Notes under the pieces: generated by a model | Databases searched by the model: none | Seen by the model: the letters and a program-made list of their open reading frames with translations, nothing else | What the model was told of the DNA's origin: nothing | Origin: an uncultured delta proteobacterium | GTDB lineage: Bacteria > Myxococcota_A > Polyangia > Haliangiales > Haliangiaceae | Assembly: GCA_963848295.1 (NCBI GenBank) | Contig: CAWKDB010000010.1 | Span: forward strand, 2,976,001-3,040,000 | Direction of reading: 5' to 3' | DNA: 64,000 nt | Made by a program: the position numbers and the translations under genes | Shown here: piece by piece, positions 1 through 64,000 of the stretch | How the letters are laid out: each line of letters opens with the position of its first letter | How positions within the stretch are numbered: the stretch's first letter is position 1

Positions 1-1752
1 CGCGAGGAATGCGAGTAGCCGGTCGCGCACGCCGGCGACGACCTTAGCGCTCATCATGAGATCGGGCTTGATTCGCACGACGAGCTTGGCGGCGACCAAG
101 CGATCGAGCGAAGTCTTGATCTCTGCATCGCCACGGCCGAGCGCACCGGCGAGCTCTTTCGGTCGTGGCGGCTCGAGGGCCCAGGTTTCGAACCGAGCCA
201 GCAACTCGGCGTCGAGTGGCGACAGCATCGGCCCACTGGGCCTTGCGGCTCGGCGGAGGCGATCGCCATCGGCGGAGACCGCGCCTTTGCGCTCGAGCCC
301 GAGCACGATCGGATCGAACGCGCGCAGCGGCAACGCGGCCGGTAGCTGCGTGCGCAATGCCTCGCGGAGCGCACCGTCGTCGCCCGCCGCAGCGATCTTC
401 TCGACGATCGCGGCCTCGAGCGCGACGACCGCCGCGGCGTGGAGGTAGTGTCCGCCGATCGCGAGCAGCTCACCCGCGGCGACGAGCGTCTCGAGCGGTT
501 CGGCGAGCTGCTCGAGCGGCCGCGCGACGCGTCGAGCGAGCTCGGTGTCGGCCAAGCCGGCGGCGGCTGCTGCCTCGACGAGCAACGCGATCTGGCGCAC
601 GAGCTTGGCGTCGGCGAGCGCGCTGATGCGCGCGGCGTGCTCGGTGGGATCGCGTAGCTTCGGGGCGAGCACGCGTACGATCCGTCCACCGCCGATCGTC
701 GAGCCCGATCTTGCCGAAGCGACGAACCCGCGCACGATGAACCGATCGCCCGGCGCGGCGCCGAGTGGCGTCTCGCGATCGACGCGAAGTTGAGCGGCCG
801 TCGTGGCGCCGGGCTGTAACGGCTCCGCCGAAGCGAGCCGGAGTGTCGCCATCACTTGCGCGGTGCCGTGATGGAGCAACACCTTGCTGCGCGCCGGCAA
901 CGGCTCGGGTGCACCGCGGAGATAGCGCAGCTCGACATCGACGATGTGCGAGGCGGCGATCGCGCCGGGATGCGCGAGGAGATCGCCGCGCTCGAGCTGC
1001 TCGACCGCGATGCCCCCGAGGTTGATCGCAGCGCGCTGGCCGGCGGTCGCACGCGGCACCGCCGAGCCGTGCACTTCGATGCCGCGCACGCGGGTCGCCA
1101 GCTCGCTGCCGATCGTGACGAGCTCGTCGCCTACGGCGACCGCGCCATCCGCGATCGTGCCGGTGACAATCGTGCCGAAGCCCTTGAGCGTGAACACGCG
1201 ATCGATGGGGAGGCGGAACACGCCGGCGATGGAGCGCGCCGGCAACGAATCGATCGCGCTCGCAAGCTCGGCCCGCAGCTCGTCGAGACGCGCGCCGGTC
1301 TTCGCCGACACCGCCACGAACGGCGCGTGCTCCAAGAATGTACCGACGAGCTCGCCTCGGATCTCCGAGGTGACAAGCTCGAGCCACTCGGCGTCGACGA
1401 GGTCGCTCTTCGTCACCACGACGATACCGCGGCGCACGCCGAGCAGATCGCAGATGTCGACGTGCTCGCGCGTCTGCGGCATCACGCCTTCGTCAGCCGC
1501 GATCACGAGCAGGACGATGTCGATGCCCGTTGCGCCCGCGACCATGGACTTCACGAACCGCTCGTGACCCGGGACGTCGACCATCGCAAGCACGCGATCA
1601 CCGAGCGCCAGCTTCGCGAACCCGAGCTCGGTCGTGATCCCCCGCGCCTTCTCGACCGCGAGCCGATCGGTGTCGATGCCGGTCAACGCGTGAACGAGCG
1701 CGGTCTTGCCGTGATCGATGTGGCCTGCGGTGCCGATGACGAACGAGGTCAC
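1..1752 (-). CDS. selB: Selenocysteine-specific elongation factor SelB (3' end runs off the window)
   Basis: Manual translation from GTG 1752: [17 protein letters not shown]...[22 protein letters not shown]...[21 protein letters not shown]...[13 protein letters not shown], typical SelB G-domain. Missing from the ORF track because no stop lies in the window. Confidence 0.95.
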
Positions 1753-1763
1753 ATGCGCCCTCT

Positions 1764-1862
1764 AAGGTGACAAAAGAGACAGCGTCCCCAACGAACCTTT
1801 GTGATTACCGACATCTACCGCCGGGGCGCGCTGAGCAAGTGGACAAAGAGACAGCGTCCCCA
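1764..1862 (-). repeat. Dispersed 28-bp repeat family, locus A (2 direct copies, period about 72 bp)
   Basis: Minus-strand copies of TGGGGACGCTGTCTCTTT(T)GTC.. at 1836-1862 and 1764-1790. Confidence 0.9.
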
Positions 1863-1864
1863 GC

Positions 1865-3525
1865 TCAGAGGTCGCGGAGCTCGCGCTTTAGGACCTTGCC
1901 GGTCGGGTTGCGCGGCAGCTCGGCGAGGAACGTGACCTTGCGCGGCCTCTTGTAGTCGGCGAGATCTTTGCGGCAGTAGTCGATCACGTCGTTGTCCGAG
2001 ACCTGTGCTCCCACGCGGCGCACGACGAACGCGTGCAAGGTTTCGCCCCACTCGGGGTCGGGCACACCGATCACCGCGGCTTCGAGGATGCCGGGATGGG
2101 TCTGCAAGTGATCCTCGATCTCGCGCGGGTAGATGTTCACGCCACCGGAGATCACCATGTCGTGTTTGCGCGACTCCAAGTAGTAGTAGCCGGCGTCGTC
2201 GATGCGGCCGAGATCGCCGACCGAGTAGAACCCATCCCGTTGCGCGTCGTTGGTCGCGCCGTCGTTGCCGTGGTACCCGGTCATCAGCGTCGCGTTGCGC
2301 GCGTACAGCTCGCCGACCTCGCCGGTGCGTACTTCGTGGCCCTTGTCGTCGAGCAAGCGGATGTCGTTGCCGCGCAGCGCCTTGCCGATCGTGCCCGGTC
2401 TCGTGAGGTGATCGCCGGGCCCGGCCATCGTGACCAAGCCGGTCTCGGTCGAACCGTAGAAGTTCCACAAGATCGGTCCGAACTGATCCATGAACCGGCG
2501 CGCCGCGTCGGTCGTCAACGGCGCCGCTCCGCTCATCACCCAGCGCAAGCTCGACGTATCGTACTTGCCGAGGGTCGTGGGCGGCAGGGCGCAGATCCGG
2601 ATCATCATCGTCGGCACCATCAGCGTGCACGTGATTTTCTCGCGCTCGATGATGTGTAACGCTTGTTCGGGATCGAAGTGGTTCTGCAGCACGACCGTCG
2701 CGCCGAGCGCGAGAGGATCGCGACGAACGCCGGCGCCGCGCTGTGATAGAGCGGGCACACCACGAGCTGGCGATCGTCGGCGCGCATCCCGCACTGATAG
2801 ATCATGTCGCCGACCGACTCGAATCCGGTGCGCTTCCAGCTGCGGTTCGCGCCTTTGGGTTTGCCGGTCGTGCCCGACGTATAGACGATCACGCCTCCGC
2901 CGTCGCCGCCGCGCACGCGTGGGGGAAGCTCAGGCGGTTGAGCAGCGAGCGCGCGGTCCCACTCGACGACGTCCGCGGCATCGGTCGGCACATCGCCGCC
3001 GCACGCGATCATCGGACCGCCTTTGCCGCCGGCCTGCGCGCGCGCCTCGCGCATCGTCGGCAAGAAGCCCGCCTGCACGATCGTCGCGTTCGGCTCGGAG
3101 TTGCCGAGGATGAACGCGATCTCGCCGGGCTTGAGCCGATAGCCGATCTGCACCGCGGTCGCGCCGAGCCGAGCGAGCGCTTGCTGTGCGAGCAAGAACT
3201 CGATGCCGTTCGGCAGCATGATCGCGACGCGACTGCCCGATCCCGCACCACGCGATGCGAGCGCATGCGCGAGGCGATTGACCGTCGCATCGAGCTCGCC
3301 CCAGGTCAGCCGACGCACGCCTTGTTCGCCGTACTCGACGATCGCTTCCTTGTCAGGATGCGCCGCCGCATGGAACATGATCGCGAGGTGAGGCCCGACC
3401 TTCGTCAGCCGGGCCGCCTTGATGAAGTGGGCCACGCCGGACGGCCGCACTGGCGCCGCGACCTTCGCCGACCTAAACACCTTCGCAAAGAACACTGCAC
3501 GGTCGAGTCGCACTTTGAGCTTCAC
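1865..3525 (-). pseudogene. AMP-binding acyl-CoA synthetase, split by one frameshift near 2712-2716 (true pseudogene or consensus error)
   Basis: ORF 2620-3525 has YTSGTTGKPKG and PLYHSA; ORF 1865-2794 has FYGSTE, GDLG, ISGGVNIYPREIE, LPRNPTGKV. The halves join at AIL/ALGATVV if one base is added. Confidence 0.85.
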
Positions 3526-3550
3526 GGCGACACCATACCTGACCGCGAAT

Positions 3551-3781
3551 TGGTGACGCTGTCTCTTTTGTCAACTTGCGTCGCTTGACGCTCGCAGTAA
3601 CCGCCCGGACTGCCTGGGTTTGTCTGGGGACGCTGTCTCTTTTGTCAACTTGTGGTCGCCGAGCCGCTCCTGGCGGAGCGCCGTTTTCAAGCGGGCGGGC
3701 TGATCGCTCGAGCGCGATACGTCCGCGTACGCGATCACTGCGGTCGGCTGGCAGCACAAGTAGACAAAAGGGACAGCGTCC
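3551..3781. repeat. Dispersed repeat locus B (2 direct + copies 74 bp apart, plus 1 inverted copy)
   Basis: TGGTGACGCTGTCTCTTTTGTCAACTTG at 3551, TGGGGACGC... at 3625, reverse copy at 3755-3781. Confidence 0.9.
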
Positions 3782-3793
3782 TGCGTCCGGGCC

Positions 3794-6700
3794 TCAACGA
3801 CCGCTGTTTTGAATCGCGTGCATCGCGCTGTCGTAGTGGACGTCGTGCGGCGGGTTGAGGTCGACGAACTTCTTGAAGGCGTCGAGCTCGGCGGCGTCGT
3901 GGCCGAGGCTGCGCTCGAGGTCGCCGAGCCGGTAGTAGGTGTCCATTAGCCAGTCGACCTTGACGCCGGTCTTGCGCTGCTGTGTTTCGGCGCCGCTCAC
4001 CGCGTCGGTCCACGCCTTCGCCGCAGCCGGCCCGTTGTTGGTGTCGTAGTAGACCTCGCCGAGGTGCTTGTACGCGTCGGGGCGCGGATCGATCGAGATC
4101 GCGGTCTTGAACCAATCGATCGCGGCGTCCTTGTTGTGCGGCCCGGGGATCGCCTGGTAGGCGAGGCCGAAGTTGTAGGCGACCTCCGCGTCGTGTTTGA
4201 GGTTCCATGCCTGTTTCAGCGGCGGGATCGCCTTCTCGAATTCTTGGCGCGCGACGTAGAGCCGGCCGAGCCCTGCGAACGGGTTGAACATCGTCGGCGG
4301 ATTGCTCGCGGCTTGATACGAGACGATCGCGAGGTCTTGGAACTTGGTATCGCCGGTCTTGACCGCGGTCGCTTCCGCGGCGCGGCCTAACGCGTCCAGA
4401 TACTGCGGATCGGGATCGATGTCCTTCGCCGCGATCAGCTCTTTGCGCGCCTCGTCGAGCTGGCCGGCGGCGAGCAAGCCCTCGCCCTTGAGGTAGTGAC
4501 CGGCGGCGTTGTCGGGGTCGGACGTGAGGATCGGATCGGCCTGCGCGGCGGCTTTCGCGATGTCGCCGGTGCGGGCGAAGAATCGGCCGGCGCGAATCCG
4601 CGCGGGAATCGGGACGGTTTTTGCCGCGACGAGCTGGTCGTACGCTTTCGCCGCATCGGCGTCTTTACCCGCGCTCTCCAGGCCGCGCGCGAGCTCGAGC
4701 GCGACGTCGGTGCGGTTCGGATCGATCGCGAGCGCGGCACGCAGCTGGTCGAGCGCGTCGTCGTGATGGCCTTGCGCTTCGAGCACCTTGCCGAGCTCGA
4801 GCTTCGGCTCGACGTCTTTGTCGAGCTCGAGCGACGCCTGGCGCAGGAACTTCTCGGCCTTTATGAGATCGCCGGTGGTGAAGTACGCGACGCCGAGCGA
4901 CAGCGCGCGCTGCGGATCATTCTGTGCTTTGTCCTCGAGCGTGGCGAGCAGACCTTGCGCCCGGTCGCGATAGCCTTGCGCCTTGCCGTCGTTCGCGGCG
5001 TCCGAGGCCTTGGCCATCGCGCCGAGCTTCTCGACCGCGGCCATCGTCGGCGCGAGATCCAAGTCGCCGGCGGCCTTCGCGCCGCGGACGAACGCTTCGA
5101 TCGCACCTGCGTCGTCGCCCTTGGCTTGCAGTAGTCGGCCCGTTACGAGCTCGAACTGCGCGCGTTGCAGCGGCGGCAGCTGACGCCCGTCGAGCGCTTT
5201 GAGCCGCGTGGCGGCGTCAGCTAGCTGGCCGCCATGGATGTCGAGATCGCAGAACACGAGCTGCGCTTGGACGTCATCGGGCGACTGCGTGATCGCCTTC
5301 GTGATCAGGTCGCGAGCGACTGAGGTCTTATTGTCGGCGAGCTCGACCTGCGCGAGCCCGGTGAGTGCCCCGACGTCCTGCGGGGTGATCGCGAGCGCGT
5401 TGTGGTAGTGACCGCGCGCGGCGTCGAGCTGACCGGCGGCCCTTTCGATGTCGCCGACGAGCGACCACGCGCGGGTGACCGCTCGGGGGTCGGCGCCCTT
5501 GATGTCCTTGCGGTTGAGGATCGCCATCAGCTCGGCATGGCGCTGCGCGGACTCGGCGGGAGGTGCGGCGGCGACCAAGCCCACCTGGGCACCGACGTGA
5601 TCCTTCTCGAGCTCGAGGACCGCGGCGAAATCGGCGTGTGCGCCGTCGAGGTCGGCTTGGATCAGCTTCGTCGTGCCGCGCGCGTACAGCGCGGCGACCT
5701 TGACGACCGGGCCGGCCGCGATCGCCTGATCGAACGCCTTGTTCGCGGCGACGAGGTCGCCCTTTCGCATCCGCGCCCAGCCGAGATAGAGCAGCAGGTA
5801 TGGATCCTTCGGGTTCGCCGCCAGCAGCTTCTGCAGCTTGACCAGCGCGGGATCGGCTTGTCCGGCGGCGAGGGCCGATAACACTTGCGCGCGATCGAGC
5901 TCCGGGCCGGTCACCCCATCCTCGAGCGCCTTCGCGATCATCTTCTTGCCGACCGCGATCCGCTGCGGGAGGTTGAGGCCGGTCTCGAGCGCCGCGGCGA
6001 GCGAACCCTCGGCGACGATGCCGAGCGCCTCGACGTTGCTATCGTCGAGCTCGAGCGCGTCGCGCGCGCTGTTGACCGCGCGTTGCCAGTGGTTCGCATC
6101 GGCTGCGAGCAAGGCTTCGTGCGCCGACTTCAGGTCGGTCGCGATCGCTTCGGTGCGCTGCCGAGCCGCGGCGTGGTGGCGGTAGAACATCCATCCGCCG
6201 GCACCGGCGACGACCACGCCGAGCGCGATCGTCGCGATCTTGCGCGAGCGTTGCGCGCGCCCGAGCTTTGCGCCGGCGGCGTCCTCGGCGGCCTTCTGCT
6301 TCGCGACCTTCTTCGGCGACTCCTTCGGCGCTTCGGGATGCGGCGCGTCGGCGAGCTCGAGCTGGAGATCCGCGCCCTTGTTCGCGCCGGCCAGCGGCGG
6401 TCCGATCCCGGCGTCGGACCTCGCAGCCGCGGACTTCGCCGCGGCGGAGCCGGGCTTCGGCGTCGTGTCGAACCGGATCGCCGGCTTCGACGGCGCCGAC
6501 AGGTCGAGGTCGCCGAACGAGTCGACCGGCGTCGGCACCGGGATCGCGGCACCGGGGGACGCGAGGCCGAGATCGAGCTCGGGTCCCGATTCTTGCGCGA
6601 GCTCGAGCGGCTGTCCCGCCGATGACGGGCCGAGATCGAAGTCGAGATCACCGGGCGCGCGCGGCATCGGTCCCGCGCCCGACAGATCGATCGCCGCTTC

Positions 6701-7777
6701 GTCGCCCTGCGCGGTCGCTGGCGGCAGGTCGTCGAAGAACGTGTTGGCGACTGCCGGCTTCGCGGCCGGCGGCGACAGGTCGTCGAAGAAGCCCTTCGGG
6801 GCGACGTCGGTGGTCGACCTTGTGGATGCCGGTTGCGGCAGGTCGTCGAAGAAGCCCTTCGGGGCGACGTCGGTGGTCGACTTTGTGGATGCCGGTTGTG
6901 GCAGGTCGTCGAAGAAACCCTTCGGCGCGGGCAGATCTTCGTTGCCACGACCCGGTCGCGCCGGTTGCGGCAGGTCGTCGAAGAAGCCTTTCGGCGCGAC
7001 ATCGGTCGTGCCGCGAGCGCCGCCGGTCAGGGCGGGTTGCGGCAAGTCGTCGAAGAAGCCTTTCGGCGCCGGCAAGTCGACCGAGCCGGCACCGGCTTTC
7101 CCTCCGCCGGCGACGGGTGTCGGGAGGTCGTCGAAGAAGCCTTTCGGCGACGGTAGATCGGCGTCCGCGGGCCGCTTTGGCGTCGGCAGATCGACGAGAT
7201 CGTCGTTGGGCTTTGCCGCCGGCGTTTGGCCCGGCGTCGCGGCGCGCTTCGGCGCCGGCAGATCCGAGATGCCAGCGACCGGCGGCTTGATCACCGGAAT
7301 ATTGGGGATGCCTTTGGCCGGCGTCGCGGTCCGCTTCGGCGCCGGCAGATCGGCGAGACCCGCCTTCGATCTCGACTCGCCGATCGGCGCGAGCAGATCG
7401 TCGACCTCCGCCATCCCCGGCTTGTCCTGCAGCCTCGCGCCTTTCGGTGCGGGCAGATCGGCGGCCGCGAGCGCGGACTTCGGCGCGGGCTTGGACTCCC
7501 CGGCGCCGCCGAGCGCGCTGGTCCGGCGCGGCGCGGGCAGGTCGGCGAGATCGATCACCGCGTCGCGCTTGGCGGGAACAGGCACAGGAATCGGCGGCGG
7601 GGGCGGACGCACTGGCGCGGGACCAACCGGCTTCGCGGGACCAACCGGCTTCACGCCGATCGGGATCGGGACTCGCGCCTTGCAGCTCGTGCAACTCGCG
7701 AACTTGGTCCCGGGCGGGACCTCGGCATCGGCGAAGCGGTTCAGCGTGCCGCACGCCGGGCAGGTCGCCTCGATCAT
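3794..7777 (-). CDS. Large zinc-ribbon / repeat-linker / single-TM / TPR protein
   Basis: MIEATCPACG..CTSC Zn ribbon, DLPAPK and GFFDDLP repeats, TM segment IATIALGVVVAGAGGWMFY, long TPR-like C-terminal region; start placed at ATG 7777. Confidence 0.85.
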   Translation of the reverse strand: MIEATCPACGTLNRFADAEVPPGTKFASCTSCKARVPIPIGVKPVGPAKPVGPAPVRPPPPPIPVPVPAKRDAVIDLADLPAPRRTSALGGAGESKPAPKSALAAADLPAPKGARLQDKPGMAEVDDLLAPIGESRSKAGLADLPAPKRTATPAKGIPNIPVIKPPVAGISDLPAPKRAATPGQTPAAKPNDDLVDLPTPKRPADADLPSPKGFFDDLPTPVAGGGKAGAGSVDLPAPKGFFDDLPQPALTGGARGTTDVAPKGFFDDLPQPARPGRGNEDLPAPKGFFDDLPQPASTKSTTDVAPKGFFDDLPQPASTRSTTDVAPKGFFDDLSPPAAKPAVANTFFDDLPPATAQGDEAAIDLSGAGPMPRAPGDLDFDLGPSSAGQPLELAQESGPELDLGLASPGAAIPVPTPVDSFGDLDLSAPSKPAIRFDTTPKPGSAAAKSAAARSDAGIGPPLAGANKGADLQLELADAPHPEAPKESPKKVAKQKAAEDAAGAKLGRAQRSRKIATIALGVVVAGAGGWMFYRHHAAARQRTEAIATDLKSAHEALLAADANHWQRAVNSARDALELDDSNVEALGIVAEGSLAAALETGLNLPQRIAVGKKMIAKALEDGVTGPELDRAQVLSALAAGQADPALVKLQKLLAANPKDPYLLLYLGWARMRKGDLVAANKAFDQAIAAGPVVKVAALYARGTTKLIQADLDGAHADFAAVLELEKDHVGAQVGLVAAAPPAESAQRHAELMAILNRKDIKGADPRAVTRAWSLVGDIERAAGQLDAARGHYHNALAITPQDVGALTGLAQVELADNKTSVARDLITKAITQSPDDVQAQLVFCDLDIHGGQLADAATRLKALDGRQLPPLQRAQFELVTGRLLQAKGDDAGAIEAFVRGAKAAGDLDLAPTMAAVEKLGAMAKASDAANDGKAQGYRDRAQGLLATLEDKAQNDPQRALSLGVAYFTTGDLIKAEKFLRQASLELDKDVEPKLELGKVLEAQGHHDDALDQLRAALAIDPNRTDVALELARGLESAGKDADAAKAYDQLVAAKTVPIPARIRAGRFFARTGDIAKAAAQADPILTSDPDNAAGHYLKGEGLLAAGQLDEARKELIAAKDIDPDPQYLDALGRAAEATAVKTGDTKFQDLAIVSYQAASNPPTMFNPFAGLGRLYVARQEFEKAIPPLKQAWNLKHDAEVAYNFGLAYQAIPGPHNKDAAIDWFKTAISIDPRPDAYKHLGEVYYDTNNGPAAAKAWTDAVSGAETQQRKTGVKVDWLMDTYYRLGDLERSLGHDAAELDAFKKFVDLNPPHDVHYDSAMHAIQNSGR

Positions 7778-7995
7778 CCGGCCACAATCATACCTCGGTC
7801 GACAGGGGATTGCCCCGTTCCGGGGGCCTCGTGAACGTGGGGCCCGACCCAAGGATTCGGCGGCCGTTTCGTTCCGAATTCCTGTTCTCGGTTCCCTGTG
7901 TTCCCGATCTACCGCGGCCGCGTCGCTCGCCCGCCTTGCAAGGCGCAACTCGCGAAGCCTCGGCTCCGTCGCCCAGGACCGGGCCTCGGCAGCAA

Positions 7996-8706
7996 TCAGC
8001 AGCCGTGCATGGAGCTGAACGGATCGCAGGGAACCCGGCCCGGAGCAGCGGGCTTGGCGACCGCCTTGCCGACCGGCCGGGGATCGAAAGGATCGATCGC
8101 GTTGCGCGGCTGCGTGCCGGGGTCGAACTGGTCGTCGTCGTCGTCGGCCGGCCGGCGGTTCTTGCGGCCCGGGCCGCGCTTGCTGCCGTTCTCGATCGCC
8201 TTGCGCAGCTGGTTCTCGATCTTGCGCTCGATCGCGGGCAGCACGATCAGGACGCGCGCGGTCTGGGCCGGAGTCAGGATCTTTCGCAGATCTGCGATCC
8301 GGCGATCTTCAACATCGCGAAATCCGCGCTGGTTCGCGACCGCGTCATCGATCGCCCGGTCGATCGCGCGCGGGTCGCCGCCGGTGCTGGTGTCGTTGAG
8401 CCTGCGTTGGATTTCGGCTCGCGCGACCAGCAAGCGGTCGATCTCGTCGTCGTACTTGGCGAGCAGCGGGAACAGTCGTGCCACGGCCGCATCGTCGAGA
8501 GAGACTTGCTCGGTCAGCTGATACGCGCGGAGCTCGCGCAGCCGCTTCTTGATCGCTTCGCGCCGATTCAGCGCCGGGCCGGGATTGCCGGGATGCGCGC
8601 CCGCAGGCGGCCCCCCGTTCGGCGGCGTGTTACCAGGCTGCGCCGCCGCGATTCGGCCGCCGAATCCGACTGCGAGCGCCAACGCGATGACACCGAGCCG
8701 GATCAC
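7996..8706 (-). CDS. Exported Spy/CpxP-like helical protein
   Basis: Signal peptide, LTPAQ motif near the helical domain end; GTG overlaps the anti-sigma stop. Confidence 0.65.
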   Translation of the reverse strand: MIRLGVIALALAVGFGGRIAAAQPGNTPPNGGPPAGAHPGNPGPALNRREAIKKRLRELRAYQLTEQVSLDDAAVARLFPLLAKYDDEIDRLLVARAEIQRRLNDTSTGGDPRAIDRAIDDAVANQRGFRDVEDRRIADLRKILTPAQTARVLIVLPAIERKIENQLRKAIENGSKRGPGRKNRRPADDDDDQFDPGTQPRNAIDPFDPRPVGKAVAKPAAPGRVPCDPFSSMHGC

Positions 8707-9278
8707 GTCTTCTTTCTCGCCAACCATTGTTCGGCGCGCGCGACCGCGGTGTCGTCGAGATCGTCGACCCAGCCGAGATCGGACGCCGGCAAGATGCCAT
8801 CGGTCGCCGCGGTGTCATCGGTATCGAACGCGGTGCGAGCATCATCGTCGAGGGCATCGAGTGCGCTATCGAGCTCGTCGTCATCGGCGTCGAGCACGTC
8901 GCCGTCGAGCCATACCGCATCGTCGTCGACCACCGGCGGGGCAACCGCAGGAGGCGGCGGCTTGACGACCTGGGTGTGCGGCGCCCGTGCAACCTCGCCC
9001 GTCTCCGACGGCTCGTGCGTCGTCGCCGGATGATGCAACCACAACGCGAGCGCCGCGGTCGCCACGCACGCGGTGCCGAGCGGCACGGCAAGCCACGCAA
9101 AGTGGCGGCGCCACCACGGCTGCGGAAGCTCGTCGCCGACCGCCTGCCGGATCGAGCGCTCGAGCGCCTGCCAATCCGGCTCTTCGCCGAGCGCCGGCAA
9201 CGCGCGCACCCGCTCGACCAGCGCGCGCTCGTCCGGCGTTAGCTCGGTATCGGTCTCGTTGTTCGTGCTCTGGCTCAT
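8703..9278 (-). CDS. Putative membrane anti-sigma factor
   Basis: Coupled downstream of the ECF sigma gene; single TM; acidic C-terminus. Confidence 0.65.
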   Translation of the reverse strand: MSQSTNNETDTELTPDERALVERVRALPALGEEPDWQALERSIRQAVGDELPQPWWRRHFAWLAVPLGTACVATAALALWLHHPATTHEPSETGEVARAPHTQVVKPPPPAVAPPVVDDDAVWLDGDVLDADDDELDSALDALDDDARTAFDTDDTAATDGILPASDLGWVDDLDDTAVARAEQWLARKKT

Positions 9279-9868
9279 TCGTCCGCCCCAGCTTGACCCA
9301 GGATGTCACGCAGGCGTTTAACCGCGTAGTGAAAGTTAACTTTGGCCGTGTTCTCCGAGCAATCGGCGAGCTCGGCAACCTCTTTGAACGCTAGGTCGTC
9401 GAACACGCGCAGCTCGAGCACGAGCTTTTGTTTCGGCGGCAGCTGAGCGATCGCGGCGCGCAACCGAGCGCTGTCTTGATCGCCCGAGATCTGCGCGGCA
9501 GCCATGCTGGGTGCGACGAGCGCATCGTCGGCGATCTCGGTCGGCTGCTCTCGGCGATGATCGCGCAACCACGACAGCGCGCAGTTGATCGCGATGCGAT
9601 ACAGCCAACTGCGGAGCGACGACGCGCCGCGAAACGCGGCCAAGCCCTTGTACGCGCGGACGAACGCCTGCTGCGCGACATCGGCGGCATCGGCGTCACT
9701 CCCGACGTAGCGCCGCGCGATCCGCCACACGCCCTTTTGATGTTTGCGGACGAGCTGATCGAACGCGGTGCGGTCACCCGCGCGAAACTGCACGGCGAGC
9801 TCGAGGTCGGGATCGTCGGCCGGATTCACGTGCGCGACGATCCCGTCGAGGGTGGCCAGGGCTTCCAC
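9275..9868 (-). CDS. ECF RNA polymerase sigma-70 factor
   Basis: Region 2 (DAADVAQQAF..SWLYRIAIN) and region 4 (LPPKQKLVLELR..FKEVAE..TAKVNFHYA). Confidence 0.92.
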   Translation of the reverse strand: MEALATLDGIVAHVNPADDPDLELAVQFRAGDRTAFDQLVRKHQKGVWRIARRYVGSDADAADVAQQAFVRAYKGLAAFRGASSLRSWLYRIAINCALSWLRDHRREQPTEIADDALVAPSMAAAQISGDQDSARLRAAIAQLPPKQKLVLELRVFDDLAFKEVAELADCSENTAKVNFHYAVKRLRDILGQAGADE

Positions 9869-9955
9869 GGTTGGTTTGACCCCGAGCTCGGTGCAGCCGT
9901 TAAACCCGTCGCCAAGCCCCCTCGATCATTGCTATTTCCTGACATAAGGTAGGGC

Positions 9956-11236
<1,281 letters not shown>

Positions 11237-11237
11237 C

Positions 11238-11363
11238 CGGGGACGGTGTTCGCTCTGTCAACCGGCCTACCCAGGGACGGTGTTCACTTTGACAACCTCG
11301 CGCTCGGACAAACCCGTTCAGTGATCGCCTCTTAGCTGGGGACGGTGTTCACTTTGACAACTT
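11238..11363 (+). repeat. Dispersed repeat locus C (3 copies of the variant GGGACGGTGTTCACTTTGACAAC)
   Basis: Copies near 11239, 11273 and 11338, starting right after the serS stop. Confidence 0.85.
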
Positions 11364-11396
11364 ACTCGGTCGGCGAAAGTTGTCCCTCGATCGCGC

Positions 11397-11431
11397 TTTA
11401 CAAGGCGTTTCGGATCCCTATACTGCCGCCC
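11397..11431 (+). promoter_or_regulatory. Sigma-70 stable-RNA-type promoter for the tRNA operon
   Basis: TTTACA-16 nt-TATACT followed by a GC-rich discriminator GCCGCCC, upstream of tRNA-Ser. Confidence 0.6.
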
Positions 11432-11448
11432 TGCCTCTAGGACCGCCT

Positions 11449-11532
<84 letters not shown>

Positions 11533-11620
11533 TAAGCTTGATAATCGAATAGTGTCACGCAAGTATCTTAAGCGGGCGTCGCGTCGGCGACCCACGCTAT
11601 GGTTTGGCACCGACTGCCGA

Positions 11621-11710
<90 letters not shown>

Positions 11711-11718
11711 CGCTGTGA

Positions 11719-11791
<73 letters not shown>

Positions 11792-11793
11792 CG

Positions 11794-12267
11794 ATGCCGC
11801 TCGATGATGATCAACGATGGATGACGGTCGCGCTTGAAGAAGCGCGAGCGGCTGCTGCGACCGGCGACGTGCCGGTCGGCGCGGTCATCGTCGCGAACGG
11901 CGCGATCATCGGTCGAGGGCGTAATCGCCGCGAGCTCGATCGCGATCCCACGGCTCACGCCGAGGTGGTCGCGCTCCGCGATGCGGCGCAGCAGCTAGGG
12001 CATTGGCGAGTCGAGGCGACCTTGGTCGTCACGCAAGAGCCGTGCTCGATGTGTGCGGGAGCGATCGTCAACGCCCGCATCAAACGATTGGTATTCGGTT
12101 GCACGAATCCCAAAGCCGGCGCGGTGACCACACTGTTTCAGCTGGTCACCGACCCTCGACTCAATCATCGCGTCGAGGTGGTCGGCGGAGTTCTCGCCGC
12201 CGAGTGTTCCGCGGAGCTCACGAGGTTCTTCACCGAGCTTCGCCGCGGACCGAGCTACGAGCCTTAG
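11794..12267 (+). CDS. tadA: tRNA adenosine(34) deaminase
   Basis: DVPVGAV, DPTAHAE, EPCSMCAGA, RLNHR motifs. Confidence 0.96.
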   Translation: MPLDDDQRWMTVALEEARAAAATGDVPVGAVIVANGAIIGRGRNRRELDRDPTAHAEVVALRDAAQQLGHWRVEATLVVTQEPCSMCAGAIVNARIKRLVFGCTNPKAGAVTTLFQLVTDPRLNHRVEVVGGVLAAECSAELTRFFTELRRGPSYEP

Positions 12268-12271
12268 TTCT

Positions 12272-12354
12272 GGAGGAGTGTCCGAGTGGCCGATGGTGTC
12301 TGATTCGAAATCAGATTTGCGCAAGCAACGGGGGTTCAAATCCCTCCTCCTCCG
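12272..12354 (+). tRNA. tRNA-Ser(CGA)
   Basis: GGAGGAG/CTCCTCC stem, TCTGA-TT-CGA-AA-TCAGA, long variable arm. Confidence 0.94.
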
Positions 12355-12521
12355 CAAAAATCCTGTTCCCTGTTTTCTGACCTCTGATTTCGCTCCCACG
12401 ACCGGGCTCTCCGTTTCGAGCTGACTTCCGATGTAGTCCCTCGGCCGCGCTCGTTCGAGCTGCGACTTCTGATTCTGCCCTCGGCGGTCTCGTTCGTTTC
12501 GAGCTGCGACTGCGATTCCAA

Positions 12522-12606
<85 letters not shown>

Positions 12607-12646
12607 CCGATGTCGTTGCGGGCTGTCGATGCTTGCGTGAGTTTTA

Positions 12647-12730
<84 letters not shown>

Positions 12731-12796
12731 CCTATCCAACGAGCGACGACCACGTAGTCGTCGCTCGTTACCTTTTTCGGGTTACGTTTACCGGGC

Positions 12797-13552
12797 GTGA
12801 TTCGCACAGCTGTTGCCGTCCTCATCACGACCGCCGCCGGCGCGTGCTCTTCCGGAGGCGCCGCGAAACCAGTCGACGAAGCGGCCAAGTCGGTCGTCGC
12901 GACGACCGCGAAAGGCTCTGCCGGTGGGTTTTCCGCGGGCTTGAGCGCCGAGCTCGGCGGCTCGGCGGGATCGGCGACGGGATCGGCGACGGCGACGGGA
13001 TCGGCGACGGCGACGGGATCGGCAGCGGCGACGGGATCGGCGACCGCGACGGCATCGGGATCGGCGACGGGATCGGCAGCGGCAACGGGATCGGCAGCGA
13101 CCCCGGTGGCACCACCTCCGCCTGTCAAGATGACGCCCGAGCTTGCCGCGATCAAGTTCGAGCTGCTGCCGAACTGGGATCGCGATGTCGCCGCGGCGGC
13201 CACGTTCTCGCTCAACGTCAAAGTGCCGAAGACCGCAGAGATGCGCACGTTCGCGTTCAACTACGGCTACGAAGACCCGAAGGCGCCGTCGGATCGCGAC
13301 GCGTACAAGAAGTGGCTCGCCGACACCAAGACACTCACCGTGACCCTCGATCGCCAGCGCGGTGCAGCGTGGTACCTCGAAGGCACCGACGGCAATGGCA
13401 AGCCGGCGTTTCGATTCCTCGTGACCTACGGCGGCAAGCACCTGATCTGTTACGGCTCGCTCTACAAGGACCCGGCGGACAATCCGCTCGGCGATATTCG
13501 CGACGAGACCGTGGTACAGGCCAAGAAGATCTGCGAGTCGCTGGCGTTGTAG
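12797..13552 (+). CDS. Hypothetical lipoprotein with (TGSA)n low-complexity linker
   Basis: Lipobox-like AAGAC, about 8 xGSA repeats, globular C-terminal domain. Confidence 0.75.
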   Translation: MIRTAVAVLITTAAGACSSGGAAKPVDEAAKSVVATTAKGSAGGFSAGLSAELGGSAGSATGSATATGSATATGSAAATGSATATASGSATGSAAATGSAATPVAPPPPVKMTPELAAIKFELLPNWDRDVAAAATFSLNVKVPKTAEMRTFAFNYGYEDPKAPSDRDAYKKWLADTKTLTVTLDRQRGAAWYLEGTDGNGKPAFRFLVTYGGKHLICYGSLYKDPADNPLGDIRDETVVQAKKICESLAL

Positions 13553-13589
13553 CGACAGACTCACCGGGTATAGTGCCGACGGAATCGGC

Positions 13590-15537
<1,948 letters not shown>

Positions 15538-15545
<8 letters not shown>

Positions 15546-15876
15546 CGGCAAAATGCCCGATTTGAACGCGCTGATGAAGCAAGCGCAAAAGCTGCAGACC
15601 GACGTCGCGAAAGTTCAAGAGGAGCTCGCGAAGACCGAGTGCGATGGCGCGGCCGGCGGTGGGATGGTCACGGCGACGGTCAACGGCCAGTTCGAGGTCG
15701 TACGCGTCAAGATCGACAAGTCGGTCGTCGATCCGAACGACATCGGCATGCTCGAAGATCTGGTCACCGCTGCGGTGAACGCCGCGGGTCAGAAGGTGCG
15801 CGAGGTCAGCAAAGAGCGGATGTCGTCCGTGATGGGCGGCATGGGCGGGTTACCGGGTATGCCGGGCATGTTCTAA
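15538..15876 (+). CDS. ybaB: YbaB/EbfC nucleoid-associated protein
   Basis: MKQAQKLQ..GGGMV..LEDLVTAAVN; located between dnaX and recR. Confidence 0.95.
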
Positions 15877-16104
15877 GTCAACGTTGACGTTGACCTGAAC
15901 TTGAACTTGAACCCCACCGTCGACATGAACGTGATCGATCTTGTCTCGAACGCGGGTCGCGAACGTCGGCCATCGAGCGGGACATCGTCGAGCGGCGAGG
16001 TGCAGATCGTGGACGAGTACGTGCACGTGACACGTGCACGTGCACGTGCACGTTCGGAACAACGTCGAGGTCGAGGGTGGCGTTCAGGTTCACGTCAACG
16101 TCAA
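15877..16104. repeat. Intergenic element with imperfect hexamer-periodic inverted ends
   Basis: Left TTGACGTTGACCTGAACTTGAAC versus right GTTCAGGTTCACGTCAACGTCAA; internal (CACGTG)n run. Confidence 0.7.
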
Positions 16105-16119
16105 GGTTTGGGCTGAGCG

Positions 16120-16719
16120 ATGGACCCGATCCGACGCTTGGTACAGGAGCTCGCCCGGCTGCCGGGCATTGGCGAGAAGTCCGCGACCCGGCTCGCGTTC
16201 CATCTGATCCGAACCAATCGGCAACAAGTTCACGACCTCGCGCAGGCGCTGGTCGATGTCACAGACAAGATCCGGCTGTGCTCGGTCTGCATGAACATGA
16301 CCGAGACCGACCCGTGCGCGCTGTGCAGCGACGTGAGGCGGGAAGCCGAGACGATCTGCGTGGTCGCAACCCCCTCGGACGTCATCGCCATCGATCGCGG
16401 CGGCCACTATCGCGGCCGGTATCACGTGCTGCACGGTCTATTGTCGCCGCTCGAGGGGATCGGCCCAGATGACTTGCGAATCGCCGAGCTGATCCGTCGG
16501 CTGCCGGGAACTCCCGACTCGACCCCGGTGCGCGAGGTCATCCTGGCCACCAGCCCCAGCGTCGACGGTGAAGCGACCGCGATGTACATCGCGCGAGTGG
16601 TCAAACCACTGGGCGTACGGGTTTCCCGCATCGCGACAGGACTACCTGTCGGTGGCGAGCTCGAGTATTCGGACCAGGCGACGATCGCACGCGCTTTGGC
16701 CGGTCGCGCCGCGATTTGA
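16120..16719 (+). CDS. recR: Recombination mediator RecR
   Basis: LPGIGEKSATRLAF, C4 Zn finger, YHVLHG, Toprim GEATA, GLPVGGELEY. Confidence 0.97.
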   Translation: MDPIRRLVQELARLPGIGEKSATRLAFHLIRTNRQQVHDLAQALVDVTDKIRLCSVCMNMTETDPCALCSDVRREAETICVVATPSDVIAIDRGGHYRGRYHVLHGLLSPLEGIGPDDLRIAELIRRLPGTPDSTPVREVILATSPSVDGEATAMYIARVVKPLGVRVSRIATGLPVGGELEYSDQATIARALAGRAAI

Positions 16720-16822
16720 AGGCCCAAGAGTTGAACGAATTCCACGAGGTTGCTACCGTGGCTCGACGGCGGACAGTCGAGGCTCAGGGGCCCCGGCGAC
16801 CCGGCCAAGGAGCCTATCGGCG

Positions 16823-17302
16823 ATGACCCAACAGCTCGTCATGTACGAGGAGGAGCTCACGCAGATCACTGCGATCTGCGAAGTCCTCCAGCGCGACTCC
16901 AACGCGAGGGCGGTGCTTGTCATCGACAAGAACGGTCAAGCGTTCGCGAACGCCGGTGAAGTCGAACAGCTCGACATCACCTCTCTGTCGTCGCTGACCG
17001 CCGGCAACGTCGCCGCGACCGGGGCGATCGCGTCACTGCTCGCCGAGAAAGAATTCGCGGGGCAATTCCTCGAAGGTCAGAAGACGAGCTATCACGTGTC
17101 GATCATCGGCCAGCGCGTCATCATGGTCGTGTTGTTCGACGAACGGTCTTCGCTTGGGTTGGTCCGGTTGCGCGTTCGCAAGGCGAGCACGGAGCTGGTC
17201 AACGTGCTCGACCAGCTCGCGAAGAAGGCGGCGTCTGGGACTCAGCCGTCGGTGTTCTCGGAGATCACAGACGACGACATCGACAACCTGTTCAACGACT
17301 AG
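16823..17302 (+). CDS. mglB: Roadblock/LC7 GAP MglB
   Basis: LVMYEEE..SLSSLTAGNVAATG..SSLGLVRLRV..EITDDDIDNLF; ATG 16823 with AAGGAG upstream. Confidence 0.95.
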   Translation: MTQQLVMYEEELTQITAICEVLQRDSNARAVLVIDKNGQAFANAGEVEQLDITSLSSLTAGNVAATGAIASLLAEKEFAGQFLEGQKTSYHVSIIGQRVIMVVLFDERSSLGLVRLRVRKASTELVNVLDQLAKKAASGTQPSVFSEITDDDIDNLFND

Positions 17303-17314
17303 GCGCGCGAATCA

Positions 17315-17902
17315 ATGAGCTTCATCAACTACTCGTCGCGCGAGATCAACTGCAAGATCGTCTACTACGGCCCCGGCTTGTGCGGGAAGACGACGAACCT
17401 CCAGTACATCTACAACAAGACGAACCCCGAGGCGAAGGGCAAGATGATCTCGCTCGCCACGGAGACCGAGCGCACGCTGTTCTTCGACTTCCTGCCGCTG
17501 TCGCTCGGCGAGATCCGCGGCTTCAAGACCCGGTTCCACCTGTACACCGTCCCCGGTCAGGTGTTCTACGACGCGAGTCGCAAGCTGATCCTGAAGGGCG
17601 TCGACGGCGTCGTGTATGTCGGTGATTCGCAGATGGAGCGCATGGAAGCGAACATCGAGTCGCTCGACAACCTGCGCCAGAATCTCCAAGAGCAGGGCTA
17701 CGACCTCGACAAGCTCCCGTACGTCGTCCAGTACAACAAGCGCGACCTGCCGAACGCGATCCCGATGACCGAGCTCGAAGAAGCGCTCAACCCGACGAAG
17801 GTGCCCGCGTTCGAGGCGGTGGCACCGAAGGGCGTCGGCGTGTTCGATACGCTGAAGGCAGTCGCGAAGCTCGTGCTCACCGAGCTACGAAAGGGCTCGT
17901 GA
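17315..17902 (+). CDS. mglA: Gliding-motility small GTPase MglA
   Basis: [41 protein letters not shown]. Confidence 0.98.
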
Positions 17903-20130
17903 TGGCTCAGGCCGCGTTGGATCGTCCCCGGTTCCGGCAGGATCTGGTCGCCGAGCCGATCGACGACAACGGCGCGAAGTTCATCGACGTCGCCGATCCC
18001 GACAGCGGCCACGTGTTTCGTTTCTACGAAGTCGAGTACTCGCTCGCGTGCGCGATGGATGGCGAGCGCGATATCGCCGGCATCTGTCGCTGGGCGCAAG
18101 AAGAGCTCGGCGTGTCGCCGACGCGTGGTCGAAGTTCGCAACGTGATCGCCACGCTCGGCGATCTCGGGTTTATTGAAGGCGGAGCGGCCGGAGCCGCGG
18201 TGTCGGCGCCGATGCGCGCGCCCGCGTCCGCGATCGAGGCGCCGCCGCCGGTGAACACGATGCCGGGCCCAGGCATCATCGCGAAGCCGCCGACGCAACG
18301 GTCACCCGCCGCGCAGGCGCAACGCCCGGCCGCGGTCGCCGCGCACGATGACGAGCTCGCGATCGGCGTGGTCACCGGCAAGGGTCGCGCAGCACCGCCG
18401 CTACCCGCGTCCGAGGTCGAGCTCGGCCATGCCGGTAGCTCGCGCGAGGAGACCGTCGTCGACGGCGCGCCGGCCGCAGACTTTGCGCTCGGGGCACCCG
18501 GTGCGGGCGCTCCGCGCCGGCCCGAGGTGCATCAGAGCGAGGACATCCCGCTCGGGATGTCGGGCCGGATGTCCGAGCCCGAGATCGAGCGCGTCGCGCA
18601 GGTGTCCGATGTCTCGCTCGACCTCAGCGACCACATCGCGGTGGGCAAGGACGACGTCAAAGAAGCCGTTCGCCAGTCGCAAGTCATGCGCGCGGTAGAT
18701 GTCCCGAAGGATCTGCTCGACGCGCTCGAAGGCGCCGAGGAGCCGAAGCCGGTCGGCGGCGTGGCCGCCAGCCGGCAGCACCGGCGAACGCGCGGCGCGG
18801 TGCAGGCGATAAGCCGGCGACACGGCCGAGCGTACCACCCGCGCGTCCGACGCCGCCGCCAACCCCGATCAACCCGCAGGTCGTCGCCGCCGCGGCGTCT
18901 CATGCGAGGGCGGCCGACGCCGCAGCGGCGCGAGGTGCCGAAGCTGCGCGCGCCAAGCCGGTTGCCCACGAAGCCGCGAAGCCAGCAGTCGCGCTGCCGA
19001 AGCAGCCGGTCGCAAAGCCGGCGACCGCTGCTCCGATCGCTCCGACCGCACCCAAGCCGGGTACCAGCCCCGTGCTCGTCGGCGTGTTGGTCGTCGTCAT
19101 CGTCGCGGCTGCGGCGTTCTTCGTCTATCGCTTCATGTTCGCGAAGACCGAAGGTGCGGCGACGGCGCAACAAACCTCGGCGCCCGTGCAGCCGAAGGTA
19201 CCGCCACCGCCCGCGCCGCCACCGGCCGAGATGCATCCGTTGACCGCCGAACAGGCGCCAGCCATCGAGCTCAAGGCGATGACGACCGGCACGGTCGAGA
19301 CGATCGTCGCGACCGGCACCGAGGTCAAAGCCGGCGACGTCGTCGTGCGACTCGCGGGAGGCAAGCCAATCGAGGCCGACGTCGCCGGGATCGCGAAAGA
19401 CATCGACAAGAGGTATCAACCCGACGTCGACGCGGCTCAGAAGGAGCACGACGCGGTGCAAGCCGGCGGTAGCAAGAGCGCGATCGCGTCTTCCGACGCG
19501 AAGCTAGCCGAGCGCACGAAGCGGCTCGACGACGCCCAGGGCAAGCTCAGCGCGAAGAAGTCGGAGCTCGAGAAGTATCTGATCAAGTCCGCGACCGACG
19601 GAAAGGTCACTGCGAACGCGAAGGCGGGCACTCACGTCAACCCGGCCGATGTGATCGCGACCGTATCGCAAGCGCCGGTGCTTACCGCGCAGTTCGCCGC
19701 GAAGCCGGGCTCGTCGGTCGGCGAGCAGCCGATCACGCTCGTCGCGAAAGGCGGCTCGAAGTTGACGTGCTCGGTCGTGCAGCTGACCGCCGAAGTCTTG
19801 AAGGTCACGTGCCCGGCGAACGCGGCTCCGGCAGGGACGCAGGTCGCGATCGACGGCCCGGTGCCCACCAGTGGCGGTGGCGCACCAGCACCGGCACCGG
19901 CGCCTGCACCACCGCCGGCGCCTGCACCACCGCCGGCGCCCGCACCCGCACCTGCGCCGCACGCACCTCACGCACCTCACGCTCCGGCCCAGCACGCAAA
20001 CGTTCAACCCAAGCCGCGGGCGCCCGCGACCGCGCCGACCGCGCCACCTGGTCCGGCGCCTGCTCCGGCACCGGCGCCTGCTCCGGCACCCGCGCCTGGC
20101 CCGGCTGGCAGCGACGCTCCCGCGCCGTAG
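17902..20130 (+). pseudogene. Membrane-anchored protein (PqqD-like N-domain, disordered linker, TM, HlyD-like region) interrupted by two frameshifts near 18125 and 18765
   Basis: Three ORF pieces (17899-18177, 18059-19243 part, frame of 19072-20130) read as one continuous protein; ATG overlaps the mglA stop. Confidence 0.65.
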
Positions 20131-20206
20131 GAGTCGGGGCGGCGCGGCTCGACACGCGCGCCGACATCACCACGGCACCGAGTCGAGTCGCCGGCCGCGG
20201 CACCCC

Positions 20207-20231
20207 AGTCGACAAAAGCGACAGCGTCACC
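20207..20231 (-). repeat. Dispersed repeat, single copy overlapping the selenoprotein stop codon
   Basis: Minus strand GGTGACGCTGTCGCTTTTGTCGACT; its TGA is the gene's stop. Confidence 0.8.
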
Positions 20232-21231
20232 CGAGCGCGGCGAGCGCGACGGTGATGCGCGAGAACACGCCGGCGGTACTCGCGGTCGCGCAGACATCGA
20301 ACAACGCCGCATCGGAGAAGCCGGTCGCGCGCAGCGCCGCGAAGCTCGCATCACCGAGCCGCCACGGTGCGAGCGTGACGAGCTCGGCGAGCGCACGCAG
20401 CGCGTCTTCGAGCGGGTTCGCGGTCAGATCGCCGGGCGGCGAGATCGAGCCATCGCCGAGCCAGGTCGCGACCCAGCGCGCGATCAGCGTGCGCTGCCGC
20501 CGGGTCAACGGCGCATCGCGTTCGAACATGTAGGTTCGCCATTCGGCGAGCGTCGCGAGCGTCGCGATCCGACTGGCGAGATCGAGGGCGGGCTTGCCGA
20601 CGACGAGGCGCGGCGCTGCGGCGAGCGCCGGCACCGTTGCATCGACCGCAGGCGGCGCGTGCAGGACCTGGTAGTCGAGCGAGACGCCGACCGCATCGGC
20701 GATTCGGTTCAGATGGCCGAACAACGAGCCGAGCGCGATGACTTGCAACACATCGTCGCCGCCGAGGCCGTCGCCGTGCCAGCGTTCGAGGTGCGCTCGC
20801 GACAGCTGCCACGGTGCGTCGCAGACGATCGCGGCGAGCTCTGCGATCGCGCGCAGCCGCGGCACCGGCCATGACCGTCCGGGCTCGCGCGGATCCGCGA
20901 TCACCGCGAGCGCAAGGGCGTCGTCACCGAGCGCGACACGCAGAAACTCTGCGTGACAGCTCGTTCAATAAAAACATTGATTCAAGCGCGAGGTCGTCGC
21001 GTTGACCAGCTCGCGCTCCGGCCACGACAGCGGCCCGGTGCCGTTCAACGTCGACGACGTCAGGAACACCTTCGGAATCAGCTCGGGATCGAGGCTGTGA
21101 GCGACCACGATGCCGGGTGCGCCGCCGTGTGCCGGTCGATACGTCGGCGGCAGCGGTCGCTGCAGCATGCGCTCGTAGATCTCGCGCAACTTCCCGGTCG
21201 ACTCGGGATGCGAGGTGGTCGCGAGCGCCAT
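20227..21231 (-). CDS. AhpD/carboxymuconolactone-decarboxylase-like selenoprotein (334 aa, Sec at codon 89)
   Basis: ORFs 20965-21234 and 20227-20904 are in the same frame and separated only by TGA 20967-20965; readthrough gives RELV..TTSRLNQCFY-U-TSCH, the AhpD CxxC-xxx-H motif. Confidence 0.88.
20927..20964 (-). promoter_or_regulatory. Candidate bacterial SECIS element
   Basis: Immediately 3' of the UGA: a-CGAGC-ugu-CACGCAG-AGUUU-CUGCGUG-ucgc-GCUCG, a two-stem hairpin with G early in the apical loop. Confidence 0.78.
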
Positions 21232-21443
21232 CACAGCACCTTGAGCGAGTGCACCGCGAAGTGCGGCCCCATCATCGCGAAGCCCATCTCGTGCTTGTCG
21301 ACCTTGCCTTCGACCTCGGCGCGGACGCCGTCTTTCAGACCCTCGAGCTTGCCGGTCAGCCGGTAGTGGTCGCCGGAGTCGGCTTTGAGCAGCCAGTGTC
21401 CGCCCTCGACATCGCTACGCACGATCGTCCCCGTGAGCTTCAT
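21231..21443 (-). CDS. Small OB-fold-like hypothetical protein (70 aa)
   Basis: MKLTGTIVRSDVEGGHWLL...; its TGA overlaps the ATG of the selenoprotein gene. Confidence 0.8.
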   Translation of the reverse strand: MKLTGTIVRSDVEGGHWLLKADSGDHYRLTGKLEGLKDGVRAEVEGKVDKHEMGFAMMGPHFAVHSLKVL

Positions 21444-21523
21444 GACCGAAGGATAGCTCACCGCACGAGCCCTCGCGACAGTTCCCTGTCCCCGCCGACC
21501 AGACGCGGTGGTTTCGAGCGTCT

Positions 21524-23584
<2,061 letters not shown>

Positions 23585-23763
23585 CACTACTCCTAAACCA
23601 CCTGGATTCACGGCGGGAGTTTCCGGCACGAGCGCGTGTCTCGGCGCTGTAACGGCAAGGCGAGCAGATCGCTGAGCCGAAACGCGCTGTGCGCGGCTCC
23701 CAGGTTTGACTACCGGCGCCGAGGGCGTCGCCCATCCGACCGTAACCACCTGTGGAGCCTGCC

Positions 23764-23976
23764 ATGAAGAAGATCAGCAACAAGAAGCTTTTGCTCGCCA
23801 GCACGACCGTCCGCGTCCTCGACGGCGATCAGCTCGATGGCGTCGGCGGTGCCGGCGGCGCGGTCCCGACCACGACGATCTACCGCCGCAGCGCGATCTC
23901 GAACGAGACGATCGCGTGCCGCCGCGGCACCGTGCGCGCGAACGCGACCGCGCGCTGCATCCTGCCGCCGGGCTGA
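23764..23976 (+). CDS. Small peptide, RiPP-precursor-like (70 aa)
   Basis: GGAG RBS; leader MKKISNKKLLLASTTVRVLDGDQLDGVGG; Thr/Ser-rich core with 2 Cys. Confidence 0.7.
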   Translation: MKKISNKKLLLASTTVRVLDGDQLDGVGGAGGAVPTTTIYRRSAISNETIACRRGTVRANATARCILPPG

Positions 23977-24012
23977 GCTTGCGTTCGCCGCTCCCGTGAT
24001 TAGCCTGAGCGG

Positions 24013-24426
24013 GTGTTCCGCCGAGACTGGCTGCAGCGTCTGATCGAGCAGATCGCGGAGTTCGTCGGCAAGGCGACGGGCTTTATCGACAAGTCCAAGT
24101 ACGAGTCGGCGCTCGAGACGGTCGCGCGCGGCTGGGCCGACGTGCTGGGCGTGCCCCGCGAGCTCGTCGATCGGGTCGATCCGCCGACCCTCGCCGAGCT
24201 GTTGCGCGAGCCGGCGAAGATGCGCGCCGGCGCCGAGCTGCTGACGGTCGAGGCGCGCGCGTACGCCGGTAAGGGCGATCCGCTCCACGCCGCGCTGTGC
24301 TACCGCCGCGCTTACGAGCTGTACCTCGAGGCGCGGGCGCTGGATCCGACCGACGGCGACGATGCCGCGCTGCTCGAGCTGTCGCGGTTCGTGCCACCGA
24401 GCGAGGTCCACGCGCGCTACCGCTGA
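24013..24426 (+). CDS. Hypothetical helical protein (DUF6483-like)
   Basis: MFRRDWLQRLIEQIAE N-terminus; fills the gap cleanly. Confidence 0.7.
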   Translation: MFRRDWLQRLIEQIAEFVGKATGFIDKSKYESALETVARGWADVLGVPRELVDRVDPPTLAELLREPAKMRAGAELLTVEARAYAGKGDPLHAALCYRRAYELYLEARALDPTDGDDAALLELSRFVPPSEVHARYR

Positions 24427-24448
24427 GTTTCGGCGTATAAAGCCCGCG

Positions 24449-25615
24449 ATGGCTTACGCGGGGCTCGACTACTACGCGATCGACGAGCTGTACACGAACG
24501 AAGAGCGGCTCGTCCGCGACACCGTGCGCGAGCTCGTCACGTCGCGGATCATGCCGTCGATCGGCAAGCACTGGTCGGCCGGGACGTTTCCGCACGAGCT
24601 CGTGCCGGTGTTCGGCGAGATGGGCCTGCTCGGGCCGTCGCTCACCGGCTACGGCTGCCCCGGGATCTCGCCGTCGGGCTACGGGTTGATCTGCCAGGAG
24701 CTCGAGCGCGGCGACTCGGGGATTCGCTCGTTCTGCTCGGTCCAGAGCTCGCTCGTGATGTTTCCGATCTGGGCGTTCGGCTCCGAGGAACAGAAGCAGC
24801 GCTGGTTGCCCGAGCTCGCCGCCGGTCGCGCGATCGGCTGCTTCGGGCTGACCGAGCCCGACTTCGGCTCGAACCCGAGCGGGATGTTGACGACCGCGAC
24901 CAAGACGCCGGGCGGCTACCGCCTCAACGGCACGAAGCGGTGGATCACGAACGGCTCGGTCGCGCACGTCGCGCTGGTGTGGGCCAAGCTCGACGGTAGA
25001 GTCCACGGCTTTCTCGTGCCGACCCAGACCAAGGGCTTCACCGCGCGCGATATCCACGGCAAGTGGTCGCTGCGCGCGAGCGTGACGAGCGAGCTCCACC
25101 TCGAGGACGTCGAGGTCGGCGAGGACGCGCTGCTGCCCGGCGTGTCCGGGATGCGCGGCCCGCTGTCGTGCTTGTCGCAAGCGAGGTTCGGCATCTGCTA
25201 CGGCGCGGTCGGTGCGGCGATGGCCTGCTACGACGAAGCGCTCGGCTACGCGAAAGATCGCGTGCAGTTCTCGAAGCCGATCGCGGGCTATCAGCTCGTG
25301 CAACAGAAGCTGGTGACCATGGTCAGCGAGATCACGAAGGCGCAGCTGCTGTGCTGGCGACTCGGCAAGCTCAAGGAGGCCGACAAGCTTCAAGCGGGTC
25401 AGATCTCGCTCGCGAAACGCAACAACGTGTCGATCGCGCGCGACATCGCCCGCGATGCACGCGACATCCTCGGCGCGAACGGCGTCACCGACGAGTATCA
25501 GTGCGGGCGCCACATGCTGAACCTCGAGTCGGTCTACACCTACGAGGGCACGCACGACATCCACACGCTCGTCGTTGGCCAAGACGTCACCGGCCTGCCA
25601 GCTTTCGACTCGTGA
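24449..25615 (+). CDS. Acyl-CoA dehydrogenase (glutaryl-CoA dehydrogenase-like)
   Basis: ELERGDSGIRS, CFGLTEPDFGSNP, KRWITNG, NLESVYTYEGTHDIH. Confidence 0.93.
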   Translation: MAYAGLDYYAIDELYTNEERLVRDTVRELVTSRIMPSIGKHWSAGTFPHELVPVFGEMGLLGPSLTGYGCPGISPSGYGLICQELERGDSGIRSFCSVQSSLVMFPIWAFGSEEQKQRWLPELAAGRAIGCFGLTEPDFGSNPSGMLTTATKTPGGYRLNGTKRWITNGSVAHVALVWAKLDGRVHGFLVPTQTKGFTARDIHGKWSLRASVTSELHLEDVEVGEDALLPGVSGMRGPLSCLSQARFGICYGAVGAAMACYDEALGYAKDRVQFSKPIAGYQLVQQKLVTMVSEITKAQLLCWRLGKLKEADKLQAGQISLAKRNNVSIARDIARDARDILGANGVTDEYQCGRHMLNLESVYTYEGTHDIHTLVVGQDVTGLPAFDS

Positions 25616-26397
25616 CGACGGATCGCGACCCACCCGATCTCTTGATCTGCGCCGGGCTCGATCCGTCGGGCGGCGCCGGCCTGATCGCCGATGTCCGGAT
25701 CGCGACCGAGCTCGGCGTGCGGCCGATCGGCGTCGTCACCGCGCTGACCGTGCAGAGCACGCTCGGCGTGATCGGCTGCCACGCCTGCGATCCGGAGGTC
25801 GTCGGCCATCAGCTGTCGTATCTGCTCGGCGACATCGAAGCGCGCGCGGTCAAGATCGGGATGCTCGGGTCGCCGGCGATCGCGCGCGAGATCGCGCGTG
25901 CGCTCGAGCAAACGCGTGCGCCGGTCGTGTGGGACCCGGTGCTCGCGTCGTCGAGCACCAACGTCGATCTCTCGGGCGGCTCGCTCGGCGAAGCGGCGGT
26001 CGCGTTGCGGTCGCACCTCGCGCTCGTGACGCCGAACGCACGCGAGCTCGCGGCGATGACCGACCTGCCAGTCGCGACGCTGGCCGAGGCCGAGGCCGCC
26101 GCGAAGAAGCTCGCCGCGCGGCTCGACTGTGCGGTGCTCGCGAAGGGCGGACATCTCGGCGGCGACGAATCGGTGGACCTGTTGATCGAGCGAGCGCAGG
26201 TCACCGTGTTGCGCGGGCCACGGCTCCCCGATGGCGAGCACGTCCACGGCACGGGCTGCGCGTTGTCGACCGCGATCGCGGCGTACCTCGCGCTCGGCAC
26301 GTCGGTACCGGAAGCGTGCTCGCGGAGCAAGCAGCTCGTCGCTCGCAAGATCGCAGCGCCGGCACTCCCGGGCCGCGGCGCGCCCGCGATCGTATGA
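25612..26397 (+). CDS. thiD: Hydroxymethylpyrimidine/phosphomethylpyrimidine kinase
   Basis: AGLDPSGGAGLIAD, TALTVQ, VKIGML, DPV, TPN, KGGH, HGTGC. Confidence 0.93.
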   Translation: MTTDRDPPDLLICAGLDPSGGAGLIADVRIATELGVRPIGVVTALTVQSTLGVIGCHACDPEVVGHQLSYLLGDIEARAVKIGMLGSPAIAREIARALEQTRAPVVWDPVLASSSTNVDLSGGSLGEAAVALRSHLALVTPNARELAAMTDLPVATLAEAEAAAKKLAARLDCAVLAKGGHLGGDESVDLLIERAQVTVLRGPRLPDGEHVHGTGCALSTAIAAYLALGTSVPEACSRSKQLVARKIAAPALPGRGAPAIV

Positions 26398-27335
26398 CCA
26401 TCGTCGTCACCGGCGCCACCGGGTTCATCGGTAGCGCGCTCGTCGCGAAGCTGCTCGAGCGGGGCGATGCCGTCACCGCGCTCACCCGCGATCCCGAACG
26501 CGCGAACCTCACCCCGGCCGGGGCGACGCTCGTGCGCGCCGAGCTCGAGGCGCCGGGCGCGTGGTGCGCTGCGCTCGCGCGCGCCGATGCGGTCGTCCAT
26601 CTCGCCGGTCAAGCGATCGCGGGTCGGCGCTGGGACGCGCGTTACAAGCAGCTGATCCGCGACAGTCGGGTCGAATCGACCCGCACGATCGTGGAGGCGA
26701 TCGGCAAGCTGCCTCCCGACGAGCGGCCACGCGCGCTGATCTGCGCGTCGGGAGCCGACTACTACCCGTTCGCGGTGGCCCCGCTCGACGACGACGAGGT
26801 GACCGAGAAAGATCGGCCTTCGGACAGCTTCCTCGGTCGACTGTGCCGCGACTGGGAGCGCGAGGCGCGCGCGGCCGCTGCGCTTGGCGTTCGGGTCGTC
26901 CGGATGCGCACCGGGCTCGTGCTCGGCTCGGGTGGCGCGCTCGCCGCGATGACCACACCGTTCAAGTTGTTCGCGGGAGGGCGGGTCGGCAACGGCAAGC
27001 AATGGGTGTCGTGGATCCATCTCGCCGATGCGGTCGCGGCCTACGTCGCGGCGATCGACGACGCGCGCTATGCCGGTCCGATCAACCTCGTCGCCGGCTC
27101 GGTTCGCGGCAAGCAGCTCGCCGCGGCGATCGGCAAGGCGGTGCGTCGCCCGAGCTGGTTGCCGGTGCCCGGCTTCGCGCTGCGCGCGGCCGTGGGCGAG
27201 CTCGCGGAGTACCTGCTCGAGGGTCGCAACGTCGTGCCGGCGAAGCTAAGAGCGCTTGGCTTTTCGTTCGAGCACCCCGAGCTCGGAGAAGCCGTCGCGG
27301 CGGCGCTCGCGGCGTCGCGCGCGGCGTCGCGTTAG
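26394..27335 (+). CDS. TIGR01777-type NAD-dependent epimerase/oxidoreductase
   Basis: TGATGFIG, VHLAG, SRVEST, CRDWE, RTGLVLG, SWIHLAD. Confidence 0.9.
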   Translation: MTIVVTGATGFIGSALVAKLLERGDAVTALTRDPERANLTPAGATLVRAELEAPGAWCAALARADAVVHLAGQAIAGRRWDARYKQLIRDSRVESTRTIVEAIGKLPPDERPRALICASGADYYPFAVAPLDDDEVTEKDRPSDSFLGRLCRDWEREARAAAALGVRVVRMRTGLVLGSGGALAAMTTPFKLFAGGRVGNGKQWVSWIHLADAVAAYVAAIDDARYAGPINLVAGSVRGKQLAAAIGKAVRRPSWLPVPGFALRAAVGELAEYLLEGRNVVPAKLRALGFSFEHPELGEAVAAALAASRAASR

Positions 27336-28138
27336 CGTCGGCCGTGGCCGCCGGCGTGCGCGACGCCGCCGATGTGGCCGCCACCAGCGAAGCGGCCGCC
27401 GCCGGCGCGGAAGTGGCCGCCGAAGTGACCGACGCGCACCGGGCCATGCACGATGCCGCCGTGACCATATCCGTATCCGTAGAAATGGCGCGGGTGGAGA
27501 TATCCGACGAAGCCGGGATAGAGCCCGAAGCCCCACCAGTACGGGCCGTAGCCGGCCCAGTACGGCCAGGCGTAGTCGACGTACGCCGAGTCATAGGTGG
27601 CGTCCGCGTACTGATCGCGGTCGACGCGATCGAACTGGGTACGCGACGCGACGGTGCGCGTCGGTGTGGTCACTTGCCAAAGCACCTGGAAGCCGGGGAG
27701 CTGCGCGTCGCTGTGCACGGTCGCTGGCACCGGGAAGTACAGATCGATGACGTGGCGCTGGTGCTGCGCGATCGCCACGACCGGCAGCGTCGGCACATCG
27801 GCGTTCGCAAACAGTGGGCCGCTCTGCCCTTCGCCGGCGATCTCGACGAGTTGCTTGCTGGTGTCGATCGTCCAGGGCACCGCATCGCCGTCGTTCGCGA
27901 CGATCATCCGCACGTGGAGCGCGGGCATCGTCGTGCCGCTGGGCGACAGTGCGGCGATTCCGTACGACGTGATCTGCACGGTGCCCTGCGGTGCCTCCTG
28001 CGGGATCGCGATGCTCTGCGCCGGCATGCCTGCCGCGACGGAGTTCGGGATGTCTGGCGCGTAGGCGTAGTCGGTCGTCGCGCATGCGCCGAGGCCGCAC
28101 GCGACGAGGACCGATGCAAGAATTTCTGACGTCTTCAT
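27332..28138 (-). CDS. Hypothetical lipoprotein with Gly/His-rich tail
   Basis: Lipobox LGAC; Tyr/Trp-rich segment followed by GGH repeats. Confidence 0.75.
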   Translation of the reverse strand: MKTSEILASVLVACGLGACATTDYAYAPDIPNSVAAGMPAQSIAIPQEAPQGTVQITSYGIAALSPSGTTMPALHVRMIVANDGDAVPWTIDTSKQLVEIAGEGQSGPLFANADVPTLPVVAIAQHQRHVIDLYFPVPATVHSDAQLPGFQVLWQVTTPTRTVASRTQFDRVDRDQYADATYDSAYVDYAWPYWAGYGPYWWGFGLYPGFVGYLHPRHFYGYGYGHGGIVHGPVRVGHFGGHFRAGGGRFAGGGHIGGVAHAGGHGRR

Positions 28139-28195
28139 GGTGAGTCCTCGGCGACCTACGCTGCATCGCGCGTGCCGCGAGCTCACGTACGCGCG

Positions 28196-29014
28196 CTACT
28201 CGAGCTCGAACTCGGCGTGCACGATCGTGAAGATGTCTTTCTGGAGCGAGCTCGTATCGTTGTTGCCGGTGTCGGAGGTCTGGGTCGAGTTCGCCGGATT
28301 GACGTTGATGATGCCCATGTCGGCGACGAGCAGCTTGCCGATATCGGCGCCGCCCGTCGTCTTGACGATGTTCTCGGCGCGTGCGCGCGCGTCTTTGCCG
28401 GCGGCGGCGAGCATCTCGACCTTGAGCTCGCCGAGTCGCGTGTAGAAGTATTGCGGCTCGGCCGAAGCGATCGACACGCCTTGCTCGAGCAGCGACGTGA
28501 TCTCGCGCGACGCACGCTCCACGCGCTTGACGTCGTGCGACTCGACCGTGATCGATTCGCGGGTGACGAACCCCTTCGGGATCTTCTTCTCGGTGTGAGT
28601 GGCGACGTTCGAGTTGTTCGGCCCGACGGGCAGGACCTTGACCTCGTCGATCGTGTCGAACTCTTGCTCGAACGTCGTGGAGGACGGCTGGATCTCGTCG
28701 GGTTTGATCCCCTGCGCCTGGAGAAACGCCACGGCCTTGTCGCGCTCCTCGTGCAAGATCTTGTAGGCCTCGGTGCGGTCGGCGGCATGCGCCTCTAGGG
28801 TCGCCGTCCACTCGATCAGGTCCGACACGATCTGTTTGTGCGCGGAGCCGGTGACCTTGAGCATCCGCTTCTCGGGGCGGACTCGTACGCTGTGCCAGGT
28901 GCTGAAGCCGATCGCGGTCGACCACACCATCGCGCCCGCGAGCGCGACCAGCCCGAGCGGGCGAAGGTCGAGCCAGCGGGGGACCTCGCGGTGTTTCTTG
29001 AGAGGCGTTTCCAT
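28196..29014 (-). CDS. SIMPL (DUF541) domain protein
   Basis: N-terminal TM, VTGSA..VSDLIEW, DARARAE. Confidence 0.85.
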   Translation of the reverse strand: METPLKKHREVPRWLDLRPLGLVALAGAMVWSTAIGFSTWHSVRVRPEKRMLKVTGSAHKQIVSDLIEWTATLEAHAADRTEAYKILHEERDKAVAFLQAQGIKPDEIQPSSTTFEQEFDTIDEVKVLPVGPNNSNVATHTEKKIPKGFVTRESITVESHDVKRVERASREITSLLEQGVSIASAEPQYFYTRLGELKVEMLAAAGKDARARAENIVKTTGGADIGKLLVADMGIINVNPANSTQTSDTGNNDTSSLQKDIFTIVHAEFELE

Positions 29015-29062
29015 CGAGCGCTCCTGTGGGTAGGTGGCGATCGAAGGCGCAGGGCGCAGGAA

Positions 29063-30298
<1,236 letters not shown>

Positions 30299-30340
30299 GG
30301 CCGGCAGTGTGACAAGCCGTCACACTCGAAGCAACTGAAA

Positions 30341-30606
30341 TGGTGACGCTGTCTCTTCTGTCAACTTGTAGATCCCGCCCTACCGGCCATCTAGCTGTCT
30401 TGATGAGAAGATTTTGGTGACGCTGTCTCTATTGTCAACTTGTGGAGAAGATTTTGGTGAGAAGATTTTGGTGACGCTGTCTCTATTGTCAACTTGTGGC
30501 GCGGTGCCATCGTTGTTTCGCGATATCGCGGGCACGCCACGATCAACCGCCTTCCCCGTCCGGAGCCGAGGATTGCGTCCGGTTGTCAAAGTGAACACCG
30601 TCCCCA
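30341..30606. repeat. Dispersed repeat locus D (3 direct + copies, periods 74 and 54 bp, plus 1 inverted variant copy)
   Basis: Copies at 30341, 30415 and 30469; 30581-30606 is the reverse complement of TGGGGACGGTGTTCACTTTGACAACC. Confidence 0.9.
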
Positions 30607-30607
30607 C

Positions 30608-31273
30608 TCAGTCCGGAAGGTCGACGCACCAGCGCAGCGCCGTCCGGCACTCGTCCCACGCCGCTTCATCCGGCACGAGGTACGGCGACTCGAGCGTGAC
30701 GACTTCGAGCCCGCGCTCGATCCCGTACTTGCAGCCGAACGAGCCCGGCGTCGGATAGCCCATGTCGGGCTCGGCGGGATAGCCGCACATCCCGGCCATC
30801 GCGCGCGCAAGCTCCTCACCGCAGCCATCCCAGTTGACCATGCGATAGGTCGAGTGGAGCGCGACCAGGCGATGCGCGGCGATGCGATCGATGAGCTCGA
30901 CGAGCGCGCGAGTCTCCGGCTGATCCTCGGCCGCGCCGCCGGGGTTGTAGCCGGGCCGGCGCTGCGTACCCCACGATGCGGTCGCGAAGTTGCGATTGAG
31001 ATCGACGTCGTTCGCGTTGTTGCGCGTGCCGGCGAGCACGCCATCGACGTTCACACACGGGATGATCCACGTATCGCGCCCGGGCGGACGCTCGACGAGG
31101 TCGTCGCATAGCCGTTCGAGCATCAGCTGAGTCACCGCCTCATCGCCGTGGATCGCCCCGAACAGCAGCGCGGGTGGGCGAGGCTTCGCGTAGCTCGGCG
31201 GCAGGAAGTGCACCGCTTCGATCGGTCGGCCGAGGACGGTCTTGCCGATCACGAGCTCGCGGCGATGATTCAC
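30608..31273 (-). CDS. mpaA: Murein peptide amidase A-like M14 zinc carboxypeptidase
   Basis: GAIHGDE, NVDG..RNNANDVDLNRNF, PET, LH, GYPTPGSFG, TLE. Confidence 0.85.
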   Translation of the reverse strand: MNHRRELVIGKTVLGRPIEAVHFLPPSYAKPRPPALLFGAIHGDEAVTQLMLERLCDDLVERPPGRDTWIIPCVNVDGVLAGTRNNANDVDLNRNFATASWGTQRRPGYNPGGAAEDQPETRALVELIDRIAAHRLVALHSTYRMVNWDGCGEELARAMAGMCGYPAEPDMGYPTPGSFGCKYGIERGLEVVTLESPYLVPDEAAWDECRTALRWCVDLPD

Positions 31274-32595
31274 TCGAGCTTCTTTCCAAACACGGTCGCG
31301 AGGCCGTAGCCGGTGAGCACGACGTACGTCGTCTCCTGAACCCAGCCGAGCAGCGACGTATACGGGCTCTTCGAGATCGCGTCGCCGATGCCACCCGCGA
31401 TGATGACGCCGGTGAGGTGAGTCAACGCCGGCCACACGATCAGCAAGAATGCGATGATCTTCGCCCCACCCGCGGTCGGCGATGGCATCCACGCGAGCAG
31501 CGCGAGCACCACGAGCACGAGGTTCGCGAAGTCCAAGATCGACGTGACCTTCGCCGAGCCCGGCGCGTCGATCAGCGCCTGGATCTTGCCGACGATCGGG
31601 AGCTCTCCACCCACGGGCACGAGCAACGGCACGAGCACGCACAGCACGCCGATCGTGACGAGGATGCGCGGCAACATCGACTCGCGATACTCGTGACGTA
31701 CGAGCAGACCGGGGATCAGCGTGATCACTGCGCCGAGCTCGACCAGCGTGGTCCAATCCGGGATGTCGCCCTGCACGATCGCGACGATCACCGGCACGAA
31801 GATACCGGCGAGCCCGAGCAACGCCGCGAGCACGCCGCGCGGCAACGGCTGCATCGGGATCGCGGCGATCACGATCCCGAGCAGGCCGACCGAGGCCATG
31901 AGCAGCATCGGCAGCTTCGCTAGGCCCTCGCCGTGGAGCAGCGTGTCCCAGTTAAAGCCGATCGGATCGGTGCTGGTCGGCGTCGCGAACGCGGCGAGCA
32001 TGAGCACGCCCCACACGAACATCACGAGCCGCAGCGAATCTTTCCACGGCTCGATCGGATAGCCGGCGCGCGCGGCGGTCTGCGAAGCGAGGTACGGCGG
32101 TACCGATGCGACGGGGATCGGACCCGCGGCAGGGATCGGCCCGATCTGATACGCGCCGGCGTTCGGCGGCGGTTGCGACGGATTTTGCGAGCGCTGATAG
32201 CTCTGCAGCGGCGCGGGTGCTGGTTGGGGCTGTCCACCTTGCACGAACACGGTGGCGGCGTGAGCGGGTGCGACCGGGACGTAATTCGGATGACCGGGCG
32301 GATAATTCGGCTGCGATCCACCCTGCGAAGCCGGAGCGATCGGCGCGGCACCGTAGCCGGGCGGCGGCTGCGAAGCGGGCTGCGAGCGCGGGGGCGAGTA
32401 CGGCGCGACCGCCGGTGCGTTCGCCGGCATCGGGCTGCCGCCGGCCTTCAGGGCGTCGACCATGTCGGTCGACGAGTACCCCATCACGGTCTTGGCCATC
32501 GCCGGCTGCGACGACGGCGGCTGCTTGGCGCCGCAGAACACGCAGTGCTGGGCGGCTTCCGGCAGGTCCTTCGTGCAGCTAGCGCATTTCTTCAA
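31270..32595 (-). CDS. Zinc-ribbon, Pro-rich, multi-TM hypothetical protein
   Basis: CASC..CVFC at the N-terminus; about 8 hydrophobic segments. Confidence 0.8.
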   Translation of the reverse strand: MKKCASCTKDLPEAAQHCVFCGAKQPPSSQPAMAKTVMGYSSTDMVDALKAGGSPMPANAPAVAPYSPPRSQPASQPPPGYGAAPIAPASQGGSQPNYPPGHPNYVPVAPAHAATVFVQGGQPQPAPAPLQSYQRSQNPSQPPPNAGAYQIGPIPAAGPIPVASVPPYLASQTAARAGYPIEPWKDSLRLVMFVWGVLMLAAFATPTSTDPIGFNWDTLLHGEGLAKLPMLLMASVGLLGIVIAAIPMQPLPRGVLAALLGLAGIFVPVIVAIVQGDIPDWTTLVELGAVITLIPGLLVRHEYRESMLPRILVTIGVLCVLVPLLVPVGGELPIVGKIQALIDAPGSAKVTSILDFANLVLVVLALLAWMPSPTAGGAKIIAFLLIVWPALTHLTGVIIAGGIGDAISKSPYTSLLGWVQETTYVVLTGYGLATVFGKKLE

Positions 32596-32671
32596 GTGTC
32601 CCCCACGAGAGTGGAGAATATACGGCGGACGACGCGTGCGCTGTCAAACGCGGCCGTGATGTACTGCCGAC

Positions 32672-33982
32672 ATGGTCAGCCTCGGGGACGTCAAGCGCAG
32701 CGCCGCGACGTTGTTCGCGCAGGGCCAACACCTCGCCGCCCTCCGGCTTTACGATGCACTGCTAGCGGTAGCGCCGCTCGACTTCGATGCGCGGATCCGG
32801 CTCGCCGACTGCGCCCTCGCCATGGGAGATGCTCGCGCCGCTGACATCTATCGCGCTACCGGTTGGTATTGCATCAAGGCCGGGCATCCGCTCGCCGCGC
32901 TCGTGTGCACGCGGGTGCTCGAGGCGCACGGCGCGGACGTCTCGGATCTGATCGCGTCGCTGGTCGTCACCTACGGGAGCGAGAGCGACATGCTCGGCAA
33001 GGTCGCTTCGCGCGTCGCCTTGCCGCCCGAAACGATCGCCGTCGCCGTGCCGGACGTTCGACTGGCGGCACCGCCCGATGCCGTCGCGACCGCGATCGCG
33101 CGGGCCGAGCATGCGACCGACGCGTTCCAGGACTACCCCGAGGCGCTGCACCCGATCCCGCTGTTATCCGCGATGTCGGAAGCGGCGTTTCGCCGCGTGC
33201 TCGGTACGATCTTGTTGCGCCGGTTGCCGGTGGGCGAATTCGTCGTGCGCGAAGGCGAGGCGGGGCAATCGTTCTTCTTCGTCGCGAGCGGCCAGCTCCG
33301 CGTGTTCGCGACCGACGGCCTTGGCCGCCACACCGAGCTCGCCCAGCTCGGCGAAGGCGCGGTGTTCGGTGAGATGGCGCTGCTCTCGGCGCAGCCGCGC
33401 ACCGCGAGCGTCGGCTGCTTGTCAGACGTCGATCTGTTCGAAGTCGGCAAGCAATCGCTCGCGACGCTCGCCGACGAGCTCGGCGCGGTCGCCGTCGCCT
33501 TGCACGGCTTCACGCGCGAGCGCCTGCTCGGGAATCTCATGGCCACCAGTCCACTGTTCAAGCCGTTCAACCGGATGCAACAACGCGATCTCCTACGCCG
33601 CTTCACGAGCCATGACGTGGCGCCGGGCACCGTCGTGATCAGCGAAGGCGAAGACGGCCGCGGCCTGTTCGTCGTGCTGTCCGGAGAGCTCGAAGTCTCG
33701 CGTCGCGCCTCCGATGCCACGACCGTACCGCTCGGCGCCCTCAAGACCGGCGACGTCTTCGGCGAGATGTCGCTGCTCCGCCACGGCAAGACCACCGCCA
33801 CCGTGGCCGCGCAACGCCCCGCGACCGTCCTGTTCCTGGCGCGCGAGTACGTCGACCGCATCGTCGCCGGCGTCCCCGAAATCAAAGCCTACCTCGAGGC
33901 ACTCGCCGAAGACCGCGACATCGACAACCAGCTAGCGCTCGGCGAAGACGAATCACCCGCTGACGAGCGAGTCCTCATCTGA
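32672..33982 (+). CDS. Protein with two cyclic-nucleotide-binding domains
   Basis: FGEMALL..PRTASV and FGEMSLL..TTATV; TPR-like N-terminus. Confidence 0.9.
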   Translation: MVSLGDVKRSAATLFAQGQHLAALRLYDALLAVAPLDFDARIRLADCALAMGDARAADIYRATGWYCIKAGHPLAALVCTRVLEAHGADVSDLIASLVVTYGSESDMLGKVASRVALPPETIAVAVPDVRLAAPPDAVATAIARAEHATDAFQDYPEALHPIPLLSAMSEAAFRRVLGTILLRRLPVGEFVVREGEAGQSFFFVASGQLRVFATDGLGRHTELAQLGEGAVFGEMALLSAQPRTASVGCLSDVDLFEVGKQSLATLADELGAVAVALHGFTRERLLGNLMATSPLFKPFNRMQQRDLLRRFTSHDVAPGTVVISEGEDGRGLFVVLSGELEVSRRASDATTVPLGALKTGDVFGEMSLLRHGKTTATVAAQRPATVLFLAREYVDRIVAGVPEIKAYLEALAEDRDIDNQLALGEDESPADERVLI

Positions 33983-33986
33983 GCGA

Positions 33987-34092
33987 TGGTGACGCTGTCT
34001 CTTTTGTCACCTTGTGGCGAAGCGCGATCCTTCGAACTCGCTGATTTCTAAGAAGGAACCATGGTGACGCTGTCTCTTTTGTCACCTTGTGG
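33987..34092 (+). repeat. Dispersed repeat locus E (2 identical direct copies, period 75 bp)
   Basis: TGGTGACGCTGTCTCTTTTGTCACCTTGTGG at 33987 and 34062. Confidence 0.92.
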
Positions 34093-34154
34093 GCGGCAGG
34101 AGTCTCCGTCGTCTACGCCGTGCCCCGGCTGGTTGCGCGGCTATACTAAGAGCT

Positions 34155-36013
<1,859 letters not shown>

Positions 36014-36014
<1 letters not shown>

Positions 36015-36514
36015 TGCATCGCTGGTTCGGACCGACGGCGAAGCTCGCCGGCATCGCGCTGATCCTCGTGGTGCTGGTCGGGCGTCGCGTGGCGCGAGCG
36101 TTCGACGTCTGGTACGTGAACGACCTGATCGACGCGCACGCGCATGTCACGATCGCGCTGCTCGCGGTCGTCACGATCGGCGCGGTGGTGTCGTTGTTCT
36201 CGCACTCGAGTACGCTCGCGTTCTTCGTCGTCGCGTTGTCCGCGGTGCTCCTGGTCGTACTCGCATTGCGAGCGTTCACCGCAGAGCGCGACGCCGGCGC
36301 GATCTATCCTCCAGCGCTGGTCGCGCTCGGGCTCGTCATGCTCGGCGTCGCGCAGACGCCGCCGGCCGACCCCCACGGCGACGAGGTCGGCGAGCTCGTC
36401 GCCGGCAAGCGCCATGGCGAGTGGTTCATCTATCATCCAAACGGCGTGCTCGCCGAGACCCGGCGCTACGACCAGGGCGCGATCGTCGAGGCCAAGCCAT
36501 ACCTCCCGAAGTGA
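36014..36514 (+). CDS. Hypothetical membrane protein with a MORN-like C-terminal motif
   Basis: Four hydrophobic segments then GKRHGEWFIYHPNG; GTG overlaps the upstream stop. Confidence 0.6.
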
Positions 36515-36611
36515 TCACCGCTCGGTGATCGAAGCGTCAGCTGGCCGGCATCCCCGAGAGGCCGTCGCCGGCGACGAGCACGAGCCGGCCCGCGTCGAGG
36601 TCGACCGGAGC

Positions 36612-37094
36612 TCAAAGCGCGAGCGTGCATCGCGCACCTTGGCCGGGGCTCTCCGCGACCGTCACCTCGAGCGCGCGGACGTGCGGAGCGCCGAGCTCGG
36701 TCAGCCGCGTGCGCAACAACTCCGCGACGTAGGCCGCGAGCGCCTCGACCGAGATATTGTCGATCGGCAGCAGCAGCGCGTCCTGGCGCGGCAGCACGTA
36801 GCGCTCGCCGCACAGCATGAACTCGAGCTCGGTGTCGTCGCGCACGACCTCGAAGTACGGGTTCGTCCCGGCGAGCAGCACGTGCTCTTTCCATTCGGCG
36901 CACAGCGCCGCGAGCGCAGCCTTCAGCGGAGCGAACGGGATCATCGCTTCGAGATCGACGCGATCGACCTCGAGCTCGACCGCGATCGTGTAGTTGTGCC
37001 CGTGCAGGCGCTCTTTGGTGCGATCCGGGAACACCGTCATGTGCGCGACGGAGAACTTGTACTGCTCGCGCGCGAGCACGATGCGATGACTCAC
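36612..37094 (-). CDS. queD: 6-carboxytetrahydropterin synthase / PTPS family protein
   Basis: FSVAH, ERLHGHNY, NISVEALA, VAESPGQ. Confidence 0.85.
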   Translation of the reverse strand: MSHRIVLAREQYKFSVAHMTVFPDRTKERLHGHNYTIAVELEVDRVDLEAMIPFAPLKAALAALCAEWKEHVLLAGTNPYFEVVRDDTELEFMLCGERYVLPRQDALLLPIDNISVEALAAYVAELLRTRLTELGAPHVRALEVTVAESPGQGARCTLAL

Positions 37095-37208
37095 CGCCCG
37101 ACAGTACCAGCTGGCACGTCATGTTCACGTAGGTGCGCTACTTGCGCGATCGTGACGGCAGGTCGCGATAGGCACATCCAAACGAGCTCGCGGCCCGTAT
37201 GACTGTCG

Positions 37209-38120
37209 ATGACCCATATAATCGTCGGAGGTCTCGTGGTGCTCGCCGCTTGCTCGCTCCCGGTCATGAGGGAAGGCGGCGGCCGGGGCGATCCATCGGC
37301 TCCTGACGCGACGCTGGCGCCCGTCGACAGCGGCGGCGCCATGGCGATCGATGCCGCGCCGGCGACGTGCAACGGCTACGAGCCGTGCCGGATCAACCCG
37401 GTGGTCGCACCGGCCGGCTACACGCCGAGCGCGGGCGTGCACTACGACGAGTACGGGGTCTACGGCACGTGCCAGGACTGGGCCGACTGCGGCATGTGGA
37501 ACACGCACTACACGTCGAACTGGGTCGATTCGGGCGGCAACCCGGTGAACCCGTACTACAACCGGATGGGCTCGCCGTTCCCGTGGACGAACGCGCGCTA
37601 CGAGATCGACGTCGATCCCGGCAAGGTCGAGTACGCGAAGCTCCACATGATGGCGGCCGGCGATCCATTCGCGTTTAGCGACGGCACCAAGGAGATCCGG
37701 ACCGATCGGACCACCGGCGCCACGACCTGCTTCCAACGCGGCGCGAGCCCGATCAAGACGCTCATGCTCGGCAACCTCGGCGGCACGGGAACGTTCGGTG
37801 AGGTCGACTGGAACATCAGCGTTCTGCCGGGTGACATGGGCAACACCGGCAACGCCTCGAGGTGCTCCGGTACGGGGGCGACGACGTGGATCTCGATCAC
37901 CACGGACGAGCAGCTCGCGGCGACCACGCTCAACAGCCAAGGCAAGCCGGTCTATTGCTTGCTGCGCGAAGGCCAGGACTACTACGTCAACTTCACGAGC
38001 CGCGGGGTGTGGCAGAACGTCGATTGCTCCCAGAGCACGTGCAAGATGGGCGGCTTTCAGATCACGAACCTCACGACCGAGGACGGCAGCGCCGCGGTCA
38101 ACGGCGTGCCGTGTGACTAG
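37209..38120 (+). CDS. Secreted or lipid-anchored Cys-rich hypothetical protein
   Basis: LAAC lipobox-like signal; many Cys/Trp/Gly; strong GC3 codon bias. Confidence 0.8.
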   Translation: MTHIIVGGLVVLAACSLPVMREGGGRGDPSAPDATLAPVDSGGAMAIDAAPATCNGYEPCRINPVVAPAGYTPSAGVHYDEYGVYGTCQDWADCGMWNTHYTSNWVDSGGNPVNPYYNRMGSPFPWTNARYEIDVDPGKVEYAKLHMMAAGDPFAFSDGTKEIRTDRTTGATTCFQRGASPIKTLMLGNLGGTGTFGEVDWNISVLPGDMGNTGNASRCSGTGATTWISITTDEQLAATTLNSQGKPVYCLLREGQDYYVNFTSRGVWQNVDCSQSTCKMGGFQITNLTTEDGSAAVNGVPCD

Positions 38121-38325
38121 TCCGCACCCTCGCGCAGCAGGCAGTACACGGGTTGGCCTTGCCCGTTGACGGTCTGCGCCTTGATCGGAGCTACTGCATC
38201 AACTTGATGAGCGCGGGCACGAGCAACCCGACACGGCGACGTGCAGCATGGGTGGGCTGACGATCGCGAACTTCGTCGGCTCCGACGGCTCACAGGCACC
38301 CCAAGTCGGCGTTCCCTGTCCGTGA
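38118..38325. pseudogene. Silent paralogous C-terminal module of the upstream gene, with its first ~75 bp inverted
   Basis: Minus-strand 38118-38193 encodes QTVNGQGQPVYCLLREGAD; plus strand continues YCINLMS../TATCSMGGLTIANFVGSDGSQAPQVGVPCP*. Confidence 0.75.
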
Positions 38326-38330
38326 GGTGA

Positions 38331-40070
<1,740 letters not shown>

Positions 40071-40183
40071 GAGCTCTGCAATTCGTTGCGCCCGCTCCGG
40101 AGCCGCGTGACATGGATGTCGTAGCGCGGGCTCGTCAGAGTTCGGGTCGAGGCCACTCGGTAGCACGAGAATTCTTAGAAAAC

Positions 40184-40346
40184 AAGCGATTGCGATGGGT
40201 CCTGCCAGACTGGCCCATCGCTTGCTTCATTGGTGGACCACAAGTCAAAAAGCGGTCGGTTATTCCTAAGCCCCGACCGTCTCCAACTAGTCTAGTTCGT
40301 TAGAAAGTCGCGAGTGTCCGGGTTGCCGCCCGGACATTCGCATTTT
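40184..40346 (+). ncRNA. Candidate three-hairpin structured RNA (or structured rng leader plus terminator)
   Basis: Stems at 40184-40227, 40252-40280 and 40310-40341, the last followed by ATTTT. Confidence 0.4.
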
Positions 40347-40362
40347 CGGGCCCGCGCCGAGA

Positions 40363-41475
40363 TCAGGGATCGACGTCGCGGTGGACACACGGATCGTTGT
40401 CGGGGTCGTGACCGCAGGCGAGCACGCCGGGCGAGTCGTCGTCGGGATCGACTCCCTTGTGCGGCCCTTCGAGCGTGTCTTCGGCATCGCCGCCGGTGGC
40501 GATCAGCTCCGCGCGTCGCTCCGGCGACAAATTCGGGATCAGCTCGCCGTTCGCGAGATGCGCGACGTAATACGCATCTTCGCGCCGCGGCTCGAGCTCG
40601 CCGCGATCGATCGCCGCTTCGAGCTCGCGCTTGAGGTCGCCGATCAACCGGCTCGGCGGCAACTCGAACGCCTGCATGATCGCGCTGCCGACCCCGCCGG
40701 GTAGCGGCGGTAGCTTCGCGTCAGCCTCGGCCAGCCGCTCGCAGCGATCCGAGAGCGCGCTGATCTGCGTGAGCAACTGTTGCCGGCGACCCGGACGCTT
40801 CGAGGTGATATCGGCGCGCGACAGATCGAGCAGATCGATGATGTGCGGTCCCATCTCGCGATGAAACCGGCGAACAGCGCTATCGGTCCAATGCTCGCCG
40901 TAGGCGTTCGTCCGCAGATGGTGGCGTACGAGAAACCGGATGGTCTGGCGATCGTCACGCGCGAAGCCGAACCGCCCGCTGATCTTGTCGAACATCCGCG
41001 CGCCGACCTCGGCGTGACCATGGAAGTGCACGCCGTGCGGCGTGAACGTACGGGTCGGTACCTTGCCGATGTCGTGGAGCAACGCGGCCCAGCGGACGAG
41101 CGGTCGCCGCACGGTCTGCTTGACGACTTGCTTGGTGTGCGCCCACACGTCCTTGTGCTGGCGCCCCTCTTCTTGAACGAGATTGACGGTTGCTTCGAGC
41201 TCGGGGAACAACACCGAGACGATGCCGGCCTGCTGGAGCCACTCGAGAGCGAGATCGACATCGCGCGCCATCAAGCCGGGCTCGAGAGCGATCCGCATCT
41301 TCGCTGGATCCGCATTCGCCAGGCGCGGAGCATGCTCGCGCGCTACATCGGTGATCGCGTCGGGCGGCGTTCGGCCCGACTCTGCGATCGCAGAGGCCAG
41401 CTCGAGCATCACCACCGGGTCGGCCTCGACGAGGCCCCGGACGCGATCTGCGGCTGTCCGGTCACCGGACGACAT
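40363..41475 (-). CDS. HD-domain protein resembling the C-terminal half of CCA-adding enzymes
   Basis: FPEL..Q...HKDVWAHT, AALLHDIGK, FHGHAEVGA, LSRADITS; no N-terminal nucleotidyltransferase motif visible. Confidence 0.85.
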   Translation of the reverse strand: MSSGDRTAADRVRGLVEADPVVMLELASAIAESGRTPPDAITDVAREHAPRLANADPAKMRIALEPGLMARDVDLALEWLQQAGIVSVLFPELEATVNLVQEEGRQHKDVWAHTKQVVKQTVRRPLVRWAALLHDIGKVPTRTFTPHGVHFHGHAEVGARMFDKISGRFGFARDDRQTIRFLVRHHLRTNAYGEHWTDSAVRRFHREMGPHIIDLLDLSRADITSKRPGRRQQLLTQISALSDRCERLAEADAKLPPLPGGVGSAIMQAFELPPSRLIGDLKRELEAAIDRGELEPRREDAYYVAHLANGELIPNLSPERRAELIATGGDAEDTLEGPHKGVDPDDDSPGVLACGHDPDNDPCVHRDVDP

Positions 41476-41517
41476 GGCGGCTCACTGCTACCACGAGTTT
41501 GGTACGGACCGTGCTCA

Positions 41518-41703
41518 ATGCGCGCTCGCGTGATCGGGCGAATCACAGAGCGACAGCTCCCGCAGGCCGAGCGATGCTTTCCCGGCATCTCTCGGTTCTA
41601 CGAGGAGCTCGACCGAAAACCCTCGACGTTCCTGGCGCTTGTCTGGGCGTTCGAAGGTCGGGGGATTGCCCGTGCACAACCTCGGAAGCGTCGGCGGCGC
41701 TAG
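41518..41703 (+). CDS. Small basic hypothetical protein (61 aa)
   Basis: MRARVIGRITERQLPQAERCFPGISRFYEEL...; fills the gap before murI. Confidence 0.55.
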   Translation: MRARVIGRITERQLPQAERCFPGISRFYEELDRKPSTFLALVWAFEGRGIARAQPRKRRRR

Positions 41704-41783
41704 CGCGTTACCCTGGCGACGTGCGAGTCCTTCTGGCAAGTTGAGTTGCCGGCTGTGACAGTGCGTCGCAATCCGGAGGCGCC

Positions 41784-42608
41784 ATGGGGCAAGAATCGAC
41801 GACCAAACGCCAGCCGATCGGCGTCTTCGACTCCGGCGTCGGTGGGCTCACCGTCGTGCGCGCATTGCGAGCGAGGCTGCCGGGCGAGGACGTCATCTAC
41901 CTCGGCGACACCGCGCGTGTGCCTTATGGAAGTAAGAGCCCGCGTACGATCGAAAAGTATTCGCTGACGTGTCAGCAGTTCTTGCTCGATCGCGGCGTCA
42001 AGCTCGTACTGATCGCCTGCAACACGGCGTCGGCCAACGCGCTGCCCGCACTTATCGAAGCGAGCCCGGTGCCGATCATCGGCGCGGTCGAGCCCGGTGC
42101 GACCGCCGCGCTGGCGGCGACCCGCGACGGCCACATCGGCGTGATCGGCACGCTCGGCACCGTGCGGTCGTCGGCCTACGAGCGCGCGATCGGTGCGCGC
42201 GATCCGAAGGCGAAGCTCACCGCGCTCGCGTGCCCGCTGCTCGTGCCGCTCGCCGAAGAAGGCTGGATCGACGGCGACATCGCAGCCCTCGTCGCGCGGC
42301 GTTATCTCGCCGAGTTGTTCGCGCGCGATCCGGCCATCGATACGCTCGTGCTCGGTTGCACGCACTATCCGTTGCTGCGCGACGTGCTCGCTGGCGTTGC
42401 CCGCGAGCTCGCGCACCACGACGTCGCGGTCGTCGACTCGGCGAGTGCGATGGCGGAAGCGGCGCGCGATGCACTCGGCAGCGGCGCAAATCGCCGGACG
42501 ACCGCCGGTCGACTCGACTGCTTCGCGACCGACACCTCGCGGCTCGACGAGCTCGCGCCGCGGTTCCTCGGCGAACCGCTCACCGGCTTCGAGCTGGTGG
42601 ACCTGTAG
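41784..42608 (+). CDS. murI: Glutamate racemase
   Basis: [28 protein letters not shown]. Confidence 0.97.
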
Positions 42609-43103
42609 TTACCGCGCGACGATGCCGAGTGCGGCGAGCAGCTCACCAAGCTTGCGCTTCGCATGATGCAGCCGCGACCACACGGTACCTTCGGGAACAC
42701 CGAGCGTCTCGGCGATCTCGGTATGGGTGAGGCCGGCGATCGCGAACAACGACAGCACGAGGCGATGCTCGAACGAGAGCGATCCGAGCGCGCGCGCCAT
42801 CGCATCGACTTGCGCGTGATCGCCGAATGGATCGGCGGCGACTCCCGGCCACTGATCGTCCAGCGGGTCCGACGGCCGACGCCGAGCGCGGAGCTTGAGC
42901 GCGGTACGGATCGCGATGCGATGCACCCACGTCTTGACGCTCGCGTCACCGCGGAAGCTCGGTAGCGCTTGTGCGACCGCGAGGAACGTGTCCTGGAATG
43001 CATCCTGTGCGTCCGCGGAGTTGCTCAACAGGTTCACGCACAGTGCGTGGACGTGACGGTGGCACTCCCCATAAACCTGCTCGAATGCGGGCGGTGTTGC
43101 CAT
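42609..43103 (-). CDS. ECF sigma-70 factor
   Basis: DAQDAFQDTF..TWVHRIA; EIAETLGVPEGTVWSRLHHA. Confidence 0.9.
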   Translation of the reverse strand: MATPPAFEQVYGECHRHVHALCVNLLSNSADAQDAFQDTFLAVAQALPSFRGDASVKTWVHRIAIRTALKLRARRRPSDPLDDQWPGVAADPFGDHAQVDAMARALGSLSFEHRLVLSLFAIAGLTHTEIAETLGVPEGTVWSRLHHAKRKLGELLAALGIVAR

Positions 43104-43116
43104 CGTCAGGTGCGGA

Positions 43117-43782
43117 TCAGCTGGAGAGCAGCGCGCGCTCGCGGACGAGTCGGCGGTAACGAACGACGGTGATCGGTAACGGGATCGCGAGGCATGCGAT
43201 CTCGAGCACCAGGTACGGCAGTGCCGGCACGGTCAAGCCGATGTTGGTCAGATGGAACACGGCGAGCAGGAGCGGCAGCAGCCACCACGCTTGGCGCTCG
43301 GTTCGAATCCGGTGATCGAGCTCGGCCCGCAAGCCCGCGACTAGCGCGTCTCCCGAGCGCCGCTCAAGTGCCTTCAGCCCGGAGATTCGGCGGCGCAGGA
43401 TCAGTGCGAGCACCCCATAGCCGGCGATCGCGCCGACCGCCGCGCTGACGAGGCTGATGAGCACGCCGCGAACCGTGAACCCGCGCTCGCTGACAAGATC
43501 ACAGAGAGTGATGACGCCAGCGAGCAGCGGTATGACCGCCATCGTTCGCGCGGCCTGGCGGCGGAACTGGCCGATCCGATCGAGGAACGCGTCGGTGTCG
43601 AGCGGTGCTGGGGAATGCGCTAGCGTGGTCATCATCGCGGTGCTCACCTTTTCCGAGAGCGCGACATACGCGGTGCACGTGGCACACGCGGCGACGTGGG
43701 CGTCGAGCTCGGCGGCTGGCGTGGCGGCGGTCGCCCCGGCTTGCTGCTGGTCGTACGCGATCTGATAGTCGTCGCAGGTCAT
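43117..43782 (-). CDS. Zinc-binding (ZAS-type) anti-sigma-like membrane protein
   Basis: MTC..HVAACATC (HxxxCxxC) plus 4 TM segments; directly upstream of the ECF gene. Confidence 0.75.
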   Translation of the reverse strand: MTCDDYQIAYDQQQAGATAATPAAELDAHVAACATCTAYVALSEKVSTAMMTTLAHSPAPLDTDAFLDRIGQFRRQAARTMAVIPLLAGVITLCDLVSERGFTVRGVLISLVSAAVGAIAGYGVLALILRRRISGLKALERRSGDALVAGLRAELDHRIRTERQAWWLLPLLLAVFHLTNIGLTVPALPYLVLEIACLAIPLPITVVRYRRLVRERALLSS

Positions 43783-43796
43783 CGTCTCTGGTTGGC

Positions 43797-44009
43797 TTAG
43801 GGCCAACGCGTGGCCGTTTCCTTCAAGCGATTTTCTAATTTTCGCGCGTGCGCCAAGTACACGAGACCCCCCCGGTTTTCGGGAGCTACCGGCTCCGCGG
43901 TGCTTGCAGGCGCGATCGCGAGATCCGACTCCGGCGCTGCGAGGAGCTTTGCAGCACGCGGGCCGCACGCTACCAACGCTATCCCGAGTGCGAACACCGC
44001 CGGTTTCAC
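43797..44009 (-). CDS. Possible short or truncated lipoprotein
   Basis: VKPAVFALGIALVACG lipoprotein-like signal. Confidence 0.35.
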   Translation of the reverse strand: MKPAVFALGIALVACGPRAAKLLAAPESDLAIAPASTAEPVAPENRGGLVYLAHARKLENRLKETATRWP

Positions 44010-44025
44010 GCCGGCGATCTTAGCG

Positions 44026-44847
44026 CTAATGCCCGGGCTGGCTCGCATCGAGTAAGCGTGTCGCTTCAGCGACGTGCGAGCTCGCCTCGTCGCGCATCCG
44101 CCGGGTCGCGCGATCAGTATCGCGGTGGGCGAGCAGCGCTTTCGCGGCGACGAGGTGGCCGCGCGCCTGCTCGATGAGCGGCGGTACCACCTTACCGTTG
44201 AGCGTGCTGACCGAGAGCGAGTAGGCGCGTTCGGAATCGGCGTCTTGCCAAGCGCGCCGGTTCTCTTGCAGCGCCGCGGCGCATTCGCGCACCGCGGCAT
44301 CGCCGGCAAGCTCGTGGTCGTCGCGTGCGTGCTCGAGCAGCGCATGCGCGAGGAACAGCTCGTTGTCGATCATTCCGTACGCGGGGTGACTCGCTTCCGG
44401 GCGAGGCTCCGCGAACCACTTGATCATCATCGCCAGCTTGTCGAGCGCCAGGACCTTGAGCGGCGCGGGGTCGCTATCGCCGGTGGCGGGCCCGGGCTCG
44501 TCGTCGCGGATCCGTTCCATCGCTTCGGTCATCAGCGCGCGGGCGCGCCGCAACTCGCCCGCCTCGTCGAGGCGCGGATCGATCGCCGGCACAAGTCGCG
44601 CTGATCTGACGTGTCGCGATGCCATGTCGAGCTTCGTGATCAGGTCGTCGAATTCACCGCGCGGGATGCGGTCCATCGCTTCCCTGAGCACCGGGATCGT
44701 CGCGAAATACGCCTGCGCCTCGCGCAGCGCCACGACCGCGGCGCCGTAGCCGCGCAGTGCGTTCGGCTGTGGTGCGACGTTACGAGGCGGAACCGCCGCC
44801 TGACCACACGCCATCACGACCGCGAGCGCCAAGCGCGCGGCCCGCAT
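44026..44847 (-). CDS. Hypothetical helical lipoprotein
   Basis: VMAC lipobox-like signal. Confidence 0.65.
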   Translation of the reverse strand: MRAARLALAVVMACGQAAVPPRNVAPQPNALRGYGAAVVALREAQAYFATIPVLREAMDRIPRGEFDDLITKLDMASRHVRSARLVPAIDPRLDEAGELRRARALMTEAMERIRDDEPGPATGDSDPAPLKVLALDKLAMMIKWFAEPRPEASHPAYGMIDNELFLAHALLEHARDDHELAGDAAVRECAAALQENRRAWQDADSERAYSLSVSTLNGKVVPPLIEQARGHLVAAKALLAHRDTDRATRRMRDEASSHVAEATRLLDASQPGH

Positions 44848-44851
44848 CAAC

Positions 44852-45451
44852 TCACGAAGCCGCGATGCCCTTGGTGCGGGCTTCTTCGGCCTTGTGCTTG
44901 CGCATCGCGTCCATCACGGTCGCGGCCTTCTTGAGCTTGTCGCCGATCGTCTTTTCGTCGACCGGATACTCGGTGCGGAACACCAAGCCGTCGTCGAACA
45001 GCTGTTCGCGCGCCTCTTCGTCGTCGAGGTAGAGCGCGAGCTTCTTGCCCTTGTACGCCGACGTCCGCAGCGTCGTGATCTTCTTCTCGAGCCAGGTCAT
45101 GAGCTCGCCCATGATCGACTTGCAGAGCTTGAGGTTCTCGTCGAGACCCTCGAACAGCTCCGGGAAGCGCTCGCGGAACGCTTGCTCGTCCTCACCCTTG
45201 TCGAGCCCCTTGTGCAGCGCGAGCCGCAGCAGGACCGCGTCGTCGACGTAGCTGACGACGGCGTCGCTACGGTCGGAGACCGCGTCCTTCGGGGACACGA
45301 CGTAAATCACGACGCCGGTCGCCAGCTCGCGCACTTGGCGCGGCAGGTTCTCGTCGTCCATGGCGTCGAACGCGATCTTGAGGTCGTGAGGCAGAGAGAC
45401 CAACCAAGCACGAACGAGCTCTACGAACTTCGACTCCGCTGTAATCGTCAC
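44852..45451 (-). CDS. DUF1232/YkvA-like protein
   Basis: YVVSPKDAVSD....SYVDDAVLL motif. Confidence 0.75.
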   Translation of the reverse strand: MTITAESKFVELVRAWLVSLPHDLKIAFDAMDDENLPRQVRELATGVVIYVVSPKDAVSDRSDAVVSYVDDAVLLRLALHKGLDKGEDEQAFRERFPELFEGLDENLKLCKSIMGELMTWLEKKITTLRTSAYKGKKLALYLDDEEAREQLFDDGLVFRTEYPVDEKTIGDKLKKAATVMDAMRKHKAEEARTKGIAAS

Positions 45452-45577
45452 GGGATATGCCTACCCCGCGCGCGCGGGGCCTCCAAATCAAGCTTCGAGA
45501 GTGAAGCCCAAGCGAGGTGAGTACCAACCCTGCGACGGAATTACAAGTCTGGCCCGCCGTGGTACCCTCGGATCGCG

Positions 45578-47113
45578 GTGGCCAAGCGTTCACCCATCCT
45601 CGGGTACAACCACAACGTCCGCTACCGGGGGCTGGTCTTTCACGTCCAGACCGAAGACTCGGGCGTGATGAGCCCGCACCTGTTCACCCACCTGTTTCAC
45701 GGGGGGGTGATCGTCTCGACGCGCAAGCTGGTTTATGACGCAGGCTCCGGCGAGGAATCCATCAAATCGCTGATGCAGGCGCAGCACAAGGCGGTGCTCA
45801 AAGACCTGCGGCGACACAAGTTCGACGACAAGATCGACGAGTACCTGGGGACCACTCCCGGCCTGCTGCCGCGCGAGGCCGCCGAGGAGGATCTCACCGA
45901 TGACGCGATCGAAGAGGCCACCCCGCCGCCTTTGCCTCCGTCGGCCGCGTCGAGCTCGTCCAAGATTCCGACCCAGCGACCGATTCCGACCCCGCCATCG
46001 CTGCCGGCGTTCAAGCCGCCGACCGTGCCTCCACCGGCGATGCCATTCGGCAGCCCGGCCATCGACCGAGTGCCCTCACCGTCGCAGGTCCGGTTTCGCA
46101 AGACCCCCGCGGACGACGCGACAATCCCAGACGTCGGCGGCGCGGTGGCCGAAGCGATGGCGATGGGCGCGGCGACGATTCCGACCGCGATGCCGGCCAT
46201 GGCGCGCGCGCCGACTCCGCCGCGGGTCTCCGCGCCGTCGCGAACGAGCGGGGGCGCCGTTCAACGGCCCAGCCTCGATGACGACGAGGCACGCGGTCGG
46301 TCCCCGCGCGATACCGCGGTCGAGCCGATGATGCTCGACGACAACACGCGGCCTACATCGGCGAGCGATGGGATCCCGCGCGCCGCGTCCGACCCGGCGC
46401 AACCCGGCGTGCCGGGCGAGCTGCGCAACCGGCCGGCCACTGCGGATCAATCGCGTCCGAACGCCGCGCTCGCCGCCGGCGCCCTGCCCGCCGCTCGCCC
46501 GGTGACCCGCCCGCCGTCGCGTCCTGCGATCGTGGCGCCGACCGTGATGTCGCGGCCGCTGCCCGCTGAAGAGCGCCGTCGGCCCGAGAGCGATGCGATC
46601 GAAGTCTATGCACCGGCACCGGCCGGCGTCGATCCGCCGCCGGGTGAGCGCACCGAACGGCCGGGCCAGTACTCGGTGCGCAAGGGTGGGGCGTCGGCGG
46701 ATGTGCCGATGCGCGAGCGCACCGGCCGGATCTCGGCGCTCCCGAGTAATCGTGTGCCGACCGGTGGTGCGACGTCCGATTCGAGCGGTGCGCGAGTCGC
46801 CGCCCCGGTCGCGAAGGAACCATCGGCCGAGATCAAAGCGACGCGCGCACCGACGCCGTCGCGGGTCGCGCCGCACGCGACGACGCCGATCGCGAGCCGC
46901 ACCGGAACCGGCCAAGGCGCACCGGGGAGCGGCGGCGTCGTGATGACGCGCCCGGCGGTGATCGTCGGTGCGCCGCAGCGGCCGTCGCAACCGCCCCGGG
47001 TGCGCAAGGCGCGCGAAGACGAAGGCCGCGGTTTCGGTCAGGGCTTGATCTCGGAGAAGTCGCTCGACGAGGTCATCCTCGCCTACCTGTCCGAAGACGC
47101 CGAAGAGAAGTGA
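45578..47113 (+). CDS. Myxobacterial-type hypothetical protein (globular N-domain, Pro-rich linker, short C-terminal motif)
   Basis: LGYNHNVRYRGLVFHVQTEDSG..; ends ISEKSLDEVILAYL. Confidence 0.8.
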   Translation: MAKRSPILGYNHNVRYRGLVFHVQTEDSGVMSPHLFTHLFHGGVIVSTRKLVYDAGSGEESIKSLMQAQHKAVLKDLRRHKFDDKIDEYLGTTPGLLPREAAEEDLTDDAIEEATPPPLPPSAASSSSKIPTQRPIPTPPSLPAFKPPTVPPPAMPFGSPAIDRVPSPSQVRFRKTPADDATIPDVGGAVAEAMAMGAATIPTAMPAMARAPTPPRVSAPSRTSGGAVQRPSLDDDEARGRSPRDTAVEPMMLDDNTRPTSASDGIPRAASDPAQPGVPGELRNRPATADQSRPNAALAAGALPAARPVTRPPSRPAIVAPTVMSRPLPAEERRRPESDAIEVYAPAPAGVDPPPGERTERPGQYSVRKGGASADVPMRERTGRISALPSNRVPTGGATSDSSGARVAAPVAKEPSAEIKATRAPTPSRVAPHATTPIASRTGTGQGAPGSGGVVMTRPAVIVGAPQRPSQPPRVRKAREDEGRGFGQGLISEKSLDEVILAYLSEDAEEK

Positions 47114-47373
47114 CCGTGGCCGCCGAGGTCAAGATCTACACGCGCAAGTGGTGCGGCTACTGCACCGCCGCGCTCGGTCTGTTGCGCGGTAAGCAGGTCG
47201 CGTTCGAGGAGATCGATTGCACCGGCGACGACGTCAAGCGGCGCTGGCTCGCCGAAGCGAGCGGACAATCGACGGTGCCGCAGATCTTTATCGACGGGTC
47301 GCCGGTCGGCGGGTTTTCGGAGCTGCAGGCGCTCGATCACTCGGGGAAGCTCGACGAGCTGCTGCGGCATTGA
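47110..47373 (+). CDS. grxC: Glutaredoxin 3
   Basis: CGYC, TVPQIFI, GG. Confidence 0.9.
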
Positions 47374-47725
47374 TCGCGAGCTGCTTCGGTGCGATCGCGC
47401 GATAGCTCTCGTCGATCCACTCGCACAGCAGCTCGACCGGCGGCGCGTCCTTCGCGTCGAACGCGGCGCTGACCCAACCCGCTTTGCCGAGGCCGTAGCC
47501 GGTCGGTTGTGCGAACGGTAGCAACAGCGCGACGCCGTGCGACTGCGGCAGCTTCGCGCTCAGCGATAGCTTGTCCGGGTCCGAGTACATGAACAAGAAC
47601 ACTTTGCCCTTCACCTTGATCGCGCGCTCGCCCCACGGGAAGTGCTCGGTCGCTTCGGGCTTCGCCATCGCGTACTTGCGCAGCGCGGTCTCGATCGTGG
47701 CGTGGGCGGTCTTGGACTTGGGCAT
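47288..47725 (-). CDS. MmcQ/YjbR family protein
   Basis: [33 protein letters not shown]; tail overlaps grxC convergently. Confidence 0.85.
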
Positions 47726-47730
47726 TGCGG

Positions 47731-48650
47731 CTATTCTTCCTCGGGCTCGGGCTGATCGACCTCGGGATGGTCTTTGCGATACTGCGTCATCCACTCGGCG
47801 AGCTTGGGCATCGACACGTCGAGGCGGTGCGAGCCTTCGCGCTCGCGCGCTTGCCGCCACGAGAACAACGCCTCGTCGGCATCGCCGCGGTTGGCGTAGG
47901 CCCACGCGCACAGCAGCAACAGATCGGCGCCGGCGGTCATGCCGAGGCCTTTGCGCCGGCGATCGTCGAGCTCACCGTCGTCGAGCGCGAGCTTGCCTTC
48001 GGCGACGCCGAGGTGCATCTGCGCGATCCAGTACGACAGCTTCAACACCTCGCCGGTCGGCATCGGCGTACGCGCCTCGAGCACGGCGCGCGCTTCCTTG
48101 AGCCGGCCGAGGGCGACGAGCAGGTTGATCTCGGTGTAATAGGAAAACTGGTGCTGGATCAGGCGCGGTGATAGCCGCGCGCGCGCCCGGCGCACGCGAT
48201 CGAGCGCGACCTCGGGCTTGCCGTCTAGCAGATCCGCGATCGCGACGCGGAGGTCGGCGAGCGCACGCACGCGACCGGGCACCCACCACGCGCGCGTGAT
48301 CGGCTCGGCGAGCGCCCGCCCGCCGGCGGAGTCACCGCGCGACAACGCGACGCTCGCTTCGTTGACCTTGCGCACCGAGCGGCCGGTCCCGACGAACCGC
48401 CCGGCGAGCACGAGGTAGAACGGCACGAGCACCGGGAACGACGTCGCCGCGAGCGTGAACCCGGCCGCGAACATCGTGCCGATCGTCGCGTAGGCGAACA
48501 GCTGGCGATTGCGCACGCTCGACGGGTGCTTGACCTCACCGTCGCGTCCGACATAGACGAGCTGGCCTTTGCCGGCGCGATCGAGGTCGGTCGCGATCAT
48601 CGGCCGGGCCTGAACCAGCGCGAGCTCGTCTTTCCCGGACCCGTCCCCCA

Positions 48651-48651
<1 letters not shown>
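47731..48651 (-). CDS. Hypothetical 2-TM protein with TPR-like region
   Basis: ATG 48651 overlaps the cysS stop; two TM segments followed by helical repeats. Confidence 0.75.
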
Positions 48652-50162
<1,511 letters not shown>

Positions 50163-50179
50163 CGCTCTGGGTTGTAGCA

Positions 50180-53100
50180 CTACCGCCAGGTCAGCGCGGA
50201 CGGTCCGAGGTCGGCGCTCGCGTTCGTCAGCTGATCGAGCCACGCTCGGGTCTCGGCCGCGGTCGCCGGCAGCGCGAGGTTCCATACGAAGAAGCTCGTG
50301 TCGACCTGGGCGGCGATCTTCGTGCCATCGCGCGAGATCCGCACGGCGGAGGTGTGGAGCTGGCGATCGTCCGGGATGAACGGCCAGTGGGTCCCCGAGA
50401 TCAGGTCGAAGAGGCCGACGCCCCGGCCGGTGGGGAAGGCGGCGAGCCCGCGCTGGGGCGAGCTGATGACGTTCCGCGTGCCCGCCGGGATGCACGCGCT
50501 CGGCGGCGAGCTCCCGTCCGCCGGCATCAGATAAGCCGCACCGTCGACCGTGGTGATGATCAGCTCGCGTTCCGGGTCGAGGGTCAACACCGAGGCCACC
50601 AACGTCGGCAAGGTCGCGAGCGTCGTCACCCGGCCATCGCGTTCCCAGCGCAGCGCGCGCTTGCCATCCGGTACCAGCACCGCCCCGTTGTTGTCGAGGT
50701 CGAGCTCGATGTTGGTCGCGGCCGGTTCGAGCCGCGTCGTCTCGACCGCGTTCGTCGTGCGGTCGAGGCGCCACAGCGTTCCGTCGGCGTACGCCGCCGC
50801 GACGCGATCGCCGCGCAGCGCGATCGCGATCGGCACCGCCTTGCTCGCGTACAACGTGGTCGAAGCACCATCGGCGAGCGAATACGCGATGATCTGGCCG
50901 GCGCCGTTGGCGTATGCCAGCCACGTTTCACCCATCACGGCGAGGTGCGCGTCGCTCGCGATCTTCGTCGCGCGGCCGCCGCCGCGGTGGAACACGTACA
51001 GCGCCGAGTCGGCCGACAGAATGTATCCGCTATCGCCGCGCACCGCTTGGTCGGCGTCGCCGACCGGCGTGAGGCGACCGAGATCGATCGACGCGAACCT
51101 CTTGGTGTCGGTATCGAGCCAGCTCCACTCACCGCGCAACGGCCCGACAAAATCGTGATCGCCGGCATCGGCCTCCACCGAGAACCCGGGATACACCGCG
51201 GTGTCCGGGAACATCGCCGCGAGGTCATATGCGAAGACGCGTCCCGTCGACGCCGCGAGCACGTAGCGGCCGCCGCGCGCGCTCAGGCGGTCGATCCGCT
51301 CGGCCGGAAGCACGATGTTGATCGCGTGGAACAGGTCGACGACGCGCAGCACGTTGCCGCTCGACCCCACGACATTTCCCGCATACCCCGCAACGATGTC
51401 AAGATTGGCGACCGGGTCGGTAAGTCGCGTGACCATTCGCCCGTCGGCATACGCGATCAGTCCCGCATCCCCGATGACGAACAGGACACCGCTGGACGCG
51501 AACACCGGGGCGTTGAACCGCGCCGGACTCGCGATCCACCTCACCGGCGCATTCGCTGCCGTGGTCGCGACGATCGCGACCTTGTTCGCGGCACCTAACG
51601 CGACGGCATCCGACGAAGGAGCCCAGGCCGAGATCCCGAGCACACCGCTCACGACGCGCCGCGGTGAAGCCAGCGCATCGACGTCGGCGAGCCACGCACC
51701 AACGCTGTCGATCAGTAACACGTGCGCGTGGTCGGGCGAGATCGTGATCCGCCACGTGCCGTTCGCGGCCGCGACGCGCTCGTCGGTGCCGGTCGCGAGA
51801 TCGAGTCGATACACCTCGGTCGCGCTGGCCCACCACATGTAGCGCGCGGTCGCGTCTAGCGCCTTGATCGGCTCGGGCACGTCGAACGTGCGGCTCGAGC
51901 GATCCGCGAGGTTCACGACCGTCACACGACTCGGTCCAGACACCAGCAAGTGGTCGTCACCCGCGAAGATCACGCTGCTGTAGACATAGGGACCGAGCTT
52001 GGTCGCGTGGTGAGTCGCGAGCTCGTACACCCACACGTCGCCGGTCAAGCCCATCGCGACGGCGCGCGACCCCGACGGCGACATCACGAGCTCTGCCACG
52101 TGGGCCGGGCCCTCGTAGCCCCACGCGACGCCGTCGACATTCGCTTCGGCGACGACCGCGCGCGCCTGACGCCACCACTTGTTCCAGCGCTCCGGCGAAG
52201 TCGCGATCTGCTTGATCATCGCGACCGCCGCGGTCGGGCTCGTGCGCGCGAGCTGTTGCGCCTGATAGATGAGCAGCTGATCGGCGCGGTCGCGCTCCGC
52301 TGAGCGTGCTTGCTCGGCGTCGTGCATGCCACGCGTCGCGCGCGCAGCCTCGGCATCTGCTCGATCGCGTTCGTCGATCACCCGGCCGATCGCGATCCAC
52401 GAGCCGATCGCGATCGCGGCGAGCGCGAGCCCCGCGATCGCGACCGCCGCGCGATGCCGCCGGACGAGCCGCATGAACCGCTCGCGGCGAGAATAGCGAT
52501 GCGCGCCGACGAGCTGGCCGGCGAGAAAATGCTCGAGGTCCTCGGCGAGTGCCGCGGCATCGCGGTACCGCACGCTTTGATCGTACGCGAGCGCTTTGTC
52601 GACGATGGTCGCGAGCTCGGCGGGGACGCCGGGGACGAGCCGGCCGAGTGGCTCCGGCGGGCCGCGCTCGGCCGCGATCAGCGTCTCGTCGCTAGAGCCC
52701 GTCGAATGGGGCGGCTTGCGAGCGAGCGTGTAGTACAGCGTCGCGCCGAGCGCGTAGACGTCGCTGCCTGCATCGACCGGCTCGCCGCGGATCTGCTCCG
52801 GCGGCATGAAGCCCGGCGTGCCGAACACCGTGCCGATCCGCGTGCGGAGCGAATCGCCGGCGACCGGTGGACCGGCCTCGGCGACGTCGGCTTCGTCGGG
52901 CTCGCCCACGACCTTCGCGAGCCCCCAATCGATCACGACGGTCTCGCCGAGATCGCCGATCAAGATGTTCGTCGGCTTGATGTCGCGATGGATGACGCCC
53001 CGGCGATGCGCGTGCGCGATCGCATTCGCGGTCGCGACGAGGTTCGGCAGCAGCGCGAGCCGCTTCGCGAGCGTATCGGCCTCGAGCACGAGCTCTTCGA

Positions 53101-53461
53101 GCGGCCGGCCGGAGACCTTGCGCATGACGTAGAACGGCGAGCCGTTCGCCGACTCGCCGGCGTCGTGGATCGGCACGATCGACGGATGCTCGAGCCGCGC
53201 GGTGATCCGGATCTCGCGGCGAAATCTGCGGAGCGCATCGTCGCTATCGGCGAGCGCTTCCTTGACCGCCACGGTGCGGCCGAGCTTCGTGTCGAACGCC
53301 TCGACCACTCGCCCCATGCCGCCGCGCGCGATCTCGCAGCCGACCTCGTAGCGCTCGGGCGGCGCGCTCGCGGGCCTCTCGGGCTCGGCCTCGGGGCGGC
53401 TGCCTCGGCCACGATCGACCACCGTCGGCAACGATGGATCGGATTCCTTCGGGCCCGCCAC
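50180..53461 (-). CDS. Ser/Thr protein kinase with TM and WD40-like beta-propeller
   Basis: [36 protein letters not shown]. Confidence 0.95.
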
Positions 53462-53470
53462 CCGGCGATC

Positions 53471-56812
<3,342 letters not shown>

Positions 56813-56830
56813 GCGCCGAGTATAGCGTCC

Positions 56831-57376
56831 CTGTCGACGTCGACAGAGAACGTCGACCTGAACATCAACGTGAACGCCGGCCTTGACGTTGACGTCTCAT
56901 GATCGCGGCGGCGTGGCGAGCTCTGCATGCCACGAGCGAGTGCGTCTTGTCGTAGGCTTCGCAGATCAGGTGCGAGTAGTTGCGTTGGACGCGCGATACG
57001 GAAGCCGAGTTCCGCTAGTACCGGGTGCACGTTCCGCCGTACGCGGCCACTCGGTCGTTTTCGAATAGACTCAGCCGACACCCTGATCCGCGTCAGCTGC
57101 CGTCGATGTGTCGCGCACCGTCGATGCGTCGACGGTACGACCGGAGACTTCGCACACGCCATTTCGCAGCTTCGTACCAACGCCGCACCTCGTAGGCTCT
57201 GGCTTAGAGCAACCGAGAACCGCACACACAGTCGCCACTACGCCGCCCACCGTTCGCATGCGAAAGCAATTCTCGCATGCCTACCGAATCGTGAGCGGCA
57301 AGAAACGCCTGAAACAAGGAAGACGATAGGCCGTCAAGGTCGGCGTTCACGTTCACGTTCACGTTCACCTCGACGT
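56831..57376. repeat. Pair of ~40-bp imperfect inverted repeats (56850-56888 and 57332-57376) enclosing lower-GC cargo
   Basis: ACGTCGACCTGAACATCAACGTGAACGCCGGCCTTGACG versus CGTCAAGGTCGGCG(TTCACG)n..CTCGACGT. Confidence 0.72.
57071..57259 (-). CDS. Short Cys-containing lipoprotein, possibly a pseudogene fragment
   Basis: VLGC lipobox-like signal, CGVGTKLRNGVC. Confidence 0.45.
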   Translation of the reverse strand: MRTVGGVVATVCAVLGCSKPEPTRCGVGTKLRNGVCEVSGRTVDASTVRDTSTAADADQGVG

Positions 57377-57378
57377 GA

Positions 57379-58482
57379 TCACGCGCGGGTCGGCAGCAGG
57401 TCGCGCTTGACCGCGCGGACCAGGACCCACGCGAACACGAGCCCGATCACCGCGAGCGCGATCGTGATCGGCAAGACGTACCAGTACTGCGCCGGGCGCT
57501 CGTCGGTCATCACCGCGTACGCGTTGCTCGGGATGTCGCGCGCGACGTAGACGCCGATGACATCGAGCTCGGCATCGGGCAGCGTCTTGCCGTCGACGGT
57601 GAACCCGGTCGGAGGCGATGAGCGCAGCGCGCCCCACGTCGTCTCGTGATGTCGGGTGACCGGCTCGACGCGCGCGCCCCATAGCTTCGCGGCTTCGAGC
57701 TTCGACGTGATCGTCGCGACGGCGTCCGGCGCCTCGACCGAGAGGACGATCTGCATCTTGTCGGACGCGGGCTCGCCTTTCGGCGTGACATCGATGGCAG
57801 CGAGCGCGGTCAGCCAGGCGTGAACGTCGGGGTAGTGATCGTCGAACGTCGCGATCACCGTCGCGGCGTCGGGATCGACGACGTCGAACGCGACCTGGTC
57901 GGCGTCGGCGACCGCCACCCGATCGCCGGTGACCGTCGTGATCGTGCCGCCGGCGAGCGCCGAGCGCACCGCGCGCGCGGTCGCGAACACCGGGCGCGGA
58001 TGGGCCGCGGCGTATTCGTCGAGCGCGTCGGAGATCGCGACCGACGACAGCTTGCGCAGGCGACCGGTGTAGCCGTTGATCTGCGGCTCGCCCCAGCCGT
58101 CGCCCGACATCACGAGCCACAGCCGATCGCCGGTGCCGCGCGCCGGAGCGACGCGCAAGCCCATGCTGCCTTTCGCCGAGGCGATGCGGACCGCATGCGC
58201 GAGCAGCGGCTCGGCATCGAGGGTGACGAATTGATCGGTCGCGACCGCGCCGGCGAGCACGTCGGATACGGTGACCTGCTTCGGGTGCTCGCTCGAACCG
58301 CCGAACCGGCGATCGGGCGCGAGTCGCCACAGAAACACCGCGCACAGGAACACGAGCCCGGCCGAGGTGATGACGCCGATCTTGGGCCGCGCTCGGGCGA
58401 GCTTGATCAGATCCGGATCGAGCGCGTTCTTCGCGATCGGCGCGCCCGGATCACGGGGCTCCTTCTGGTCCAGGTCAGCCAT
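57379..58482 (-). CDS. Hypothetical protein with N- and C-terminal TM segments
   Basis: Long ORF with two TM segments flanking a periplasmic region. Confidence 0.78.
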   Translation of the reverse strand: MADLDQKEPRDPGAPIAKNALDPDLIKLARARPKIGVITSAGLVFLCAVFLWRLAPDRRFGGSSEHPKQVTVSDVLAGAVATDQFVTLDAEPLLAHAVRIASAKGSMGLRVAPARGTGDRLWLVMSGDGWGEPQINGYTGRLRKLSSVAISDALDEYAAAHPRPVFATARAVRSALAGGTITTVTGDRVAVADADQVAFDVVDPDAATVIATFDDHYPDVHAWLTALAAIDVTPKGEPASDKMQIVLSVEAPDAVATITSKLEAAKLWGARVEPVTRHHETTWGALRSSPPTGFTVDGKTLPDAELDVIGVYVARDIPSNAYAVMTDERPAQYWYVLPITIALAVIGLVFAWVLVRAVKRDLLPTRA

Positions 58483-58553
58483 GACGGAGGCGATTTGCAT
58501 CCTACCGTCGATATCGACACCGCGCCACCCGGGTCGGTTGCGGCTAACTGGCC

Positions 58554-59897
58554 ATGTCGTTACGGTTGGCTGTGGCAACGCCGAATCTGCCGATATCGAG
58601 CCGCGAGCGCCCGCTTGCGGTGGGCGACATCGTGCGGTGGGCGGGTCGCACGGTCGACGCGCTCGGGCTGGTGTGGCTCGAGGGCGAGGTCGCGCAGGTG
58701 TCGCGACCTGCGTCCGGCCACGTGTATTTCTCGGTGCAAGATCGCGGCGCCGTGCTACCGGCGGTGATGTGGGGGCGCGACGCGACCCGCATGCGGTTCA
58801 AGATCGAAGCGGGACAGCGGCTGCGCGTCCGCGGCCGGCTCGGGGTCTACGAGCGCGACGGCAAGCTGCAGCTGTACGCAGATTTCGCCGAGCCCGCGGG
58901 CGCCGGCGCCGAGGCCGCCGCGCTCGAAGCGTTGAAGCAGAGGCTCGCGGCCGAAGGCATGTTCGCGCTCGACAAGAAGCGCAAGCTGCCGCGGTTTCCG
59001 CGCTGGATCGGCGTGGTGACGTCGAAGCACGGCGCTGCGGTGCACGACATCATCCGCACGGTCCAGCGCCGGTTCGCGACGCCGATCCTGATCGCCGATT
59101 GCGCGGTGCAGGGGCCGACCGCGCCGGCCCAGATCGTCAACGGGCTCGCGATGGTGGTGCGCGCCGGGGTCGACGTCGTGATCGTCGGTCGCGGGGGCGG
59201 CGCGGCGAACGACCTGTCGGCGTTCAACCACGAGCGCGTCGTGCGCACGATCTCGCGTTGCCCGGTGCCGGTGATCAGCGCGGTCGGTCACGAAGTCGAT
59301 CTGTCGCTCGCCGATCTCGCGGCCGATGCTCGCGCGTCGACGCCGACCGCGGCGGCCGAGCTGTGCGTGCCCGACGGCATCGCGCTCGGCGAGATGCTCG
59401 GTAAAGAGCGTCGCCGCCTCGATCGCGAGATCCGCCACGTGATCTCGCGCGCGCACCAAGATCTCGATCGCGGCACGATGACGCTGCACGCTCGCGGCGA
59501 ACGCGCGCTCGCGGCGACGCGCATGCAGCTCCAGACGCTGCAGCATCGACTCGCCGCCTTGCATCCGCGCGCGCAGCTCGCCCGCGGTCGGCGCGACTAC
59601 GACGCGCTCGTTGCTCGCCGCGACACCGCGATCCGCCAGCTGTTGGAGGCGCGGCGTTCGGAGCTCGGCCAGCTCGGCGCCCAGCTCGCGGCGATGTCGC
59701 CGCTCGCGGTGCTCGATCGCGGCTATGCGGTCGTTCATCGCGGTGACGCGGTCGTGCGCTCGGCCGACGAGGTCGGCGCCGGCGATCGGCTGCGCGTCCG
59801 GCTCGCCCGCGGCGAGCTCGCGGTCGTGGTCGACGGTGCGGGCGAGGCCGCCGCCGGAGGGCCGCGCGGTTCGATCGACGGAGAGCGCGAGCCGTGA
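58554..59897 (+). CDS. xseA: Exodeoxyribonuclease VII large subunit
   Basis: VWLEGEV, SGHVYF, IGVVTS..GAAVHDI, GRGGG..DL..FN, SAVGHEVD, STPTAAAE. Confidence 0.96.
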   Translation: MSLRLAVATPNLPISSRERPLAVGDIVRWAGRTVDALGLVWLEGEVAQVSRPASGHVYFSVQDRGAVLPAVMWGRDATRMRFKIEAGQRLRVRGRLGVYERDGKLQLYADFAEPAGAGAEAAALEALKQRLAAEGMFALDKKRKLPRFPRWIGVVTSKHGAAVHDIIRTVQRRFATPILIADCAVQGPTAPAQIVNGLAMVVRAGVDVVIVGRGGGAANDLSAFNHERVVRTISRCPVPVISAVGHEVDLSLADLAADARASTPTAAAELCVPDGIALGEMLGKERRRLDREIRHVISRAHQDLDRGTMTLHARGERALAATRMQLQTLQHRLAALHPRAQLARGRRDYDALVARRDTAIRQLLEARRSELGQLGAQLAAMSPLAVLDRGYAVVHRGDAVVRSADEVGAGDRLRVRLARGELAVVVDGAGEAAAGGPRGSIDGEREP

Positions 59898-61087
59898 CCG
59901 CCGGCAAGTCGAAACGACCGGGTACGCGCGGTGATCCGACGAGCTCGGGCAAGACGCCGAGGCCGCGGTTGAAGCCACCGGCGCCACCGAGCGCCCGGCG
60001 CGCCGAGTTGCCGCGACCGTCGCGGGTAGCCATCGACGCGCAGTCGACGCCGCCACCGCCACCACCGCGCACGATTCCGCCGCCGGCACCGGGCTCGCCG
60101 CTCGCGGTCGCAGCGGCGCGGCACGAGATCACCGACGACGCGGTCGTCGAGACCACCGAGCTGGCCGACGTGCCGCAGCTGCGCGTCGCGGTGTTCGAAG
60201 ATGAGGGCTTTCTCGAGACCGCGCAGGATGCGGTGATCGCCGCTGGCCACATCGTCGCGGGCGGCGGCTGCGGCGACTCCGGGCGGGCGCGCATCGTCGA
60301 GCTCGTCCATCGCGGCGGCATCGACGCGGTCGTCGTCGGCTTGCCCGGCGGCGAGGCCGTGATCGACGCCGCGCTCGCACTCGAGCCGCGCCGGCCGGTC
60401 GCGATCGCGGCGCTGTCATCGGAGATCGTCACGGCGGCCCGCCGGGCGATCGCCGCGGGCGCCGATCTGGTCACCCGCCGGCCGCACGGCGTAGGCTCGC
60501 TCGCGCCGATGTTGCTCGCCGCCGCCCGGTTGCACGTCGAACGCCGCGCCGCGCTCAGCGCCCGCGGCAGCGAAGCGGTGTTGCGCGCCCGGCTCGAGCA
60601 GATCGCGCATGGCGATCCGCGTGGCTTGGCGTCGTTCGAGCTGTTCCAGCGCGAGCTCGAGCGCGAGATCAAGCGCGCGAAGCGCTACGGCTACGCGTTG
60701 TCGGTCGCGCTATTTGCGGTCGAGATCCCACCACCGCCGCCGCCGGCGGGCATTCGCGGCATCTTGCGTGCGCGCGCCGGCAACGCGATCGTCCATTCGA
60801 TTCGCGACATCGATCTCGCGACCGAGCTCGACCACGAGCGCTACCTCGTGCTCTTGCCGTACACCGATCTGAGCGGCGCCGCGGAGGTCGCACAGCGCAT
60901 CCTCGCGACCGTCGCGGCGGGCGAGCCCGTGGTCGCCGCCGGTCGCTCGTTCCCGCCCAGGGTCGTCGGTGCGGTCGCCGGTGCTCGCGCGGATCAGCCG
61001 CTGAGCTTCGCGCGCCTCATGAAAGACGCGACGCGAGCACTCGATCAGGCGCGACGCGATGGCGCGGAGCTCGCGGTGCAGCCATGA
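59894..61087 (+). CDS. Pseudo-receiver plus degenerate GGDEF domain protein
   Basis: LEREIKRAKRY..LSVALF; RDID-LATEL-DHERY-LVLLPYT in place of RxxD-x5-GGDEF. Confidence 0.75.
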   Translation: MTAGKSKRPGTRGDPTSSGKTPRPRLKPPAPPSARRAELPRPSRVAIDAQSTPPPPPPRTIPPPAPGSPLAVAAARHEITDDAVVETTELADVPQLRVAVFEDEGFLETAQDAVIAAGHIVAGGGCGDSGRARIVELVHRGGIDAVVVGLPGGEAVIDAALALEPRRPVAIAALSSEIVTAARRAIAAGADLVTRRPHGVGSLAPMLLAAARLHVERRAALSARGSEAVLRARLEQIAHGDPRGLASFELFQRELEREIKRAKRYGYALSVALFAVEIPPPPPPAGIRGILRARAGNAIVHSIRDIDLATELDHERYLVLLPYTDLSGAAEVAQRILATVAAGEPVVAAGRSFPPRVVGAVAGARADQPLSFARLMKDATRALDQARRDGAELAVQP

Positions 61088-61899
61088 CCACGCACATCCA
61101 CGGCACGACGCGGGTGGCTGCGGTCATCGGTTGGCCGGTCGAGCACTCGCGCAGCCCCGAGATGTTGAACGCGGCGTTCTCGGACACCGGCATCGACGCC
61201 GTGCTCGTGCCGATCGGCGTGCCGCCGGCATCACTCTCCGTCGCGATCGCCGGCCTGCGCGTACAGCGGTTCCTCGGCGCGAGCATCACCGCTCCGCACA
61301 AGCTCGCCGCCGCCGAGCTGTGCGACGAGCTCTCGCCGGCCGCGAAGGCGATCGGCGCCGCGAACTGCTTGGTCCTGGCGGGCGACAAGCTCGTCGGCCA
61401 CAACACCGACGCCGACGGCTTCGCCGATGCACTGGCCGCCGCCGGCTTCGATCATCGCGGCAAGCGCGTCGTCATCATCGGAGCCGGAGGAGCCGCACGC
61501 GCGGTCGAGTACGGCTTGCGCGGTGCCGCCGCGATCGACGTCGTCGCGCGCCGGCACACCGAGATCACGTGGACCCGCGCGCGCCCGATCGCCGGCATCG
61601 CCGACGACTTCGCAAACGCCGATCTCGTCGTCGACTGCACGCCGACCGGGCTCGATGACCGCGAGGACGTCGCGTTCGCGGGGTCACTCCCGCTCGATCG
61701 ACTGCGCCAATCCGCGTGGGTGGCGACGCTCGTCTATCACCGCCGCCCGGCGTTGTTGAGTCATGCCGCGGCGCGCGGTCACCAGGTCATCGACGGTCGC
61801 GCGATGCTCGTGCATCAGGGCGCGCGCGCCTTTACGATCTGGACCGGGGTCGCCGCTCCGATCGATAGGATGAGCGACGCCCTCGCGCGCGGTCTGTGA
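61084..61899 (+). CDS. aroE: Shikimate dehydrogenase
   Basis: GWPVEHSRSP, TAPHK, GAANC, NTD, GAGGAARA, MLVHQG. Confidence 0.95.
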   Translation: MTTHIHGTTRVAAVIGWPVEHSRSPEMLNAAFSDTGIDAVLVPIGVPPASLSVAIAGLRVQRFLGASITAPHKLAAAELCDELSPAAKAIGAANCLVLAGDKLVGHNTDADGFADALAAAGFDHRGKRVVIIGAGGAARAVEYGLRGAAAIDVVARRHTEITWTRARPIAGIADDFANADLVVDCTPTGLDDREDVAFAGSLPLDRLRQSAWVATLVYHRRPALLSHAAARGHQVIDGRAMLVHQGARAFTIWTGVAAPIDRMSDALARGL

Positions 61900-61985
61900 A
61901 GACAGCGTGAAGCGGCAAAACCTGGCCCGCCTCGCGACGTACTAAGGGAACACCGCATGCAACGCTTGGGCGTGCACGTGGTCGC

Positions 61986-62735
61986 ATGAGGTCGAACATG
62001 AGGAACTTCCGTCGGTTCCACGGCGCTGTGGTCGCGAGCATGTTGCTCGGAGTCACAGGGCCCCATGTCGGATGGGCCGATTCCGACCGCAGCCTGGACG
62101 ACGTCGTCCCGACCGCACCGAAATCCGACAATGGCCTGACGGCAAGGGTTGGCACCGCTGCCGGCCTCGTCTACGGCGCGCCGGCCAACGTCACCGCGCT
62201 CGGCCTCACCGCCGCGATCGGCCAGCGCTTCGGCCGGCTCGCGATCGAAGCCGAGTACACGTACTTATCGTTCCAGCAACAGGCGACCTATACCACTCCG
62301 TTCGGGGTCGAATCCGGCGACATCGGCGTCGGCGATGGCAACCGTCTCGATCTCATGGCGCGGTTTGATCTGCTGCGCTTCGGTCCGCGCGTCGATCGCT
62401 CGAGCCGATCGCTGTTCACGATCTACGTCGAGGGCGGCGCCGGCATCGCGATCGACCACTGGGACAAGCCGGCAAGCGACGAGATGGATCGCGTCGTGCC
62501 CGACAACTCGAAACGCGTCGAGGGCCAAGGCGGCTTCGGCTTGATGATCTTCCCGCATCGCGTCGCGTGGCTGATCGGGTGGCGGTTCGCGGTGTCGCCG
62601 CACGAAGACGCGATGGGCTCGATCTGTCGCGGCGCCGGCGTGTGTCGCTCGGTCGTGATGAACGACGCCAGCGGGACCGGCTCGTTCATCGATCGCTCGA
62701 TGCTGTTCCAGTCGAGCCTCGAGTTCACGTTCTGA
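61986..62735 (+). CDS. Hypothetical outer-membrane beta-barrel-like protein
   Basis: Signal peptide, alternating beta-strand pattern, terminal Phe. Confidence 0.7.
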   Translation: MRSNMRNFRRFHGAVVASMLLGVTGPHVGWADSDRSLDDVVPTAPKSDNGLTARVGTAAGLVYGAPANVTALGLTAAIGQRFGRLAIEAEYTYLSFQQQATYTTPFGVESGDIGVGDGNRLDLMARFDLLRFGPRVDRSSRSLFTIYVEGGAGIAIDHWDKPASDEMDRVVPDNSKRVEGQGGFGLMIFPHRVAWLIGWRFAVSPHEDAMGSICRGAGVCRSVVMNDASGTGSFIDRSMLFQSSLEFTF

Positions 62736-62780
62736 CCCCTTCGACCGGCCTCGCGTCGTGGGTTGTGTTACGACCTGCCC

Positions 62781-63098
62781 ATGCGAGCACTCCTGGCTTC
62801 GATCGCGTTCCTCGTCGCGTGCGGCGGCCCCAAGCACAAAGACACCACGATCGTTAACGAAGGCTCGGACGTTCCTCAGAACTGCTGCTGCAAGACCAAT
62901 CCGCCTTCGAGTGAAGACGGCAAACCGGTCTACGCGATGGCGAATCGAATGGAGTGTTCGACCGAACAAGGCGCGTGCGTTGACAACGTGCAGTGCAACG
63001 CGAGCATGAACAAGGACGAGCCGCCGTCGAGCACCGGCGTGCCACCACCGCCGGGCGCTGGCGCCTCGGATCCGACCGCAGCGCCGATTCCGCGCTGA
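62781..63098 (+). CDS. Small Cys-rich lipoprotein
   Basis: LVAC lipobox, CCC motif and three more Cys. Confidence 0.75.
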   Translation: MRALLASIAFLVACGGPKHKDTTIVNEGSDVPQNCCCKTNPPSSEDGKPVYAMANRMECSTEQGACVDNVQCNASMNKDEPPSSTGVPPPPGAGASDPTAAPIPR

Positions 63099-63212
63099 TC
63101 CTCGCGCGACTGTCGCAGTCGAGGTTTCCAAACATCAGACTGTCACGCGCGGTGGCCTCGCCGCGTCTGGAATTCGCTTGCCGGCGCGGGCGAGAAAGCC
63201 AATGCTGAAGTC

Positions 63213-63836
63213 ATGAGGATGCTCGCGGCGTTTGCGATCGTGGCGGCGACCGGCGGCGTGGCCTCCGCCGAGCCCATACTCGGATTCGGCCTCGCGTACG
63301 GCGTCGGCGATACCCAAGCGCCGGCTCAACACGAGATCGGACCGATGGTGTCGTTGACCGAACGCCTCGGCGCGTTCTCGGGTGTCTTCGACTACACGTA
63401 CCTGAGCTTTCTCGACATGGACACGACCGCGAGCGGAGTCCATCGGCTCAGCGCGAGCCTTCGCTTCGACGTGTATCGCGCGCGCCGCAATCGCTGCACG
63501 ATCGGGCTCGCGTGTACGCGCGAGCATTCGATGTACGTCGATGCCGGCGTCGGCGAGCGCATCGGCCGCTGGTACCTCGACTACAACCATCGATCGCCCG
63601 GACCGGATCCGCATCCGGAAGCGCACGTCGGCCTCGGCTTCGAGTTCGACAGCGCGGTGCATCCGCGCCGGATGGGCGGTCAACTCGGGATCCGCCTCGC
63701 GTTCTCGCCGCACGACGCGACCGAAGTCCCATCGTGCCGCTCCTCGCCGGGCACGACCTGTGGCACGAGCTCGACCGGCGGCGGCGGGATCGACCGCGCG
63801 ATCTTCATCGAGTGGACGTTCCTCATCGGGCTCTAG
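63213..63836 (+). CDS. Hypothetical outer-membrane beta-barrel-like protein (paralog of 61986-62735)
   Basis: Shared YTYLSF, RL..RFD, SPH....CR and IDR motifs. Confidence 0.7.
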   Translation: MRMLAAFAIVAATGGVASAEPILGFGLAYGVGDTQAPAQHEIGPMVSLTERLGAFSGVFDYTYLSFLDMDTTASGVHRLSASLRFDVYRARRNRCTIGLACTREHSMYVDAGVGERIGRWYLDYNHRSPGPDPHPEAHVGLGFEFDSAVHPRRMGGQLGIRLAFSPHDATEVPSCRSSPGTTCGTSSTGGGGIDRAIFIEWTFLIGL

Positions 63837-64000
63837 ACCGATCTAGACCCAATGCCGAGCCTGTTGGTGGGCTGTTCGTTTGTGACCGACCGCGCTCGAA
63901 GTGTCCGGCGCGCCCGGTCGCTCACAATCCGAACAGCCCCTGACGCCACGATGGTTGGTTCCATGGATCGATTTGAATGATCGACGAATGGAAGACGACG

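Follow-up and report, generated by a model that had tools for sequence, protein, structure and literature searches.

Direct-doublet repeats in a Haliangiaceae genome as the probable ends of two single-copy TIRYT-type transposase elements

The repeats dispersed through the genome of an uncultured soil-dwelling delta proteobacterium (Haliangiaceae) are, judged from sequence, almost certainly the ends of two elements, each with a single-copy Y1/HUH transposase of the TIRYT type, whose copies have been scattered. The class is that of the known TIRYT/TIRtron systems and is neither CRISPR nor classic REP. In the whole account, to which we assign a probability of roughly 0.7, the ends occur as direct doublets of fixed distance, likely carried by the enzymes to positions behind stop codons, and old copies are likely rewritten by these enzymes in place. 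The analysis started from a window of 64,000 nucleotides, the whole stretch of DNA that was analysed, in genome G000 (assembly 85% complete). The sister genome G101 (~88% identity) and a set of 138 genomes of the family were used for comparison.

Results

Repeats in the window

All 15 copies listed in the first-pass annotation were present within 0-3 bases of the positions given there, 11 of type A and 4 of type B (Table 1). A Markov-1 simulation of the window yielded 0.06 matches per run (100 runs, at most 3 mismatches). The direct periods of 72, 74, 74 and 75 bp reported earlier were correct, and the second subtype proved to be real (type B), only its own 65-bp period (11276 to 11341) having been overlooked.

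Table 1. Repeats, spacers and cognate transposase loci (window positions; the last two rows give positions in G000)
Feature	Position	Strand	Remarks
Type A inner repeat	1764..1789	-	immediately upstream of translation-GTPase gene
Spacer, 72-bp doublet	1790..1835	-	
Type A outer repeat, variant minus one T	1836..1861	-	3 nt past acyl-CoA ligase gene stop
Type A outer repeat, 74-bp doublet	3552..3577	+	
Type A inner repeat, 74-bp doublet	3626..3651	+	
Degenerate type A copy	3758..3783	-	faces 3552/3626 doublet; 10 nt past TPR gene stop
Extra degenerate type B copy	11239..11264	+	2 nt past serS stop
Type B outer repeat, 65-bp doublet	11273..11298	+	
Type B inner repeat	11338..11363	+	upstream of tRNA-Ser promoter region
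Single type A copy, G variant at position 10	20206..20231	-	absent in G101
Type A outer repeat, 74-bp doublet	30342..30367	+	
Type A inner repeat, 74-bp doublet	30416..30441	+	
Third type A copy, local 54-bp duplication	30470..30495	+	absent in G101
Single type B copy	30580..30605	-	2 nt past stop of gene 30608-31273; absent in G101
Type A outer repeat, 75-bp doublet	33988..34013	+	5 nt past a stop codon
Spacer, 75-bp doublet	34014..34062	+	
Type A inner repeat, then ~50 nt tail	34063..34088	+	
Type A cognate transposase locus	C10:2679354-2680550		end periods 73/74 bp
Type B cognate transposase locus	C10:1101287-1102400		end periods 65/65 bp

The gap between the acyl-CoA ligase gene and the translation-GTPase gene, which we take to be SelB-like, measures 109 bp in G000 and at most 47 bp in 19 of 24 resolvable relatives; the gap holding 33988-34088 measures 172 bp, and at most 23 bp in 22 of 27 relatives. 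In G101, a type B doublet occupies the junction equivalent to 1836..1861, a full A doublet lies on the same strand at the site of the degenerate copy 3758..3783, and the serS site (11239-11363) holds two copies only. The spacer of the type B doublet at this site is 78% identical to its counterpart in G101. The spacer 34014..34062 shares 81% identity with that of the same site in G101, while the repeat on each side of it has another base at position 10. Within the copy at 20206..20231, a TGA serves as the stop codon of the gene 20227-20865. Sequencing contigs covering 1000-12000 of the window contained no excision joint; they held only other doublets with different spacers and were uninformative.

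Genome-wide spacing and spacer anchors

The genome-wide motif scan proposed with the first-pass annotation returned 225 copies (157 of type A, 68 of type B), with a spacing fixed by type. Direct neighbours were 73-75 bp apart in 56 of 71 cases for type A and 64-65 bp apart in 22 of 24 for type B, and 95 of the 118 neighbours within 400 bp were direct. The copies form 107 clusters; 68 are lone doublets and facing ends are a minority. Among the 138 family genomes the type A motif was found in three, with 135 copies in G000, 105 in G101 and 4 in G031.

These family-specific periods support the earlier proposal of a length constraint on the spacer. About seven helical turns, as suggested then, suits type A; a rule of whole turns is not established, because type B has a period of 65 bp and relatives have periods of 56-66 bp, and the periods of 56-66, 74 and 112 bp are not whole turns. 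The length of the protein linker was not supported as a ruler and did not correlate with the period (rho -0.17, p 0.47).

The spacers, formerly described as unrelated, carry fixed anchors. Most type A doublets (52 of 57) have an A at +45, and this type shows additional AT-rich peaks spaced by about 10-11 bp; in type B the A stands at +42 (19 of 22 doublets). Moreover, two pairs of distant doublets have 27-30 of 30-32 spacer bases in common. A match to the IHF consensus in the spacer was also considered but appeared not to fit the anchor spacing. The dyad GGTGAC..GTCACC described for the repeat is confined to 10 of the 157 A copies, and a conserved dyad across the doublet was not supported. Folded as single-stranded DNA, a single A copy reaches about -2 kcal/mol and a B copy forms an imperfect hairpin of about -5 kcal/mol. 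Neither sequence logo contains a GTAG tag.

Insertion behind stop codons

Empty sites in relatives indicate that the doublets were inserted into short gaps between genes and brought their spacers with them. By our own gene model 209 of the 225 copies are intergenic. Outer ends abut stop codons in 63 of 130 cases, compared with 28 of 3000 random intergenic positions (0.9%) and 3 of 80 inner copies. Convergent genes enclose 47 of 106 clusters, against 304 of 3047 gaps overall, and 19 of the 81 clusters on contig C10 are no more than 100 kb away from dnaA (located by Pfam), where 3.3 were expected. G000 lacks an insertion at 16 of 71 syntenic sites, and at these 16 neither a clean target duplication nor a cut site was readable.

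Two cassettes between facing doublets (L135 and L142) are common to G000 and G101. Mobilisation of cargo between facing doublets was considered and rejected, since stop-codon targeting alone explains their geometry.

Cognate transposases and their homologs

Both repeat types flank an intact gene of their own, coding for an HUH-Tyr-HTH protein of about 307 amino acids, in the order repeat-repeat-gene-repeat-repeat with inverted ends. Next to the gene, the doublets have the period that their family shows genome-wide. These are the repeat-bracketed Y1/HUH genes the first-pass annotation had advised looking for; its statement that the window contains no transposase holds for them, as they lie 296 kb and 1.87 Mb away. 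They were located by inspecting the DNA between facing repeats. A genome search with Pfam Y1_Tnp retrieved nine other Y1 genes, none adjoining repeats, and missed both cognate genes. All Pfam and NCBIfam scores of the two proteins fall under the curated cut-offs, including that of REP_Tyr_transpos (NCBIfam, E ~1e-10).

The A and B cognate genes are 52-54% identical. H59, H61, Y117, N121 and P122, which make up H-x-H and the Tyr117 motif Y-x-x-x-N-P, are invariant in all 31 aligned homologs. The top PDB match of the AlphaFold model (pLDDT 90.5) was TnpA-REP (4ER8), and Foldseek gave a further match to 3PVP, the DNA-binding domain of DnaA (E 0.02; TM 0.74 by target); a single-sequence structure model (pLDDT 49.8) was set aside. 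The C-terminal HTH was recognised as Bac_DnaA_C in 8 and as HTH_23 in 10 of the 31 members (E <= 0.01). Both transposases are single-copy and syntenic in G000 and G101, with amino acid identities of 77% and 82% versus 54-55% at four-fold sites of these genes; the genome-wide four-fold value is 75.5%.

The closest homolog, from G101, is 79% identical. Doublets with matched periods stood at both ends of 18 of 30 homolog loci, and an inverted match covering 17 or more of 20 bases was found at 63 of 72 loci scored without a shuffle control. Relatives reproduce the correspondence between gene and dispersed copies: in G091, 21 of 25 same-strand neighbours are 61 bp apart, the period of its transposase locus, and in G103, 19 of 25 are 58-60 bp apart, matching its own locus (~59). 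A plasmid search gave six distant matches of 21-35% identity. For the minor repeat families C and D no transposase was found in the 85% complete assembly of G000.

The repeats have very probably been spread by these enzymes, as far as genome comparison can tell. A REP/BIME-like mobile family served in trans by a Y1/HUH enzyme, one of the options initially offered, was right in outline; the repeats are TIRYT ends and not classic REPs. A match to a known IS or REP family, or random spacing, had been named as evidence against the initial reading. The spacing is non-random, and such a match exists in part, because the repeats would be the termini of elements of the TIRYT type, a class already described.

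Changes between the sister genomes

At sites shared by G000 and G101 the repeats differ in concert and the spacers remain locus-specific, a pattern that speaks for in-place rewriting. Of 54 orthologous copies, 42 have a G at position 10 in G101 where G000 has a T. Among the 14 doublets with a spacer identity of at least 63%, 10 have changed in both repeats, and in four of the five doublets whose spacers are 80-81% identical both repeats have changed at position 10. In G000 the G variant accounts for 2 of 68 copies near dnaA versus 22 of 89 elsewhere; all four mixed T/G doublets carry the T in the outer copy. Of the 55 sites that are filled in G000 as well as in G101, 6 show a switch of repeat family, among them L079, where interior and flank are visibly alike.

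Spacer identity between orthologous A doublets was below 0.63 in 14 of 28 pairings, the mean for non-orthologous pairs being 0.48 and the 95th percentile 0.61; this low-identity half fits a replacement of the whole unit equally well. Hypermutation of the spacers (A spacers 61% and B spacers 73% identical between the genomes, set beside four-fold-site values of 75.5% genome-wide and 54-55% in the transposase genes) was not supported, and the divergence fits unconstrained drift combined with some replacement. On this evidence, which comes from the single pair G000/G101, rewriting of the repeat alone is the course we moderately favour.

Similarity of protein domains and repeat halves

Among 37 dereplicated homologs, similarity of the catalytic domain followed that of the 5' half of the repeat (partial r 0.46, p 0.002) and not the 3' half (-0.09), and similarity of the HTH followed the 3' half (0.28, p 0.005) and not the 5' half (-0.22). 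In a wider set of 53 the split was weaker (catalytic domain 0.36 and 0.14, HTH -0.05 and 0.18, for the 5' and 3' half, respectively). Given that these are Mantel-type tests on related sequences, they tip the balance slightly towards a bipartite recognition of the repeat.

Discussion

Alternative explanations

The differences between the sister genomes might also result from turnover, in which the same transposases move the doublet only as a whole, old copies are lost and reinsertion occurs at the preferred sites behind stops. Turnover of this kind, also proposed for REPs after the 'orthoswitch' in the accessible part of PMC3686654, would agree with the strong target preference, the entire spacers common to distant loci, the many orthologous A spacers that appear unrelated and the syntenic sites empty in G000. 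We nevertheless regard it as unlikely, in view of the repeats that changed jointly around well-preserved spacers, the unlike partners within each mixed doublet and the retained interior and flank of L079.

Retention of the doublets by the host as functional sites, either 3'-end mRNA elements or HTH anchors of the origin region, would shift the weight to selection and recombination and leave the nuclease a minor part. The intergenic position, the preference for convergent genes, the accumulation near dnaA and the conserved, syntenic single-copy transposases speak in its favour. The invariant catalytic residues do not, nor do the 76 of 138 family genomes that gave no protein match at E 1e-15 and the same gaps standing empty in most relatives; as RNA hairpins, the doublets fold no better than spacer-shuffled controls (mean z ~0.1-0.2). 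As the principal explanation it appears improbable, yet a host function can coexist with enzyme-driven spread and rewriting as the reason why the system is retained. The repeat-spacer-repeat layout, constant spacer length and low spacer similarity had further suggested mini CRISPR-like arrays with acquired foreign or self sequence transcribed as guides. This reading is largely refuted and hardly credible: G000 (85% complete) contains no cas1, no repeat has an Rfam match, and the only stretch searched against phages (window 30320-30620) gave no match. Compared with the genome, 80 spacers matched only other doublets or chance 16-21-mers. The spacers are inherited at orthologous sites and bear anchor bases, and transposase loci terminate in these repeats.

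Proposed mechanism

For the spread and rewriting of the ends we infer the following mechanism from sequence comparison. The enzyme would read the ~26-bp repeat in two parts, the catalytic domain contacting the 5' GGGAC half and the HTH the 3' half. The substrate is probably double-stranded DNA, because type A forms no good hairpin. An oligomer might grip the two repeats and use the spacer as a ruler, together with a few anchor bases. Nicking close to the repeats may then be followed by strand transfer, by which either the whole end would be copied to a new site or the short repeat alone exchanged between copies. More speculative, and doubtful at present, is the idea that a domesticated HUH nuclease joined to a DnaA-like domain acts as a site-specific rewriter. 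Such an enzyme would use twin sites and two separately evolving domains, swap only the ~25-bp repeat and keep the intervening DNA, and more than 100 sites around the origin would be updated in step, even across families.

G000 offers two enzyme-repeat pairs whose rulers differ (74 and 65 bp), sites that occur naturally both empty and filled, a sequence sweep that is partly complete, and homologs by the dozen that have co-diverged. It thereby supplies substrates and controls for testing recognition, spacing and replacement versus reinsertion, and would make a little-studied repeat class testable in the laboratory.

Comparison with known systems

IS200/IS605 elements are multicopy and have dissimilar subterminal hairpin ends. 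Their TnpA proteins (IS608, ISDra2) share the catalytic fold with the present enzymes, whose genes differ in being single-copy, syntenic in G000 and G101 and bounded by inverted doublet ends. The ends of the IS21 family, Mu and Tn7 carry several direct repeats bound by DDE transposases. Two direct repeats per end at a set distance are a shared trait, but no DDE transposase is linked to the repeats here. MITEs lack coding capacity and combine inverted ends with a duplicated target; of the 107 clusters here a minority has facing ends and 68 are lone doublets, and the 16 empty sites gave no clean duplication.

The closest systems are the TIRtrons/TIRYT (Di Nocera et al. 2013, PMC3733652), TnpA-Y1 subclass 2.1, subgroup 2.1.2 (Quentin et al. 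2018, PMC6006769) and RAYT Group 1 (Bertels et al. 2017, PMC5581495). Common features are a Y1/HUH protein with Y---NP and a C-terminal DnaA-like HTH, terminal inverted repeats opening with a sequence like GGGG-W-S and unrelated to GTAG REPs, and a low gene copy number (two in G000) with gene-specific dispersed repeat families. The motif GGGGWSAS is reported, in the text available, for most TIRs but not all; the A and B repeats agree at 7 of 8 positions, and the homolog ends L019, L028 and L041 match in full. As far as these sources extend, the present ends differ by forming direct doublets whose period is fixed for each family and whose spacers carry anchors, and the 157 and 68 copies contrast with a mean of 12 in RAYT Group 1 (PMC5581495). 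'Dimeric' TIRs, possibly comparable doublets, are listed in Figure 9 of PMC3733652. In the literature searched, only two papers named the HTH-bearing TIRYT subclass, and we found no description of direct-doublet ends with one period at the gene and genome-wide (74 and 65, and 61 and 59 in relatives), fixed A/AT spacer anchors in TIRYT-type repeats, stop-codon targeting, dnaA clustering or in-place change of TIR families, or the split of catalytic/5' half and HTH/3' half similarity; nor did we find biochemistry of subclass 2.1 TIRYT on binding or cleavage of the repeat.

REPINs and REP-BIME systems of RAYT Groups 2 and 3 (PMC3116915, PMC8266576, PMC3686654) likewise combine a domesticated single-copy Y1 enzyme with cognate intergenic repeats and have the doublet as unit. 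According to the accessible text, they also have spacers of constant length (71 and 110 bp in P. fluorescens) whose sequence is weakly conserved, and different repeats at syntenic genes (orthoswitch). As described there, REPIN doublets form hairpins, are GTAG-tagged and are inverted in 93% of cases, whereas 95 of 118 neighbours are direct here, GTAG is absent, type A is almost without a hairpin and the enzyme carries an HTH in addition. How RAYT repeats spread is called an open question in the available parts of PMC8266576 and PMC3686654. After the orthoswitch old copies decay, on the account accessible in PMC3686654, whereas here old sites bear the new variant. If the rewriting is true, it would alter the current picture of old repeats merely decaying after a shift in specificity, and would point to an enzyme for the modular exchange of short sequences.

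Repeat families and spacers

All 15 repeat copies reported for the window by the first-pass annotation were recovered, at a chance expectation of 0.06, and fell into two families of ~26 bp, 11 copies being type A and four type B. A motif scan of the source assembly (7.78 Mb, 68% GC, 85% complete) with at most 3 mismatches gave 231 matches; removal of six type B matches without flanking bases left 157 type A and 68 type B repeats. The conserved spacing claimed from the window extended to the whole genome. Among neighbours at most 400 bp apart, direct A-A pairs had a period of 73-75 bp in 56 of 71 cases, and direct B-B pairs one of 64-65 bp in 22 of 24; a further 23 pairs faced each other at variable distances.

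The spacers of these doublets had been described as unrelated to each other, which proved incorrect. Fixed anchors are present. In type A spacers, A stands at +45 in 52 of 57, and AT-rich peaks follow around +56 and +66. Type B spacers have A at +42 (19 of 22) and, counted back from the inner repeat, AT at -19/-18 and a TTA spanning -8 to -6. Similar anchors, 28 and 17-19 bases ahead of the inner repeat, turn up across 28 ends of homologous loci. A spacer search returned matches only to other spacers.

Two minor families share the build of A and B, namely C (mostly facing pairs) and D (direct pairs, 66 bp); no transposase for either was found in the 85% complete assembly. Another dispersed element is marked by an AT-rich 16-mer that is self-complementary and has 48 occurrences when both strands are counted.

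Coordinates of features in the source genome (C10, C2, contigs; window, positions in the 64,000-nt stretch)
Feature	Position	Remarks
Transposase gene, type B	C10:1101402-1102325	307-aa product; between B doublets, periods 65 and 65 bp
Transposase gene, type A	C10:2679.5-2680.4 kb	~306-aa match, 316 aa to stop; A doublets on both sides, periods 73 and 74 bp
Y1 gene L009	C10:3040575-3040733	575 bp beyond window end; apparently truncated copy
Family C/D example	C10:4827302-4827376
Family C/D example	C10:2826318-2826379
Family C/D example	C10:4577125-4577191
Family C/D example	C10:689053-689119
Relative of AT-rich 16-mer	C2:1339338	type B repeat in sister genome
dnaA	C10:2945059
Skew minimum	C10:2956436
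Acyl-CoA ligase gene	window 1865-3525	broken into two frames around 2700 (assembly error or genuine frameshift); N- and C-terminal halves give separate matches
serS, four tRNA-Ser genes, tRNA-Arg(ACG), tadA, small SRP RNA	window 9956-12736	serS first
dnaX tandem repeat	window 14895-15074	45 nt, four near-perfect copies
Hexamer-like repeat, inverted pairs	window 15880-16108 and 56850-57376	family distinct from A/B
Ser/Thr kinase paralogs	window 50180-56812	two in tandem, 3273 bp apart, 75-81% identical over parts

Cognate transposases

The proposed check for a repeat-flanked gene was successful, albeit outside the window, where two Y1/HUH genes lie between facing repeats, each with its own type; the right-hand outer copy at the B locus is degenerate. 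The two proteins are 52-54% identical, and tblastn revealed no third gene copy in the source genome. Both carry H-x-H and Y-x-x-x-N-P, which are invariant across 31 homologs, and both match NCBIfam REP_Tyr_transpos with scores below the cut-off. HTH matches in protein A were weak and included Bac_DnaA_C. An alignment-based structure model (pLDDT 90.5) matched E. coli TnpA-REP best and IS200/IS605 TnpA next, and also the DnaA DNA-binding domain.

A Pfam Y1_Tnp search returned nine Y1 genes unrelated to this pair, none adjoining A or B repeats. These nine (L001-L009) form a related group, and several have a conserved upstream element in common.

Genomic placement

Gene calls came from a simple codon-model caller (6285 genes). 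Outward 5' ends were positioned -2 to +8 nt from a same-strand stop codon in 63 of 130 cases. Stop codons of the opposite strand gave none, and the corresponding figures were 28 of 3000 for random positions between genes and 3 of 80 for inner copies. Convergent-gene gaps held 47 of 106 repeat clusters against a background of 304 of 3047 gaps, and 19 of the 81 clusters on C10 were located within 100 kb of dnaA (3.3 expected). The intergenic gap at window 33988 measures 172 bp, versus at most 23 bp in 22 of 27 relatives (including the unpublished G038), and that at window 1764 measures 109 bp, versus at most 47 bp in 19 of 24. Since these gaps are short in most relatives, doublet and spacer together are inserted DNA.

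In the sister genome G101, small extra genes or inserts directly adjoin shared doublets at window 33983 and at G101 L042, L092 and L112. Doublet edges may be hotspots of gene gain or loss.

Homologous loci in the family

Transposase homologs at E 1e-15 occurred in 62 of 138 family genomes, counting the source genome and the unpublished G037. Among the best 30 loci, 18 were bounded on either side by doublets whose periods agree, at 56, 60-62, 65, 73-74 or 112-115 bp, the repeat sequence differing from locus to locus; at the other 12, repeats were single or the inner copy had decayed. In a wider, overlapping set of 80 loci (75 entered, five partial ones excluded, 72 scored), inverted repeats matched at at least 17 of 20 bases at 63 of 72 loci, and direct pairs of 50-80 bp stood at both ends of 21 of 72, one of these 21 being unmatched. 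Single repeats predominate at more distant homologs. The A motif was present in 3 of 138 genomes and abundant only in the source and sister genomes. Two relatives have motifs of their own, recurring at 61 bp in G091 (21 of 25 same-strand neighbours) and at 58-60 bp in G103 (19 of 25), in each case the period at a transposase locus of that genome.

Many homologous loci (L016, L017, L020, L023, L030-L032, L039 and others) occupy the same chromosomal place with differing repeat sequences, between what we take to be a kinase-like and a CoA-transferase-like gene. They resemble the orthoswitches of RAYTs, for which decay of old copies is described in PMC3686654. At most doublet loci among L012-L041 the inner repeat lies ~50-62 nt ahead of the transposase start codon. 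It often contains a hexamer resembling a -35 box, with a short conserved motif after it, an arrangement suggestive of autoregulation.

Repeat differences between sister genomes

G101 DNA was compared around most of its listed repeat copies. Of 84 sites, 49 carried the same type in the source genome, six another type and 16 were empty, and 13 lacked a syntenic pair. Mean spacer identity was 0.61 for orthologous type A spacers (28 pairings) versus 0.48 for non-orthologous ones, and 0.73 (11 pairings) versus 0.45 for type B. At position 10 of 54 orthologous A repeats, G was found in 53 copies of G101 and T in 43 of the source genome, where the G variant is kept mainly away from dnaA (2 of 68 near, 22 of 89 elsewhere, p 2e-4) and mixed doublets have T in the outer copy (4 of 4). 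Fourteen doublets had spacers at least 0.63 identical, and 10 of these 14 differed in both repeats; at the junction of window 1764, the source genome has type A where G101 has type B. Because re-insertion of a whole unit cannot keep a locus-specific spacer, at least some repeats changed in place. However, many A spacers look replaced, and the evidence stems from one genome pair, with the direction of change unrooted. The agent would be the transposase or host recombination. Judging by its title, a 1988 review reportedly proposed gene conversion for REPs; the accessible text of bioRxiv 10.1101/2021.07.10.451892 adds nothing on conversion.

Family C occupies source-genome sites where G101 carries type A or B.

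Recognition and proposed mechanism

Pairwise across 37 dereplicated homologs, similarity in the catalytic domain went with similarity in the repeat's 5' half (partial r 0.46, p 0.002), and HTH identity with that in the 3' half (partial r 0.28, p 0.005); this set gave no positive cross-signal with the opposite halves. The split was weaker among 53 homologs. As label-permutation tests on related sequences, these correlations are no more than suggestive. The period could not be predicted from the length of the linker. PMC8266576 describes the related TnpA-REP enzymes as nicking single-stranded DNA and as transferring strands. The comparisons demonstrate that each enzyme is paired with its own repeat, that the ends are doublets of fixed period, that insertion takes place behind stop codons and that repeats change in concert. 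Beyond this, the enzyme would recognise the repeat in two parts, a protein-DNA complex would set the ruler, half-elements would spread and the repeat alone would be exchanged.

Comparison with known systems

PMC3733652 defines TIRYT genes, TIRtrons and the GGGGWSAS motif and mentions dimers and clusters, and PMC6006769 places TIRYT in subclass 2.1, with HTH domains. Likewise, the flanking 16-mer count of RAYT Group 1 is given as 12 on average (PMC5581495), and REPIN doublets as inverted, at 71 and 110 bp, with a few tandem arrays (PMC3116915). The literature searched, which covered few subscription journals, held no account of TIRYT ends built as direct doublets with a fixed period; Figure 9 or non-text supplements of PMC3733652 may show direct dimers. 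The REP-like mobile family considered in the first-pass annotation was apt as to function, as repeats and enzymes of the source genome work like RAYT-REPIN systems, but the affiliation is with TIRtrons: all defining features that could be tested agree; GGGGWSAS is matched at 7 of 8 positions. Within this known class, two things set the A/B system apart: the ruler-like spacing of its doublets and the signs that repeats were rewritten in place.
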